Source of the DNA: Deltaproteobacteria bacterium
GTDB lineage: Bacteria; Desulfobacterota; Binatia; Binatales; Binataceae
Length of the DNA stretch: 53,623 bases
Direction of reading: 5' to 3'
NCBI GenBank assembly: GCA_021827495.1
Contig: JAKAVN010000004.1
Location: 1 to 53,623, forward strand
In this document: piece by piece, positions 1 to 53,623 of the stretch
How the letters are laid out: every line of letters begins with the position of its first letter
How positions within the stretch are numbered: the stretch's first letter is position 1
Position numbers and translations under genes: made by a program
Notes under the pieces: model-generated
Databases searched by the model: none
Told to the model about the DNA's origin: nothing
What the model saw: the letters and a program-made list of their open reading frames with translations, nothing else

Positions 1-2
1 TC

Positions 3-803
3 GCGCGCAAGCTCGCCGCCGAGCTCGGCGTCGAGCTTGCGCGCGTCAGCGGCACCGGCCCCGGCGGGCGCATCACACGCGAGGACGTCGAGCGCGCGGC
101 GGCGTCCGCGCGCTCGACGTCCGCGGCCACCGGCCAGCCGCAGGTGCGCAGCGTCCCGATGCGCGGGATGCGCAAGACCATCGCGGATCGCATGTCGCAG
201 AGCCTGCACCAGAGCGCGCAGCTCACCATCACCAGCGAGGCCGACGTCAGCGCCGCCGTGGAGCTGCGCGAGCGGCTCGTCCGCCAGTTCGACTTCACCT
301 ATGGCGATCTGCTGATCCAGGCCGTGGCGCGCGCGCTGCTGCGTCATCCGCGGATGAATGCGCGGCTGGCGGGGGACGCGATTGTGATCATGCCGCAGGT
401 GAACGTCGGGATGGCGGTGGCGCTGGAGGACGGGTTGATCGTGCCGGTGATTATGGACGCCGACAGGAAATCGCTGCGGGAAATCGCGGCTGCGACGCGC
501 GAACTCGGCGAGCGCGCTCGCACGGGCAAGCTGCGTCTGGAAGATGTGAGCGGTGGGACCTTTACCATCACCAACCTCGGCACCTACGGGGTGGACGCGT
601 TTACTCCGATCATTAATCTCGGCGAAATCGGGATTCTTGGCGTCGGCCGCATCATTGAGAAGCCGGTCATCCATCGCGGCGAGATCGCGCGGCGCTCGAT
701 GATGACGCTTAGCCTGACCTTCGACCATCGGTTGATCGACGGCGCGCCGGCCGCGCAATTCCTTCAGACGGTCATTGATTTGTTCAACTTCGGCGAGCGC
801 TAG
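3..803 (+). CDS. Dihydrolipoamide acyltransferase (E2) of a 2-oxoacid dehydrogenase complex, 5'-truncated by the window edge
   Basis: Frame from nt 3 reads ARKLAAELGVELARVSGTGPGGRITREDVERA (E3-binding domain). It continues into the catalytic domain with GGTFTITNLG and the LTFDHRLIDGA catalytic His motif. Confidence 0.93.
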   Translation, partial: ARKLAAELGVELARVSGTGPGGRITREDVERAAASARSTSAATGQPQVRSVPMRGMRKTIADRMSQSLHQSAQLTITSEADVSAAVELRERLVRQFDFTYGDLLIQAVARALLRHPRMNARLAGDAIVIMPQVNVGMAVALEDGLIVPVIMDADRKSLREIAAATRELGERARTGKLRLEDVSGGTFTITNLGTYGVDAFTPIINLGEIGILGVGRIIEKPVIHRGEIARRSMMTLSLTFDHRLIDGAPAAQFLQTVIDLFNFGER

Positions 804-893
804 GGTTTGCGCGGCCCATCCCCGAAGCAACGGATGCTTATCGAGCCCGGCGGCCACCACTCTGATACGCGGCGCCCCCGCGCGGGTGGCGCG

Positions 894-2330
894 ATGGCGC
901 GCACGGCGCTCCGCGTCGCGGCGCTGGCGGCGATAGCGGCCCTGTCCGTGAGCGCCGGATGGGCCGCCGGCGGCATCAATGGGGCCTCGGCCATCAAGGC
1001 GCCGCCAGCGCAGGCCTTCAACTGGGACAAGCTGACCCAGGAGGCGACCGCGCTGCTCGCCCAGTACATCCGCATCGACACGACCAATCCACCGGGCAAC
1101 GAGTTGGGCGCGGCGCGGATGCTGCGCGAAAAGTTTCTGGCCGACGGAATCCCGGCCACGGTATGGCAGCCGGCGCCGGGCCGCGGCGTGGTGGCGGCGC
1201 GCCTGCGCGGCATCGGCAAGCACACCAAGGCCATCGTGCTGCTCAGCCACATGGACGTCGTGGCGGCCAATCCCAAACAGTGGCAGGTGCCGCCGTTCTC
1301 GGGCGAGGTCAAGGACGGCGATATCTGGGGCCGCGGCGCGATCGACGATAAGGGTCCGGGGGTGGTCGAGCTGATGGCGATGCTGGCGATCAAGCGCGCC
1401 GGCATCCTGCTCAACCGCGACGTGATCTTCATCGCGACCGGGGATGAGGAAGAGGGCGGACGCAACGGGGCGGGATGGTTCGTCGATCACGAGAAGCAGG
1501 TCTTTGCCGACGCCGGCTACCTGCTCAACGAGGGCGGCGGAATCGTGCAGACCCCCGGCCATCATCGGTTCTTCGAGGTTTCGGTGGCCGAGAAGACGCC
1601 GATGTGGATTCGGCTGACGGCCCAGGGACCAAGCGGCCATGCCGCGGTGCCGCCCGACGAGACCGCGGTCACGCATCTGACGGCGGCGCTGAGCAAGCTC
1701 ATCGCCTACCGCGCGCCGGTTCACGTGATCGACCCGGTGCGCGACTATTTCCACGCGATCGCCAAGCTCGACGGCGGGCCGGTCGAGTTCAACCACCTGG
1801 CGCGCGCGCTGCGCAAGCCCGCCTACCGCAAGGATTTCCTCTTGACCCCGCGCTACAACGCGATGGTGCGCGACACCGTCACGCCGACCGTGCTCGGCTC
1901 CAGCCAGCAAACCAACGTGATCGCCCCCACCGCCTACGCCGAAGTCGATTGCCGCCTGCTGCCGGGCGAGGACCCCGTGGCATTTCTCGGCCGGATCCGC
2001 CAGGTGATCGGAGACGACACGATCAAGGTCGAGGTGTTGCTCAACTTTCCCGCGGTGTCCTCGCCCCGCCGCTCGATCCTGATGAACGCGATCGACGCGG
2101 TCGCGTGGCACGACGGCCACGAGACGGTCGTGCCGACCATGATCGCCGGCTTTACCGACAGCCACTACTTCCGCGCCGACGGCCTCGTCGCCTACGGCTT
2201 TGTCCCGATGGAATTGACTGTGGCCCAGGAGCATACCGTTCATGGGATCAATGAACGGATCGAGGTCAAGGAGCTGGGCAACGGGATCCGGCGGATGGTT
2301 GAATTGTTGCGGTTCGCGGGTGGAAGCTGA
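894..2330 (+). CDS. Secreted M20/M25/M40 family metallo-hydrolase (ArgE/DapE-like peptidase)
   Basis: N-terminal signal peptide (MARTALRVAALAAIAALSVSAGWA) and metal-binding motifs SHMDVV, GRGAIDDKG, DEEEGG, NEGG and HGINE. Start set at ATG 894 within ORF 807..2330. Confidence 0.9.
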   Translation: MARTALRVAALAAIAALSVSAGWAAGGINGASAIKAPPAQAFNWDKLTQEATALLAQYIRIDTTNPPGNELGAARMLREKFLADGIPATVWQPAPGRGVVAARLRGIGKHTKAIVLLSHMDVVAANPKQWQVPPFSGEVKDGDIWGRGAIDDKGPGVVELMAMLAIKRAGILLNRDVIFIATGDEEEGGRNGAGWFVDHEKQVFADAGYLLNEGGGIVQTPGHHRFFEVSVAEKTPMWIRLTAQGPSGHAAVPPDETAVTHLTAALSKLIAYRAPVHVIDPVRDYFHAIAKLDGGPVEFNHLARALRKPAYRKDFLLTPRYNAMVRDTVTPTVLGSSQQTNVIAPTAYAEVDCRLLPGEDPVAFLGRIRQVIGDDTIKVEVLLNFPAVSSPRRSILMNAIDAVAWHDGHETVVPTMIAGFTDSHYFRADGLVAYGFVPMELTVAQEHTVHGINERIEVKELGNGIRRMVELLRFAGGS

Positions 2331-2361
2331 GAAGCGCGGATGGAAGCCGCCACCTAAGGTC

Positions 2362-3543
2362 ATGCTGCACGCAGGCGCCGGATACTCGATCTCGAACAAC
2401 CCCAAGGTTGCCGCCGCCGAGGCGACGCAGGAGGCGATGCGCCAGGCCGGGCTGCATCACGCCGCCGGCGCGCTGTGCTTTGCGAGCACCGCTCATGGCG
2501 CGGCTTTCGGGCTGATGCTGCGCACTGTGGCGGCGCAGGCACACACGCGTGAGGTGGCCGGATGCTCGAGCGTGGGGGTGATCGCGGCCGAGCGCGAGAT
2601 TGAGTCCGGCCCCGCAGTCGCAGTGATGGTTTTCGGTGGCAGCTCGCTGAGCGCCAAGCGGCTGTTCGTGCCCGCGCTGCGCGGGCGCGCGCGCGCGGCC
2701 GCCGCCGAGATCGCCGCCGCGGTGCGCCCGTCGCTGGGCAACAGCAACCTGCTCTGCCTGTTCGCCGACACCTATAATACGGAGCCCGACGCGCTGCTGG
2801 GCGCGCTCGGGCGCGAGCTGCCTGGCGTGATGGTGGTGGGCGGCGGCGCGAGCGAGGATGGCTCGATTGGCGAGACTTTTCAGTTCTGCGGCGACACCGT
2901 AAGTTCCAACGCGGTGGCCGGGATGCTGCTCGCCGGCGACTTCGACGTCAACCTCGGGGCTTCGCTGGCCTGCACGCCGCTGGGCAAGATCCATCGGGTG
3001 ACCGCCGTGCGCGACAATATATTGATCGAACTCGACGGCCGCCGCGCCTTCGACGTTTTCGCCGAGGCCGCCGGCCCGCTGGCGGAGGATTTCAAGCGCG
3101 CCATGGCCTTTGTCTTTTTGGCCGTCCCGTTCGATCCGGCCGCCGAACGGATGGAGCGCGAATGCTACATGGTCCGCAACATCGTGGGCGCGAGCGCTGA
3201 GCACGGCGTTCTCGCGGTCGCCCATCGGCCGAAGATTGGCGACCGCGTGAGCTTCGCGCTGCGCAACGGCGAGCGGTCGCGCGACGATCTCAAGGCCACG
3301 CTCGAGGAAATGAACGCGCGCGCGGCGCCGCCGCCGGTTTTCGGGTTGTACTTCGATTGCGTTTCGCGCGGCGCGGCGCTGTACAACATTCCCGACCATG
3401 ACTCGGCGTACATCGCCCGCTATTTTGGCCATCTGCCGATCGCCGGCTTCTTCACCGGCTTCGAGATCGGCCCGCTGGGCGCCGGCTATGGGATGCTTCA
3501 GTATTCGGGGGTGCTGGCGCTGATCTGCGGCAAGGCCGGCTAA
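2362..3543 (+). CDS. FIST (N+C) signal-transduction domain protein
   Basis: Typical FIST features: GCSSVGVI, VVGGGAS, ELDGRRA, YMVRNIVG, FDCVSRG and the C-terminal GFFTGFEIGP...LQYSGVLAL. Start set at ATG 2362. Confidence 0.85.
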   Translation: MLHAGAGYSISNNPKVAAAEATQEAMRQAGLHHAAGALCFASTAHGAAFGLMLRTVAAQAHTREVAGCSSVGVIAAEREIESGPAVAVMVFGGSSLSAKRLFVPALRGRARAAAAEIAAAVRPSLGNSNLLCLFADTYNTEPDALLGALGRELPGVMVVGGGASEDGSIGETFQFCGDTVSSNAVAGMLLAGDFDVNLGASLACTPLGKIHRVTAVRDNILIELDGRRAFDVFAEAAGPLAEDFKRAMAFVFLAVPFDPAAERMERECYMVRNIVGASAEHGVLAVAHRPKIGDRVSFALRNGERSRDDLKATLEEMNARAAPPPVFGLYFDCVSRGAALYNIPDHDSAYIARYFGHLPIAGFFTGFEIGPLGAGYGMLQYSGVLALICGKAG

Positions 3544-3676
3544 AGGGCCGGCCGGCCGGGCCCGGCGCATCGCGCCGCTTGCAGGGTTCAAACGGTTAGT
3601 GGTAGCTGAAATCTGGCTCCCCGTGCGGACATTGTTGCGGAGAGCGCATTTCAGCCGGCAACGGAGGACAGTCAAG

Positions 3677-4810
3677 TTGGACTTCGGATTTTCAGAAGAA
3701 CAAGAGATGCTGCGCGATGCGGCCAAGCGCTTTCTGGCCGACAATTGCTCGACCAAGTTCGTGCGGCAGATGATGGCCGATGAGAGCGCGCACGACGCGG
3801 GCTTCTGGCGCAAGATCGTCGGCCTGGGATGGCCCGGGTTGCTGATACCCGAGGAATACGGCGGCCAGGGCGGCAGCTTTCTCGATATGACGGTGATTGC
3901 CGAGGAAGCCGGCAAGGCGCTTATCCCCGGCCCCTTTTTCGCCGCCGCGCTGCTCGGCGCGCCGGTCGTGATCGAGGGCGGCTCCGACACGCAGAGGAAG
4001 GAACTGCTGCCGAAGATGGCCAGGGGCGAATACCTTGCGACGGTCGCGGTGGCGGAAGCGTCGGGGCGCTTCGATGCGGGCGGGATCGAATTGAAGGCGG
4101 ACAGGAAGGGCGCCGACTACGTGCTCTCGGGCGAGAAGTTTTTCGTGCCCGACGCGCACGTCGCGGACTGTATCGTCGTGGCCGCGCGCAGCGCCGCCAG
4201 CGGTGAGAACGGCGTGACCCTGCTGATGGTGCCGGCAAAACACAAGGGCGTCACCGTAACTCAGCTCAAGACCGTCGACATGACCCGGCGGCTTTGCCAC
4301 GTCAAGTTCGAGGGCGTCACCGTCTCCGGCGCCAATTTGCTTGGCAAGGAGGGCCAGGGATGGCCGGTGCTGCGCCGCACGCTGGATATCGCAACCGCCG
4401 CGTTGTCGGCCGAGATGGTTGGCGCCGCGCAGAAGGCGCTCGATATCGCGGTCGATTACGCCAAGACGCGCGTGCAATTCGGCAAGCCGATAGGCTCGTT
4501 CCAGGCGGTCAAGCACAAGTGCGTCGATATGATGGTGGCGGTGGAGAACACGCGCTCGCTCACGTATTACGCCTGCTGGACGGTCGACGAACGGCTGGCC
4601 GAGGCCGCAACGGCGGTGCCGATGGCCAAGGCGTACGCCTCCGATATGGCCAAGAACGTCACCAGCGAAGCGATCCAGGTGCATGGCGGAATCGGGTTCA
4701 CCTGGGAGCACGACATGCATCTCTACCATCGGCGCGCGCTGGCCGGCGAAGCGAACTTCGGCAACGCGCCGATCCATCGTGAGACCGTGGCGAAATCGCT
4801 GCTCGCCTGA
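3677..4810 (+). CDS. Acyl-CoA dehydrogenase family protein
   Basis: MDFGFSEEQEMLRD start (TTG 3677, SD ggagg at 3663), RVQFGKPIGSFQAVKHK and AIQVHGGIGFTWEH motifs. Confidence 0.93.
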   Translation: MDFGFSEEQEMLRDAAKRFLADNCSTKFVRQMMADESAHDAGFWRKIVGLGWPGLLIPEEYGGQGGSFLDMTVIAEEAGKALIPGPFFAAALLGAPVVIEGGSDTQRKELLPKMARGEYLATVAVAEASGRFDAGGIELKADRKGADYVLSGEKFFVPDAHVADCIVVAARSAASGENGVTLLMVPAKHKGVTVTQLKTVDMTRRLCHVKFEGVTVSGANLLGKEGQGWPVLRRTLDIATAALSAEMVGAAQKALDIAVDYAKTRVQFGKPIGSFQAVKHKCVDMMVAVENTRSLTYYACWTVDERLAEAATAVPMAKAYASDMAKNVTSEAIQVHGGIGFTWEHDMHLYHRRALAGEANFGNAPIHRETVAKSLLA

Positions 4811-4845
4811 ACCGCGGTCGCCGAAGCGGTGCATCTTATTGAAGG

Positions 4846-4882
4846 CCGCGGCCCGATCTAATCGGGCCGCGGTTCTTCGTTC
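4846..4882 (+). terminator. Putative intrinsic terminator after the acyl-CoA dehydrogenase
   Basis: Perfect 12-bp stem ccgcggcccgat/atcgggccgcgg with a 3-nt loop, followed by ttcttcgttc. Confidence 0.65.
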
Positions 4883-5139
4883 CTTGCCAGCCCAGGCGCA
4901 CAGCACGTGGTTGGCGTGCATCGTAGCGAGATACACTCTCGCGCACGGCCTGGATTTTGCCGCCGCTGGCCTCGCACAGAAAGTGATGGCAATCTGGCAG
5001 GTCTTGCCGTTCTTCATCGAACTGCTCGGCCAGTTCGGCGCCGCCATCGACGGCGCACGCTCGCCACGAATCAAGGGAGTGACGGGAGAGGCAATCGGGT
5101 AGCGGTCGAGGCTGAACGATTCGCGAAGATGACGCGCTG

Positions 5140-5175
5140 GGAAAGTTTTACCGCGATCAGTCGGTAACGTTTGCC
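5140..5175. promoter_or_regulatory. Candidate enhancer (UAS) pair for a sigma54 activator
   Basis: Two 13-bp imperfect palindromes, ggaaagttttacc (5140-5152) and ggtaacgtttgcc (5163-5175), 23 bp apart and 55-90 bp upstream of a sigma54 promoter. Confidence 0.5.
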
Positions 5176-5227
5176 GAAATTTCGCGCGGGTACACGACAA
5201 GCTCACGCGATTCCACCGGACCGCCGC

Positions 5228-5243
5228 GGGCACGAAGCTTGCC
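5228..5243 (+). promoter_or_regulatory. Sigma54 (-24/-12) promoter of the ExeA-LysM gene
   Basis: gGGCACGaagcTTGCc matches the GGCACG-N4-TTGC consensus with exact GG-to-GC spacing (5229/5241), about 60 nt before ATG 5302. Confidence 0.8.
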
Positions 5244-5301
5244 TCAGTTAGAGCCGACAGCGGCGAGATCGCGACAGACGCGATCGCTCTGTGACGCCCC
5301 C

Positions 5302-6684
5302 ATGTATCATCAGCACTTTGGCCTCAGTGGGCCGCCTTTCCAGTGCACACCGGCGCCCGATGCGTTGTATCTCAGCCACACCCATCGCGAAGCCCTCGCC
5401 GCGCTCGAATGGGGCCTGCTCCATGAGCCCACCGGCTTCACCCTGCTGGTGGGCGAGAGCGGCGTCGGCAAGACCACGCTGGTCTGTTCGATCCTGGCTC
5501 GCGGCCACCACAACGTGCGGGCCGCCTGGGTGACCAATCCCAAGCTCAACTTCGATCAGATGATGCAGGTGGTGATGTCGCAGCTCACTCCCGGCAGGGG
5601 CGGGCAGACCAAGCTCGAGCTGACCCAGGGCTTCGCCAGCCTGCTCAACGATCTTGCGCCGGGCGCGCGCGTCGCGATCATTATCGACGAAGCCCAGAGC
5701 TTGGGCGACGACACGCTGGAGGAACTGCGCCTGCTGTCCAACGCGGACAGCTTTGCCGAGCGCCGCCTGCAAATCATCTTTGTGGGCCAGCCCGAGCTGA
5801 TGGAGCGGCTGGCCAGCCCGGCGATGCACAGTCTGAACCAGCGCATCGGCGCCCGCGCCCTGCTCAAGACGCTGCGGCCGGCCGAAGTGCTCGAGTACAT
5901 CGATTGCCGGCTGCGCGCGAAGGGCCGCTCGGCGCGGAAAATATTTTCCGCCGCCGCGCTCAACTACCTGGTCGCCCACAGCGGCGGAAATCCACGCCGG
6001 GTGAATGTGCTCAGCCACAACTCGATGCTGCAGGGCTACGCGGCGGCGAGCAAAAAGGTCAGCCTGGCGATGCTCAAGCATGCGGTCAGCGAATATGAGG
6101 GCCTGATGAGCGCCAGGAAGGCGCGCACCGGCGGCGGCGAGTCCGCTCGCGGCGCGCGGCCGGGCCGGCGCCTCAGGCTGGCGGCGCTGGCGGTGACGGC
6201 GCTCGCACTGGCCGCCGCCGGCGTCATCCTGTGCTGGTCGCAAGACTGGTTTTCATCCAGTCCATCGCAGGCAGCCATCGGTGCGGTGGCCATCCGGCCC
6301 GCAGCGGAGTCCGTTATAACCGGCCCAAGGATTCCGCTGCGGCCGGTGGCCCCCGCCGTGGACAGCGCTTCCATCAACGTGGGGCTCGAGCCTTCGCGCC
6401 CGTCGATGGAGCCGCCGCGCGGCGCCGCGCCATCCGCAGGCGCGGCGCTTTCCGGCGGCGCCGCGCCGACTAATCACAGCGGCGCAGCCGCCACGACCGC
6501 GCAAGTGAAAAGCATCCAGGTTCGCTACGGCGATTCGCTGTCGAAGATTGCCGCCCGCTACCTGGGATCGGTCGAAGCGCTCGGCGAACTGCGGGAGGCG
6601 AATCCTCATTTGCGTAACATAGATCGGATCTACCCCGGCGAAACGCTGTTCCTTCCACCCACGCAAACGTCGGTAGGTCCTTAG
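5302..6684 (+). CDS. ExeA/GspA-like AAA+ ATPase with TM segment, Pro/Ala linker and C-terminal LysM domain
   Basis: MYHQHFGLSGPPF start typical of ExeA; Walker A GESGVGKT; Walker B IIIDEAQ; FVGQPEL; TM at LAALAVTALALAAAGVIL; LysM IQVRYGDSLSKIAARY...ANPHLRNIDRIYPGETLFLP. Confidence 0.88.
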   Translation: MYHQHFGLSGPPFQCTPAPDALYLSHTHREALAALEWGLLHEPTGFTLLVGESGVGKTTLVCSILARGHHNVRAAWVTNPKLNFDQMMQVVMSQLTPGRGGQTKLELTQGFASLLNDLAPGARVAIIIDEAQSLGDDTLEELRLLSNADSFAERRLQIIFVGQPELMERLASPAMHSLNQRIGARALLKTLRPAEVLEYIDCRLRAKGRSARKIFSAAALNYLVAHSGGNPRRVNVLSHNSMLQGYAAASKKVSLAMLKHAVSEYEGLMSARKARTGGGESARGARPGRRLRLAALAVTALALAAAGVILCWSQDWFSSSPSQAAIGAVAIRPAAESVITGPRIPLRPVAPAVDSASINVGLEPSRPSMEPPRGAAPSAGAALSGGAAPTNHSGAAATTAQVKSIQVRYGDSLSKIAARYLGSVEALGELREANPHLRNIDRIYPGETLFLPPTQTSVGP

Positions 6685-6847
6685 CAGGCACAACGGGGCG
6701 TGGAGTTTCGCGAGACGCTGTTGAAGATGGCGATAGGGCAGATTCCAGCCGCGATTGGCGGCGGGCGGGGCTGCGGCCGGCTTTGAGCACGTGCGCGCGG
6801 CGCGAGCACGCGGGCGCCGCGTTGCGCATTGCCACCGGCGCGGGAGG

Positions 6848-7402
6848 TCACGGCGAGGCCGGCACCAGCTTGGCCGCCAGCACGGCGGCCTTGTCGGCGA
6901 AGCCCGACGCCGCCACGTAGTCGTCTTCGGTCGCGGCCTTGCGGCCGGCCTGCAGAAAATCATTGGCCTGATCGTAGGTGGTGGCACTGTCGGCGTTGAG
7001 CGTGTTGCGGTCGACCTTCGCCAGTTTCGCTCCCGCACGGTCGAGCAGACGCAGAGCGCGGCCCTTGGAAGGGCCGTCGGCCAGCGTGACGCTGGGCCTG
7101 GGACTGGGTTGAGCAGGTGGCGCCGGAGCCGCAACCGCGGCTGGTACGGCGGGATTGGCCGGATGCCGCGTGCGGGTGGTTTCGGCCGTATGCGCATGTT
7201 TAGCGGCTGGCGCAATGCGGCTGCTCTCGCCGCCGGCGCTGGGCGCGGCAGGCGGCCGATAACGCTGGACCGCCGGCGCGGGCGTCGGCGGCGTCATGAA
7301 GCTCGGAATTTGCCAGCTTCCGCCGGGTCCGAAGCATCCCGAAAGCGCCACAGATATTGTTCCCGCCACGGCGGCAGTGCGCGCTACAGACCGACCCTTC
7401 AT
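6848..7402 (-). CDS. Pro/Ala-rich hypothetical lipoprotein with helical C-terminal domain
   Basis: Lipobox ALSGC after a hydrophobic stretch, low-complexity linker, amphipathic helical C-terminus (YDQANDFLQAGRKAA...ADKAAVLAAKL). Lies immediately downstream of the histidine kinase. Confidence 0.7.
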   Translation of the reverse strand: MKGRSVARTAAVAGTISVALSGCFGPGGSWQIPSFMTPPTPAPAVQRYRPPAAPSAGGESSRIAPAAKHAHTAETTRTRHPANPAVPAAVAAPAPPAQPSPRPSVTLADGPSKGRALRLLDRAGAKLAKVDRNTLNADSATTYDQANDFLQAGRKAATEDDYVAASGFADKAAVLAAKLVPASP

Positions 7403-7435
7403 TCCACTTACCAATCCCGCTGCGCGCGGGCAGTC

Positions 7436-9256
7436 TTAGTTGGCGTTTATATCCGATGCCGGCCGCGAGGCGCGATCCTCGAGCGGCAATCGGATGCGCG
7501 CGGAAGTGCCTTGGTTTACCTTGGACGCGACGTCGAGCGTACCACCATGAAGGTCAACCGCGCGCAGTGCCAGGGGCAAGCCCACGCCGTTGCCGTCCTG
7601 CTTGGTGGTGAAATAGAGCTGGAAGATATCGTCCAGATGCTCGGGCGCAATTCCCTGCCCGGTGTCCGAGATGGAAAGCTCCACCCAGCCATCGACCAGC
7701 GCGCTGGCCATGGTCAGCGTGCCCCCCTTGGGCATCGCGTCGATGGCGTTTTGCACGATATTACGCAACGCTTCCATCAGCACCGCATGGTCGGCCTTGA
7801 CGAACGCGGCCGCCGGATCAAGCCGGCATCTGACCTCGATCAGCGGATCGTTCACCCCCTTGGCCACTTCACGCATAAGATCGTTGGCAGCAACCCGCTC
7901 GATTTTCAACTGTCCGGGCCGCATGAAGCGCATCAGCGCTTCGATCACCAGATCGATCCGGCTCATCTCCTCGCGCACCGCGTTGACGCGGGCTTCGACC
8001 GGCCTGGATTGGCGCGCGTCCTGGCTGAGCAGTTCGAGCTCGAGCGTGATCGCGTTGAGCGGATTGCGAATCTGATGGGCGACGCCGGAGAACAGCCCGC
8101 CGAGGCGCGCCAGGCGCTCTGAATTATCGACCACGCTTTCGAGCTGCTGAACCGGATCGAGATCGCGCACGATTACCATCTGCCCGGCGCGCGCGGGATC
8201 GCCGCCCAGCGGAAAGATTGAAACCAGCAGGCGCGACTTGTCCTTGCCGCGGCCTTCCTCGATCGCCACGTCGCGCAGCTCCGCGTTCGCCGCCCGCGCC
8301 GTGCGCACGACGGTGACCAGCGGATGGCGCTCGCCGATCAGCGCGGCGAGCGCCTTGCCCTGCGCGAGGCCGCCGGCCGGAAGTCCAAGGCGGTCCTGCG
8401 CATCGTGGTTGGAGAAGCGCACGATGCCGTCGCGGTCGAGCAACAGCACGGCGTCGTCGATCGAGCGAAAAATGTTGATGAAACGGCCGCGTTCGTCCTC
8501 CCACTGCACCCGGTCGGAGCGGACGCGATGCGACAGCTCGTTGAACTTCCTGGCCAGCGCGCTCAACTCGTCACGGCCGCGGATCAGCAAGTTGCCGGTA
8601 TCGCGGCCTGCGGCCAGCCGTTCAACCCCGGCGGTAATCGCGGCGACCGGCGCCAGCAACAGCGCGCCCGACAGCAGCGCGCCCAGCAGGCTCATCAGGA
8701 TGACCGCGGCCGCGACCAGCAGCACGTCGGCCACCGCGCGGTGAACCTCGGCGGCGACGAGCGCCGTCGACAGGCCGACCTTGATCAGCGCGAACGGCCG
8801 CTGGTTGATTTCGACCGGACTGCTGATCTCGTATACGTGGTCGCCCCACAGCGGACGGATTCGCGCGAGCGGCGACCATTGTTTGGCCGCCCGCTGCAGC
8901 TCCTCGAACGGGCGCGGCGGCGGGACGCTCACCGCATCACCGCTGGTTCCGGCCACCATCTCGCCGCCGAGGGTCACCACTCGCGCGTACACCACGGCCT
9001 TGCCGAAAGCGCGCGAGGAGGAAAGGAAGGCGGCGAGCGATGGATCCTCGCGCAGGCGCGCCACCGGGTCGCCCTGGCTATGCTCCAGCGTGGTACGAAT
9101 CTGCTCGAAGGTCTGGTTGACCAGCACGCTGCCCGAGTCGTTAAGGCTGTCGACCAACACGCGCGTCGCATGGTCGATCTCGGTGGCGCTGACCGCCAGT
9201 ACCGCGAGCACCAGCAGCGGGACGAAGATAGCGGCGATCTTGGTGCGCAGGCCCAT
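7436..9256 (-). CDS. Membrane sensor histidine kinase (2 TM, HAMP, PAS-like, HisKA, HATPase)
   Basis: HAMP (GRDELSALARKFNEL), H-box GVAHQIRNPL, N-box NIVQNAIDAM, G1 DTGQGI, FTTK and G2 GNGVGL. Confidence 0.93.
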   Translation of the reverse strand: MGLRTKIAAIFVPLLVLAVLAVSATEIDHATRVLVDSLNDSGSVLVNQTFEQIRTTLEHSQGDPVARLREDPSLAAFLSSSRAFGKAVVYARVVTLGGEMVAGTSGDAVSVPPPRPFEELQRAAKQWSPLARIRPLWGDHVYEISSPVEINQRPFALIKVGLSTALVAAEVHRAVADVLLVAAAVILMSLLGALLSGALLLAPVAAITAGVERLAAGRDTGNLLIRGRDELSALARKFNELSHRVRSDRVQWEDERGRFINIFRSIDDAVLLLDRDGIVRFSNHDAQDRLGLPAGGLAQGKALAALIGERHPLVTVVRTARAANAELRDVAIEEGRGKDKSRLLVSIFPLGGDPARAGQMVIVRDLDPVQQLESVVDNSERLARLGGLFSGVAHQIRNPLNAITLELELLSQDARQSRPVEARVNAVREEMSRIDLVIEALMRFMRPGQLKIERVAANDLMREVAKGVNDPLIEVRCRLDPAAAFVKADHAVLMEALRNIVQNAIDAMPKGGTLTMASALVDGWVELSISDTGQGIAPEHLDDIFQLYFTTKQDGNGVGLPLALRAVDLHGGTLDVASKVNQGTSARIRLPLEDRASRPASDINAN

Positions 9257-9293
9257 AGCCGGGATCCCCGATCAACGCGCGGCCATCGAGCGC

Positions 9294-10769
<1,476 letters not shown>

Positions 10770-10785
10770 AGGTGACACTCGCGAT

Positions 10786-11094
10786 CTATAGAATGAGGCC
10801 CAGGGCATCGCCGATGAGCCTGAACGGCAACAGGATTATCGTCCCGATCGCGTGCGCCGTTGCGCCCAAGACACTGTCAGGCTCGTTCGACTGGGTCGTG
10901 GTCGTAGTGGTGGTCGTGGTCGGAGCCGGGGAATTTTCGGTTGCCGGATCGCCAGAGTCGGTCGTTACTGCTCCACCGTCGGTCCTGCTCACGCTGGTTG
11001 TCGTCGTGGTTCTTTCGCCGCTCGAACATCCCTGGGCCAGCACAACCGCACAGGATGCCAATGCGGCGGCGAATAACACTGCAAGCCGCTTCAT
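10786..11094 (-). CDS. Small Thr-rich hypothetical lipoprotein
   Basis: SD gaggagga; signal peptide with lipobox LAQGC; runs TTTTTSVS and APTTTTTTTTTQS; hydrophobic C-terminus (IGTIILLPFRLIGDALGLIL). Ends 17 nt before the response regulator start. Confidence 0.75.
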   Translation of the reverse strand: MKRLAVLFAAALASCAVVLAQGCSSGERTTTTTSVSRTDGGAVTTDSGDPATENSPAPTTTTTTTTTQSNEPDSVLGATAHAIGTIILLPFRLIGDALGLIL

Positions 11095-11319
11095 CCCAGA
11101 TCCTCCTCAATGGATCTTTGCACGCCCCGCCGCGCCGGCCCGCGCGTTGGATCGCTAACGGCTATAATATCATGGTCGGCACGAATGCTAACAGGGTCGC
11201 CTGCGATCCGGCCACTACGCCGGTTTATCGAGATTCGCGGGCGCTGTCGCGCGGGTGGCCGTTGCCCGCACGAAACTGAATCTCGAACGTTACCGTGCCG
11301 ATCTCGCTAACCAAGCCGC

Positions 11320-11358
11320 TTGACGTGCTCCCGGCCTGACTATACTATCCGTATAGTC
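11320..11358 (+). promoter_or_regulatory. Sigma70-like promoter overlapped by a palindromic operator, directly before the HTH gene
   Basis: TTGACG (11320) -17 nt- TACTAT (11343). The inverted repeat gactatac-N5-gtatagtc (11338-11358) abuts the GTG start at 11359. Confidence 0.6.
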
Positions 11359-11550
11359 GTGACCGGGCGAGAACTCCATTCCATCAGGCGGAAGCTCGCG
11401 CTTACACAAGCTGCCCTGGCCGAGGCTATCGGAGTAACCTCGAACACCGTGGCGCGATGGGAGCGCGGCGAGATGGCGATCTCCGAACCGGCCGCCAGAC
11501 TCCTCCAGAAAATCGCCGCTGAACAGCGGTCGCGGACCGGGAAGAGGTGA
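11359..11550 (+). CDS. XRE/Cro-C1 family helix-turn-helix protein
   Basis: ELHSIRRKLALTQAALAEAIGVTSNTVARWERGE is a canonical HTH_3 pattern. Probable GTG start with no obvious SD. Confidence 0.85.
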   Translation: MTGRELHSIRRKLALTQAALAEAIGVTSNTVARWERGEMAISEPAARLLQKIAAEQRSRTGKR

Positions 11551-11557
11551 GGGCGCT

Positions 11558-11758
11558 ATGGCTTCGATCAAACGGACCATCAGGACGATGCAAGGGCCAG
11601 AATTGCGAATGCCCGGGCGGCTTGATTATTGCCGGATGGGAACCTACGGCCCGCGACGGCGCTTGTTTTTCCAGACCAGGAAGGCTGAGTTGTTCGCGTT
11701 ACCACCGCCCCGGAAACCGGAAAAAAGTGGCCACTCGAACGGTCACGCGGCGAGCTGA
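11558..11758 (+). CDS. Short hypothetical ORF, possibly a remnant of an integrative element gene
   Basis: 66-aa ORF directly after the HTH gene. No recognisable domain. Ends 30 nt before tRNA-Ser. Confidence 0.3.
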   Translation: MASIKRTIRTMQGPELRMPGRLDYCRMGTYGPRRRLFFQTRKAELFALPPPRKPEKSGHSNGHAAS

Positions 11759-11788
11759 AATCGTGTAAGTGCTTGATTTATAAGCCTT

Positions 11789-11875
11789 GGAGGGGTGGCC
11801 GAGCGGTTGAAGGCACCGGTCTTGAAAACCGGCAGCGGCGCAAGTCGCTCGTGGGTTCGAATCCCACCCCCTCCG
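11789..11875 (+). tRNA. tRNA-Ser (anticodon TGA)
   Basis: Acceptor stem GGAGGGG/CCCCTCC plus discriminator G; D-arm TGGCCGAGCGGTTGAAGG; anticodon stem ccggt-cttgaaa-accgg; long variable arm agcggc-gcaa-gtcgct; T-loop GGTTCGAATCC. CCA not encoded. Confidence 0.97.
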
Positions 11876-12042
11876 TTCCTGAGTCCTCGACCTTGAGAAG
11901 TATCCGGCGAAGTCTGCGGCGCTTCGTGATGGATTCATGCTTGTACTCGCGCGCGATGCGCGCGCTCGCCAAGGCCAGTTTCGCTCCGCTCCACGTTATC
12001 CAGGCAATTGATGCAAAGATGCGGGATCGCGTAAGCCATGGC

Positions 12043-12417
12043 TCAAGCAATCGCGGTCGTCAGCAGAACGATGCTTTCCTCGAGGGCTTCAAGTTCGTGA
12101 ACGACGTTACGGTCAAGCGCCCCCATGCTCCCGGACGAGAGTTTCTTATCTTCGCTTTCAGCGGAGAAGCGCACCGAGCCGGATAGCACGTGAACCGCGA
12201 TTGGCCCTCGCGTGCGATGTTTTGCCAGCCGCGCGCCCTTTTTGAGCACCATCAGCAGAATGTTGAGGGCGTCGTCCTTAACCAGGCTCACCGCCAGACG
12301 ATCTTCCGACGACCACTCCGGCTTTGCTTTAAGGCGGGCGGCCTCGTCCATAACGTGGAATGACACCATCCCACCCGCAGACGGCCGGAGCGCTTGCCTA
12401 CTGCTTTGTTCGGTCAT
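12043..12417 (-). CDS. Cupin domain protein
   Basis: Cupin pattern LKKGARLAKHRTRGPIAVHVLSGSVRF...VVHELEALEES with conserved His residues. Start ATG 12417. Confidence 0.8.
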   Translation of the reverse strand: MTEQSSRQALRPSAGGMVSFHVMDEAARLKAKPEWSSEDRLAVSLVKDDALNILLMVLKKGARLAKHRTRGPIAVHVLSGSVRFSAESEDKKLSSGSMGALDRNVVHELEALEESIVLLTTAIA

Positions 12418-12632
12418 ATCCGTGCCGCCTGAATTCCTGCGTTGCTCGCGTCCACCCAGCAAACCGCCATCATCGGCCCACGGCAGCAGGCCGCGCTGGT
12501 CGAGCCACAGTCATCCGAAATGGTTATCAGCGATCCAACGCCTGCATCCGGCGAAGCACGGCCGAGGACAACCGCCAGCGTCGACGCCTTGACAGCTTGA
12601 TTATCTAATCGTGCAGGTTCTCCGGTTGCCAT
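12414..12632 (-). CDS. Small Cys-containing hypothetical protein
   Basis: 72-aa ORF with a GGGGGTGA SD-like site. Its stop overlaps the cupin start (ATGA coupling). No known domain. Confidence 0.3.
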   Translation of the reverse strand: MATGEPARLDNQAVKASTLAVVLGRASPDAGVGSLITISDDCGSTSAACCRGPMMAVCWVDASNAGIQAARI

Positions 12633-12799
12633 GATTCACCCCCGTTCAGCACGGATGCCGCAGCGCGTTTTCAGAGCTCCGCGAGCGGAAAAACGTCTGG
12701 TTCACGAAGTTCCTGACAACAACTCACCGACAGAACTTTCTGCTCCCGCCGCGCGCGCATCGGTCCACCCTCGACCAGGCCTCCAACGAGCATTCCTGC

Positions 12800-13102
12800 C
12801 TACAGCCAACCGAGCTGGCGTTTCCCCTTTTCGGAGATCATCCGGGGCGACCATGGTGGCTCCCAGACCAGTTCGACGTTTACCTTCTCGACCTCATCGC
12901 ACTGGCTCAGAATCGCCTCGCGCGCCTCCTCGGTCAGATACGAATGCATGGGGCACGCCGGCGTCGTCATCGTCATCGCGATGCGCACGTCGCCGCCTTG
13001 AATTTCCGTGCTATAGACGAGGCCAAGATCGACGATGTTGACGCCGACCTCCGGATCGTTGACTCCACGCAAGGCCTGCAGGATGTCCGCTTGACTCGCC
13101 AT
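12800..13102 (-). CDS. Metal-sulfur cluster assembly factor (SufT/PaaD, DUF59)
   Basis: ALRGVNDPEVGVNIVDLGLVY...MTMTTPACPM...ELVWEPPWSPRMIS is the DUF59 signature. Confidence 0.92.
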   Translation of the reverse strand: MASQADILQALRGVNDPEVGVNIVDLGLVYSTEIQGGDVRIAMTMTTPACPMHSYLTEEAREAILSQCDEVEKVNVELVWEPPWSPRMISEKGKRQLGWL

Positions 13103-13153
13103 GATTATTCTCCGAGCTTGAAGCTCCGGCGTCGTCACCGGAAGCAGCGCGCG

Positions 13154-13879
13154 CTAGTGTGCGCTCCGCCGTCCGATCCGAACCCGCCAGACCTCCGGTC
13201 CCTGTTCGAGGTAATCCCATGAAAACTGGCCGGTATGTTCCGCCTGGAACTGGTAGTAGAGCGGACGCGGATCGTGGTCGTTGATCAAAACAAACGCCGC
13301 GTCTGGCTCGAGCGCCGTGAAGGCGTCGAAGATGAGCGTGTGACGCTCGCGAGGAACGACGTTACGCACGTCCAGTGGACGATCAATCGGCATTTTCTTT
13401 TCCTCCTCGTAGGATTCGTGAATTGCTTCCAGTACTTGACGCTGATGCGTCTCGCCGAGATGTTTTTCAATCAGTGGCAGATAGACGCGCTCTTCCTTGG
13501 CGAGATGAAGTTCAAAGATCGCGTCGAGCCGGAGCGACAGTTCCCGCAGCTCCCGCAGCAGCAGCGCCCGCTCGCTGTCATCCGCACGCTGGAGCCGATG
13601 CGTTACAAGCTCAATCTTTGCGGCGTAGTCATTGATGAATTCGTGGTCGACCATCATGGTCGCCGTCGCTTTGCCGTGCTCCCGAACGAGTGAATCGACA
13701 GCGCCGTAAAGGTGGCGCTCTTCGCCGCGCGCGTGAGGCAACAGGTCGCCTTTGAGAAACGCCACGAACGAATCGTGTGCGCTCTGCGGCTCGCCATCGC
13801 CTATCCCGCGCGCATACGCCTCCAGCGTCCTGGCCAAAGATTGATGATGCTTGCGGATTGCTTCAGAAAGCGTGCTCAT
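13154..13879 (-). CDS. Hemerythrin-domain protein fused to C-terminal DUF2249
   Basis: Hemerythrin ligand pattern (KHHQ, PHARGEE, VDHE, LHLAKEE) followed by LDVRNVVPRERHTLIFDAF...LINDHDPRPLYYQF...YLEQGPEVWRVRI (DUF2249). Confidence 0.88.
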   Translation of the reverse strand: MSTLSEAIRKHHQSLARTLEAYARGIGDGEPQSAHDSFVAFLKGDLLPHARGEERHLYGAVDSLVREHGKATATMMVDHEFINDYAAKIELVTHRLQRADDSERALLLRELRELSLRLDAIFELHLAKEERVYLPLIEKHLGETHQRQVLEAIHESYEEEKKMPIDRPLDVRNVVPRERHTLIFDAFTALEPDAAFVLINDHDPRPLYYQFQAEHTGQFSWDYLEQGPEVWRVRIGRRSAH

Positions 13880-13945
13880 GACACATTTCCTTTCCCGGCC
13901 TTAACGCGCCAGGCTGGACCTGCGCGCTTGACGGGCCGCCGCTAT

Positions 13946-13968
13946 AAGATGTATTCACTATACAGCTT
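13946..13968. promoter_or_regulatory. NsrR-type operator between the divergent hemerythrin operon and the Rrf2 regulator
   Basis: aaGATGTATtcactATACAGCtt matches the known gATGYAT-N5-ATRCATc NsrR box with one mismatch. A TTGACG hexamer lies at 13928. Confidence 0.75.
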
Positions 13969-14059
13969 TTAAGACGATGGTCAAGAACAACAAGGTCTTC
14001 AGCCACGCGGAAGAGAGGGACTTTTTGTCGCTCATCCAGGCCTTTGAAACCTAGCCGCC

Positions 14060-14506
14060 ATGCAGCTCACCTATTACACCGATTATTCCCTGCGGGTCCT
14101 GATGTATCTCGCCATTCAACGCGGCCGCATCGCCAACATCTCGGAAATCGCCGAGCGTTTTGGCATTTCGCGCAACCATCTGGTCAAGGTCGTACATAAC
14201 CTTGCGCGCGGCGGATTCATCAAAAGCTATCGCGGCAAGGGCGGCGGCATCGAGCTGGCGCGTGATCCCGGCCAGATCAATATCGGCGAAGTTGTTCGCT
14301 ACACCGAGGGGCCGCTTAAGCCCGTCGAGTGCTTCGATGTCGAACGGAATCGCTGCGTTATCGCGAGTGTCTGCGGCTTGGCGGACGTGATCGCGGAGGC
14401 CTGCGAGAGCTTCTTCGCCATCCTCGATCGCTGCACCTTGGCCGATCTCGTCAAGCGCCGTGAACGCCTGAGCAAAGTACTCGCCCCGCGTCCAAGCCTC
14501 AACTGA
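14060..14506 (+). CDS. nsrR: Rrf2 family transcriptional regulator, NsrR-like (NO-sensing, Fe-S)
   Basis: MQLTYYTDYSLRVLMYLA start; ISRNHLVKVVHNL; RGKGGGIEL; three Cys in VECFDVERNRCVIASVC; adjacent NsrR box. Confidence 0.82.
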   Translation: MQLTYYTDYSLRVLMYLAIQRGRIANISEIAERFGISRNHLVKVVHNLARGGFIKSYRGKGGGIELARDPGQINIGEVVRYTEGPLKPVECFDVERNRCVIASVCGLADVIAEACESFFAILDRCTLADLVKRRERLSKVLAPRPSLN

Positions 14507-14864
14507 ACCGCGTCATCAAACCGCCGCCGTTTTCATTCCCGCACCCGATCCACAACTGTCGGTAACAGATCGATCCGCTCAAATCAAATTCTGACCAAGC
14601 CTCGACCAATCGATGATCTTCGTTATTGATATAACCAAATGCCGGAATGTTCCAGTAGCTTAGGGTATCGCACCTAATGTAGTCTAATTTAGTCGGGATC
14701 GACATAGAAAGCCGGGACCGAAGTTGATCCGGCCCAAGGTGGCCCCTGCCGCTCGCGCTTGACCACTTTTCGCTAGACCAACCTAATGCGCCCGCAAGCA
14801 AGGCCTGAACGAGGTCCGTAGGTATCTTCCCATTTGCTGTGGGAAGCGCTGTGAGGCAACAAAA

Positions 14865-15143
14865 GTGGCAATTGATGATGATGCAGAAACTCCCGTGGCG
14901 GAAACCGAACCAGTAAAATCGGCGCTGATGGCTGAGTTGACTTGGGCCAGGCTATACACAAAGGCAATGCACAAGGATCTAGGCGAGATTTCTACGGCTA
15001 TTAGTAAGAGTCAGCCGGCTACCGCCGGACCGGAAATGAAGAAAGGCGCGGAGAAATTACACGATCAGCTGCGGAGCGCGCATCGCACTGTAGGCGAACT
15101 CAGCGACCATGCTGGCATTAGGCGCGTGCCAGTCAAAAAATGA
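14865..15143 (+). CDS. Hypothetical protein (92 aa, predicted helical)
   Basis: Clean ORF with protein-like composition in a locally more AT-rich stretch. No recognised domain. Confidence 0.45.
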   Translation: MAIDDDAETPVAETEPVKSALMAELTWARLYTKAMHKDLGEISTAISKSQPATAGPEMKKGAEKLHDQLRSAHRTVGELSDHAGIRRVPVKK

Positions 15144-15309
15144 CCAGCGGCGGTCCCGGCGGTAGCCCGAGCCGCGCGGGCTTGCGATGACCGAGGCGAT
15201 GGCGTGTGGTACTCCTGTGAGAGCGAGGCCCTGTGGCTCCGTGCCGGAGGTGCTACGCCCGGGCGTTATGGACGCTCAGTTGCAGATCAATCTGACCAAC
15301 CCCGACCTA

Positions 15310-15444
15310 CTCGAGTGGATTGAGCGATAGGGCGATCTCGCCGGCGACTTGGAATCCTTCCGCGAAACGCCGCGCGGCGTCGCCAATCATGGATGGAAAG
15401 ACTCTTGCGACCCCATCTGGCATTCGGACGGCACCCCGGCGGCC
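15310..15444 (+). pseudogene. Remnant of an amylo-alpha-1,6-glucosidase (glycogen debranching enzyme)
   Basis: Reads LEWIER*GDLAGDLESFRETPRGVANHGWKDSCDPIWHSDGTPA, matching the family motif LEWIDxYGDxDGDG..EY..RSPxGLxNQGWKDS..I.H.DG. There is an in-frame TAG at 15328, and no flanking gene body. Confidence 0.7.
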
Positions 15445-15547
15445 GGGTTGAGAGAGCGCTTACAACTGTCGGCAATAGTCTTTCTGTCCCAAGGGAAAAC
15501 CTCAGTCACCGGTCCGGCATCCATTGGGCGGTCGGATGAGAGGCGCC

Positions 15548-16576
15548 ATGATGCGGCACACGAAACTTGGAAAAAGCGGACTCACCATCTCGCGCATCGG
15601 CCTGGGATGCATGAGCTATGGCGACAAGCAGTCGCGCGAATGGCTGCTGAGCGAAGCCGAGGCGCGCGATCACTTCGCCCGTGCCTTGGAGGCGGGGATC
15701 AATTTTTTCGACACCGCCGACGTTTATTCCCTCGGCGCGAGCGAGCGGATAACCGGACGCTGGTTGGGCGAGATGGCCAAGCGCGACGATATCGTGGTCG
15801 CGACCAAGGTCTACGGCGCAATGGGCGGAGCCGGCCCGCACGGGTCCGCGCCTAATCGCAGCGGACTTGGCCGCAAGCACATCATCGAGGCCTGCGAGGC
15901 ATCGCTTAAGCGCCTGCGGATGGATTACATCGACCTCTACCAGATCCATCGCTGGGACTTCGGCACGCCGATCGAGGAAACCCTCGATGCGCTCGATGCG
16001 CTGGTGCGGGCCGGCAAGGTCCGCTACCTGGGCGCCAGCAGCATGGCGGCTTGGCAGTTCGCCAAGGCGCTGTTCATTGCCCGCGAAAACGGATGGCATC
16101 GGTTCGTCTCGATGCAGAATCATTACAACCTGGCCTACCGTGAGGAGGAGCGGGAGATGATCCCGTTGTGCATCGATCAGGGCGTAGGCCTGATTCCGTG
16201 GAGCCCGCTGGCGCGCGGCTTCCTGTCGCGCCCGCGCGAGGGCGCCAGCGCCGAGACGACTGCGCGGGCGCGCGACGACAAGTTTGCGCGATCGGTAGAG
16301 TACCAGCAATGTGACTTCGACGTGCTGGACGCGGTCAGCCAGGTCGCGAGAGCGCGCGGCGTCACCAACTCGCAGGTTGCGCTCGCCTGGGTCCTGCAGG
16401 CGCCTGGCGTCGACGCGCCGATCATCGGCAGTACCAAGCTGGCGCATTTGGACGAGGCGATCGCCGCGCTCGACCTGAAGCTGACGCGCGAAGAGGCCGC
16501 GGCGCTCGAGAAGCCCTATCGCCCCCATTCGATCCTGGGACACGAACAGCCCAAGCCCTCCCGCATGAGCAGATAG
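15548..16576 (+). CDS. Aldo/keto reductase
   Basis: LGKSGLTISRIGLGCMS, FFDTADVYSLG, VVATKV, IDLYQIHRWD, QNHYNL, PWSPLARG and PIIGST motifs. Confidence 0.95.
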   Translation: MMRHTKLGKSGLTISRIGLGCMSYGDKQSREWLLSEAEARDHFARALEAGINFFDTADVYSLGASERITGRWLGEMAKRDDIVVATKVYGAMGGAGPHGSAPNRSGLGRKHIIEACEASLKRLRMDYIDLYQIHRWDFGTPIEETLDALDALVRAGKVRYLGASSMAAWQFAKALFIARENGWHRFVSMQNHYNLAYREEEREMIPLCIDQGVGLIPWSPLARGFLSRPREGASAETTARARDDKFARSVEYQQCDFDVLDAVSQVARARGVTNSQVALAWVLQAPGVDAPIIGSTKLAHLDEAIAALDLKLTREEAAALEKPYRPHSILGHEQPKPSRMSR

Positions 16577-16724
16577 CGGAGCGCGCGCGTTGCGCACGCG
16601 GGCGGTGCGCAGGAGCGCGTGGTGGCCTGTTGCTCCAACTATCGGGCCCCAACGCGTCCACAGGGTTCCGCATTCTCACCGGTGCGGGTTTCCGGCCAAG
16701 GCCACGTCCATCCAAGGCTGTTGC

Positions 16725-16800
16725 GGCAACGCTCTACCGTGACCGCCATAAATTTGCCTTCTGTGCCATAAAGCGAACGGCGTTGGCGCTGCGTTTTGCC
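16725..16800. promoter_or_regulatory. Candidate enhancer sites upstream of the rfaH sigma54 promoter
   Basis: ggcaacgctctacc (16725-16738), ccataaatttgcc (16746-16758) and a TTTGCC half-site (16795-16800) resemble the GGwAA-n-TTTrCC boxes at 5140-5175. Confidence 0.35.
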
Positions 16801-16886
16801 GCGATTTTTCGCTCTTGGCGTGTCTTTTGTCGTTCTTCGATTATCCTCGAACAACATTCTTCGACGTAATCTCTCCCGGGCGCCGA

Positions 16887-16902
16887 TGGCATAAAAGCTG
16901 CT
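16887..16902 (+). promoter_or_regulatory. Sigma54 (-24/-12) promoter upstream of the rfaH-like gene
   Basis: TGGCATAaaagCTGCT has GG at 16888-16889 and GC at 16900-16901 (exact 12-nt offset). About 130 nt before ATG 17029. Confidence 0.7.
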
Positions 16903-17028
16903 CCTCCGTCCGGCGGTCGGAGGAGTTGTTAGTAGTTCCGCGCATCAGCCGGCGGCTCGGACAGAAACCGGAATGCGCGATCTGAAAACCCGGCTGACGG
17001 ATTTGCGAGAGGAAGAAGGGCGGGAATT

Positions 17029-17562
17029 ATGCCGCAGTGGCGTCTGATCCGGACCAAGTCAGGCAAGGAAAGGATGGTCGGAGAACAATTGGCCCTGAGC
17101 CTGCCGGAGGTGCTTCTGCCGCTGCTCAGGACCACGGTGCGCCGCTGGGGCAGGCCCGCCAAGACCGTGGCGCCGCTTTTCCCCTGCTATGTGTTTGCGC
17201 GTTTCGACCTCGGACCCGAATACGCCAGGGTCAGGTACAGCTCCGGAGTGCGCGAGCTGGTGCGCGCAGGTAATGAGCCCCTCGTGGTGCCGGAAGAAAT
17301 CATCGCGAAACTCAAACAGCGATGCGCCGCGGGCCCGGTCGAGCTTCCCGCGGTTACGCTGAAAAGTGGCGACTGCGTGCGGATCGTCGAAGGTCCCTTG
17401 AGGGGCCTCGAAGCGGTCTTTGAGCGCTACCTGTCGAGCGTTGAGCGGGTGGCGCTTCTAATGTCTTCGCTCGAGAAATTCACTCCGCGGGTCGTGCTGC
17501 GCGCGGAGGCCGTGGAACGGCTGTACCAGCCTCGAGAAAGCTTCCCGGTGGTTAGGTGGTAA
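17029..17562 (+). CDS. rfaH: NusG-paralog transcription antiterminator (RfaH/UpxY type)
   Basis: NGN domain (WRLIRTKSGKE, PLFPCYVFARF, VRYSSGV, PLVVPEEII) plus KOW (GDCVRIVEGPLRGLEAVF, ERVALLM). Heads a polysaccharide operon and an ops element follows. Confidence 0.85.
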   Translation: MPQWRLIRTKSGKERMVGEQLALSLPEVLLPLLRTTVRRWGRPAKTVAPLFPCYVFARFDLGPEYARVRYSSGVRELVRAGNEPLVVPEEIIAKLKQRCAAGPVELPAVTLKSGDCVRIVEGPLRGLEAVFERYLSSVERVALLMSSLEKFTPRVVLRAEAVERLYQPRESFPVVRW

Positions 17563-17612
17563 GGGGGGTTGGCGTGCAGTTGTAACCATGGATATCGGAG
17601 CAGTGATCTACA

Positions 17613-17680
17613 CGGCCCAAAGTGGCTATACGGCCAAGACTGGCTAAAGGACCAAGGCTGGCTAAACGAACGAGGCTAAC
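17613..17680. repeat. Degenerate 18-bp tandem repeat in the operon leader
   Basis: cggcccaaagtggctata / cggccaagactggctaaa / ggaccaaggctggctaaa, then a partial cgaacgaggctaac. Confidence 0.7.
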
Positions 17681-17874
17681 AAAAGGGCGAAGTATATAAA
17701 CCGGCCGAATATGCAGGCTGGCGATTGTTATTATAGCCGCTGGCTACTTTCATCGTGGGCCTCGAGCATGAGAGTGGACGCTGCTGAGTAAAGTGTGTGG
17801 CCGCGCTGGGATCGCGCAGGCGGTGTGTGTTCATAGGGACGAACGGTCGGGTTAGTCACACAAGATGTGGCGAG

Positions 17875-17886
17875 GGCGGTAGCTTG
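17875..17886 (+). promoter_or_regulatory. ops element (RfaH recruitment and pause site)
   Basis: GGCGGTAGCTTG is an exact match to GGCGGTAGnnTG. It is on the non-template strand, 82 nt before the first structural gene, and preceded by the hairpin gtcaca-caaga-tgtggc (17855-17871), as in JUMPstart elements. Confidence 0.8.
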
Positions 17887-17967
17887 AGCAAAATCAGGCG
17901 CCGCAAGCTAATCCGCAGGGCCTAAAGAGATCCGAGGAAACGACGAGCAGGAAATAGGAGAGGAGCC

Positions 17968-18486
17968 ATGAAAAAGTACGGTATCTGGGCGAGTGTTGTC
18001 ACGGTCATGCTGTTGGTTGCCTGGCCGGCGCTTGCGGCCAACGTCTCCGGCGTGGTCACCGACGCTGCGGGAAAGCCGGCCGCGGGAATCAAGGTGATGG
18101 CGCAGTCCACTGCGGGCAAGACCATACAGAGCGCGGTCTGCGGAACGCACGGCGAGTATGAGCTCACGGGCCTGCCAAGCGCGGATTATCACTTTGCGCT
18201 CGACCCCGGCAGCGCCGGATTCAAAAAGGGCGAGCCGGTCGGCGCCTTCGTGCCCGAAAAAGGCCTTACCTTGAACTGGGTGGTCTCGGCTTCCACTGAT
18301 CCAATCGCATACGCGCAGCCCGCGCTTGACGCTCAAGTCGCCGCCGGTGACCCCTTTGGCCTGACCATGGGCGAATTTATCGGGGTCTCGGCGCTGGCGA
18401 TGGCAGGCGCGGGGGGCGTCGCCGTCGGTGCGTATGGCGCGGCGGGCGGTTTCGGCGGCGGTCAGACGGCCAGCCCCTCGAAATGA
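17968..18486 (+). CDS. Secreted carboxypeptidase-regulatory-like (prealbumin-fold) domain protein with Gly/Ala-rich C-terminal membrane segment
   Basis: SD aggag; signal peptide ending PALA; VSGVVTDAAGKPAAGIKV...THGEYELTGLPSADY pattern; hydrophobic tail FIGVSALAMAGAGGVAVGAYGAAGG followed by GGGQTASPSK. Confidence 0.75.
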   Translation: MKKYGIWASVVTVMLLVAWPALAANVSGVVTDAAGKPAAGIKVMAQSTAGKTIQSAVCGTHGEYELTGLPSADYHFALDPGSAGFKKGEPVGAFVPEKGLTLNWVVSASTDPIAYAQPALDAQVAAGDPFGLTMGEFIGVSALAMAGAGGVAVGAYGAAGGFGGGQTASPSK

Positions 18487-18573
18487 GCGCGTCCTGCGCC
18501 GGTCGCTGGACTGCGAGGGCGTACGTTGGGGCGGCCGGTTGGGAGAGCGAATGCCAGGCCGTGAGGTTGTGCC

Positions 18574-19833
18574 ATGAGTGAATGGCGGATAGGCAATCGG
18601 ATACGGCGGCGATGCGCTGAATTCATCGCTGGCGAGCTGGCGATCGCGCTCGCCCTGAGCGTAGCGTCATGCGCCACACGCCAGACTCCTGCTGCCGGGG
18701 CCGGGGCGCAGGAGGCCCGGTCCGAAACGTTCGCGCGGCCTTCCGCCGCTTCGCAGGCGGCGCCGCCGTTTGACGCTTCGGACAGCTCGCGGCTCAAGGC
18801 GCTCTGGCAGGAACGGACCAGCGATAGCTTCGGGTCGGATTTCTCACTCGGTCCCGGCGACGTCTTGGAAATCTCGGTTCCGCTCGAGGAACTCGAGCAT
18901 CGCGAGGTCCGCGTCTCGCCGCGCGACACCATCACCCTGCCACTGGTTGGTGTGATGCAGGTCAAGGGTCTGACCGAAGAGGGTTTGACCGACGCCTTGC
19001 GTGAGCGCCTTTCCAGGTACATGTACGATCCGCCGGTTTCCCTCTTCGTCAAGCATTACGGCAGCAGACAGGTCGCCGTGGTTGGCGCGGTCGACAAACC
19101 GGGGCTTTACACGTTGACCAGCGGGTCGGACACGCTGATGGAGATGATCAGCAAGGCCGGCGGGACCACCAAGGACTCGGCTACCAACGTCATTTTCGTG
19201 CCCGCGGAGAAAAATCGCGTGGGGCTGCAGAGCGCCAATCTCATCGGCGTGGCGCAGTCATCTTTCACCGATGCGCCCGGTAGCTCCGCCCGCTTCGCTG
19301 GCCGTGATAGTCAAGCCGAGGTTGGCAGGGTCGGGCCGGTTCTCGCCGGCGCCGCCGAGCCGCCCGCGCTGCAGCATGGCCGCTTGCCAGGCTTGTCCGC
19401 CGCGGCGGTCGCCAAGCTCCATCCAATCGTCATCAGCATGAGCGACCGCGGCGCGCAGGCCTATCTCGAGATGCCGGCGCGGCCGGGCGACGTTCTGCTG
19501 ATTCCCGCGGCCGGCGAAGTCACCGTCGGGGGCTGGGTACAAACCCCAGGGGCCTACAAGGTTACGCCGGGGATGACGGCGCTGAGCGCGATCTCGGCCG
19601 CGGGTGGCGCGATGTTCAGTTCCGCGGCCGAAGTCCTGCGCACCGGGGCAAGCGGCGAGCGTCTCAGTATCCCGGTCGATATTTCCAAGGTGCAGAGCGG
19701 CGAACAGAGTGATGTCGCGATGCAATCGGGGGACGTGGTGATGGTGGACCAGTCGGCGGCCGGGGTGATTCCCTATGCCGCGTACGAAGTCTTTTCGAAA
19801 TTCGGATCGGGCCTGATGTTTCCAATACCCTGA
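18574..19833 (+). CDS. wza: Polysaccharide export outer-membrane lipoprotein (Wza/OPX; Poly_export + SLBB)
   Basis: Lipobox VASC; FSLGPGDVLEISV; ITLPLVGVMQVKGLT; VAVVGAVDKPG; VGGWVQTPGAY SLBB repeats. Confidence 0.9.
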   Translation: MSEWRIGNRIRRRCAEFIAGELAIALALSVASCATRQTPAAGAGAQEARSETFARPSAASQAAPPFDASDSSRLKALWQERTSDSFGSDFSLGPGDVLEISVPLEELEHREVRVSPRDTITLPLVGVMQVKGLTEEGLTDALRERLSRYMYDPPVSLFVKHYGSRQVAVVGAVDKPGLYTLTSGSDTLMEMISKAGGTTKDSATNVIFVPAEKNRVGLQSANLIGVAQSSFTDAPGSSARFAGRDSQAEVGRVGPVLAGAAEPPALQHGRLPGLSAAAVAKLHPIVISMSDRGAQAYLEMPARPGDVLLIPAAGEVTVGGWVQTPGAYKVTPGMTALSAISAAGGAMFSSAAEVLRTGASGERLSIPVDISKVQSGEQSDVAMQSGDVVMVDQSAAGVIPYAAYEVFSKFGSGLMFPIP

Positions 19834-19860
19834 GATCGCGGAAGGCGTAGGAGCCAAGCA

Positions 19861-22236
19861 TTGCCTGAACTATCTCCATATTTCATCGAGCGGCTGCGCG
19901 TGCAGGACGGCGTCGCGATGAGTCGCGGCCCGGCGACCATGGCGGCGGACGATCAGCCAGCGCTGCGCGAATACTGGCAAATCATCCGCCGGCATCTGAC
20001 GCTGATTATCACCATCGTGGCCTGTACGCTGCTGGTCTCAGGAGTGGCGGTATTTGTCATCACGCCGGCCTACACGGCTAGCGCGGTGATTCTTATCGAG
20101 CCGCAGGCTCCACAGGTGCTCGATATTAAGCAGCTGATGGTCGAGCCGCCGAGCGGACATGAATACGATTTCTACAAGACGCAATTCGCGCTCCTGCAAA
20201 GCCGCAGCCTCGCGGCGCAGGTGATCCACGACCTGGGACTGCAGGCCGACCCGCTTTTCGGCGGCGCGAATCAGCCGCAAGGGCTGCTCGCGGCGCTGGG
20301 GTCGCAATTCAGAGTCTGGATCAGCGGACCGCGCTCCGCTGCGACGAGTCCGGGCGCGGCTGATGCGACCGAAAGCCTCGGCATCGGATCGCGAGCCGTG
20401 AATGCCTACCTGCGCCATCTGAGTATTCAGCCTGAATTCGGCACGCGCCTGGTCCGAATCTCCTTCACTACGCCGAATCCAAAACTGTCCGCCGTGGTGG
20501 CCAATGCCCATGCCGCGGCCTATGTTCGCCAGGGCATGGACCTGCGGGCCAGGGCCACCGAGGCTGCCCAGCGCTTCCTCGAAGGCAAGCTGGTGGAACT
20601 CAGTGAGCGGGTCGAGAAGTCGGAGGCTGCCCTGAACAGCTACCGCCACGACAAGGGGATCGTGGAGTTCACCACTAATGGCAAGAATGAAATCCTGCTC
20701 AGGCGGTTGGAAGACCTCAACAGCGCGCTGACTCGGGCCGAGACCACAAGGATCAGCCTGGAATCGCAGGCCGATTTGATCGGCAAGGGCGACTATTACT
20801 CGATGCCCGCGGTGGTTGGCAGCCCGATGGTGCAGGCGCTCAAGCCGCAGCTCGCCGCGCTCGAGGCCCAGTACGCGAGCATGTCGAGCCGTTACACACC
20901 GGCCTATGAACCGCTGGCGGCGCTCAAGGCGAAACTCGACGACACCCGTGAGCAGATCAAGCAGACCGTCACCCAGATTGTCACCAGCGTCAAGCTTCGG
21001 TACCAAGCGGCGGCGGCGCGGGAAAACGAGCTTGGCCAGGAAATTGACCATGAGAAGGCGCGCGCACTGGCGCTCAACGATGCGTCGCTGAAAGACGCGA
21101 TCCTCGCGCGCGAGGTCGACACCAACCGGCAATTATACGAGAGCGTGCTGAAGCGTATGAAGGAGATGGGAGTGGCGGCCGCAGTCCGCGCCTCCAACGT
21201 GTCGCTGGTCGATCAGGCCGCTCCGCCCGCTTTTCCCTCCAGTCCCCGCAAAACCCTGCTGATACTGCTGAGCACGTTGCTGGGTTTGGGTGGGGCGCTG
21301 GGTTTGGCCTTTGTGCTGGAATACCTTGACGATACGCTCAAGACGCCCGAAGAGGTTGAACGGCTGCTGCGGCTTCCCAGCCTCGCCTTCGTGCCCGATA
21401 TGCGTGGCGTGCAGAACGGGAACCATCGGGCCCACTTGGAACTCGCCGCGGTCCCGCCGAAGTTGCCCGCAAAGTTGCAGGCGAACGGCACAGCGGCCAA
21501 ATCCGAACGCGATGGAATGCGGCAGCGGACGGCGCTGGCCTCGGCGCGCGAGGCCTATCGCACCATCCGCAGCCAGATTCTGCTTTCGCGCGCCGGCGGT
21601 CCGCCCCGCACCGTTCTCATAACCAGCGCGGTGGCCGAGGAAGGCAAGTCGATCACGGCGGTGAATACGGCGATCACGTTCGCCCAGAAGGGCCGGCGGG
21701 TGGTTCTGATCGACGCCGATCTGCGCCGGGCGCGATGCCACGAGCTGCTCAGGTGCGACAGCCGCCAGGGGCTGTCGGAAGTCCTCACCGGCGAGGCGGC
21801 GCTGGATGATGCGGTAATCGAGACCGGGGTCAGCAACCTCTTTCTGCTCAGCGCCGGCGCCGTCCCGCCGGATCCCCCGGAGCTGCTGGGTTCCACCAGG
21901 ATGGACGAGGTTCTCGCCGAACTTGGGAGCCGCTTTCAGCACATCATAATAGATTCCGCCCCGGTAATGCCGATCAGCGACTCGATAGTGCTCTCGCGGC
22001 ACGTCGATGGGGTGGTCGTCGTCGTAGGCCGGACGACCCCGAAGCAACTCGTAAGGCGTGCATGCATGCGTATCGGCGATGCCGGGGCAAAACTCCTGGG
22101 AGTAGTGCTGAATCAGGTCAGTGCGCATCACGCAAGTTACAACCCCTACGGCAGCTACTACTATTACCATGATCGGGATTCAGCCTCCCGTGGCGCCGAT
22201 GGCGCCGATAATCAAGCCAAAATAGTCTTCAACTGA
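19861..22236 (+). CDS. wzc: Polysaccharide co-polymerase / tyrosine autokinase (Wzc/GumC)
   Basis: Two TM segments flanking a coiled-coil domain; AREAYRTIRS; Walker A AEEGKS; IDADLRR; IIIDSAPV; C-terminal Tyr cluster YNPYGSYYYYH. Confidence 0.93.
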   Translation: MPELSPYFIERLRVQDGVAMSRGPATMAADDQPALREYWQIIRRHLTLIITIVACTLLVSGVAVFVITPAYTASAVILIEPQAPQVLDIKQLMVEPPSGHEYDFYKTQFALLQSRSLAAQVIHDLGLQADPLFGGANQPQGLLAALGSQFRVWISGPRSAATSPGAADATESLGIGSRAVNAYLRHLSIQPEFGTRLVRISFTTPNPKLSAVVANAHAAAYVRQGMDLRARATEAAQRFLEGKLVELSERVEKSEAALNSYRHDKGIVEFTTNGKNEILLRRLEDLNSALTRAETTRISLESQADLIGKGDYYSMPAVVGSPMVQALKPQLAALEAQYASMSSRYTPAYEPLAALKAKLDDTREQIKQTVTQIVTSVKLRYQAAAARENELGQEIDHEKARALALNDASLKDAILAREVDTNRQLYESVLKRMKEMGVAAAVRASNVSLVDQAAPPAFPSSPRKTLLILLSTLLGLGGALGLAFVLEYLDDTLKTPEEVERLLRLPSLAFVPDMRGVQNGNHRAHLELAAVPPKLPAKLQANGTAAKSERDGMRQRTALASAREAYRTIRSQILLSRAGGPPRTVLITSAVAEEGKSITAVNTAITFAQKGRRVVLIDADLRRARCHELLRCDSRQGLSEVLTGEAALDDAVIETGVSNLFLLSAGAVPPDPPELLGSTRMDEVLAELGSRFQHIIIDSAPVMPISDSIVLSRHVDGVVVVVGRTTPKQLVRRACMRIGDAGAKLLGVVLNQVSAHHASYNPYGSYYYYHDRDSASRGADGADNQAKIVFN

Positions 22237-22283
22237 ACCCTCCCTTGTTATCCGGCTTGGAGTAGCAACTCAAGCAGCAATTA

Positions 22284-25094
22284 GTGAAGCGGTCGGCGAA
22301 AACTGCAACTTTCCTGCGGTGGGCGATTGTCTTGCTCGTAGTCCTGGCTCCGCTACCCGAGGGGTCGGCATATCCGTGGGCGCTGCCGCTCATCGAGGTG
22401 CTGGTGTTTGGGCTGGTCGCCGTCGGGGTATTAGCGGTCGCGCTTGGAAATGAACGGCCGGCGCTGTTGTCGCGTGGCCGTCCCTTGGCCCTTCCCGTGC
22501 TTTTGTTTGTGGCCCTGGTGATGCTGCAAATCGCTCCGCTCCCACCGCGCCTCCTCAGGATCGTTTCGCCTGCCACCCACCGGCTCTATGAGTTGAGCCT
22601 GCCCGGATGGCCGCGCGAGCATTCCGGCCAAGTTCTGACGGTACACGCCGCGCAAAGGGAACTGCCGCAATGGAGGGTTCTGCCGACGGCGGATGAGATT
22701 GCCGGCGGGGCGCAGATGCCTTTTGCGCCCAGCAGCGGGCGGACGACGGCCGGGGGCTCGGTGCGGCGTGTTGCAAACGGCGCACCGGCCTCGATGCGGT
22801 GGCGTCAGCTTTCGATCGCTCCGTCGATGAGTAAGCGAGTACTGCTTGAACTCGTTGCCTATGCTGGGCTGTTCTTCCTGATACTCCTTTATCCATTTGG
22901 ATCCGCTGGTATTGGAACGGAAAGACGCGTTTACCGATCTATCGTGATGGCCGTGCTGCTGGGCGGCCTGATTGTCGCCGTCGTAGGTATAATTGAGTTC
23001 TTCACATGGAACGGCAAAATTCTGTGGTTGTTCGTCCCCTATGATTGGGGAGCGCCGGCGCCGGGCGCGCTGTCCCGTGCGGTCGGCCCCTTCGTCAATC
23101 CCGACCATTTCGGTGATTATCTGGCGCTGGTTCTGCCGCTCGCGGTTGGCGAAGCGCTGTTTCGTTCGGACTTGTTTTCCAGGCAACGCGCCTTTCGCGT
23201 CTTCTGTGCCGTTACGTCTTTTCTGATCTTGTGTGCTCTGCTGCTCAGTCTCTCGCGCGCAGCCTGGATTGGCGCCGCGATCGCGCTGGCCCTGCTGTTT
23301 GCGCTATCGGCGCGAATGCCGCAAACCGCGCGGCCGCGCCTCCTGAGCTTTGAGCATGGAACGCTGCCGCGCCGCGCGGGCGTGCTGGCCTTCGCGGTGA
23401 TCGCGCTTTCTCTGCTCTTTATTGGCCCGGAGGGCCGCAGGCAGGTCGACCTGCGCTTGCAGCAGACAGTGTCCAACGACACCGGGTTCGGCGGCCGGTT
23501 CGAACTTGCCGCGGACACACTCGCGATGGCGCGAGACTATCCCGCCTTTGGGGTTGGTCTTGGTTGCTGGCCGGAGTTGTTCCCGCACTACCGCCGTCCG
23601 CCCTGGAGCGCGGTGATGTACCGCGAGGTCCATAACGATTACGCGCAGCTCTTGGCCGAGACGGGTATTGTTGGCTTCGCGCTGGCCGCCTGGTTCTTCG
23701 TTGCGATAGGGCGCCGTCTCTACCGCGCGCTTGCGCAGCGCGCCACGCCGGTTTCTCCCACCCTCGCCGCAGTATGCGCGGCCCTCGCGGTAGTGGCGTT
23801 TCACGAATTTTTCGACTTTAGCCTGCATACCCCGGCCAACGCTGTGCTCTTCACCGTGTTGCTGGCACTGGCGCTTCGGATGGCAGGTGGGCCGAGCCAG
23901 GATCGCCGGAGCTCTTTCTCGGCTGGTCCGGGACTCCGTATGGTGAGCGCCGGCTGCGTTGCGGCCCTTGCCGTAACGCTAATCGTCTTCGCCTTGCGGC
24001 AGGAAAAAATTCCCTACCCCCACAATATCAACCCGCCGGACTCGGCGGCCGGCGCGCAAGCCCTGATCTACGCCCATCCGGCAGAGTCCGCGCCACATCG
24101 GGACCTGGTCCAACTTGGCGCCAAGCAACTCTCCACTCGGCAGCGTGTCAAGGAACTGCGCGCCGCGGTCTGGCTTGATCCGACGAACCCCTACGCCCGC
24201 GACGCCTATGTGCGGGCGCTCCTTCGACAAGGGATGACCGCGCAGGCGCTCAATGACCTCACCCGATCCGTCCTCGCGTCGCCCTCGCTCTCGACGCACG
24301 CTTATCTGAGCGGCCGGCTGATCCCCTGGCTATCCGCCGCGGAGAAGCAAGCGGTTGAAAAGGGCTTCAAGCAGGCGGTCGCACGCCGGTACGACGGTGC
24401 GGTGCAAGGCCTCGCAGCTTTCTATGTCGCGCTCGGCCGCTTTGCCGACGCCGGAGACCTCTATCGTCGAGCGGCTGGAGACCAACGCGATTCCGACCTC
24501 CGCGAGCAGTATCTGGTTGGCGCCGGCGTTTCATACGCGCAGTCGGGAGATTTGGAAAACGCCCGAAAATGTTTTGACTGGGCGATCCGCAATGATCCGG
24601 CCGACGTTCGCCCCTATCAGTATCTGGCGACAATGGTTTTTGGGCCGCGGCACGAGCTCACGGCCGCGCGCAATATGGTCGCCCAGGGCGTCCGCGCGGG
24701 CGCGGACGGTTCGGCGCTATACGAGGCGCTTGCGCAGGCGGCCCAAAGCGACGGCGACGCGCAGATCACGGAGAGCGCGCTGCGCGACGCGGTCAACGCA
24801 CAGCCAACCTTCACGGCGCTCTTTCGTTTGGGAATGTTTTACCTGGGCGAGAGGAAATACGATCGCGCGGCGCTGACGATACGCCGCGCGGCCGAGGCCG
24901 ACCCGCGCTCGGCCGAGGCCTATTTCTATCTGGGCGTGGCCGAGGAAAGCGGCTACCGATTCTCCGCGGCGGAAAGGGATTTTGCGTGGGCCGTGCGGCT
25001 GGCGCCCACCAACGCTGGTTACCGGGCCCATTACCTCGACTTCGAGCACAGGGTTGCGCAAAGCATCAGGAATTCTCCGCCTTTGAACGAGTAG
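22284..25094 (+). CDS. O-antigen ligase (Wzy_C) family membrane protein with C-terminal TPR domain
   Basis: About 12-13 TM segments; GPFVNPDHFGDYL; LLSLSRAAW; FGVGLGCW; EVHNDYAQLLAETGIVG; DFSLHTPAN; TPR-like helical repeats in the last ~300 aa. Confidence 0.85.
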   Translation: MKRSAKTATFLRWAIVLLVVLAPLPEGSAYPWALPLIEVLVFGLVAVGVLAVALGNERPALLSRGRPLALPVLLFVALVMLQIAPLPPRLLRIVSPATHRLYELSLPGWPREHSGQVLTVHAAQRELPQWRVLPTADEIAGGAQMPFAPSSGRTTAGGSVRRVANGAPASMRWRQLSIAPSMSKRVLLELVAYAGLFFLILLYPFGSAGIGTERRVYRSIVMAVLLGGLIVAVVGIIEFFTWNGKILWLFVPYDWGAPAPGALSRAVGPFVNPDHFGDYLALVLPLAVGEALFRSDLFSRQRAFRVFCAVTSFLILCALLLSLSRAAWIGAAIALALLFALSARMPQTARPRLLSFEHGTLPRRAGVLAFAVIALSLLFIGPEGRRQVDLRLQQTVSNDTGFGGRFELAADTLAMARDYPAFGVGLGCWPELFPHYRRPPWSAVMYREVHNDYAQLLAETGIVGFALAAWFFVAIGRRLYRALAQRATPVSPTLAAVCAALAVVAFHEFFDFSLHTPANAVLFTVLLALALRMAGGPSQDRRSSFSAGPGLRMVSAGCVAALAVTLIVFALRQEKIPYPHNINPPDSAAGAQALIYAHPAESAPHRDLVQLGAKQLSTRQRVKELRAAVWLDPTNPYARDAYVRALLRQGMTAQALNDLTRSVLASPSLSTHAYLSGRLIPWLSAAEKQAVEKGFKQAVARRYDGAVQGLAAFYVALGRFADAGDLYRRAAGDQRDSDLREQYLVGAGVSYAQSGDLENARKCFDWAIRNDPADVRPYQYLATMVFGPRHELTAARNMVAQGVRAGADGSALYEALAQAAQSDGDAQITESALRDAVNAQPTFTALFRLGMFYLGERKYDRAALTIRRAAEADPRSAEAYFYLGVAEESGYRFSAAERDFAWAVRLAPTNAGYRAHYLDFEHRVAQSIRNSPPLNE

Positions 25095-25150
25095 CTCGCT
25101 GAATTTGCCCGCCACGGTTTGGCCGCTTCCTCAAATCAAGTTCGTCTCGA

Positions 25151-26413
25151 ATGCGTATTCTGCACCTTGGCATTAACTATTGGCCGGATGAAACCGGAAT
25201 CGCGCCATTTGCCACGGGTCGATGTGAGTATCTCGCGGCCCAGGGACACGAGGTGGTAGCCTGCACCGGGTTCCCGTTTTACCCCCAATGGCGCGTGCCC
25301 GGCCAATACCGCGGCCGCCTGTTCTCGCGCGATCAACACGAGAGCGTCCGCATTCTCCGTTCGTGGATGTACGTTCCGCGCAGCCTCACGCCGCTCAGGC
25401 GGATCATCCACGAGAGTTCCTTCGTCTGTTCATCGCTGCTGCGCGCGCTCGGCAGTGCTCGGCCCGACCTTCTGTTCGTGACCTCGCCGCCGCTCGGGCT
25501 CGCCGCCAGCGCGATCGCACTCAGCACCCTGTGGCGCGTGCCCTACGTATTGCATGTTGCCGACCTTCAGCCTGACACGGCCGTGGATTTGAAGATGCTG
25601 CGCCGGGAACCGGTGATTCGAGCGCTCTATCGCCTGGAGGCCGCCGCCTACCGTAACGCCGCGCTGGTTTCGACGCTTACCGAGGCGATGCGCCGGCGGA
25701 TCATCGCCAAGGGAGTGCCGCCCGGGAAAGTGGCGCTCTTTTCCGATTGGGTGGACCCGCAGCTTTTCTCTATCGGCTTGCCCGAGAAGACCCGCCGAGT
25801 TGCTCCGGACTCGCCCTTCATCGTTGCCCATTTCGGGAACATGGGGGTCAAGCAGGGTCTTGAAGTCGTGCTCGAGGCCGCCAATCTTTCGCGTGGCGGT
25901 CCGGGAATAAGCTATCTGCTGGTCGGCGACGGTGCGGCGCGGCCCTTTTTGGAAGCGCGGGCGCGCGCACTCAACCTGCCAAATCTTCGCTTGCTTCCGC
26001 TTCAGCCCCGCGCGCGCTTTCTCGAGCTGCTGGCGCAATCGGACGTCTGCCTGGTCACGCAGCAGCGCAGCGTCGCCGACATCGTATTTCCTTCCAAGGT
26101 GATCACGCTGCTCGCGGCGGGCCGTGCGGTGATCGGCTCGCTCAGTCCGGGGAGCGAAGTCGCCCGGGTATTGAGCGAGTCCGGCGCCGGTATCACGGTC
26201 GCGCCCGAAGACCCGCGCGCGCTGGCCGATGCCGTCATGCGGCTGAGCACTGATCCGTCGCTGCTGGTGCAAAGAGGACGCGCGGGGAGGGCCTACGCCC
26301 TTGATCGGTGGGAACGCGAGGCTGTCCTGAAAGCGACGGAGCAGAAACTGGCGGGCGTCTTCGACCGCAAGCTGGCGCCGGCCGGCGTCTCCGGCGCGGC
26401 CGACGTTGACTAA
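25151..26413 (+). CDS. Glycosyltransferase family 4 (WcaI-like)
   Basis: MRILHLGINYWPDETGIAPF, VACTGFPFYPQW, HFGNMGVKQGL and FPSKVITLLAAGRAVI motifs. Confidence 0.9.
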   Translation: MRILHLGINYWPDETGIAPFATGRCEYLAAQGHEVVACTGFPFYPQWRVPGQYRGRLFSRDQHESVRILRSWMYVPRSLTPLRRIIHESSFVCSSLLRALGSARPDLLFVTSPPLGLAASAIALSTLWRVPYVLHVADLQPDTAVDLKMLRREPVIRALYRLEAAAYRNAALVSTLTEAMRRRIIAKGVPPGKVALFSDWVDPQLFSIGLPEKTRRVAPDSPFIVAHFGNMGVKQGLEVVLEAANLSRGGPGISYLLVGDGAARPFLEARARALNLPNLRLLPLQPRARFLELLAQSDVCLVTQQRSVADIVFPSKVITLLAAGRAVIGSLSPGSEVARVLSESGAGITVAPEDPRALADAVMRLSTDPSLLVQRGRAGRAYALDRWEREAVLKATEQKLAGVFDRKLAPAGVSGAADVD

Positions 26414-26430
26414 ATGAAAAGGAGCCATTC

Positions 26431-27432
26431 ATGAAAAAGGTGCTGGTTACCGGCGCTGGGGGGTTCATCGGACATCATCTGGTTCGCTACCTCAAGGATC
26501 GGGACTACTGGGTGCGGGGCGTGGATATGAAGCACTCTGAATACGAGCCCAGCCTTGCGGACGAGTTCGTATTGCTCGATTTGCGGCGTATCGACCATTG
26601 CCTCGAAGCGACCCGCGGCGTGCAGGAGGTCTACGCGCTGGCCGCCGATATGGGCGGAATGGGCTTCATCTCGTCACATCACGCGCAGATCCTTCGTGAC
26701 AACTCGCTGATCAATATCCATACGCTGGAGTCGGCCCGGCAAAACGGCGTCGAGCGCTACCTCTACTGCTCCTCGGCCTGTGTATATCCCGAGTATCGCC
26801 AGACGGCGGCTGAGGTGGCGCCGCTGCGCGAGGAAGATGCGTACCCGGCGCAGCCACAGGATGCGTATGGCTGGGAAAAGCTGATTACTGAGCGGCTATG
26901 CACGCACTATCGCGAGGATTATGGACTCGAGACCCGCATCGTGCGCTTCCATAACATCTTTGGGCCGCTCGGCACATGGCAGGGCGGGCGTGAGAAAGCG
27001 CCGGCCGCGATATGCCGCAAGCTTGCAGCCGCCAAGCTCAGCGGGAATCACGAGATCGAGATCTGGGGCGACGGCGAGCAAACCCGTTCCTTCTGTTATA
27101 TCGACGACTGCGTAATCGGAATCCACAAGCTGATGCGCTCGGATTACCGCGCGCCGCTCAATCTGGGCCAGGACCGGCTGATCACGATCAACCAGCTGGT
27201 CGACATGGCCGCGGCGATCGCCGGCATTCGCATCGTCAAGCGCCACGTCGAAGGGCCGCAGGGCGTGCGCGGCCGCAACTCCGACAACACGCGTTTGCGC
27301 CAGGTGCTCGGCTGGGAACCGCAAATTAGCCTCGAAGAGGGCCTCGCCAGAACCTATCGATGGATCGAAGCGCAGGTTCGCAATGCGGATGCGCCAATGC
27401 GCGCGCATCCGGGCCTGGCCGGCGCCGTCTGA
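26431..27432 (+). CDS. NAD-dependent epimerase, GDP-mannose 3,5-epimerase-like
   Basis: VTGAGGFIG, LAADMGGMGFI, SSACVYP, DAYGWEKL, RFHNIFGP, GGREKAPAAICRK, IWGDGEQTRSF and GVRGRNSDNT match the GME-like subfamily. Confidence 0.88.
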   Translation: MKKVLVTGAGGFIGHHLVRYLKDRDYWVRGVDMKHSEYEPSLADEFVLLDLRRIDHCLEATRGVQEVYALAADMGGMGFISSHHAQILRDNSLINIHTLESARQNGVERYLYCSSACVYPEYRQTAAEVAPLREEDAYPAQPQDAYGWEKLITERLCTHYREDYGLETRIVRFHNIFGPLGTWQGGREKAPAAICRKLAAAKLSGNHEIEIWGDGEQTRSFCYIDDCVIGIHKLMRSDYRAPLNLGQDRLITINQLVDMAAAIAGIRIVKRHVEGPQGVRGRNSDNTRLRQVLGWEPQISLEEGLARTYRWIEAQVRNADAPMRAHPGLAGAV

Positions 27433-27492
27433 GCGGCGCGCCGGAATTCGTCCGCATCAGCCGATCGCCCACGCGAGATCCCTCTTCCGCCG

Positions 27493-28908
27493 ATGTTGAT
27501 AGCGCGCAGAAAGCTTCTCCGCCAGATGTTGGCGCTTTGCGACGCCGCGACCCTTGTGGCGAGCTTCGCCGCCGCCTACCAGGCTGTCGGCCTGCTGTTG
27601 CGCCGCGATTTCGTCTCGTTCGCCGACTACGCCTGGCTGCTCGCGCTGATCATACCTATATGGCTTGCCTGTCTGCGCGCTTTCGGCCTTTACGGTTCGG
27701 CCGCCTATGCCTCCAGTCAGGGGCTGGTGAGCCGCCTGGTGCAGGCGCAGTTCATCGCCGGCCTCCTGCTGCTCAGCTCGATGTACCTGACTCGCTCGGT
27801 GGGTATCAGCCGCCTGCTGCTGCAAACCTTCCTGGGCGTCAGTTTCGCATTCCTGGCGGCGCAGAAGTTCGCGCTGCGGGCTTACCTCGACCATGCCCGC
27901 CGGAGCATCCCGGTGCGGCGGCGCAAGGTTCTGCTGGTGTCGGCTCCCACAGCGGCCGAACGATACTTGCGGCTGGCACGCACGCACGCCTCGATGATGG
28001 CCGACGTGGTCGGGATGCTCACGCCCGGTGCACCCAACGGACACGTTGGCGACGGCACCATACCGCGTGTGCTCGGCGCGGCCGACGACCTTCCAGCGGT
28101 GCTTCGGGCGCGCGTAGTCGATGAGGTCGTGGTGGTTTCGGCGCTGGAACCCGCGATGCTCGAGCGGCTCAGCCGATGCTGCTCGATGCGGGGTATCCTG
28201 ATGCGCATGCTGGTCGAAGTACCGCGCCCCGCCATCGGGGTATGGCACGCCGAGCATTTCGACGAGGGCGCCTTTCTGTTGTCACTGGCGACGATTCCGC
28301 AGCACGCCTTGCATCTGCTCATGAAGCGAATCGTAGATGTGAGTGGCGCGGCTCTCGGGCTGGTTTTGTACGGCTTCGCCTACGTGTGGTACGCGATACG
28401 GCTGCGGCGCGAGACCGGCGACTCGGTGCTGTTCCGTCAGCAGCGCGTGGGATGCAACGGGCGCCGCTTCACGCTCTACAAGTTTCGTACGATGTGCGCC
28501 GGGGCCGAGCAGCTAAAGGCCGAACTGGGCGGGCGCAACGAGATGGACGGGCCGATCTTCAAGCTCAAGCACGACCCGCGCGTGACGCCCACCGGGCACA
28601 AGTTGCGCCGCCGCCATCTCGACGAGCTGCCGCAGTTCTGGAACGTGCTCAAAGGTGAAATGAGCCTGGTCGGCACGCGGCCACCGACTGCCGACGAGAC
28701 CGCCGCTTACCTGGAACACCATCAGCGCCGCCTCAGCATGAAGCCGGGGCTGACCGGGCTCTGGCAGCTCAGTGGCAACGGCGCGGTCAAGGACTTCGAG
28801 GACGTGGTGAAACTCGACTGCGAGTATATCGATAACTGGTCGCTATGGCTGGATTTCAAAATCGTTGCGAAGACCGTTGCTAAGGTGATGCGCGGCGACG
28901 GCTGGTGA
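27493..28908 (+). CDS. Priming polyprenyl-phosphate sugar-1-phosphate transferase (WcaJ/CpsE type)
   Basis: N-terminal TM bundle and C-terminal Bac_transf domain: KRIVDV, YKFRTM, DPRVTP, LDELPQFWNVLKGEMSLVGTRP, KPGLTGLWQ. Confidence 0.93.
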   Translation: MLIARRKLLRQMLALCDAATLVASFAAAYQAVGLLLRRDFVSFADYAWLLALIIPIWLACLRAFGLYGSAAYASSQGLVSRLVQAQFIAGLLLLSSMYLTRSVGISRLLLQTFLGVSFAFLAAQKFALRAYLDHARRSIPVRRRKVLLVSAPTAAERYLRLARTHASMMADVVGMLTPGAPNGHVGDGTIPRVLGAADDLPAVLRARVVDEVVVVSALEPAMLERLSRCCSMRGILMRMLVEVPRPAIGVWHAEHFDEGAFLLSLATIPQHALHLLMKRIVDVSGAALGLVLYGFAYVWYAIRLRRETGDSVLFRQQRVGCNGRRFTLYKFRTMCAGAEQLKAELGGRNEMDGPIFKLKHDPRVTPTGHKLRRRHLDELPQFWNVLKGEMSLVGTRPPTADETAAYLEHHQRRLSMKPGLTGLWQLSGNGAVKDFEDVVKLDCEYIDNWSLWLDFKIVAKTVAKVMRGDGW

Positions 28909-30290
28909 CGACGCCGGTGGTTGATTTGAATTCAAGGCGGCTTGACGATGCCGGCGCGGGCCGGCGTCTCAATATGCGGCGCTGGCTGGTCGTGCCGCTC
29001 CCTTGGGCAATAGTGACCTTCGCATTCGTGTCGATGGCTGGCTGGCCGAAAACCCGGCCCTTGATTGCCGACAGTATAGCCTATCGCGCGCTTGCGCTGG
29101 GACACGCGAAGGAAGTTCTGGGCTCCATCGCCGGTCGCGTGCTGCATCCGGCCGCGGTCAGGCTGGTCAGCCGGGCAACAGGACTCAACGTCGATCAGGC
29201 GTTCCTCGCCGTGGCGCTGATCGCGCTCGCGCTGCTGATCGGAGCCGCCGCATGGATCCTGAGGCAGGCCACCGGCTTCGGGGCCTTGGTGCTTCCGCTG
29301 CTGTTCACGCCAGTACTCGTCCGCGAGATGTTTGGGCTGTACTATTGCCAGGACTTATTTTACGCCGCCCTCTTGAGCCTTTTCTTCGTGGTGCTGATGA
29401 AAGGCCGGAGGTGGCTCGCGCTCGCGTTGCTCTTTGCGCTGTTTCTTACGCGCGAGTCCACCATTGTGCTGGTCGTTGTGTGGGCGGCTATCGCTTGGTT
29501 CGAATCGGATTTCCTGATCGTTGGCGCGTGCGTCGCAGTGGCGATGGCCGGACTGGGCGTGTCGCGGATGTTTGCGGCGCTTGGCGGACCGAACGTACAT
29601 CATACCAGCGAACTGGTTTTTCTCGCGCTCAAACCGCCCTTCGACTCGCTAAGGAATTTGTTGGGAATCGTCCTGGTACCGAGCGAGATGAAAGGTAAAC
29701 CCGGCTTCACCTGCACGCCCTTCGCGACAGTGCATCTGCCGCGGCTTCTCAGCTATGGATCCACCCGACAGTTCGGGATCTGCCGTCTCGATCCGGGAAT
29801 ACCGTTACATACGCTCACCCTGTGGCTGAGCCTGTTCGGCATCGGCCCGGCGGTCCTTTGGACGCTTCTCAGGCGCAACGGCCGCCGCGCCCTGATAGCT
29901 AGTCCCCTGTGGCTCAGGCTGGCTGCGATTTACGGGCTGCTCGCCTTTTTCATCGCGCCGGCCGTCAGCTTCTGGCTCGAGCGGGACATCGGCTATTCAT
30001 GGCCGGCCTTCTGGCTCGCCACACCGGTTCTTTTCAAGATGTTCTGTCCCTCCGCTTCCGGGCTCGCGGCCGCGTTGCTGTTGGAGAATCTTGCGGCGTG
30101 CTGGATTCCCTACGCGCTCGGCGCCATCCCGAACCATCATGGGCTGTCCTCTGTGGCCGCGCTGTGTGCGGCGCTGGCGATGCAGGCGATGGCGCTGTGG
30201 ACACTCAGAGACAAGGCGGCGATGTGCGGGCGCGTGCCGCAGCCGCTGGTTGATGATGGGCCGCTGCGCAGGCGTCTGGCCGCGCGCTAG
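28905..30290 (+). CDS. Polytopic membrane protein, possibly a GT-C fold glycosyltransferase
   Basis: About 11-12 TM segments; acidic DSIAY motif after TM1; RVLHP; QDLFY; LTRES; a periplasmic loop with a Cys pair. GTGA overlap with the priming transferase. Confidence 0.6.
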   Translation: MTTPVVDLNSRRLDDAGAGRRLNMRRWLVVPLPWAIVTFAFVSMAGWPKTRPLIADSIAYRALALGHAKEVLGSIAGRVLHPAAVRLVSRATGLNVDQAFLAVALIALALLIGAAAWILRQATGFGALVLPLLFTPVLVREMFGLYYCQDLFYAALLSLFFVVLMKGRRWLALALLFALFLTRESTIVLVVVWAAIAWFESDFLIVGACVAVAMAGLGVSRMFAALGGPNVHHTSELVFLALKPPFDSLRNLLGIVLVPSEMKGKPGFTCTPFATVHLPRLLSYGSTRQFGICRLDPGIPLHTLTLWLSLFGIGPAVLWTLLRRNGRRALIASPLWLRLAAIYGLLAFFIAPAVSFWLERDIGYSWPAFWLATPVLFKMFCPSASGLAAALLLENLAACWIPYALGAIPNHHGLSSVAALCAALAMQAMALWTLRDKAAMCGRVPQPLVDDGPLRRRLAAR

Positions 30291-30517
30291 GGCACGGCTC
30301 AAAAGCGCAGACGTGAGCAGGGTGCAAAAGAACGCTACGCGAGGCGCCGCCGGTGCTATTCGTGGCGCTGCACAGCGCAGAGCAGCATACGAAGTGTGCG
30401 GCGCTTCTGAAAGCGGCCGACTATGCCCTCTACGACCCTGAAAGGCCAACCTGTGGATGGCATGCCTTTGGATGACAAGGTCTTCGCGGCACCCCAGACG
30501 CAATCAAGGTTCGCGCG

Positions 30518-31876
30518 ATGAAGTTTCGCTCCAAATGGCGCGCATTTAACGCCACGATGCCCTTCGGTGCCGGCGCCACGCTCACTGGCGCCGCGAACCT
30601 CGCGATTGCCGTGCTCAGCATCGTTACCGGCGTTGTCTCCGCCCGCCTGCTCGGCCCGCACGGTCGCGGCGAGCTCGCCGCTATACAGACGGCGCCGGGA
30701 TTTATCGCGGCGCTTGCCATGATCGGGATGCCCGAGGCGCTCACCTATTTTTCGGCGCAGGAGCCACTGCGCGCCGGACGCTACCTCGCCACTGCAAGCG
30801 CGATAGCGCTCGCCGCCTGCCCGCCCTTCATGGCCGCAGGATTCGTCGCGATGCCGATCTTGCTCCATGCGCAACGCCCGCAAATCGTCTCCGTCGCGAG
30901 ATGGTGCCTGCTGATCGCGCCCATCTGGGCCGTCGCGTCCATGCCGATGCCGGCGCTGCGCGGTCTCGGTGCCTTTGCGCAGTGGAACGCGCTACGGGTG
31001 ATGGTCCTGTTCTCGATAATCGCCGTGCTCGCTGCCGCATGGGTAACCGGCAACGTCACTGCCACGTTCATCGCGTATGGCTGGCTCGTCTATTCGGCGT
31101 TACTGTTTTTACCCGCTTTTTGGTTTGTGCTCCGTCGCAGCGTCCACGTCTCCTTTCTGCCCGACTCAGCCAGCGCCGGCCAGATGTTTCGGTATGGGGC
31201 GCCCTGCATGATGACTGCGTTGCCTCAGATGCTGAACTTGCGGCTCGACCAGATGCTGATGGCCGCGTTAGTACCGCCACGGGATTTGGGACTGTATGTC
31301 GTCGCGGTCGCCTGGAGCGGCGCCGTTGGCCTCATCGTGAACGCGGTCGGCACAGTGATGCTACCGTCTGTCGCATCCGCTGCCGACCGCGAACATGCGG
31401 TGCGCCGTCTCGGCGCGGGGACCCGGGCAACTTCGCTCATGGCGGGTCTGATCTCGGTCTCGGTCATGGCTTCCGCTCCGCTAGCGATCGTGTTTCTCTT
31501 CGGCGCGCCGTATCGCGGCGCGATTCCGTCCGCGCTCGTGTTGGCGCCGGCGGCAGGCGTGCTGGGGATCAATTTCACGCTGCAGGAGGGGCTGCGCGGA
31601 CTCGGCCGTCCTTACCTCGTGCTCCGCGCCGAAGTCATCGGGCTTGTGGTTACCGCGATTGCGCTTCCCGCGATGCTACCGGCGCTCGGCATCTTCGGCG
31701 CCGCGCTGGCTTCGATGGGGGGGTATGTCGCCGTGATGGTCGCGCTGCTCGCCGGAGCGCGCAGCGCCGTTGGCGCGTCGCCCGCTATGCTCCTGGTTCC
31801 GCACTGGCATGAGCTCAGCGAGGGGCTTCGCCGCCTCCGCGCGCTCGCGCACAGCCTCGCGCCATCCACTGGATGA
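30518..31876 (+). CDS. wzx: Oligosaccharide flippase (Wzx, MOP superfamily)
   Basis: SARLLGPHGRGE, YGAPCM...LNLRLDQMLM...DLGLYVVA and FLFGAPYRGAI motifs; about 12 TM segments. Confidence 0.88.
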   Translation: MKFRSKWRAFNATMPFGAGATLTGAANLAIAVLSIVTGVVSARLLGPHGRGELAAIQTAPGFIAALAMIGMPEALTYFSAQEPLRAGRYLATASAIALAACPPFMAAGFVAMPILLHAQRPQIVSVARWCLLIAPIWAVASMPMPALRGLGAFAQWNALRVMVLFSIIAVLAAAWVTGNVTATFIAYGWLVYSALLFLPAFWFVLRRSVHVSFLPDSASAGQMFRYGAPCMMTALPQMLNLRLDQMLMAALVPPRDLGLYVVAVAWSGAVGLIVNAVGTVMLPSVASAADREHAVRRLGAGTRATSLMAGLISVSVMASAPLAIVFLFGAPYRGAIPSALVLAPAAGVLGINFTLQEGLRGLGRPYLVLRAEVIGLVVTAIALPAMLPALGIFGAALASMGGYVAVMVALLAGARSAVGASPAMLLVPHWHELSEGLRRLRALAHSLAPSTG

Positions 31877-31902
31877 CGCCTTGCTTTTGGATGACGTCTT
31901 GC
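31870..31902. repeat. 15-bp direct repeat at the wzx stop
   Basis: tggatgacgccttgc (31870-31884) and tggatgacgtcttgc (31888-31902), one mismatch. Confidence 0.6.
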
Positions 31903-31979
31903 CTGCGGTTCAGAATTTCGCCCTCCCCGTGCCTGTTCGCGTCTATGGAAAGTGAGGAAGGGGTTAAGGGAGCGAGCAA

Positions 31980-32912
31980 TTGCGAGTAAGCGTGCAGGCT
32001 GGTTGCCCTTCTTGCGGTTCTCCGAACTTAGCGCTTGCCGGGACCATTCCATCGAGCGATCTTTTTGCGGGGCAACAGCTACCAAAGCCGCGCGCGGGCG
32101 GTGCACTCTATGGTTGTCGCGTTTGCCATCTCGCCTTCCGATTCCCATGTCCCAGCGATGACGAACTGAATAATCTGTACGAGACCGGATGCGCCGACGC
32201 TTGGACGAACGGCCAAGCTCGAAAAGATTGGAAGATCGCGAAGGCATGGATTGATGAGCGCCTGCCCGTAGGTTCCTCGATCCTTGACGTCGGATGTTTC
32301 GACGGAGGCTTTCTAAATACTCTGGGTCCAGGCTACGAACGGTACGGGGTCGAAATTCAAAGCCGCGCGGCAGAAAAAGCCCGTAGCAGGGGGGTAAACC
32401 GTATAGCGGCTAGCTATGCGGAACTGGCGAATTGGTCTGATAGATTTGATGCCATTGTGGCCTTCGATCTAATTGAGCATGTCCGCGACCCGGCCAATTT
32501 GCTGGCCATGTTCGCCAAGGCCGTGCGTCCGGGCGGCTTGGTCATTGTATCATCGGGGAATTCCGACGCTTGGTCGTGGCGATTACTGGGCGCGCGTTAC
32601 TGGTATTGCGCGATCGGGGAGCACATTTCCTTCGTTAATCCACGCTGGGCGCGAAAAATCAGCCGTCGCGTCGGTTTGGCGTTCGAACGCAGCGAGTTCT
32701 TTTCCCACACGGAGGCGGGCGCTCTGCGCAAACTTACGGAGATTTCGAGGAACGTGGCATATCGCCTCGCTCCCGCCATGACCGCTCTGGCCCGCCGGAT
32801 GGGAGCCGGGGGTAAGCAAGCCCGTCGCTTTCCCGAGCTTGCCGACTATCCTCCGTCGTGGATGTCAGCGCGCGATCACTTCATTTGTCTTTGCTCAAAA
32901 CCAACCATCTGA
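31980..32912 (+). CDS. Class I SAM-dependent methyltransferase with N-terminal zinc-ribbon
   Basis: CPSCG and CRVCH pairs; ILDVGCFDGGF; FDAIVAFDLIEHV; EHISF. TTG start with SD aagggag. Confidence 0.85.
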   Translation: MRVSVQAGCPSCGSPNLALAGTIPSSDLFAGQQLPKPRAGGALYGCRVCHLAFRFPCPSDDELNNLYETGCADAWTNGQARKDWKIAKAWIDERLPVGSSILDVGCFDGGFLNTLGPGYERYGVEIQSRAAEKARSRGVNRIAASYAELANWSDRFDAIVAFDLIEHVRDPANLLAMFAKAVRPGGLVIVSSGNSDAWSWRLLGARYWYCAIGEHISFVNPRWARKISRRVGLAFERSEFFSHTEAGALRKLTEISRNVAYRLAPAMTALARRMGAGGKQARRFPELADYPPSWMSARDHFICLCSKPTI

Positions 32913-32963
32913 ACCGTTGCCGTTGGTGAACCTTCTCTGCACGGTCAAGAAAAGTCGCCGCGA

Positions 32964-34223
32964 ATGGTAGTTATTTCAAACGGCTTCAATAAGTTTCATA
33001 TGGCGGTCGCCGCCGCTGAGGCCCAACAGCGAAACATCCTGAGCTCCTTTATTACCGGCGCCTATCCGACCCCGGGAGTTCGTTGGCTATCGTGTATCAT
33101 GGGACTCAGATGGAATCGGAAATTCGCACGTTTCATCGCTCGCGCCGAGGCAATAAACGACCAGCACATTAAGCCGGCATGGCGCTCTGAAAGCCTTTAC
33201 GAGTTTGCGAGGATCGCTCGGCGAGCTGCTCCGGGTTTCGCTGAAATGTTAGAAGCGAGGTCCTTCCGGATCTACGGTCGGCAAGCGGTCCGGCCCGTCA
33301 TTGAAGCGGCCCGTCGTGGCGCCCGAATATACCACTATCGAGCCGGTTTTGGCGGTGACTCAGCGAAAGTTGCTGCGAACCTTGGAATGGTTACAGTCTG
33401 CGATTACTCCATGGCGCACGCGGCCACGCTGCCTCGACTTCTTGCTGACAGCGATCCACCGGCCGGCGGTTCCCCAATTCCACTCAATCGCATATGGCTT
33501 GAGATCGTTGCGGACGCGGAGCAAGCCGATGTCGTTTTGGTTAATTCCGATTTTGTTAAAAGCACGTTCCTTGAACAAGGATGGGACCCAGCGCGTCTGC
33601 GAGTGATTTATTTGGGAGTTGATGATGCGTTCATCGACTGTCTGCCTCTACGGGTCCCTCCTCCTGACGTCTCCGGCCCATTGCATCTGTTGTTTGCAGG
33701 AGGTTTCGAGCGACGAAAAGGTGCCGATCGGGTGATTGCCGCCTTGAAGCTCTTGAGCGACGTTCCTTGGACGCTGGAGATTGCCGGCGTCGTTGCTCCA
33801 GACATGCGGCGGTGCCGCGATTTCCTAAAAGACCCGCGGGTTTCAGTGACCGGCTGGCTTGCGCGCGACAAACTGGCGGCGCGGATGGCCGCCGCGGAAG
33901 TCTTCGTGTTTCCCTCCCGGGCCGAAGGCTCAGCTCGCGTCGTGTTCGAGGCGCTTGCGGCCGGTTGCTACGTCATCACCACACTCAACGCCGGCTCCAT
34001 CGTCGAGGACGGAGTTCATGGCCGGCTCATTCCTCCGGGCGATCCGGATCAGCTCGCCGCTGCAATTCGGGACGCAGCGGCGAAACGACGTGGATTGGCG
34101 GAAATTGCGCGCCGCAACGCGGCACTCGTGCGGGAGAAGTACCGGCAGCGAGACTATGGCGACAAGCTCGTGGCTCTCTACGAGGATCTGCTAATATCCA
34201 AAAGGCCGGGTGAAGCCGCATGA
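32964..34223 (+). CDS. Glycosyltransferase family 4
   Basis: VLVNSDFVKSTF, LLFAGGFERRKG and FVFPSRAEGSARVVFEALAAG (EX7E motif). Confidence 0.9.
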   Translation: MVVISNGFNKFHMAVAAAEAQQRNILSSFITGAYPTPGVRWLSCIMGLRWNRKFARFIARAEAINDQHIKPAWRSESLYEFARIARRAAPGFAEMLEARSFRIYGRQAVRPVIEAARRGARIYHYRAGFGGDSAKVAANLGMVTVCDYSMAHAATLPRLLADSDPPAGGSPIPLNRIWLEIVADAEQADVVLVNSDFVKSTFLEQGWDPARLRVIYLGVDDAFIDCLPLRVPPPDVSGPLHLLFAGGFERRKGADRVIAALKLLSDVPWTLEIAGVVAPDMRRCRDFLKDPRVSVTGWLARDKLAARMAAAEVFVFPSRAEGSARVVFEALAAGCYVITTLNAGSIVEDGVHGRLIPPGDPDQLAAAIRDAAAKRRGLAEIARRNAALVREKYRQRDYGDKLVALYEDLLISKRPGEAA

Positions 34224-35518
34224 ACGCGAGTGCTCGCGCGGCAGGTTATCCCGGGGAAGGCGAGCTGCAGGCCGCATCCGCGCCGTGGGGAGGACGGCTG
34301 GTCGACCTGCTGATGGTCTTGATTCCGGCTTCCGAGTGTATTCAGTTCCACGTGGTCGGCACGCTGTTCGCGCCCGATATTTTGTTACTCGCGTTGTTGC
34401 CCTTCGTCGTCGCCTCGAAGGCTCAACTGCTGCGCCTAAGGCTGCCACGCACCTTTCTCCTTTGGGGCGCGGCATGGTTGTTCGTGCAGATGGCGACCGA
34501 CCTTATTCGTTCGACGCCCCTTGATGACTATCTGCGCGGCTGGGCAATGATAGCCTTCACCTTGACCAATTTCACGGTCCTGTACGTACTGCTCTATCAG
34601 AACCGCCGCCGGATCGTTCTATACGCATTCGGGCTTGCCAGCGGCGGCGTGCTAAGTTACTTCCTCAGCCCGGGCATGTTTGCCGCCGGAGATCCTTGGA
34701 AGTTCGGCTACGGCTATGGGATAACCTTGGTCATAGTCTTGCTCGCCACCCGCGCCGCCGGCCGCTCGAGGACTCTGACCGCGGCGGTACTCATAGCGCT
34801 GGCCGCCGTGCTCAACCTTTACAACGGTTTTCGGAGCCTGGCGGGCGTATGCTTCCTGGCGTCCGCCTACCTGCTGGTGCAGCGGCTCGCGCGTGTTCGG
34901 CGCGAGCGCGGGATGCGCGTGAGCTTCGCCGGAGCGCTCGCGGCGTATGCGATACTGGCCCTGTCGAGCGCCGGCGTGCTCCGGCTATACGAGTACTGCG
35001 CCGGCAACGGGATGCTCGGCTATGAAGCGTGGAACAAATATGAGGTCCAATCATCGGGCCGCTATGGCATATTGATCGGCGGCCGCGCCGACTTTCTGAC
35101 CGGGACGGAGGCCGTGCTGGATTCGCCTATCGTCGGGCATGGCTCGTGGGCTAAGGATTGGCGCTATGCGTCCCGGACTGAGTCGGTGATGGCGGATCTC
35201 GGCTATGGAGTTCAGGACACCCCCGAGTCCTGGACCATTCCTTCGCATTCATATCTGCTAAGCGCGTGGATCGACGCGGGCGTTGTTGGCGCGATCTTTT
35301 GGCTGTGGGTGCTGTCACTTTCCTTGCGCGTGCTGGCGCGGCTGTATGCCACGGCGGAGCCGCTGGCGCCGCTGGTAGCTTTTCTGGCTATCGGCTTTAT
35401 CTGGGACGTACTTTTTTCTCCGTTCGGTGCTACCGCAAGATTAAGTGTTTCCTTTGTCGTGGTCACGCTGATGTGGTTCCTCGAGACGCATCCGCGCTTC
35501 GACGGACCTGCCGCTTAA
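34220..35518 (+). CDS. wzy: Putative polysaccharide polymerase (Wzy) / O-antigen-ligase-like membrane protein
   Basis: About 11 TM segments; GFRS motif; periplasmic loop with GRAD...SPIVGHG and PSHSYLLSAWIDAGVVG. Located among the glycosyltransferases. Confidence 0.7.
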   Translation: MNASARAAGYPGEGELQAASAPWGGRLVDLLMVLIPASECIQFHVVGTLFAPDILLLALLPFVVASKAQLLRLRLPRTFLLWGAAWLFVQMATDLIRSTPLDDYLRGWAMIAFTLTNFTVLYVLLYQNRRRIVLYAFGLASGGVLSYFLSPGMFAAGDPWKFGYGYGITLVIVLLATRAAGRSRTLTAAVLIALAAVLNLYNGFRSLAGVCFLASAYLLVQRLARVRRERGMRVSFAGALAAYAILALSSAGVLRLYEYCAGNGMLGYEAWNKYEVQSSGRYGILIGGRADFLTGTEAVLDSPIVGHGSWAKDWRYASRTESVMADLGYGVQDTPESWTIPSHSYLLSAWIDAGVVGAIFWLWVLSLSLRVLARLYATAEPLAPLVAFLAIGFIWDVLFSPFGATARLSVSFVVVTLMWFLETHPRFDGPAA

Positions 35519-35535
35519 ACACCCCCGGCTGCACC

Positions 35536-36348
35536 ATGCGAATCTCGATTGTCACTATTTCCTACAACCAGGGGCGCTTTCTAGAGCAGGCGATCCGCTC
35601 GGTCCTCGAACAGGCCTACGACGACGTCGAATACATAGTGGTGGACCCCGGCTCAACTGACGGCAGCCGGGCGATCATAGACAAATACCAGCACAGGCTT
35701 GCGGCTTCTGTTCTCGAACCGGATCGGGGACCGGCGGATGGCCTCAACAAGGGCTTTGCCCGCGCTACAGGCGAAATCTACGGCTATCTTAACGCCGATG
35801 ACTATTTCCTGCCTGGTGCGCTGAAGCGGGCTGCCCGCTGCTTCCGTGAACACGACGTGGAGGTAATCGTTGGGCACTCCATTATCGTCGACCAGCTCGA
35901 CCGCGTCCGCCGTTATCACTATTCCGACCGCTTCAATCTTACCGCTTACGCCTATGGACAGGCGCAGCTGATGCAAGCATCGACGTTTTTTAAAGGCTCA
36001 GCCTTTGAAAGGCTGGGAGGGTTCAACCCGGAGAACAGGTCCAGTTGGGACGGCGAGTTGCTGGTCGAACTTGCGCTCGCCGGCGCACGCTTTGCAACCG
36101 TGAATCAATTGTTCAGTGCGTTCAGGATCTATCCCGATAGTATAAGCGGATCCGGCAAACTGCGGGCTCTTCTTTTAAGCGACCATGAGCGCATCTTCGC
36201 GAAGATCATGCGGCGCGAGAGAAGGTCGTATGATGATGTGGCCGGAGCATGGTGGCGCATGCGCAAGCATCTGTTAAACCCGCGAAACCTGGTTCAACGG
36301 CTGCTGTGGGGGGCGGTGTGCGGCGGGCGGCGGGAGTTGGCCGCGTAA
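35536..36348 (+). CDS. Glycosyltransferase family 2
   Basis: MRISIVTISYNQ, IVVDPGSTDGS, DRGPADGLNKG and YLNADD (DxD). Start ATG 35536. Confidence 0.92.
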   Translation: MRISIVTISYNQGRFLEQAIRSVLEQAYDDVEYIVVDPGSTDGSRAIIDKYQHRLAASVLEPDRGPADGLNKGFARATGEIYGYLNADDYFLPGALKRAARCFREHDVEVIVGHSIIVDQLDRVRRYHYSDRFNLTAYAYGQAQLMQASTFFKGSAFERLGGFNPENRSSWDGELLVELALAGARFATVNQLFSAFRIYPDSISGSGKLRALLLSDHERIFAKIMRRERRSYDDVAGAWWRMRKHLLNPRNLVQRLLWGAVCGGRRELAA

Positions 36349-36357
36349 AAGGCATCG

Positions 36358-37596
36358 ATGGTGATGCGGGTGTTGCATATCATCCCGAGTCTCGCGGCGC
36401 GCGACGGAGGGCCAACCAAAGCAGTGGTCGAGATGTGCCGCGAACTCGTCCGCCGCGGCCATCAGGCTGCCATCTACACTACCAATCTGGATGGGGCCGG
36501 CGAACTGGATGTTCCGCTCGAAGTGCCGGTCAACGTTATGGGGGCGCAGGTAAGGTACTTTTCCGTGGGCGCGAGCAAGTACTATAAAATCTCGAGTCGT
36601 CTGGCGGCGGCTTTACGTAGTGAGATACCCAATTGCAGCGTCGTCCATATTCACTCGCTGTATCAATTTCCTTCGACCATCGCAGCCCATTATTGCCGGC
36701 GCTTTCGGGTTCCCTACCTGATACAGCCACACGGCGTCCTCGATCCATTCATGTACCGCCATCATAGGTTGCGCAAATGGTTGTACGAAATTCTGATCGA
36801 GCGGCGCAATTTGAAAGGTGCGGCGGCGGTTCACTTCACTACTCGCGACGAGATGGCCCTTGCCCGTTCGCACGGCTTGATCTTCCGCAGCGCCGTCGTG
36901 CCGCTCGGCGTGGGCCTGGAGCAGGACGGCACCGCCGACGGCGCGCTGCTTCGCCGGGCATTTCCAGAAACCTTCGGCAAGCGGCTCATTTTGTTTTTTG
37001 GCAGGCTGAACTTCAAAAAGGGGCTCGACATTCTGGCTCATGCGTTTGGTGAGGTCGGCCGGCGATGCGACGATGTTCATCTGGTTATCGGCGGGCCCGA
37101 CAATGACGGCTACAGCCGGGAGGTCAAGGATTGGCTGCGCGGCGAGGGAGTGCTCGCAAAGACCACTTTCGCTGGTATGCTCCTTGGCGAGCTCAAAGCC
37201 GCGACGCTGGCTGCGGCTGATCTATTTGTGCTTCCCTCGTACACCGAGAACTTCGGCATCGCGGTGGTCGAGGCGATGGCGGCCGGATTGCCGGTGGTGA
37301 TTTCCAACAAGGTCAACATTTGGCGCGAGGTCGAAGAGGCGGGCGCGGGCTTGGTGGTAAATCCGGAGGCGCATGAAGTAGCCGGTGCAATTTTGAAATT
37401 GCTGGAAGAGCCGACGCTGGGGAAAAAGATGGGCGAGCGCGGTAGGCGTTTGGCTCGCGAGAGCTTTTCATGGGATGCGGCTGGCGATCAGCTCGTCGCG
37501 CTCTACACAAGGATTATCTCCGGGCAACCCCACGCCGGCGCGGCGGCTCCGTTTCCGGCTCCTGCCAGACAACAACCGCCGCGCCAGATGCCATGA
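36358..37596 (+). CDS. Glycosyltransferase family 4
   Basis: GGPTKAV, VHIHSLY, PHGVLDP, FFGRLNFKKGLD and LPSYTENFGIAVVEAMAAG. Confidence 0.92.
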   Translation: MVMRVLHIIPSLAARDGGPTKAVVEMCRELVRRGHQAAIYTTNLDGAGELDVPLEVPVNVMGAQVRYFSVGASKYYKISSRLAAALRSEIPNCSVVHIHSLYQFPSTIAAHYCRRFRVPYLIQPHGVLDPFMYRHHRLRKWLYEILIERRNLKGAAAVHFTTRDEMALARSHGLIFRSAVVPLGVGLEQDGTADGALLRRAFPETFGKRLILFFGRLNFKKGLDILAHAFGEVGRRCDDVHLVIGGPDNDGYSREVKDWLRGEGVLAKTTFAGMLLGELKAATLAAADLFVLPSYTENFGIAVVEAMAAGLPVVISNKVNIWREVEEAGAGLVVNPEAHEVAGAILKLLEEPTLGKKMGERGRRLARESFSWDAAGDQLVALYTRIISGQPHAGAAAPFPAPARQQPPRQMP

Positions 37597-38537
37597 AAGT
37601 CCCTCTGTCCTTCATAATTCCGGCCCGCAACGAAGAGCGCAACATCCGCGCTGCCATCGAATCGGTCGCCGATTGGGCTGATCAGTTCTTCGTTCTCGAT
37701 TCGTATAGTGAAGATCGCACCATAGAGATTGCCGAGGAGATGGGCGCGCAGATTGCGCGCAGGCGCTTCGACAATTTCTCCGCGCAAAAGAACTGGGCGC
37801 TCGACAATCTGCCCTTGCGCAATGAATGGGTGTTTTTTCTCGACGCCGACGAGCGCGTCCCGTTTGGCCTCAGACGCGAGCTCAAACACTTACTCTCGCA
37901 TCCCGCCGGTCAATTGGATGGGTACTATGTAGGCATGAAGCACCTGTTTATGGGAGCGACCGTCAATCACGGAGGATGGTATCCGAACGATAGACTGTTG
38001 CTATTCAAGCACCGGCTCGGGCGATACGAGCCTCGCATTGTCCACGAGCATCTTATCCTGCAAGGCAAGACAGGGAGGCTGGCAAACCTTTTGATTCATG
38101 ACGACCGAAAGGGCATTCACCGCTATTTTGAGCGGCACAACGCGTACTCCACTATGGAGGCGCTTGAGGCGCATCGATATCTCCATAGGGATCAGGCTGG
38201 AGTCTCGCTCAGGGCAAGTCTACTGGGCGCCGCCCCGGAGCGCCGGCGTTTGCTCAAGCAGTGGGCGTATAGACATCTCCCGTGCCGGCCACTGTGCAAG
38301 TTTCTGTGGGCATATGTTCTTGAGCGGGGATTCCTGGACGGCCGCGTCGGCCTGCGCTACTGCCTGCTTCAGTCGTTCTATGAATATCAAATTAGCCTGA
38401 AGCTTCTGGAGCTGCGGACCGACCCGGAATCGCCGATGCTCAAATATGGGTCTGCTGACAGGGCGGCGGCCGCGTCCGATGGCGGCGCGGATGACATCAG
38501 TGCGCAAGGAGTGGGCGCCGCGGCTATGCATCGATGA
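37593..38537 (+). CDS. Glycosyltransferase family 2
   Basis: IPARNEERNI, VLDSYSEDRT, QKNWAL, FLDADER and IVHEH. ATGA-coupled start at 37593. Confidence 0.9.
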   Translation: MKVPLSFIIPARNEERNIRAAIESVADWADQFFVLDSYSEDRTIEIAEEMGAQIARRRFDNFSAQKNWALDNLPLRNEWVFFLDADERVPFGLRRELKHLLSHPAGQLDGYYVGMKHLFMGATVNHGGWYPNDRLLLFKHRLGRYEPRIVHEHLILQGKTGRLANLLIHDDRKGIHRYFERHNAYSTMEALEAHRYLHRDQAGVSLRASLLGAAPERRRLLKQWAYRHLPCRPLCKFLWAYVLERGFLDGRVGLRYCLLQSFYEYQISLKLLELRTDPESPMLKYGSADRAAAASDGGADDISAQGVGAAAMHR

Positions 38538-39427
38538 ATAGCCATCTGTACAGGGTTCGTGAACGATTTCATCCCTTAAACCATCTGTGGGGGCATCGGC
38601 TGAGCCGCAGGATATTGCGGGCGATAGACATTCCGGTATGGGCCAAGCTCCCCGGCGTGGACGGAAAGGTAAGAGTGCGGCTCGTTCGCCACGCCAGTGC
38701 TTTTTTGCTGCCGGGCGGAGTGGAACCCGGCATGGCCGCGCTATTTTGCGCAATCGCAAAGAGGATTGGGATTCGGTCTTTGTGGGACGTAGGCGCGAAC
38801 GTCGGCTATTATAGCTGGCTAACCAAGAGCATCGCTCCCGCAGCCGCGGTTCGGATGTTCGAGCCGGAGCCTGACAATATCGTGCTCATCCACCGGACGA
38901 TGCGCCGCATGGCGCTCAGCGAGATGACCTTGCGCGAGGTGGCGGTTAGCGACACGCACGCGCAGCAGTCCTTCGTGCGTGACGAGATATCGGGTTCAAC
39001 CGGCGGGATCCAGCAGAATGGAAGCACCTTTTCGTTGCGGCAATGGGGAGTGGCTGGAAAAACCGTAACAGTCAATACGGTGTCGCTCGACGAGGAGCGG
39101 GATCGCGTTGGACCGGTGGACCTGATCAAAATAGACGTCGAGGGTCATGAAGAGGCGGTGATCCGTGGTGGCCGCGGGACGATCGAGCATGACCAGCCGA
39201 TTGTGATTTTCGAGTGCTTTCACGGAGGCGCCGAGATAATCGGTTTCCTCTCATCGCTCCGCTACTGGGTCGGCGACGCGGAACGGATGAATGACGGCAT
39301 GGCCGCGGCCAGTAATTTCCTGGCTCTGCCGGAACGATATCGCTCAAGGCTCGAGGCGCTAAAGCAGAGCTGGGCCGCTGAGATGGAGCGGAGGCCGGCC
39401 CGCTATCACGCGAGAATATATCGATGA
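38534..39427 (+). CDS. FkbM family methyltransferase
   Basis: WDVGANVGYYS, FEPEPDN, DLIKIDVEGHE and PIVIFE motifs. Confidence 0.9.
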   Translation: MNSHLYRVRERFHPLNHLWGHRLSRRILRAIDIPVWAKLPGVDGKVRVRLVRHASAFLLPGGVEPGMAALFCAIAKRIGIRSLWDVGANVGYYSWLTKSIAPAAAVRMFEPEPDNIVLIHRTMRRMALSEMTLREVAVSDTHAQQSFVRDEISGSTGGIQQNGSTFSLRQWGVAGKTVTVNTVSLDEERDRVGPVDLIKIDVEGHEEAVIRGGRGTIEHDQPIVIFECFHGGAEIIGFLSSLRYWVGDAERMNDGMAAASNFLALPERYRSRLEALKQSWAAEMERRPARYHARIYR

Positions 39428-40257
39428 CGCCGCATGGAAGGTCACAGGCCGGGGCGGCGGCCGGGCGTCCCACGCTGGAGCGAGCGGAAGTTGACGGCGC
39501 CTGGTCGCGGCAGCGGCATTTCTACGAGGAAGAGTGCGACCCCGAGTTCGAGATCGCCCGTCCCCACAACTGCGGACGCCTCTATCAGTTCCTGATCGAG
39601 TATAAGTTTCAGGCCGGCTTGGAGGTGCTTGGCCTAAAGCTCGCGGGGCGCTCGGTGCTCGAGCTGTGTTGCGGCTCGGGCATGATGTCGGAGAAATTTG
39701 CGCGCGCCGGCGCCACAGTCACCGGGATCGATTTCTCCCCGGCCGCGATCGCCCGCGCGCGCGAACGCGCCCGGCGCTACCGGTTTGCCGCCCGTTTCCT
39801 CGTTGCCGATGCTGAGAACCTCGCCTTTCCCGGCCGCAGCTTTGACATAGTCGCCGTCCACGACGGCCTTCATCATCTTGGCGAGCCGCGCCAGGCAATA
39901 CGTGAGATGGCGCGTGTTGCACGTGAGGCCGTACTGATTCTCGATCCGGCCCGTGCCGCACTTACGAGAGTAGCAATACGACTGGGTATCGCCGCCGAGA
40001 TGGAAGAGGCCGGCAATGAGGTTAAGCGCCTGGTGCCCGGCGAGGTCGCCACGGCTGTGCGGGAGCAGGGTTACGGCAACGTCCGTTGGCGGCGGACTCT
40101 CATGTACTATCCGCATCAGCCGTCCGGATGGTTCCGGTGGTTCGAGCGCACGCCGGCGTTTGCCGCCTTTCGCGCGGCCTTTTGGTGCACGGATGTTGTG
40201 TTGGGCCGATGGGGGAACAAGCTGGCGCTCGGCGCGCGTCGGGCTGCGCCAGACTGA
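39424..40257 (+). CDS. Class I SAM-dependent methyltransferase
   Basis: VLELCCGSG, VTGIDFS, DAENLAFPGRSFDIV and LHHL motifs. Confidence 0.88.
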   Translation: MTPHGRSQAGAAAGRPTLERAEVDGAWSRQRHFYEEECDPEFEIARPHNCGRLYQFLIEYKFQAGLEVLGLKLAGRSVLELCCGSGMMSEKFARAGATVTGIDFSPAAIARARERARRYRFAARFLVADAENLAFPGRSFDIVAVHDGLHHLGEPRQAIREMARVAREAVLILDPARAALTRVAIRLGIAAEMEEAGNEVKRLVPGEVATAVREQGYGNVRWRRTLMYYPHQPSGWFRWFERTPAFAAFRAAFWCTDVVLGRWGNKLALGARRAAPD

Positions 40258-40338
40258 GCTAATAACTGAGCGTTGAAATAGTGTTTTACCAGCACCCGGC
40301 ATCGCTAACGGCAGATCCCCCGCTGATTATTCCGTGTT

Positions 40339-41109
40339 ATGTCAGCTAGAGGCAAGTCCTTGGTCAGCAACCTCGAATGGAAACGGTGGGGCGCGGCGGA
40401 TCCATTGTGGGCTGTCGCCGCCTGGGCAGGCAAGCAGCGTAATGGCCCCGAACCTTGGAATGAAACGGACTTTTACGCGCTTGGGTACTCGGATTGGCTG
40501 GATTTCCGCAGGCGTTGGGAGCGGTATGGTGTGGACCGCACGAGCTGTGCCGAGATCGGTTGCGGGGCCGGCAGAATTACAGCTCAATTGGTTCAGTATT
40601 TCGGTACGGTCCACGGCTTGGATGTCTCCGAGGGGATGCTGGATTTCGCCAGGTGCCGGATCGCCGATGCGCGGTTTTACCTGACCGATGGGATGCGCAT
40701 TCCCTTGGATGATGTTTCAATAACCGCTGTTTTCTCGAGCCATGTGCTGCAGCATCTCGATTCTCCCGAAGATTCGATTCCCATGTTCGCCGAGATTTAT
40801 CGCGTGTTGGTTCCCAATTGTACCATGATGATTCACTTGCCCATCTATAATTGGCCATCAGGGCGCGGACTGTTCGAGCGCTTGTTTGTTGCCCGCCAAT
40901 GGTTGGCCCGGCAAAAGGCCAGAGTGGATCGCGCGCGGGGTAGGCCGATGATGAGAGGCACTTTCTATGAGGCCGGTTGGCTGGCGGAGATTCTCAAGAA
41001 ACGGGGGTTTGTGAATGTGGAGTTCCTGAGCTTTCCGGTGTCTTCGAATGGCGGCCTGCATTCGTTTGTTCTAGCCAGGAAGCCCGCCGGAGATGGCAGC
41101 CAGGCGTGA
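40339..41109 (+). CDS. Class I SAM-dependent methyltransferase
   Basis: AEIGCGAGRI, GLDVSEGML and VFSSHVLQHL motifs. Confidence 0.88.
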   Translation: MSARGKSLVSNLEWKRWGAADPLWAVAAWAGKQRNGPEPWNETDFYALGYSDWLDFRRRWERYGVDRTSCAEIGCGAGRITAQLVQYFGTVHGLDVSEGMLDFARCRIADARFYLTDGMRIPLDDVSITAVFSSHVLQHLDSPEDSIPMFAEIYRVLVPNCTMMIHLPIYNWPSGRGLFERLFVARQWLARQKARVDRARGRPMMRGTFYEAGWLAEILKKRGFVNVEFLSFPVSSNGGLHSFVLARKPAGDGSQA

Positions 41110-41364
41110 GCGCGAGCGAATGTGTTTACGCGCTTGGCGCCATCAGCGCCTCGATCTCGAAAATGACGAAGCGACGCTGTTCAAGTCCGCCGCGCTCGGC
41201 GTCGAGAAAGTGGCCCATCGGTCCATGGTTGTTGACCTGAACAAGCTGCTCGCCGCGCCGCGGACCGGAGCGCACACGGTCGCCCCGACCTACAATCTGG
41301 TGACGAACGGAGTATTGACCTTTGTAAGCGTCCACTAATCGCGAGCATTGGTCCGATTGGATTA

Positions 41365-41406
41365 CGGGCGTGGGGCGCGTTGGCGCTCCACGCCCGGTTT
41401 GTTTTC
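41365..41406 (+). terminator. Intrinsic terminator at the end of the polysaccharide operon
   Basis: 14-bp stem cgggcgtggggcgc / gcgctccacgcccg with a 4-nt loop, followed by gtttgttttc. Confidence 0.8.
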
Positions 41407-41546
41407 AGTGCTCGCCGCCAAGCCCGGAGCGCCCGAGCAAAAGACTTCACAAGGTTGAGGATTATTGACGCTTAGAAGTGTTGCCTCTTCCATTTTTTTG
41501 GACTAGGCTTCGGCCGAACCTTAACTCTAGGCGGGGAGAAAATTCT

Positions 41547-42905
41547 ATGTCCAAGGGCTTCTATCGGCCCCAAATGCTTGGGTTCGCCGCTCTTTCCTTG
41601 GTGCTGGCGCTGATCCTCGGGGCCTGTGGCCCCGACAGTCACGGGCACGCGAAGGCGCCGGCGCCCATACCGACCGCTTCGCCCACGCCGACACCTGTGG
41701 CGCCGACGGCGTGTCTGCCTTCCAGCTCGATGTCGGTGCTGGTGCAGGGTACCAACGTCCTTTCTTACGTTCCCAAGGGCGCCTGGGACGGAGGCACTAC
41801 TGGCGTTTCGTTGATACAGGTGGAAGGCACGGGCACCACGCCGGCCGTAATCACCACCCCCCACGTCGTGAACTCATGCTCTTCCAACTCGACGACGGGT
41901 CAGACGGTATGTACCGCGAATAATGCCGGCGTCTATCTGATCACGGGATCGACGCTGACCAGCAAGCTGACTAGCGGCGGCAGTGGGACAATTCATTTCT
42001 CCGGGGGCTCCTGCACAAACTGCGGCGTGGTTTTCAATGAGGAGACCAACTAGGCGGCGATAGGACTCAGCATCGCCGGCCACGCCGGATTCCAATTCCT
42101 GGATCTGGCGGGCTCGACGCCCACCTTTGAGCCTGCGTTTAAGTCAGAGTCCTCTTCGCAGGAGATTTCGGAAGACATAGCGATAGACCCCGTTCGCCAT
42201 CTGCTGCTGTCGCCCTCCGAAGCCAGCAATTACGAGATCGTCAACACAGCCACCACCACTTCGCCTCAATTCTTCGAGAACAACACATCGTCGGACGCCT
42301 CTTTAAGGGGGGAGTACGATTCGGCCGCGGAAGACTGTACTACTGGCGTGGCGCTGGCGTCGGACGAGTTTACGGGCGCCGTCTTTCTTGCCGACTTGAA
42401 CCAGGCCACGTTCACGCCCGGCTCTCCCGCGGGGATTTGGACAGCGCCTGAGCAGTTACAAAACTTTCCCGAGTTCGCGGATTTCTTTGCAGGTACCGAC
42501 GGAATCGCGGTGGCAGGTGACTCCCACATCGCGGTCGTGAACGGTGAGTTCGGCGGAAATCACTTTGGCGCCATCCAGCTACCAACTACTCCCGGCACCG
42601 GAGGCACGATTCCCGCCGCTTCGGACTATATAGCCTGCACCATCCCCAATACTCCCGGAGGAACCTGGAGCACGGGTGATGACCCGCACACCACGACAGC
42701 CTATGTCAGCCCGAATACAAACGACGCCATTGCGCTCGTGGCCAATTCGAAGCCTCCGACTTTTGTTGCGGTGATCGACATGACCAAGCTGCTCAATCAT
42801 ACGATGGTACCGCGTATAAAGAACGGCTTTCCCAGCAAGCACACGTGCTCTCCGTCCGTCAATCTCGTGACCGCGGGCGTCGTGAGGTTCGTCGCCGTGC
42901 CGTAA
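41547..42905 (+). pseudogene. Secreted lipoprotein (beta-rich, Cys/Thr/Ser-rich) interrupted by one in-frame TAG at 42051
   Basis: Lipobox LILGAC and PTPTP linker. ORFs 41478..42053 and 42348..42905 are in the same frame, and the 98 codons between the TAG and 42348 are open with protein-like content. Confidence 0.8.
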
Positions 42906-42934
42906 GGCCCGGGCAGCTCGACTCTACACAAAGA

Positions 42935-42976
42935 CGCGACGGCGACCGCCTGACTGCGGTCGCCGTCGCGCTTTTC
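42935..42976 (+). terminator. Intrinsic terminator after the lipoprotein gene
   Basis: Perfect 15-bp stem cgcgacggcgaccgc / gcggtcgccgtcgcg with a 6-nt loop, followed by cttttc. Confidence 0.8.
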
Positions 42977-43226
42977 GGGGCATCGCGTGATCCCGCGCAG
43001 GCGGAGAGTCGTCGCTTGTTCCCCCTGCGCGTCGCGCTGACAAGATGGCCGGGTGCGGGTCTATCTAACCCCTATCGAGGGTCGTGGAGTGACGCGCCCG
43101 ACCATCGCGAGGCCGACCCCGGTCAATTCGTGCCCGGCGAACAGCGCGACCGGGACCATCATCTTGCAGCGCAAACAATCATAATGGCTGCCTGATAAAC
43201 GGAGCGACCCTGACGAAGACTGCAGT

Positions 43227-44027
43227 TCACTGACCGCGGAACTTGGGCGGGCGCTTTTCCAGAAACGCCGCGATACCCTCGAGGCCATCGGCGGTGCGGC
43301 CCATCTCGGCGATCCACTCGGTTTCGAGTTCCATCTGGTCCTCGAGCGTTCTGGTCGCGCTCTCGGCGAAGAGCCGCTTGACCCCCACGTAGGCGCGCGT
43401 CGGGCCCTGCGCGAAGCCTTTCGCCAGTCCTTCCGCAGTCGCCATCAGCTCTTCGTCAGGCACTACGCGGGTCACGATGCCCAGCTCGTAGGCCTCGCGC
43501 GCCGAGAGCACGCGGTTGTTGAGCGTCAAGTCCATCGCACGCCTGAGGCCCACGATGCGCGGCAGAAAGTAGCTCGACGATCCATCGGGCGTGAGTCCGA
43601 CCCGCGTGTAGGCCATCGTGAACCGCGCCGACTCCGCCGCAATTACGATGTCGCCCGCGCACGCGAGACTCATCCCGGCCCCGCCCGCCGCGCCCTGGAT
43701 CGCCAGTACCACCGGCGCCTTCATCCGGCTCAAGCGCGAGATCGCCTTGTGCAGGTGAAAGGTGACCTTCTTCAGATAGGTCGGCAGCATCTCCTTGGGC
43801 TGTGCGGCGAAGCTCTTGAGGTCGCCGCCGGCGCAAAAGAGCTTGCCCGCCGCGTTAATCAGCACCGCGCGGACCGTAGGGTCTTCCTCGCAGCGCAGCG
43901 ACACTTCCATCAAGTCGTGCGCGAGTTCGGCATTGAGCGCGTTGGCGGCATCGGGCCGGTTGAGCGTGATGTGAGCGACGTTGTTGCGCACGTCGAAGAG
44001 CAGCGTCGAATATTCATTGTCTGGCAT
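43227..44027 (-). CDS. Enoyl-CoA hydratase/isomerase family protein (PaaG-like)
   Basis: ITLNRPDAANAL, FCAGGDLK, GAAGGAGMSLACAGD and YTRVGLTPDG motifs. Confidence 0.93.
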   Translation of the reverse strand: MPDNEYSTLLFDVRNNVAHITLNRPDAANALNAELAHDLMEVSLRCEEDPTVRAVLINAAGKLFCAGGDLKSFAAQPKEMLPTYLKKVTFHLHKAISRLSRMKAPVVLAIQGAAGGAGMSLACAGDIVIAAESARFTMAYTRVGLTPDGSSSYFLPRIVGLRRAMDLTLNNRVLSAREAYELGIVTRVVPDEELMATAEGLAKGFAQGPTRAYVGVKRLFAESATRTLEDQMELETEWIAEMGRTADGLEGIAAFLEKRPPKFRGQ

Positions 44028-44112
44028 GTTTTCCTCCGGGCCTTTGGCGGATCCTCCGCGTAATTACGTAATTAGATCAACCGGGGCGCGTTGGTGCAAC
44101 CGCCGCGCACTG

Positions 44113-45006
44113 CTAAAGCGCGCGGTACCACGCGGCGAGCGCTTCTCCGATCTCGTGCGGCGAATCCTCCTGGATGAAGTGGATGCCCTTGACGGTGACC
44201 TCGCGCTGATTGGGCCAGCGCCGGCAAAACTCGCGTTGCGCGCCAATCAGGATCGCGCCTGGTTCGGCGTTGATGAAAAGCTTCGCCACGGGGCTGTGGG
44301 ATAGCCACGCGGCGTATTCGTTGACGATGGCGGCGACGTCGGCGGGCTCGCCGTCGAGCGGAATCTGGCGCGGCCAGGTAAGCATCGGGCGGCGCGGCTC
44401 GCCCGGCGCAAGGAACGGGCGGCGGTAGGCTTCCATCTCGGCGCCGGTGAGTTTCCGGATCACGCTGCCGGGTAGAATGCGCTCGACGAAGGTGTTGCGC
44501 TGCAAAATCAGATCCTCGCCGGCCGGCGAGCGCAGCGCCTCGAACAGCGGGCGCGCCTGGCCGTTCCATTCGCTCCACTTAAGCGGCCGCACGATCGCCT
44601 CCATATAAACGATTCCCTTGACCGCGGCGGAATGGCGCCTGGCCCAATGGAAACCCAGCGCCGATCCCCAATCGTGAACCACCAGCGTAACCCTCTGCTG
44701 TGCGAGGTCGAGCGCGGCGAACCATGCGTCGAGGTAACGGACATGGTCGGTCAGCCGGTACGAGCCATCGGGCGCTTGGCCCGAATCGCCCATCCCCGCG
44801 AGGTCCGGCGCTAGGCATCGCGCCTGCGGCGCCAGGTGCGGGATGATGTTGCGCCAGAGGTAGGATGAGGTCGGGTTGCCGTGGAGAAAGACGATCGGAT
44901 CGCGCTGCGCGCCCGCGCCGGTGTCGACGTAAGCTATCTCGACGCCCGCGGCGGCGAGCCGTTTGCGCGGATGGGAATCGGCCGGCGCGATTGAGGCGTC
45001 GCTCAT
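44113..45006 (-). CDS. dhaA: Haloalkane dehalogenase (HLD-II, LinB/DhaA type)
   Basis: FLHGNPTSSYLWRN (halide Asn); VHDWG (nucleophile Asp + Trp); YMEA (acid Glu); RRPMLTWPRQIP; GIHFIQEDSP (base His). Start ATG 45006. Confidence 0.9.
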   Translation of the reverse strand: MSDASIAPADSHPRKRLAAAGVEIAYVDTGAGAQRDPIVFLHGNPTSSYLWRNIIPHLAPQARCLAPDLAGMGDSGQAPDGSYRLTDHVRYLDAWFAALDLAQQRVTLVVHDWGSALGFHWARRHSAAVKGIVYMEAIVRPLKWSEWNGQARPLFEALRSPAGEDLILQRNTFVERILPGSVIRKLTGAEMEAYRRPFLAPGEPRRPMLTWPRQIPLDGEPADVAAIVNEYAAWLSHSPVAKLFINAEPGAILIGAQREFCRRWPNQREVTVKGIHFIQEDSPHEIGEALAAWYRAL

Positions 45007-45211
45007 CGCTATCGCTCCTGGGGTGCCGCTTTTCGCGAGCGGCCGCTTTATAGAGATACGACCCAGGGCGCAGGTCGCGCAAGCCACGCGCAGCATCGTC
45101 CGAAGCGAGGCGGGTGCGCGGCGGCAAACGGCCAATCGCGCGATTCAGGTTGCCTCTTGAGGGCGCGCGGTTGCACAATTGTCGCGCACGAGCAGCGGAG
45201 GACAATCAGCC

Positions 45212-46828
45212 ATGGCAGAGCAGCGCAAGCGCAAGTTCTGGGGATGGGGCTACGAAGATCAGCAGCCGAACGCGGAGCAGCAGAAGCATATCGCCGAGCG
45301 GATGGCCAAGCGCTTCGGGCTGGCTCCGCTCACGATCACGCCGCCGCCGCGCGAGGATGAACTGAACTTGCGCACGCCGCGGGTAAAGCCGCCCGCCGCG
45401 CTGGCCTCGATCTTTTCGCTCAGCGCGTACGACCGCGCCTTCCACAGCTACGGACGCGGCTATCGCGACTTGGTGCGCGCGTTTCGCCGCTACTATCCCA
45501 ATCCGTTCGACGCCGTCGCCTTTCCGCGTGACGAGGCCGAGCTTACCCGCGTGCTGGAATGGTGCGACAAGGAGCGGATCGCGGCAACGCCTTTCGGCGG
45601 CGGCTCGAGCGTGATGGGCGGCGTCGAGCCGCCCGCGGGCGGAGATTGGCGCGGCGCGGTATCGATCGACCTGACCCGGCTCGGCCGCGTGCTCGAGGTC
45701 GATCGCGTCGCGCGCGCGGCGCGCATTCAGGGCGGCGTGCTGGGCCCCGCGCTCGAGGATCAGTTGCGTCCGCACGGCTATACGCTGCGCCACTTTCCGC
45801 AGTCCTTTGAATTTTCCACGCTCGGCGGATGGATCGCGACCCGCTCGGGCGGCCATTTCGCAACGCTCTACACCCATATCGACGATTTCGTGGAGTCGCT
45901 GCGCGTGGTCACGCCGACCGGCGTGGTCGAGTCGCGCCGCCTGCCCGGCTCGGGCGCCGGGCCGAGTCCTGACCGCATGTTTATCGGCTCGGAGGGAATC
46001 CTGGGGATCATCACCGAGGCCTGGATGCGCCTGCAGGACCGGCCCAAGTTTCGCGCCGGCGCGTCGGTTTCGTTCCCCGATTTTGTATCCGGGGCCAACG
46101 CGGTGCGCGCGGTCGCGCAAGCGGGGCTCTATCCCGCCAATTGCCGCCTGCTCGATCCCGGCGAGGCGGCCAACGCCGGCGCCAACCAGGGCGAGGCCGC
46201 CGTGCTGGTGCTGGCCTTCGAGTCGGCCGACCATGAGCTGGAGCCGTGGATGAAGCGCGCGCTGGAAATCTGCGCCGGCCTCGGCGGCAAGATTCCCGAA
46301 GGCGCGGGCCGCACCCGCACCGACGCCGAGGCGACGCACGAGGGCGCCGCCGGCGCCTGGCGCGAGGCCTTTCTGAAGGCGCCGTACCTGCGCGACTCGC
46401 TGGTCGCGATGGGAATCGTGAGCGACACTTTCGAGACCGCCATCACCTGGGACCGCTTTCCCAACTATCACGCGCAATTGATGGAGACCGGGACCGACGC
46501 GATCCGCCGCATCTGCGGCAAGGGCACGATGACCTGCCGTTTCACCCACGCCTATCCCGACGGGCCGGCGCCGTATTACACGATCCTGGCGCCGGGCAAG
46601 CGCGGCTCCGAACTGGAGCAGTGGGACGAAATCAAGGCGGCGGTATCGGAAGTGGTCGTGCGGCTCGGCGGCACGATCACCCATCATCACTCGGTCGGCC
46701 GCGACCATCGCCCCTGGTACGATCGCCAGCGGCCCGAGGGTTTTGCGCGGGCGCTGCGGGCGGCCAAGCGCGCGCTCGACCCGCACGCGATTCTGAATCC
46801 GGGCGTGCTGATTGATCCGGAACGGTAG
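45212..46828 (+). CDS. FAD-binding oxidoreductase, alkyl-DHAP-synthase-like (VAO/PCMH family)
   Basis: TPFGGGSSVMGG, RHFPQSFEFSTLGGWIATRSGG, GSEGILGIITE, RFTHAYPDG and THHHSVGRDH. SD ggagg. Confidence 0.88.
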   Translation: MAEQRKRKFWGWGYEDQQPNAEQQKHIAERMAKRFGLAPLTITPPPREDELNLRTPRVKPPAALASIFSLSAYDRAFHSYGRGYRDLVRAFRRYYPNPFDAVAFPRDEAELTRVLEWCDKERIAATPFGGGSSVMGGVEPPAGGDWRGAVSIDLTRLGRVLEVDRVARAARIQGGVLGPALEDQLRPHGYTLRHFPQSFEFSTLGGWIATRSGGHFATLYTHIDDFVESLRVVTPTGVVESRRLPGSGAGPSPDRMFIGSEGILGIITEAWMRLQDRPKFRAGASVSFPDFVSGANAVRAVAQAGLYPANCRLLDPGEAANAGANQGEAAVLVLAFESADHELEPWMKRALEICAGLGGKIPEGAGRTRTDAEATHEGAAGAWREAFLKAPYLRDSLVAMGIVSDTFETAITWDRFPNYHAQLMETGTDAIRRICGKGTMTCRFTHAYPDGPAPYYTILAPGKRGSELEQWDEIKAAVSEVVVRLGGTITHHHSVGRDHRPWYDRQRPEGFARALRAAKRALDPHAILNPGVLIDPER

Positions 46829-46889
46829 CGGCCGAGGCCTGGACGGCAAGGCGCGTTGGCGTGAATGCCAACACGGCCGGCCCCAGCGC

Positions 46890-47195
46890 TCAGTGGTCGT
46901 CGAGGCCGAGCGTCTTGCGCGCCACCGGACTCATCATGTGCGGCGTCCACGGCGGATCCCACACCAGCTCGACGTTGGCCTCTTCGCAGCCGGGGATGCC
47001 GAGCAGCTTGTCCTGGATTTCGCTCGTGATCATCGCGCCCATCGAGCATCCCGGCGCCGTCAGCGTCATCTCGACCGTGATCACGGCGCCTTCAACAGCG
47101 ACGCGGTAGACCAGTCCAAGGTCGACGATGTTGACCGGAATTTCGGGATCGTAGCACTCACGCAGGACTTCGTAGATTTCCTCTTCGCTGTACAT
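46890..47195 (-). CDS. Metal-sulfur cluster assembly factor (SufT/PaaD, DUF59), second copy
   Basis: LRECYDPEIPVNIVDLGLVY...MTLTAPGCSMG...ELVWDPPWTPHMMS. Start ATG 47195. Confidence 0.92.
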   Translation of the reverse strand: MYSEEEIYEVLRECYDPEIPVNIVDLGLVYRVAVEGAVITVEMTLTAPGCSMGAMITSEIQDKLLGIPGCEEANVELVWDPPWTPHMMSPVARKTLGLDDH

Positions 47196-47336
47196 CGCTC
47201 GGACCCCGCTCGCCGCGGCCTGCCGCGCGCGATCCCACGGATACAGGACGCTAATATCTGTAGTATATAGGAGCGATGCGGACGGCAAGAACGGTTTGCC
47301 GCACCCGCGCGCCGCAATCAAGCAGGGAGGTTCAGG

Positions 47337-47684
47337 ATGCCCGATAAGGAGGAACTTTACGATGCCGCGATCGACCTTTATGCCGACGGCAAGTACGATG
47401 AGGCGATCGAAGTTTACGAAAGCGCACTCGAGCAGGACCCGCGCTACGCCGATGCCCTGCATGGGATAGTGATGTGCTACCAGGCCAAGGGCGACCTTGA
47501 CACGGCGATCGCGCTGACCAGAAAATACCTCGCGCAGGAGCCCGAGGACATCTTGGCGTTCACCAACCTGAGCATGTTCTACCAGAAGAAGGGGATGATA
47601 AAGGAAGCCGAGGAGGCTGGTGTTGAAGCACGGCGGCTGGGCTGGAAGCGCCAACTCAAGGAAGGCGCGGCGGGCAAGAAGTAG
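47337..47684 (+). CDS. Small tetratricopeptide repeat protein
   Basis: SD ggagg; TPR pattern YDEAIEVYESALEQDPRYADALHGI...AFTNLSMFYQKKG. Confidence 0.85.
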   Translation: MPDKEELYDAAIDLYADGKYDEAIEVYESALEQDPRYADALHGIVMCYQAKGDLDTAIALTRKYLAQEPEDILAFTNLSMFYQKKGMIKEAEEAGVEARRLGWKRQLKEGAAGKK

Positions 47685-47757
47685 CGCGGCGATACGGCGG
47701 CGGCGCGCGGCCGTGCGGCGGTCACGCGCGTGGCGATCTTAGCAGTGAGGGGCGGCG

Positions 47758-48516
47758 ATGAAACTCAAAGACAAGACGGTGCTGATAACCGGGTCGGGCT
47801 CGGGACTGGGGCGCGAGATGGCGCTCGTGTTCACGCGCGAGGGCGCGAAAATTGGCGTCAACGACGTGCGTCCCGAGGCGGCGCAGAACGTGGTGACCGA
47901 GATCGAGCGGGCAGGAGGGCGCGCGGTGCGGCTGGTCGCCGACGTCTCCGACAGCGCGGCGGTCAGGAAAATGTTCGCCGATTTCACCGCCGCCTTCGGC
48001 GCCATCGACGTCCTCGTCAACAACGCCGGAATCGGCCGCGTGCGCCCGGGCAGCGAGGCGACGGCCACCGTCGACAAGACCGACGAGGAGTGGCACAAGA
48101 TGCTCGCCACCCATCTCGACGCGACCTTTTACTGCACGCGTGAGGCGCTCAAGCTGATGATTCCGAAACAATCCGGACGGATCATCAACCTGGGCTCGAT
48201 CGTCGGCCTGACCGGCATCGAGCTGGCCGCCGACTACGGCGCGGCCAAGGGCGGAATAATCTCCTTCACCAAGTGCGTCGCGCGCGAGGTGGTCCGCCAC
48301 GGCATCCTGGTCAACTGTATCGCGCCCGGCTTCATCGAAACGCCGATGACCGCGCCGCTGCCGCCCGAGCTGCGCCGGATGGTGATCGCGAGAACGCCGA
48401 TCGGGCGCTTCGGCGAGCCGCGCGACATCGCCGCCGCGGCGCTGTTCCTGGCCTGCGAGGATTCGTCGTTCATGGTCGGCCAGGTGATGAGCCCCAATGG
48501 CGGCTACGTGATCTGA
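47758..48516 (+). CDS. Short-chain dehydrogenase/reductase (FabG-like)
   Basis: TGSGSGLG, LVNNAGI, YGAAK (YxxxK), NCIAPGFIETPM and PIGRFGEP. Confidence 0.95.
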   Translation: MKLKDKTVLITGSGSGLGREMALVFTREGAKIGVNDVRPEAAQNVVTEIERAGGRAVRLVADVSDSAAVRKMFADFTAAFGAIDVLVNNAGIGRVRPGSEATATVDKTDEEWHKMLATHLDATFYCTREALKLMIPKQSGRIINLGSIVGLTGIELAADYGAAKGGIISFTKCVAREVVRHGILVNCIAPGFIETPMTAPLPPELRRMVIARTPIGRFGEPRDIAAAALFLACEDSSFMVGQVMSPNGGYVI

Positions 48517-48691
48517 AGGCGTTGCGTGCCCGCCGGAGGCGCAACCGGCCCCTCCCGTCGTTGCTGCAAACACGGTGGACCAAAACCGGGCTAAAACCTT
48601 GCCCCGCGAGGCCGGTTAATCTGTACGGCGAGTTCGGATCGGAGAGTAAGACGGAAATCCCGGATCAATCCGGCAAGAGGCCCGAGGAACG

Positions 48692-51600
48692 ATGCCGAAT
48701 TTTTCGTTACGCAATCCGCATCTGATAATCGTCGCGGCGTTGCTGATCGCGATCCTCGGCGTGATGGCGTTCGCGCAGATGCCGGTCGACGTTTTCCCGC
48801 GCCTCTACATAAAAGCGGCCGTGGTGGCGACGTTTTATCCGGGATTTGCGCCGCTCGCGATGGAGCAGGACATCACCAGTCGTTACGAGCGGTTTTTCAC
48901 CCTGGGCAACGGAATTGAACACATCGAGTCGCGCTCGATTCCGGGGGTTAGCGCGATCACCGTGTACTTCCATCCCAGCGTCAACATCGGCGTCGGGGCG
49001 GCCAACCTGGCGACGCTGGCGATGGGTGACCTGGGACTGATGCCGCCGGGGACGCTGCCGCCGCTGGTACTGGAGTACAACGCTTCGTCTTCAATACCGG
49101 TGATCCTCGTCACAGTCTCGGGACCTTACGGCGAAACCGAGTTGCAGAATGAGGGACGCTACAACGTGCGCAATTTCATGGCCACGGTGGAAGGGGCGTC
49201 AGTACCGTATCCGTTCGGCGGCAAGATTCGCCAGATCATGGCTTACGTGGACCGCCAGAAGCTTCAGGCCCAGGGAATCACCTTGGATGACGCCGTAAAC
49301 GCAATCAACGCAACCAACCAGATACTCCCGTCGGGAGACGCGAAGATCGGTCCGTACGACTGGTACATCTATTCGAACGCACAGATTCCATCCCCTGACG
49401 CGCTCAATCACGTGCCGGTCAAGCTCGGTCCGAGCCAGGCTCCCACTTTTTTTGCAGATGTGGGCAAGGCTGAGAACGCAGCGCAAATCCAGTACAACAA
49501 GGTGCTGATCGACGGAAAACCTTCCGTGTATATCCCCATCTTCAAGCAAACCGGGGCCAACACCCTGGAGGTCATCAACGGGGTCAAGCGTGCGGTAAGC
49601 AAGGTCACAGGATTGCCGGCAAACATGAAGGTGGCAACCCTGTTCAGCCAGGAGGGAACCATCCTGGACGCAGTCCACGCGCTGGAGCATGAGGCAGCGT
49701 CAGGAGCATTGCTGGCGTCGCTGATGATCCTCATTTTTCTCGGGAGCTTCCGCTCCACCTTCGCCATTTTTCTGTCGATACCGCTGTCGATTCTGGTGGG
49801 CGTGGTTGGCCTATCGCTGTCCGACCAGACCATCAATCTCATGACGCTCGGAGGTTTCACGCTCGCCATTGGCCGTCTGATCGATGACTCCACCGTGGTG
49901 CTGGAGAACATCAATCGTCATCTCGCGACGGGCAAAGCGCCCCAGCAGGCGGCAGCCGAAGGGGCCGAAGAAGTGACCTACGCGGTGCTTGCCTCGACCA
50001 TCAGCACCATTGTGGTCTTCCTGCCGGTGGTCTTCCTCTACGGTGTGAGTAAGGAACTTTTCAGCGCCTTAGCGCTGGCGGTGTTCTTTTCGATGGTGGC
50101 TTCCTATGTGGTTTCAATGTCGATTATTCCGATCTACTGCGCGCGCTTACTCAATCCCGAAGAGGCGCGGCAAGCTGCGCAGCGCGAAGCCACAGGCGTC
50201 GACGATCGACGCGGGCCATTAGCGGCCTTTGACCGGGCCTATGACCGGTTCGCCAAGCGCTTTGCGCAGTTGCTAGACCAGACCATGGACCACAAACTGG
50301 TGGCGATCGGCGGGGCGCTGGCTCTATTTGTTGCTTCGATGTTCATATTCCCACTGCTGGGGACCAGAATGTTCCCCGAAACCGACGCCGGCAAGTTCGT
50401 GATCAATATCACGACGCCGGTCGGCACCCGGCTGGAACTCACCTCAGCGGCGGCGAGCCGAATCAACGCCGTCATCCATCGCATCATTCCCCCGCATGAT
50501 CTGGAGAACGTGATCGCCAATCTGGGCGTGGTGCCTAATATTTCGGCGCTTTACACCCCCAATTCCGGCGAGGACACCGGACAGATAATGGTGGCGCTGC
50601 GTAGCGGCCATCAGCGTTCCACCGCATACTACGAGCAGGCTGTACGTGTAGCGCTCGCCCGCGAACTGCCGCAAGTACAGACGTTCTTCAGTTCCGGGAG
50701 CATCATCGATGCGGTGCTCGACTTCGGGGCCCTGGCGCCTATTGATGTACAGATTAGTGCGCCAATGAGCGAGGACTTCGCGCCGATGTTCGGGCTCGCA
50801 CACCGAATCGAAGAGCGCCTTAGACCGCTGCCCGAGGTCGGCCAAATGATGATCAAGCAGGTGGCCGACTACCCCACTTTGAACATCAACGTGGACCGGA
50901 CCAAGGCGGCGCGTCTGGGAATAACGGAACGCTCCGTGATCACCAACTTGATCACCGCGATAAACAGCAATGACATGATTGAGCCGTCCATTTGGATCGA
51001 CCCGCGCAACGGCGACGATTACTACCTGAGCGCGCAGTATTTCGAGAAGAACATTGATTCGTTCCACAGCGTCCTGGATGTCCCAATCGGCACTCGGCTC
51101 GGTACGAATTATCACGACTATAACTATAGTAGCGCGCGGCCGCGAGCGGACACCGCGTCAGGGCATGAGCAATCGATCCTCCTCGGAGATGTGGCCAACG
51201 TGCGGCAGATGCGTTATCCCTCTGAGGCCGATCACTACAACATCCAGCGCGTGGTGGACGTCCTGATCTCGCCCCGGACCAGCGATCTGGGAGGCACCTT
51301 GAATGCCGTGCAGCGGGCGCTTGGGGGCCTGCGGCCGCCCCACAATGTCAAGGTGTATTTCCGCGGTTCGGTCGTCAACATGCAGAAAACCTTCAAGAGC
51401 ATGGAGAGCGGGTTTTTGCTGGCGGTGCTCGTGGTGTATCTGATTGGCGTAGCTCAGAGCCGCTCATGGCTGGATCCTTTTATTTTTCTGTTTTCGGTTC
51501 CGATGGGAATGATCGGGGTGGCTTGGATGCTCTGGGCCACCAACACCACCATCAATATCGAGTCCATGATGGGCGTAGTCGTGATGATTGGGATCGTGGT

Positions 51601-51922
51601 GTCCAACGCGATCCTGCTGATCGACTTCGCCAACCAGCGGCGCCTCGCGGGCCATAGCCTGCGCCAGGCCGCGGTCGAAGCGGCGCGGATTCGGATGCGG
51701 CCAATTCTGATGACGTCGTTGGCCACGATCGCGGGTCTAGCGCCGCTGGCGATGAAGCTGGAGGCCGGCTCGGCAGCTTCTGCGCCGTTGGCTCGCTCGG
51801 TGATCGGCGGACTCACGGTCTCGCTCGTGATGACGCTTTTCCTGGTCCCGAGCCTGTGGGAACTTTTCTACTCATTCAAACAAAGGCCGGCAGCGCCACA
51901 GCAAGGTGCGGGATTGCAATGA
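48692..51922 (+). CDS. RND efflux transporter permease subunit (AcrB/CzcA superfamily)
   Basis: 1076 aa with a two-repeat 12-TM topology; MPVDVFP; GRLIDDSTVVLENI; RMRPILMTSLATIAGLAP. Confidence 0.95.
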   Translation: MPNFSLRNPHLIIVAALLIAILGVMAFAQMPVDVFPRLYIKAAVVATFYPGFAPLAMEQDITSRYERFFTLGNGIEHIESRSIPGVSAITVYFHPSVNIGVGAANLATLAMGDLGLMPPGTLPPLVLEYNASSSIPVILVTVSGPYGETELQNEGRYNVRNFMATVEGASVPYPFGGKIRQIMAYVDRQKLQAQGITLDDAVNAINATNQILPSGDAKIGPYDWYIYSNAQIPSPDALNHVPVKLGPSQAPTFFADVGKAENAAQIQYNKVLIDGKPSVYIPIFKQTGANTLEVINGVKRAVSKVTGLPANMKVATLFSQEGTILDAVHALEHEAASGALLASLMILIFLGSFRSTFAIFLSIPLSILVGVVGLSLSDQTINLMTLGGFTLAIGRLIDDSTVVLENINRHLATGKAPQQAAAEGAEEVTYAVLASTISTIVVFLPVVFLYGVSKELFSALALAVFFSMVASYVVSMSIIPIYCARLLNPEEARQAAQREATGVDDRRGPLAAFDRAYDRFAKRFAQLLDQTMDHKLVAIGGALALFVASMFIFPLLGTRMFPETDAGKFVINITTPVGTRLELTSAAASRINAVIHRIIPPHDLENVIANLGVVPNISALYTPNSGEDTGQIMVALRSGHQRSTAYYEQAVRVALARELPQVQTFFSSGSIIDAVLDFGALAPIDVQISAPMSEDFAPMFGLAHRIEERLRPLPEVGQMMIKQVADYPTLNINVDRTKAARLGITERSVITNLITAINSNDMIEPSIWIDPRNGDDYYLSAQYFEKNIDSFHSVLDVPIGTRLGTNYHDYNYSSARPRADTASGHEQSILLGDVANVRQMRYPSEADHYNIQRVVDVLISPRTSDLGGTLNAVQRALGGLRPPHNVKVYFRGSVVNMQKTFKSMESGFLLAVLVVYLIGVAQSRSWLDPFIFLFSVPMGMIGVAWMLWATNTTINIESMMGVVVMIGIVVSNAILLIDFANQRRLAGHSLRQAAVEAARIRMRPILMTSLATIAGLAPLAMKLEAGSAASAPLARSVIGGLTVSLVMTLFLVPSLWELFYSFKQRPAAPQQGAGLQ

Positions 51923-51952
51923 CAGTGCGGCAAGTTCTGGTGGCATTTACCG

Positions 51953-53134
51953 ATGCTCGCACGGCGAGGTGTGGCAGTGGGCATCGGTAGATTGGCGAAG
52001 TTCGTATTCATTTGCGTCGGCGTGGGCATCCTTGCCGTCTTTGGGTGCGGCCAGCATCGCGGCGCCGCACCGCTACGGGAGCCTGCTATCAGTGTGATAC
52101 ACCCCCAGCGCGGCACAATGGTGCTGAGCATTGTGCATCCAGGCGATCTGGTGGGCTTTTACGAAGCCGCATTGCACGCCAAGGTGACGGGATATTTGAA
52201 GTCGATTTCAGTCGACAAGGGTGATTGGGTCGGGGCCGGGCAGACTTTGGCGATAATCGAAGTGCCTGAACTTCATTCGAATTTGGAGCACGCGCTGGCT
52301 ACACTGGCGATTGACAAGATTACTTACGAGCGCGTGAGACGGGTACAAAAAGCGGACGCCCGGCTGATTTCGCAAGAGGATGTCGACATTGCGTACTCCA
52401 AATACCGGCAGGCTCAGGCTTCCGTTCACACTTTGGAAACGATGGTTGGCTATACGCGTATCGTTGCGCCGTTCGGTGGAATCATCACAGGGCGCTTTGC
52501 TGATCCGGGTGCTTTGGTTCGCGCGGGCGGCGGGGACATCGGCGTAAACGAGAGTTCGGCTTTGATATCGCCGGGCGCGACTGAAGGCGCCGGAGGCCAT
52601 CGCACCGGTGGCGGGCCTCTTTTGACCATCGCCAAAGTGGACAAAATGCGGGTCTACGTTTACGTCCCGGGAAGGTGGTGCCGTTACATCCGACGGGGCA
52701 CTCCCGCCACACTGACGTTCGACGAGGCTCCTGGTCTGGTCGTCACAAGTTCAGTGGCCCGCTACGCCGGGGCGCTTGACCTGACCACCCGCACCATGCT
52801 GACCGAGATCGATATCGATAATTCGGACGGTGCGCTTTACCCGAGAATGTACGCGCGCGTAAAGCTCGTTTTGGTCTCGCATCCCGACGCCCTGCGCCTG
52901 CCAATCAGCGCTGTAAACGAGAAAGGCGCGAAGGCGTCCGTCTTTCTGGTGAAAAACAGCCGATTGGTTAAAGCGCCGGTTCAAACCGGCATCACCGACG
53001 CTAACTACGTCGAAATCACCTCAGGTCTCACAACTGACGATTTGGTTGTCAGCTCCTTCAGCAGCGATTTGAACGAAGGTAGTAAAGTGCGGTATACCAT
53101 TGCGAACGCGCCTTTGACTGAGACGGAACGCTAG
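51953..53134 (+). CDS. RND periplasmic adaptor (membrane fusion protein)
   Basis: AKVTGYLKSISVDKGDWV, IVAPFGGIITGRFADPG, TRTMLTEI, LYPRMYA and VEITSGL motifs. Confidence 0.93.
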   Translation: MLARRGVAVGIGRLAKFVFICVGVGILAVFGCGQHRGAAPLREPAISVIHPQRGTMVLSIVHPGDLVGFYEAALHAKVTGYLKSISVDKGDWVGAGQTLAIIEVPELHSNLEHALATLAIDKITYERVRRVQKADARLISQEDVDIAYSKYRQAQASVHTLETMVGYTRIVAPFGGIITGRFADPGALVRAGGGDIGVNESSALISPGATEGAGGHRTGGGPLLTIAKVDKMRVYVYVPGRWCRYIRRGTPATLTFDEAPGLVVTSSVARYAGALDLTTRTMLTEIDIDNSDGALYPRMYARVKLVLVSHPDALRLPISAVNEKGAKASVFLVKNSRLVKAPVQTGITDANYVEITSGLTTDDLVVSSFSSDLNEGSKVRYTIANAPLTETER

Positions 53135-53623
53135 AAGCAGTCTCATAAATTGCGTCTGAGCAGGATGAGGATACCAGCGAGGTGGACGAAGCCGAGAAAG
53201 TTTTCCGGGTAGCGCTCCCAGCGCACCACCAGGCGGCGGAACTTGTGCAGCCCGGCGAACAGCCGTTCGACTTTCCAGCGCCGCCGGTAGCGCCGCAACT
53301 GGCGCCCGTCCCGGGTCGGTTGGCGGCGGTGGGGCGCGATGAGCTCGATGCCCGCTGCCAGCAGTTCCCGGTCCAGCCCATCGCTGTCATAAGCCTTGTC
53401 GCCGATCAGCCGTCGCGGCGGCTCCGCCACGAACCGCTCCTTAAGCGTCGCCGCCACCAGCCTCACCTCGGCGGGCGTGGCACCGTCCGTGTGCGTGGCG
53501 AGCGGAAGACCATTGCGGTCCGCCACGGCCATAAGCTTGGGCCCCTTGCCCCGCTTGGTTTGGCCGATTCCCGCGCCCCCCTTTTTGCGGGAGCGAAGGC
53601 CCCGTCGATGAAGCCCTCGCGCA
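53135..53623 (-). mobile_element. IS5-family insertion sequence (partial; runs off the window end)
   Basis: Transposase ORF; terminal sequence aagcagtctcataa directly abutting CTAG (53131-53134). Confidence 0.88.
53143..53623 (-). CDS. IS5-family DDE transposase, orfA/orfB frameshifted, partial
   Basis: orfA tail EGFIDGAFAPAK, then a -1 shift at A5G6 into GGAGIGQTKRGKGPKLMAVADRNGLP...LIGDKAYDSD...RWKVERLFAGLHKFRRLVVRWER. Confidence 0.9.
   Translation of the reverse strand, partial: ARGLHRRGLRSRKKGGAGIGQTKRGKGPKLMAVADRNGLPLATHTDGATPAEVRLVAATLKERFVAEPPRRLIGDKAYDSDGLDRELLAAGIELIAPHRRQPTRDGRQLRRYRRRWKVERLFAGLHKFRRLVVRWERYPENFLGFVHLAGILILLRRNL

Follow-up and report, generated by a model that had tools for sequence, protein, structure and literature searches.

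The window analysed here, a 53,623-nt stretch of DNA from an uncultured Binataceae bacterium of the candidate phylum Binatota, probably contains two independent sigma-54-dependent modules, which are neighbours solely in this Binataceae genome. Module A (5138-11094) consists of a two-component system and its own predicted target gene. Module B (16745-41396) comprises the promoter of a NusG paralog, an ops element, a 24-kb polysaccharide operon and a terminator. In the preliminary description of this DNA the two were read as one circuit with the two-component system as the input of the operon. This reading was not borne out, because the adjacency is unique to the window and the motifs differ. 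What was established directly is which sequence elements are present, how far they are conserved and to which families the genes belong.

Both of the -24/-12 promoters that had been proposed are present and have the correct GG-N10-GC arrangement. One precedes the gene of an ExeA-like ATPase (5228..5243, plus strand, GGGCACGAAGCTTGCC), the other the gene of the NusG paralog (16887..16902, plus strand, TGGCATAAAAGCTGCT), and the predicted start sites are at about 5254 and 16913, respectively. Match quality by itself is not significant, as 23 matches with two mismatches were found in the window vs 24.7 expected; these two are the sole window matches that are intergenic, correctly oriented and have GG and GC intact. 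Orthologous loci retain both elements. The first was found in 13/13 loci, with GGCAyG-N4-(T/A)TGC standing out amid a variable spacer. The second is present as TGGCGCAAAAGTTGCT in L035 and as TGGTCyGrAAGTTGCT in a clade of 65% identity, its conservation being based on five distinct orthologous sequences.

The regulator of module A (9294..10769, minus strand) is, as had been claimed, an intact NtrC-type sigma-54 enhancer-binding response regulator, composed of a receiver domain, an AAA+ domain with GAFTGA and HTH_8. The adjoining gene codes for a sensor histidine kinase (7436..9256, minus strand), in which two membrane helices bracket a periplasmic domain of approximately 147 aa, N-terminal to the HAMP, PAS, HisKA and HATPase domains. 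The kinase is closest to AtoS/ZraS and has 14 orthologs with 60-85% identity. The last gene of the regulator-kinase operon encodes a lipoprotein (6848..7402, minus strand, lipobox LSGC) without a Pfam match or a known family, which is kept after the kinase in 14/14 relatives. The small Thr-rich lipoprotein encoded upstream of the regulator (10786..11094, minus strand) was seen in no locus other than the window and L011 and does not belong to the conserved module; the term lipoprotein-flanked, used earlier for this system, describes a conserved feature on the downstream side only. The ExeA-like gene (5302..6684, plus strand) encodes an ExeA/GspA-like ATPase of 460 aa (Pfam AAA_22 and LysM) with a cytoplasmic AAA_22 domain, one membrane helix (293-311), a Pro/Ala-rich linker and a C-terminal LysM domain. 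Its orthologs are 57-75% identical, 343-381 aa long and devoid of LysM, so that the LysM tail is specific to the window.

Two predicted enhancer boxes with the consensus GGkAAsyTTTrCCG, both of which are kept, lie upstream of the ExeA-like promoter. The distal one (5138..5154, plus strand, TGGGAAAGTTTTACCGC) has its centre some 108 nt before the predicted start and is conserved in 13/13 orthologous loci. The proximal one (5161..5177, plus strand, TCGGTAACGTTTGCCGA), an imperfect palindrome of the form GGyAA-N3-TTrCC, lies in every locus some 51 nt away from the -24 element, i.e. at a fixed spacing. We know of no nameable regulator whose site matches GGyAA-N3-TTrCC. A matrix made from 26 ExeA-promoter boxes gave 23.2 bits at 5138 and 21.3 bits at 5161. 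Within 1.1 Mb of fetched loci, boxes of at least 19 bits occurred only at ExeA-like promoters, and no box of this type was found elsewhere in the window. An altered DNA specificity of the regulator is not supported: the region around its DNA-binding helix is identical to that of the two orthologs aligned (L001 and L010), whose loci carry the boxes solely at the ExeA-like promoter.

Module B begins with an element of another kind. Approximately 130 nt before the -24 element of the NusG-paralog promoter there is a palindrome, GCCATAAATTTGCC, followed by a GCCAT half-site (16745..16769, plus strand), which is a candidate site for a separate activator. It is conserved as GsCAyAAAwTTGsC-N6-9-GCCAy in L027, L029 and L032. 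The exact GsCAyAAAwTTGsC-type pattern was found upstream of NusG paralogs in six loci, with one chance intragenic match in L067, and was absent from all loci of the two-component system. The first gene of the module (17029..17562, plus strand) encodes a specialised, RfaH-like NusG paralog of 177 aa (Pfam NusG). RfaH is its closest model, although the score (83.4 with TIGR01955) is under the cut-off of 144.5; the scores with UpxY (55.9, cut-off 100), LoaP and NusG are likewise below their cut-offs. Its N-terminal domain superposes on RfaH at 1.7-2.2 Å, and it retains K10, I93 and F130 but not H20, R23, Q24, R73 and E48; of the five residues by which E. coli RfaH contacts ops, K10 alone is kept. 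The protein had been called an RfaH paralog, which is correct in so far as it is a NusG paralog scoring nearest to RfaH, whereas orthology with RfaH is unsupported.

The 405-nt leader after the paralog gene contains the sole exact ops match of the window (17875..17886, GGCGGTAGCTTG), on the non-template (plus) strand and 82 nt before the next gene. It lies within a local peak of conservation. In the relatives L035 and L034 the corresponding sequences are GGCGGTAGCGTG and GGCGGCAGCTTG. Both promoter and ops are conserved in these two genomes, the closest relatives, with a T6C change in the ops of L034, the closest one. T6 is one of the ops bases read by RfaH in the RfaH-ops structure. A second block of the leader (17710..17759, plus strand), 88% identical to L035 vs 60-75% in its flanks, is a candidate internal promoter or RNA element.

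Ops is followed by 18 genes on the same strand with a widest intergenic gap of 228 nt. The first codes for a secreted protein (17968..18486, plus strand) that carries a CarboxypepD_reg domain and has a hydrophobic, Gly-rich tail; it is a conserved partner, located directly after the paralog in L027, L029, L032, L034 and L035. The other 17 belong to the polysaccharide pathway. Export and assembly are represented by Wza (18574-19833), the tyrosine autokinase Wzc (19861-22236; TIGR01007 score 173, above the cut-off of 108) and a Wzy_C/O-antigen-ligase-like protein with TPR repeats (22284-25094), all on the plus strand. The plus-strand biosynthesis genes (25151..41109) start with a GT4 glycosyltransferase, an NAD epimerase and the priming phosphoglycosyl transferase (27493-28908; TIGR03025 score 332, above the cut-off of 295.55), continue with an 11-helix membrane protein and a Wzx-type flippase (30518-31876), and end with a methyltransferase, a GT4, an 8-helix membrane protein (possibly the polymerase), a GT2, a GT4, a GT2 and three methyltransferases. 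The Wzx/Wzy gene set is complete, and GC content falls to 58-61% beyond 32 kb. As described before, the operon headed by the RfaH-like gene and ops runs up to a strong intrinsic terminator (41365..41396, plus strand), a hairpin with a 14-pair stem (12 G-C) followed by the T-rich GTTTGTTTTC.

The pairing of proteins with sites, the positions of the starts and the antitermination itself are predictions from these elements; metatranscriptomes from the same study as the genome provided no real read coverage. In module A the kinase, sensing the periplasm and probably aided by the co-transcribed lipoprotein, would phosphorylate the NtrC-type activator, which would bind the pair of GGyAA-N3-TTrCC boxes, located about 85 and 108 nt before the start, and open the sigma-54 promoter of the membrane-anchored ExeA-like ATPase, a protein that appears to have gained its peptidoglycan-binding LysM tail in this genome. 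In module B a separate activator would bind the palindrome at 16745-16769 and fire the sigma-54 promoter at 16887. The transcript would encode the RfaH-like NusG paralog first; when RNA polymerase crosses ops at 17875 the paralog would load there and suppress pausing and Rho termination over about 23.5 kb, up to the terminator at 41365.

It is improbable that the regulator at 9294-10769 activates both promoters, so that one envelope signal would govern the ATPase, the RfaH-like factor and the glycan operon. The genes are close to each other in the window, the regulator is the sole enhancer-binding protein in the 53.6 kb, and TTTGCC occurs upstream of both promoters. Moreover, XrtA systems pair ExeA-like ATPases with polysaccharide loci (description of TIGR03015), and in L012, a divergent relative, another polysaccharide cluster adjoins this two-component system, an arrangement that may indicate a looser functional tie of module A to envelope polysaccharide. 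However, neither synteny nor motif discovery on orthologous upstream regions agrees with a common regulator. A block of FIST, acyl-CoA dehydrogenase, the ExeA-like gene and the convergent lipoprotein-kinase-regulator genes is retained in 13 of the 14 Binataceae loci, but in the roughly 8-10 kb around the two-component system the NusG paralog, Wza and Wzc are missing from all 14 relatives. Synteny stops just beyond 11094, about 0.7 kb before a tRNA-Ser(UGA) gene (11788..11876, plus strand), in place of which 7 of the 10 relatives scanned have a tRNA-Met near the locus. The approximately 5.8 kb between the two-component system and the second promoter hold this tRNA, an aldo-keto reductase gene and unrelated genes of lower GC (Rrf2, hemerythrin/DUF2249, DUF59-like, cupin). 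Similar boxes had been reported before both promoters, but upstream of the NusG paralog the box matrix reached 2.2 bits at best, a random level equalled by 20% of random windows; TTTGCC is not kept there (relatives have TTGGCG or TTGCCG), and each promoter has its own distinct motif, the two never occurring in one locus. In L027 and L029 activator genes are located close to the paralog, and their products differ from the regulator in both DNA-binding helix and N-terminal domain. With shared input and shared boxes failing, the earlier term co-regulated holds for the ExeA-LysM protein just as a target of the two-component system, not with respect to the glycan operon. It is still far less probable that we are dealing with an XrtA/PEP-CTERM (exosortase) polysaccharide locus whose exosortase is encoded beyond the window. 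The gene mix resembles that of the loci in PMC1569441, and there are weak matches to PrsR, TIGR03015, pepcterm_export, pepcterm_TyrKin and PEP_O_lig_1. Yet all the specific models, including those for PEP-CTERM export, kinase and ligase, are under their curated cut-offs (regulator vs PrsR 383.8, cut-off 502.6; ATPase vs TIGR03015 197 bits, cut-off 324.5), and, the ATPase excepted, models unrelated to PEP-CTERM (AtoC, AtoS, EpsE, TIGR01005, TIGR03025) score as high or higher. The HAMP-PAS architecture of the kinase is unlike that of PrsK, whose model covers the kinase core alone (73 bits vs a cut-off of 300). Profile matches and sequence inspection revealed no exosortase, PrsT or PEP-CTERM tail in the 53.6-kb window. 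The earlier statement that exosortase and PEP-CTERM genes are absent from it was thus confirmed, while the designation PEP-CTERM-like is not supported by any PEP-CTERM-specific model.

Within module B, two other readings bear on the leader. The sigma-54 promoter may serve the paralog alone, with the operon transcribed from a promoter of its own in the leader, perhaps in 17710-17759, and the paralog acting at ops; we consider this possible, though doubtful. In favour of it are the length of the leader, a peak of conservation located 5' of ops and a precedent of such kind in Salmonella Typhi. In the 65%-identity clade, where the paralog and the CarboxypepD_reg gene occur without ops or polysaccharide genes, the gap between the paralog and the next gene is only 3-90 nt, which suggests that the leader was inserted as a unit and evolves separately. 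On the other hand, a scan of the leader revealed neither a consensus sigma-70 promoter nor a second -24/-12 element, nor does a terminator follow the paralog gene, and TTGTTA-N17-TTTCAT is a weak match from our own reading only. Somewhat less likely is recruitment at a site other than the ops match, with the paralog using another RNA or DNA signal, as LoaP and UpxY do, or acting in trans elsewhere. H20, R23, Q24 and R73 are not conserved, ops carries T6C in L034 and is absent in most homologs, and the enrichment of the 8-mer GGCGGTAG downstream of homologs is weak (3 vs 0.9 expected, P = 0.07). However, an exact 10-base match would arise by chance in the leader with a probability of about 8e-4, as computed from base composition, all three downstream 8-mer matches in other loci (L035, L067 and L068) also fit the NNTG part, ops coincides with its local conservation peak, and L067 and L068, an independent clade, have the same arrangement, with an exact ops located 95-105 nt past a NusG paralog and followed by an ABC-2 exporter gene. 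For module B we keep the arrangement of a sigma-54 promoter, an RfaH-like NusG paralog and a long polysaccharide operon with ops in its leader, which had been proposed and is supported by conservation, though each element by only 3 to 5 independent sequences. That sigma-54 control is stacked on a self-encoded RfaH-like factor and ops is plausible; the stacking recurs in other lineages, where sigma-54-type elements precede NusG paralogs heading polysaccharide genes.

The regulator and kinase of module A resemble NtrBC, AtoSC and ZraSR in the receiver-AAA+(GAFTGA)-Fis-type HTH architecture, the HisKA kinase and the two dyad boxes 85-110 nt upstream of a -24/-12 promoter, but miss all equivalog cut-offs (AtoC 417 vs 714) and differ in the predicted target, an ExeA-like ATPase, and in the co-transcribed conserved lipoprotein. 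The ATPase shares the cytoplasmic AAA_22 domain, the single membrane helix and the periplasmic tail with ExeA/GspA of Aeromonas and Vibrio and with TIGR03015. The peptidoglycan-binding domain of ExeA is of the ExeA type, not LysM; the window protein ends in a peptidoglycan-binding LysM domain, the orthologs of its relatives have no peptidoglycan-binding domain, and no ExeB/GspB partner or secretin gene was found near the ATPase gene. A sigma-54 activator with a kinase, an activator site plus -24/-12, a soil or sediment organism and nearby polysaccharide genes are also features of PrsK/PrsR/PrsT (Haft et al. 2006, PMC1569441), from which the present system differs in its motif, in its sub-cut-off PrsR and PrsK matches and in lacking PrsT, exosortase and PEP-CTERM targets.

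Module B shares with the RfaH/ops system of Enterobacteriaceae a long polysaccharide operon whose 5' leader carries the canonical ops 12-mer (non-template strand), a NusG paralog nearest to RfaH with K10, I93 and F130, and, as in Salmonella Typhi, where rfaH is described as being controlled by RpoN (Bittner et al. 2002, as cited in PMC11448354; also Bittner et al. 2004), a sigma-54 promoter before the factor gene. About 95% of RfaH proteins are reported to be in Proteobacteria (Wang et al. 2020), and RfaH-like genes are known inside polysaccharide operons (PMC7593976). Unlike enterobacterial rfaH, which is unlinked, the factor gene here is the first of the operon on which it would act, the host belongs to Binatota, and the protein lacks H20, R23, Q24, R73, E48 and the HTTT motif and scores under the RfaH cut-off. 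In being first in a polysaccharide locus and presumably acting in cis on its own transcript, the paralog is like UpxY of Bacteroides fragilis and the 'CL7' RfaH-like genes of Shewanella (PMC7593976); it differs from them in its UpxY score below the cut-off, in the sigma-54-type promoter and in the enterobacterial-type ops as candidate recruitment signal.

The gene map was built from the ORF listing, codon-position GC and scans with Pfam and NCBIfam models. With 63% GC, the window has matches among metagenome-assembled genomes that carry the labels Candidatus Binataceae or 'uncultured delta proteobacterium' (lineage Binatota), and its sequence was detected in mine-drainage metagenomes. Metabolic genes (144-4810) and the gene of an ExeA-like AAA_22 ATPase with a LysM tail (5302-6684), all on the plus strand, are followed on the minus strand by genes for a lipoprotein (6848-7402), a HAMP-PAS kinase (7436-9256), an NtrC-type activator with GAFTGA (9294-10769) and a small lipoprotein (10786-11094). 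Beyond a tRNA-Ser gene (11788-11876, plus strand) lies a block of 59% GC (about 12.0-14.5 kb, both strands) with cupin, DUF59-like, hemerythrin/DUF2249 and Rrf2 genes. Next, on the plus strand, come an aldo-keto reductase gene (15524-16576), a NusG paralog gene (17029-17562), 18 genes (17968-41109) encoding a secreted CarboxypepD_reg-domain protein and then 17 proteins of a Wzx/Wzy-type polysaccharide pathway, and a strong terminator (41365-41396), which closes the operon as had been proposed. Just past it, at 41478-42905, there are two ORFs without family match, the first lipoprotein-like (LILGAC) and rich in Thr, Ser and Gly. At the gathering threshold, Rfam identified only tRNAs in the window and four loci, and neither leader matched a known RNA family. 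In a transcript search the window sequence was carried by DNA runs only; in three metatranscriptomes of the same study the only hits, to the AAA+ core and the tRNA, were short and spurious.

The preliminary description had joined these genes into a single circuit, in which the two-component system acts on two sigma-54 promoters and, through RfaH and ops, on a PEP-CTERM-like glycan operon. Its observations were mostly real, and both -24/-12 elements are where it had placed them (5228 and 16887): each has GG-N10-GC with TGGCAC/TTGC-like flanks, is intergenic and correctly oriented, and is conserved in its orthologs. A consensus scan of the window gave 23 two-mismatch matches, with 24.7 expected; since a consensus match is thus no better than chance, the case for both elements lies in position and conservation. 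Before the ExeA-like gene, GGCAyG-N4-(T/A)TGC was found in 13/13 orthologous loci as an island of identity within a variable spacer. The NusG-paralog promoter reads TGGCGCAAAAGTTGCT in the same-layout relative L035 (77% protein identity), where it lies equally far from the start codon, and TGGTCyGrAAGTTGCT in a clade of 65% identity (L027, L029 and L032), the elements of this operon being compared among few independent sequences. At most ExeA-like promoters a short conserved motif, (G/A)ATTCC, occurs about 20-25 nt upstream of the -24 element (5195-5215 in the window); it may be a bending-protein site or a third contact. An 8-bp inverted repeat, CTCCTCCG...CGGAGGAG (16900-16927), spans the start site predicted for the 16887 promoter; it is only partly kept in L035 and may be an operator.

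The regulator is of the NtrC type: Pfam models identified a receiver, a Sigma54_activat domain with GAFTGA and Walker A, and a Fis-type HTH, and both GAFTGA and GDSGTGKE are present in its translation. Fourteen orthologous loci of the two-component system were found (kinase identity 60-85%), and the order FIST, acyl-CoA dehydrogenase, ExeA-like gene, then convergent lipoprotein, kinase and regulator is kept in 13 of them. Two boxes precede every ExeA-like promoter, with the consensus GGkAAsyTTTrCCG, an imperfect palindrome (GGyAA-N3-TTrCC), and the proximal box is about 51 nt from the -24 element at all loci. A matrix made from 26 sites scored 23.2 bits at 5138 and 21.3 bits at 5161, the rest of the window reaching at most 10 bits; across the 1.1 Mb of loci retrieved, only ExeA-like promoters had boxes of at least 19 bits. 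The stretch of the regulator around its DNA-binding helix was identical in both orthologs aligned (L001 and L010). From this linkage and conservation we infer that the boxes are the predicted enhancer of the regulator and the ExeA-like gene its putative target. For an uncultured phylum, an activator, an enhancer-box pair and a target gene would together make a set that is clean and open to testing.

In comparison with the relatives L001-L013, the LysM tail of the ATPase (6400-6684) is found in the window only, and 12 ExeA-like orthologs (343-381 aa) stop 50-80 residues past the membrane helix. The leaders of the ExeA-like genes also differ, with about 125-315 nt in these relatives versus about 57 nt in the window (5244-5301). 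An element of about 95 nt, absent from the window, was seen in the leader of 11 of 12 relatives (not in L006), mostly with GGCCCGGAAGC/GCTTCCGGGCC as its closing helix (as in L013:10408-10536 and L005:13651-13780, minus strand). It was considered as a structured RNA and rejected: the closing helix is conserved, but covariation is weak, with support in just 3 of 19 pairs, and there was no Rfam match.

The NusG paralog, Wza, Wzc and the genes of the window's 11-17 kb region were present in none of the 14 two-component-system loci, in which the relatives' sequences extend about 8.4 kb past the regulator, the paralog lying 6.2 kb from the regulator in the window. The two-component system thus stays with the ExeA-like gene and not with the operon. 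Synteny with the relatives stops just beyond 11094, and in the flank past the regulator tRNA-Met was found in 7 of the 10 relatives scanned and tRNA-Ser in none. The low-GC (59%) region 11320-15500 adjoins tRNA-Ser and also has an XRE/MqsA-like HTH gene; neither this gene nor the cupin, DUF59-like, hemerythrin-DUF2249 or Rrf2 genes occur in the relatives' equivalent flank. An insertion of 11-41 kb at the tRNA was considered but is not supported, as the window's 41-53 kb genes are likewise not beside the regulator in relatives.

The upstream motifs of the two promoters also differ. The preliminary description had seen similar boxes at both, a likeness that comes down to a TTTGCC not conserved in relatives; over the 452 nt that precede the paralog gene the box matrix gave at best 2.2 bits, a score matched by 20% of random windows. 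Both promoters are conserved, but the boxes are conserved at the ExeA-like promoters only, and another palindrome is found at the paralog: GCCATAAATTTGCC followed by GCCAT at 16745-16769, about 130 nt before the -24 element. In the 65%-identity clade it takes the form GsCAyAAAwTTGsC, with halves that vary together (GGCA...TGCC in L027, GCCA...TGGC in L029). Six loci have the exact palindrome pattern upstream of a NusG paralog, and no two-component-system locus has it. The sigma-54 activators near the paralog in L027 (392 aa) and L029 (508 aa) have different N-terminal domains and different DNA-binding helices. Adjacency in one genome had hinted at a four-layer circuit, a tempting over-reading which the comparative data correct to two ordinary regulons: a well-defined two-component regulon and what appears to be a sigma-54, RfaH-like, ops-controlled polysaccharide operon. 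A looser functional link of the two-component system to the cell envelope is possible: its most divergent ortholog, L012 (12585-21802), has neither ExeA-like gene nor boxes, and the place of the former, directly after the lipoprotein, is taken by convergent polysaccharide genes (for an 859-aa Wzy_C protein, UDP-glucose dehydrogenase, GT4, flippase and priming transferase).

The exact ops element (GGCGGTAGnnTG / GGCGGTAGCTTG) of the preliminary description was verified on the non-template strand at 17875-17886, 82 nt before the next gene, with no second exact copy in the 53.6 kb; as estimated from base composition, the 405-nt leader would contain one by chance with a probability of about 8e-4. 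Among the same-layout relatives it is kept as GGCGGTAGCGTG in L035 and reads GGCGGCAGCTTG in L034. When the leader was compared with that of L035, two peaks of identity, the ops block (84%) and 17710-17759 (88%), stood out from flanks of 60-75%. The noncoding 17710-17759 stretch is as conserved as the adjoining coding DNA (about 80-90%) and could act as an RNA element or as a promoter inside the leader. Such an internal promoter is possible; scanning 16500-18100 for sigma-70 promoters and terminators revealed none of the former, nor a plus-strand terminator downstream of the paralog. Four GGCTAwA/GGCTAAC copies, spaced by 16-19 nt, occur at 17620-17680, in the leader's less conserved first half. 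In an unrelated clade (L067/L068) a MarR-like gene and a NusG paralog are followed by an exact ops, 95-105 nt downstream, and an ABC-2 exporter gene. The 65%-identity clade has the paralog and the CarboxypepD_reg gene only, with no ops and no polysaccharide genes. The 8-mer GGCGGTAG was weakly enriched downstream of NusG-paralog homologs (P = 0.07); only the full 12-mer pattern is informative. Judged from sequence, ops-dependent loading of the paralog is the most likely mechanism.

The paralog had been called an RfaH paralog, a name that held in part. Its NGN domain (PF02357) scored 52.1 bits versus a gathering score of 22.2, and AlphaFold2 gave a confident NusG fold for the N-terminal domain (pLDDT about 90; 1.7-2.2 A on RfaH). 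RfaH was the best-scoring family, though under its cut-offs (TIGR01955, 83.4 versus 144.5 bits; NF006534, 65.4 versus 124), and UpxY (NF033644, 55.9 versus 100) and LoaP (NF033641, 41 versus 125) were also below theirs. E. coli RfaH reads ops with K10, H20, R23, Q24 and R73. In an alignment to PDB 2oug, the paralog retains only K10 from this set (H20 to Q, R23 to L, Q24 to S, R73 to S); from the autoinhibition set it retains I93 and F130, with A in place of E48. K10 and R73 have been named for RfaH, and E48, I93 and F130 as residues of autoinhibition (PMC7593976). The models were also used to look for the RfaH fold switch, in which an alpha-helical C-terminal domain packs on the N-terminal one: the paralog's C-terminal domain was modelled at low confidence (pLDDT 38-66) with helices at 128-134 and 138-149 rather than a beta-barrel, and the full-length paralog superposes poorly on RfaH (8-9 A, Foldseek).

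Of 94 loci encoding homologs, many have the paralog ahead of Wza, Wzc or priming transferases, and -24/-12-type elements lie upstream of the paralog in several unrelated clades. In L098, L105, L115 and L120 an activator (enhancer-binding protein) or receiver gene stands just before the paralog with such an element between; L038 and L079 have the element without a neighbouring activator or receiver gene, and L082 has two activator genes with no element detected. These arrangements suggest that the combination of sigma-54 and a NusG paralog is a recurrent design in other lineages. Tentatively, and with the odds rather against it, a canonical ops and an RfaH-like factor, self-encoded and gated by sigma-54, could together form a cis feed-forward switch that recurs in uncultured soil lineages (these seven loci), the Binatota paralogs reading ops without the E. 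coli RfaH residues. The activator would be needed for initiation, and the 24-kb transcript would be completed only with its own first product. If this is true, ops recognition in the Binatota would be independent or ancestral. An RfaH-like factor with canonical ops beyond Proteobacteria, behind a sigma-54 promoter, could reveal how ops recognition evolved and how control of initiation and of elongation is combined for costly envelope polysaccharides.

The operon encodes a Wzx/Wzy-dependent pathway: it has a priming phosphoglycosyl transferase (TIGR03025, 332 against a cut-off of 295.55), a flippase, a polymerase-like membrane protein, Wza and Wzc, with a TIGR01007 match (173 against 108) and Polysacc_synt, Wzy_C and Poly_export/SLBB domains. 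Its distal third (32000-42000) holds methyltransferases, glycosyltransferases and a putative polymerase at 58-61% GC versus 63-66% in the export half, which fits a swapped, type-specific cassette. The secreted CarboxypepD_reg protein (17968-18486) has a Gly-rich hydrophobic C-terminal tail, and its gene always follows the paralog (window, L027, L029 and L032), even without polysaccharide genes; in L032 the pair adjoins genes for GAF-PAS kinases and KaiB/KaiC.

Compared with known systems, the locus was not found to be PEP-CTERM-like as had been suggested. All PEP-CTERM-specific models scored under their cut-offs: PrsR (TIGR02915, 383.8 versus 502.6), PrsK (TIGR02916, 73.2 versus 300, the kinase core alone being matched), the ATPase (TIGR03015, 197 versus 324.5), export (TIGR03027, 83 versus 180), kinase (TIGR03018, 141 versus 231) and ligase (TIGR03097, 25 versus 188). 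Apart from the ATPase (best model TIGR03015), every protein had a non-PEP-CTERM model that equalled or exceeded the PEP-CTERM score, and the HAMP-PAS architecture of the kinase is not that of PrsK. As already stated in the preliminary description, the 53.6-kb window has no exosortase gene and no PEP-CTERM-tailed protein; the single match of a PEP-CTERM-tail regular expression among all ORFs, in one of 86 aa, was rejected for want of coding quality. The PEP-CTERM system of PMC1569441 is an analogy, not a family assignment. The window's ATPase resembles ExeA/GspA in joining an AAA ATPase, a membrane helix and a periplasmic binding domain (LysM), but the window has no ExeB/GspB partner or secretin gene and the orthologs are without the binding domain. 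Sigma-54 is broadly linked to envelope polysaccharide (PMC3162934), and rfaH transcription is documented as RpoN-dependent in Salmonella Typhi (Bittner et al. 2002 and 2004, both as cited elsewhere, the former in PMC11448354). RfaH-like genes lie within polysaccharide operons in Shewanella, and comparable UpxY genes are found in Bacteroides (PMC7593976). Like UpxY, the paralog is the first gene of a polysaccharide locus, and the sigma-54, RfaH-like and ops-equipped operon is a variant on known kinds.

Follow-up and report, generated by a model that had tools for sequence, protein, structure and literature searches.

A cis-encoded RfaH-like NusG paralog and an ops-type leader element in polysaccharide loci of Candidatus Binataceae

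A gene for an RfaH-like NusG paralog, a leader with an ops-type element and a long polysaccharide cluster follow one another in a 53.6-kb stretch of Candidatus Binataceae DNA, hereafter the window. The element, GGCGGTAGCTTG, is one variant of a family-wide sequence with the form GGCGG-NN-GC-N-TG. On balance, we favour the explanation that a cis-encoded RfaH-like factor, probably not autoinhibited, is loaded at the ops-type site in the leader of the polysaccharide operon. Briefly, the paralog would be transcribed from a sigma54 promoter heading the ~24-kb operon. The 12-mer would be the local version of an element that, with its upstream boxes, marks paralog-adjacent polysaccharide leaders. On the model of E. 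coli ops, polymerase would pause at T11/G12 and the exposed non-template strand would fold into a C3:G8 mini-hairpin, at which the paralog NGN domain would load. As in the E. coli system, the paralog may then remain on polymerase, keep out housekeeping NusG/Rho and suppress pausing along the operon.

The host belongs to Binatota and is non-enteric, as the initial annotation had supposed; all relatives come from Candidatus Binataceae MAGs. The source bacterium is uncultured (soil/mine-drainage) and its genome has a G+C content of 63%. Overall, the first interpretation of the locus, a cis-encoded RfaH/ops pair under sigma54, is partly supported.

The paralog and the operon it precedes

The paralog (positions 17029-17562, + strand) is a specialised NusG protein of 177 aa with NGN and KOW domains (PF02357 at 52 bits). 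As is typical of the NusG-SP superfamily, it combines an NGN with a single KOW, adjoins a long operon and is distinct from housekeeping NusG (TIGR00922, 34.9 bits against a cut-off of 135.7). Among NCBIfam models RfaH ranks first, before UpxY, LoaP and NusG. The scores for both RfaH models are below their cut-offs (TIGR01955, the top match, 83.4 bits against 144.5; equivalog NF006534, 65.4 against 124). The same is true for UpxY (NF033644, 55.9 against 100) and LoaP (NF033641, 41 against 125). E. coli RfaH is the top PDB match (E = 1.8e-10, 44.2 bits), with a "NusG-RNA complex", 8f5g, close behind at 40.2 bits.

In RfaH, the side chains contacting ops are K10, H20, R23 and R73, plus Q24 and R16 (PMC5995543). 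The initial annotation had proposed a check of such residues, and the outcome was unfavourable. In a gap-free alignment with 2oug/5ond, only K10 of five E. coli ops-recognition side chains is retained; the other four are replaced (H20Q, R23L, Q24S and R73S). R16 is also replaced (R16M) and E48 is Ala. In RfaH, the E48-R138 salt bridge is part of the autoinhibited state, in which an alpha-helical KOW is packed on the NGN. An AF2 model of the paralog, built with a 121-sequence family alignment, has a pLDDT of 86.9 overall. The C-terminal domain is predicted to be a five-strand beta-barrel KOW (pLDDT 79-89). In Foldseek searches, the full-length model aligned to active RfaH alone (8phk_P, TM 0.60-0.64), and autoinhibited RfaH was matched via the N-terminal domain only. 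The paralog has no T6 pocket (H20, R23, Q24, R73), no E48 and a predicted beta-KOW. Therefore, it is probably not autoinhibited, though an AF2 model is no proof against fold switching. The paralog probably either has a loop read-out other than that of E. coli RfaH or depends chiefly on the pause and on nearby synthesis.

In support of the initial annotation, the paralog gene immediately precedes a long polysaccharide operon. This is a Wzx/Wzy cluster of ~24 kb, all on one strand. The first structural gene (17968-18486, +) encodes a small secreted CarboxypepD_reg-domain protein and has a strong Shine-Dalgarno sequence (GGAGAGGAG). The paralog is likewise followed by a CarboxypepD_reg gene at the window-clade loci L081-L083, L085 and L087 and at loci L003, L065, L105 and L106. 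Next are a Wza-type exporter (18574-19833, +), a Wzc tyrosine autokinase/co-polymerase (19861-22236, +) and a Wzy/O-antigen-ligase-TPR protein (22284-25094, +). The remaining cluster (25151-41109, +) encodes GT4/GT2 glycosyltransferases, an epimerase, an initiating sugar transferase, a Wzx-type flippase and several methyltransferases. It is the presumed target of processive transcription.

Upstream of the paralog, a terminator-like hairpin with a T-run (16784-16811, +) would end the transcript of an aldo-keto reductase gene. A putative sigma54-type -24/-12 promoter, TGGCATAAAAGCTGCT (16887-16902, +), is found 127 nt 5' of the paralog ATG. The sequence reads TGGCAT-N5-CTGCT with GG-N10-GC spacing; the consensus used was TGGCAC-N5-TTGCW with the same spacing. 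The site is kept across clade L082-L087, as TGGCGCAAAAGTTGCT in L082, TGGTC[T/C]GGAAGTTGCT in L083-L086 and CGGTCTGAAAGTTGCT in L087. The window also encodes an NtrC-type sigma54 activator (bEBP; 9294-10808, -) and a histidine kinase (7436-9256, -). By linkage only, the two are candidates for control of the promoter. The sigma54 promoter of the initial annotation thus finds backing in clade-wide conservation and in the NtrC-type activator.

A promoter and terminator scan of 16500-18600 identified no sigma70 promoter and no terminator in the 405-nt gap that separates the paralog from the first structural gene. Candidates picked by hand in this gap, an extended -10 (TGTTATTAT) and TATAAA, were rejected because they are not conserved in L081 and L082. 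An internal promoter may be present in the gap, and we count this against our favoured explanation. Three metatranscriptomes of the same mine-drainage study contained nothing from the window locus. Two peat/soil metatranscriptomes yielded a few low-depth contigs on the paralog and Wza genes of locus L006, and none over the leader.

The ops-type element in Binataceae and other phyla

The 405-nt gap (17563-17967, +) is a non-coding leader with no credible ORF. The ops-type element (17875-17886, +) is the sole exact copy of GGCGGTAGCTTG in the window. Its placement in the initial annotation, 313 nt past the paralog stop and 82 nt ahead of the ATG at 17968, is confirmed. The sequence can be read as a C3:G8 stem, a GGTA loop and a TG pause dinucleotide at 11-12. 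It fits E. coli ops, GGCGGTAGnnTG, on the non-template strand at 12/12 specified positions, sharing G1-G5, G8-C9 and T11-G12. The element is about 970 nt from the sigma54 site, a placement that we take to be promoter-proximal. The distance is comparable to that in the hly leader (PMC6775461).

Two further features of the leader were noted. An 18-nt tandem repeat of ~3.4 copies with core TGGCTAAA (17608-17677, +) is intact in L081 and degraded in L082; the repeats are possible regulator binding sites. A TTAGTCACAC box (17852-17861, +) is invariant in the three orthologous leaders. It resembles a Terriglobia box, TGTAAGTCACA, that abuts the GGCGG core; the window box is 13 nt before the core.

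A G+C-rich 12-mer in a 63% G+C genome could be a chance match, and parts of the window statistics agree with this. Matches with up to two mismatches are at chance level (9, with 6.5 expected) and the degenerate pattern of the family, GGCGGNNGCNTG, is about as frequent as expected (2, with 2.35 expected). The E. coli consensus GGCGGTAGNNTG has one match in the window against 0.09 expected, and 9 of 100 shuffles had at least one. For a coding-strand match in the 405-nt leader, arithmetic from base composition gives a chance of ~1e-3. The 3' 280 nt of the leader are highly conserved among three loci with proteins 77-96% identical (87% mean column identity). The orthologous leaders have GGCGGCAGCTTG in L081 (96%-identical protein) and GGCGGTAGCGTG in L082 (77%). 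We conclude that GGCGGTAGCTTG is real, because it is conserved at the same position in these two leaders.

The exact enterobacterial form is a separate matter. T6, a base specifically recognised in E. coli ops, is C in the 96%-identical ortholog L081. Hence, an exact ops describes the window 12-mer but is not the form that conservation has retained. A canonical E. coli-type system would be an autoinhibited fold-switcher that reads G5/T6 and can act in trans on several sites. The perfect fit to GGCGGTAGnnTG and the first rank of RfaH among families speak for it. Against it are the scores below both equivalog cut-offs, the replacement of H20, R23, Q24, R73, R16 and E48, the predicted beta-KOW, the unconserved T6 and the single full site in 53.6 kb. 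We regard a canonical system as highly improbable.

We surveyed 80 species-representative Binataceae loci. There are 47 + strand copies of the core GGCGGACGC and 4 on the - strand. It is found 100-1400 nt past the paralog stop in 32/80 loci, compared with 1.5 expected, and never on the - strand at that position. Positions 1-5 and 8-9 are invariant, TG at 11-12 is usually kept and loop positions 6-7 are AC, not TA, in most of the family. The invariant positions include the C3:G8 pair, which is architecturally required (PMC5995543). The proposed search of orthologous leaders recovered a site at the same position in L081 and L082, with strand and position specificity family-wide, but not a conserved T6.

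The majority sites are ~190 nt downstream of a conserved sigma70 promoter, TTGAC-N17/18-TATAAC, that separates the regulator unit from the element in most related loci. They are upstream of a giant Wza exporter, strictly oriented and 130-170 nt before its start, with a second invariant block ~100 nt downstream. A conserved ATG in the majority-leader block GCTATCATGG was considered as the Wza start and discarded, being out of frame in most of the loci. Within the flanking DNA examined, the element is absent from about half of Binataceae paralog loci. L083, L085 and L087 have no downstream polysaccharide operon and no element either. In L003, L065, L075 and L105 the element is instead 225-300 nt upstream of the paralog. 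Four MAGs have two paralog loci each. A metagenome scan for close orthologs added one new locus, L087, with a 65% identical protein and neither operon nor element. The same scan yielded relatives in Nitrospirota and Terriglobia.

In Nitrospirota, exact GGCGGTAGCCTG follows cis-encoded paralogs by 77-193 nt in 5/7 loci with 39-58% GC. In Terriglobia, a related element, GGGCG[G/A]AGCT, is upstream of 35/50 paralogs (39 on the + strand, 2 on the - strand) and takes the form TGTAAGTCACA-GGGCGGAGCT. Thus, an ops-like element accompanies RfaH-like factors in at least three non-proteobacterial phyla. A string search of the literature for three element sequences returned no matching paper. The chance explanation, to which we assign next to no weight, is refuted by the conserved position in orthologs, by the extreme strand and position bias over 80 loci and by recurrence elsewhere. 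Three independent clades, AT-rich Nitrospirota included, have the exact consensus immediately behind paralog genes.

The element could also function as duplex DNA, as part of a promoter or as an operator for a transcription factor or an alternative sigma that controls the polysaccharide operon, with a coincidental likeness to ops. Read as sequence, the majority form TGGCGGACGC[A/T]TGC looks like a sigma54 -24/-12 site, except that its spacing is short by one nt. The strict orientation 130-170 nt upstream of Wza, and the 18-nt direct repeats of the window leader, which are typical of regulator sites, also agree with such a role. However, the spacing is GG-N9-GC, not N10, and there is no TTGC in the window, L081, L082, L048 or Nitrospirota versions. 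Whereas GGCGGACGC is invariant, conservation is lowest in the would-be -12 part (TGC), which has GTT, ATT and GCG variants. Moreover, the element is downstream of a strong conserved sigma70 promoter, and the same core is beside NusG paralogs in three phyla with differing promoters. We consider a duplex-DNA role improbable.

RNA structure in the leader

The element might instead act as RNA, not as non-template DNA. It could be a leader structure, a LoaP-like protein-bound hairpin or a factor-independent processive-antitermination RNA. In the window, ops could form the 5' arm of an 11-bp hairpin (17876-17904, +) with UCAGGCGCCGC as the 3' arm. At majority loci, GGCGGAC is able to pair with a downstream GUCCGCC block. 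The second invariant block of the majority loci suggests a longer functional leader, and 8f5g nearly equals RfaH as a match for the paralog.

The initial annotation had described a JUMPstart-like hairpin here, and this did not hold up. Shuffled sequences fold as well as the window region (z = 0.07). RNAalifold detected no compensatory changes in three window-clade leaders and no compensatory pairs in 22 majority leaders. In both alignments the 5' element is invariant, yet its 3' pairing partners differ or are broken. In the majority leaders, the sequence of the element is better conserved than any RNA pairing partner. Rfam JUMPstart (RF01707) had no match at E <= 10 in window positions 16500-18100. 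Permissive Rfam scans of the leader and of 8 related loci found neither JUMPstart nor another relevant family, and a scan of the whole window at gathering thresholds found tRNA-Ser alone. The conserved hairpin was therefore dropped, since compensatory pairs were lacking and the fold equalled shuffles. The low LoaP score also counts against an RNA-level role, as does the identity of the invariant positions, which are those that E. coli ops needs for its DNA hairpin and its pause. We think it unlikely that the element works at the RNA level, and return to loading of the paralog at a non-template DNA site as our preferred reading.

JUMPstart is a 39-bp element of gamma-proteobacterial polysaccharide clusters. 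The related elements share its composite layout, an upstream box and then a GGCGG(T)AGC core: CTGTTAAGCCAGG-GGCGGTAGCGTG in E. coli, TGTAAGTCACAG-GGCGGAGCT in Terriglobia and ATGTAACCCTGAAT-GGCGGTAGCCTG in Nitrospirota. The window is alike only loosely in the upstream box; its TTAGTCACAC box is displaced. Unlike JUMPstart, the window lacks the upstream GGTAGC repeat and stem, and neither the window nor related loci match RF01707 at E <= 10.

Relation to known systems

E. coli RfaH and ops are one close parallel. Both regulators are NGN plus KOW paralogs, with RfaH the best sequence and fold match, and both leaders place the site tens of nt before a polysaccharide operon (82 nt in the window, 73 nt at E. 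coli rfbB). Unlike E. coli RfaH, which is unlinked, stand-alone and acts in trans, the window regulator is encoded 405 nt upstream of its presumed target. The beta-KOW predicted by AF2 differs from the alpha-helical autoinhibited CTD of RfaH, and the AC loop of most Binataceae elements and the strong Shine-Dalgarno of the window's first gene differ from E. coli ops.

The initial annotation named UpxY and LoaP as cis-encoded paralogs with no known use of the enterobacterial ops, a view that overlooks IncX PrfaH (PMC11880322). This cis-encoded RfaH paralog is co-transcribed with the long operon that it activates, has its own ops-like site and differs from RfaH in key DNA-face residues (PMC11880322). 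It is a precedent for a cis-encoded paralog paired with an ops-like site. Unlike in the window, the IncX site is upstream of the prfaH ATG, not downstream of the gene; L003, L065, L075 and L105, with their upstream sites, are alike in this part. The IncX host is enterobacterial and the target is a type IV secretion/conjugation operon.

Bacteroides UpxY proteins are also cis-encoded NusG paralogs that head capsular polysaccharide operons and act via the 5' leader. Several occur per genome, as in the four Binataceae MAGs with two loci each. The window protein differs in its sub-threshold UpxY score, and no UpxZ-like partner was identified. Terriglobia relatives named UpxY by NCBI carry their own GGGCGGAGCT element. 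LoaP of Firmicutes is likewise a cis-encoded NusG paralog acting on a long-operon leader. However, LoaP binds an RNA hairpin, and the window has no supported RNA structure.

The paralog also resembles the predicted monomorphic RfaH homologs encoded beside long operons (bioRxiv 2026, PMC13015549). Members of this class are predicted to have a beta-CTD, lack ops-binding residues and are encoded <1 kb from an operon >5 kb (PMC13015549). The window protein shares all three traits, the last with an envelope-polysaccharide operon; the class as such comes from a preprint and is based on predictions. In E. coli, the monomorphic homologs activated reporters without a need for ops (PMC13015549). Given this, and the loss of four of five contact residues, the element might not be read by the paralog at all. 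The Binatota gene, however, has a conserved ops-like element beside it, which argues that a site is still in use.

In the current model, ops recognition and autoinhibition are late arrivals. The ops-type elements of Binatota, Nitrospirota and Terriglobia are beside paralogs that are without the E. coli contact residues and are predicted to be non-autoinhibited. This suggests that the DNA signal predates the E. coli read-out and has a wider reach. Tentatively, the whole RfaH/UpxY-like branch across phyla may have had the ops-type signal (a consensus pause plus a small non-template hairpin around GGCGG) as its ancestral loading site, before autoinhibition and the T6 pocket arose; we would not yet bet on it. 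If so, the loop (TA, CA, AA, AC or 3-nt GGA) should co-evolve with NGN surface residues (positions 16, 20, 68 and 73 in E. coli numbering). In genomes with several cis-encoded paralogs, each should also address its own polysaccharide operon only. How cis-encoded specialised NusG paralogs locate their operons is an acknowledged open question. The natural variants (loop TA, CA, AA, AC and a one-base deletion), each with a defined protein clade, are a test set for in vitro recruitment. The element also offers a practical annotation rule for the leaders of regulated exopolysaccharide operons in uncultured soil phyla.

An ops-like site downstream of an RfaH-like gene

The RfaH-like paralog is a 177-aa ORF (17029-17562, + strand) with NusG NGN (PF02357, 52 bits) as its sole Pfam domain. 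A 405-nt non-coding gap separates this ORF from an unbroken series of + strand genes, running from 17968 to about 41.1 kb. The first gene encodes a small secreted CarboxypepD_reg protein (17968-18486). Next are a Wza-type exporter, a Wzc tyrosine autokinase and a Wzy/O-antigen-ligase-TPR protein. The remainder encode GT4 and GT2 glycosyltransferases, an epimerase, an initiating sugar transferase, a Wzx-type flippase and several methyltransferases. The initial annotation placed an exact enterobacterial ops, the 12-nt loading site of E. coli RfaH, in the gap. We reproduced its position exactly; GGCGGTAGCTTG occupies 17875-17886 (+ strand), 313 nt past the ORF stop and 82 nt ahead of the next ATG. 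The E. coli consensus, GGCGGTAGNNTG, matches the window once vs 0.09 times expected.

Close relatives of the window protein all come from Candidatus Binataceae MAGs, and the window sequence is present in mine-drainage and sediment metagenomes. Hence, as proposed, the host is non-enteric: it belongs to the uncultured phylum Binatota rather than to the gammaproteobacteria. Many Binataceae source records are labelled "uncultured delta proteobacterium". G+C is 0.57-0.60 among the distal glycosyltransferase/methyltransferase genes of the cluster (32000-42000) vs 0.63-0.66 elsewhere, as would fit a variable region exchanged horizontally. Acquired genes that are prone to Rho silencing typically have such lower G+C. 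The sole RNA gene detected in the window is tRNA-Ser (anticodon TGA; 11788-11876, + strand). In mine-drainage DNA runs, the 43 nt coding the conserved PLFPCYVF motif (17168-17210) also match 100-330x contigs of another, far more abundant organism from the same samples, which presumably carries its own paralog.

Two orthologous contigs were readable with the window's gene order. The equivalent site is GGCGGCAGCTTG in L081 (protein 96% identical) and GGCGGTAGCGTG, identical to the E. coli waaQ-type sequence, in L082 (77% identical). Both share the window position, in a leader with a strongly conserved 3' 280 nt. A box displaced 13 nt from the core (TTAGTCACAC; window 17852-17861) is invariant in both. 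What is conserved is the site and its place, but not T6, the flipped-out and specifically recognised base of E. coli ops. Three further orthologs (L083, L085 and L087; 64-68% identical) retain the paralog-CarboxypepD_reg gene pair; the downstream polysaccharide operon and the element are both absent. Hence, presence of the element tracks presence of the operon. Chance could produce a lone 12-mer match; given the recurrence at one place in orthologous leaders, this explanation is scarcely credible.

The CarboxypepD_reg protein has a Gly/Ala-rich C-terminus (also L083 6579-7127; L085 6622-7152). It is a constant downstream neighbour of the paralog in the window clade, including loci with no polysaccharide genes beyond it, which suggests a two-gene module. 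Upstream of the ops-like site, the leader contains an 18-nt tandem repeat (about 3.4 copies, TGGCTAAA core; 17608-17677) that may be a regulator binding array. The repeat is conserved in L081 and degraded in L082. A second GGCGGTAGC (GGCGGTAGCCCG) occurs in non-coding DNA at 15158-15169 (+ strand), some 365 nt ahead of an aldo-keto reductase gene (15524-16576). Around 0.5 copies are expected per strand. This copy is probably due to chance because positions 11-12 are not TG and flanking boxes are absent.

The element and its transcript in Binataceae

We examined 80 species-representative Binataceae loci with paralogs 48-58% identical. The pattern GGCGG..GC.TG matched 45 times on the gene strand vs 12 times on the opposite strand. 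The dominant form is (A/C)CGGGAT-GGCGGACGC-(A/G)T(G/T), with 47 copies of GGCGGACGC on the + strand vs 4 on the - strand. Between 100 and 1400 nt past the paralog stop it occurs in 32 different loci, vs 1.5 expected by composition and 0 on the opposite strand. Loop variants in other Binataceae clades are GGCGGTAGCCTG (L048), GGCGGAAGCCTG (L001, L052) and GGCGGCAGCG (L003, L065, L105), the last about 225 nt ahead of the start codon of the paralog itself. Thus, the 12-mer match stands, but the conserved entity is GGCGG-NN-GC-N-TG rather than an exact enterobacterial ops. Positions 1-5 and 8-9 are fixed, including C3:G8, a pair architecturally essential in ops (PMC5995543), and the T11-G12 pause dinucleotide is usually present. 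Loop positions 6-7 vary across the family. Hence, the TA loop of the window is a variant specific to its clade, identical by coincidence to that of enterobacteria.

In the loci with the dominant form (majority loci), which have an AC loop, the usual order is paralog, 188-190-aa ORF (3 nt on), intergenic region and a Wza-like exporter of about 1050 aa, with Poly_export and multiple SLBB domains. When the intergenic regions are aligned, a sigma70 promoter (TTGAC-N17/18-TATAAC) is well conserved about 190 nt ahead of the element. In these loci the element clearly has a promoter of its own. A second invariant block, TTTAGCTATCATGG, lies about 100 nt past the element, ahead of the giant exporter gene. 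This non-coding CTTTCTTTAATCG..ATTTTAGCTATCATGG block occurs at about 6410-6425 in the Binataceae locus L026 and at the equivalent place in about 25 loci. Its ATG was rejected as the Wza start because in most loci the two are in different frames.

For the window transcript, a sigma54 promoter had been suggested. Consistent with this, TGGCATAAAAGCTGCT (16887-16902, + strand) has the GG-N10-GC spacing of a putative sigma54 promoter. The site is conserved in L082 (TGGCGCAAAAGTTGCT) and in the related loci L083-L087 (TGGTC[T/C]GGAAGTTGCT or CGGTCTGAAAGTTGCT). It is not general in the family (12/83 loci vs 4 in the reverse-complement control). An NtrC-type activator and histidine kinase (HAMP-HisKA-HATPase) are encoded 6 kb upstream (7436-10808, - strand). 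A sigma54 activator directly follows the paralog module in L083, and the Nitrospirota locus L169 also has one nearby. A terminator-like hairpin (16784-16811, + strand) would end the upstream aldo-keto reductase transcript. Our promoter and terminator scan predicted no terminator and no sigma70 promoter between paralog and element. Hence, co-transcription of paralog and operon, the basis of the suggested feed-forward circuit, is plausible. Sparse metatranscriptome contigs showed only expression of a related paralog and its Wza gene.

The element could instead be recognised at the RNA level. A possible hairpin (17876-17904) has ops as its 5' arm, and 22 majority leaders share one weak consensus pairing (-5.5 kcal/mol). 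Among three orthologous leaders, the hairpin pairs have 4 one-sided changes, 4 broken pairs and no compensatory changes. The folding energy of the region is no better than that of shuffles (z = 0.07), and permissive Rfam scans found no match to the JUMPstart model among window or related-locus elements. The JUMPstart-like hairpin of the initial annotation was therefore not upheld. In the majority leaders the 3' partner varies while the element is invariant. Together with the unsupported hairpin, this indicates constraint on the sequence itself, and favours recognition by protein or RNA polymerase over a simple RNA stem. We consider RNA-level recognition unlikely. A duplex-DNA promoter or operator is more doubtful still, given the separate upstream promoter of majority loci.

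An RfaH-like protein with altered contact residues

TIGR01955 (RfaH) is the top NCBIfam score of the window protein (83.4 bits), followed by UpxY (55.9), LoaP (41) and housekeeping NusG (34.9). Each is under its curated cut-off. The best solved-structure match is E. coli RfaH (E = 1.8e-10), gap-free up to residue 64. In that protein K10, H20, R23 and R73 make base-specific ops contacts, Q24 lines the T6 pocket and R16 is near G4 (PMC5995543). Only K10 is kept in the window protein; Q20, L23, S72, S24 and M16 replace H20, R23, R73, Q24 and R16. E48, required for RfaH autoinhibition (PMC7593976), is Ala. An AlphaFold2 model from a 121-sequence family alignment (pLDDT 86.9) has a C-terminal five-strand beta-barrel. 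In Foldseek, the full model aligns to active RNAP-bound RfaH (8phk_P, 6c6s_D); autoinhibited RfaH (2oug, 5ond, 8pfg) aligns to the N-domain only. Hence, the protein is RfaH-like but not canonical RfaH. A canonical E. coli-type RfaH/ops system would agree with the exact 12-mer; with these residues it is very improbable.

Loop type and protein residues correlate. AC-loop clades have W16, Q20 and Y-F-(D/E)-V-K-Y at E. coli positions 66-71, which places an acidic residue at position 68, where E. coli RfaH contacts DNA. In clades with TA, CA or AA loops, position 16 is M/A/S/R/Q and position 68 is mostly R or L; in L048 and L001, R also occupies the H20 and R73 positions. The correlation is confounded with phylogeny, and is a lead rather than a test. 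Four MAGs supply two paralog loci apiece, so paralog-specific addressing is conceivable.

On balance, we think it likely that the window system works like E. coli RfaH/ops. By analogy (PMC5995543, PMC7819879), RNA polymerase would pause at the ops-type pause/hairpin site in the leader. The cis-encoded factor, probably non-autoinhibited, would load there and carry polymerase through the 24-kb polysaccharide operon by anti-termination. Unlike RfaH proper, the protein falls short of the score cut-offs, and differs in contact residues, trans action and predicted fold. IncX PrfaH is the nearest precedent for the arrangement: it is co-transcribed with its target, and both its own ops-like site and its key residues differ from those of RfaH (PMC11880322). 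The protein type has its nearest precedent in a clade that a 2026 preprint predicts to be monomorphic (PMC13015549). The window protein fits this predicted "monomorphic, cis-acting" class, though its predicted fold is also compatible with fold switching.

Related elements in other phyla

A metagenome scan yielded more distant paralogs in Nitrospirota and Terriglobia. Exact GGCGGTAGCCTG lies 77-193 nt past the paralog stop in 5/7 Nitrospirota loci (L113 4483-4494; L114 1901-1912; L167 3600-3611; L168 1416-1427; L170 3691-3702), preceded by ATGTAACCCTGAAT. These proteins are only 56-100% identical mutually, and G+C is 39-58%. ABC-2/Wzt (polysaccharide ABC-transporter) or nucleotide-sugar genes follow the element. 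The proteins retain K10, T72 and R73, lack H20, R23, Q24 and E48, score 104-111 bits with TIGR01955 and also have a beta-KOW predicted by AF2. Directly upstream of the paralog gene, L170 has a long perfect inverted repeat (2819-2927; about 90-110 nt), with spurious miRNA-family matches in Rfam.

Terriglobia (Acidobacteriota) paralogs, at loci L115-L166, are named "UpxY family" by NCBI. Here, 35/50 loci have TGTAAGTCACA-GGGCG(G/A)AGCT-NNN-TG at 45-115 nt ahead of the paralog start, with 39 matches on the + strand vs 2 on the - strand. This very strongly conserved element resembles ops minus T6, plus a JUMPstart-like upstream box. It has no Rfam match. The Nitrospirota and window elements likewise do not match the JUMPstart model, and none of the element strings occurred in the literature searched. 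The verified E. coli JUMPstart, 73 nt upstream of rfbB, is CTGTTAAGCCAGG-GGCGGTAGCGTG. An upstream box followed by a GGCGG core is common to this and to the Terriglobia and Nitrospirota elements, and the window has a matching box.

New here are the lineage, a variant element that spans the family and has defined loop changes and, as an indication from sequence comparison, the association of ops/JUMPstart-like elements with cis-encoded RfaH/UpxY-like paralogs in at least 3 non-proteobacterial phyla. In the published view, ops recognition arose late (PMC7593976). The presence of such elements beside paralogs of several phyla bears on that view.
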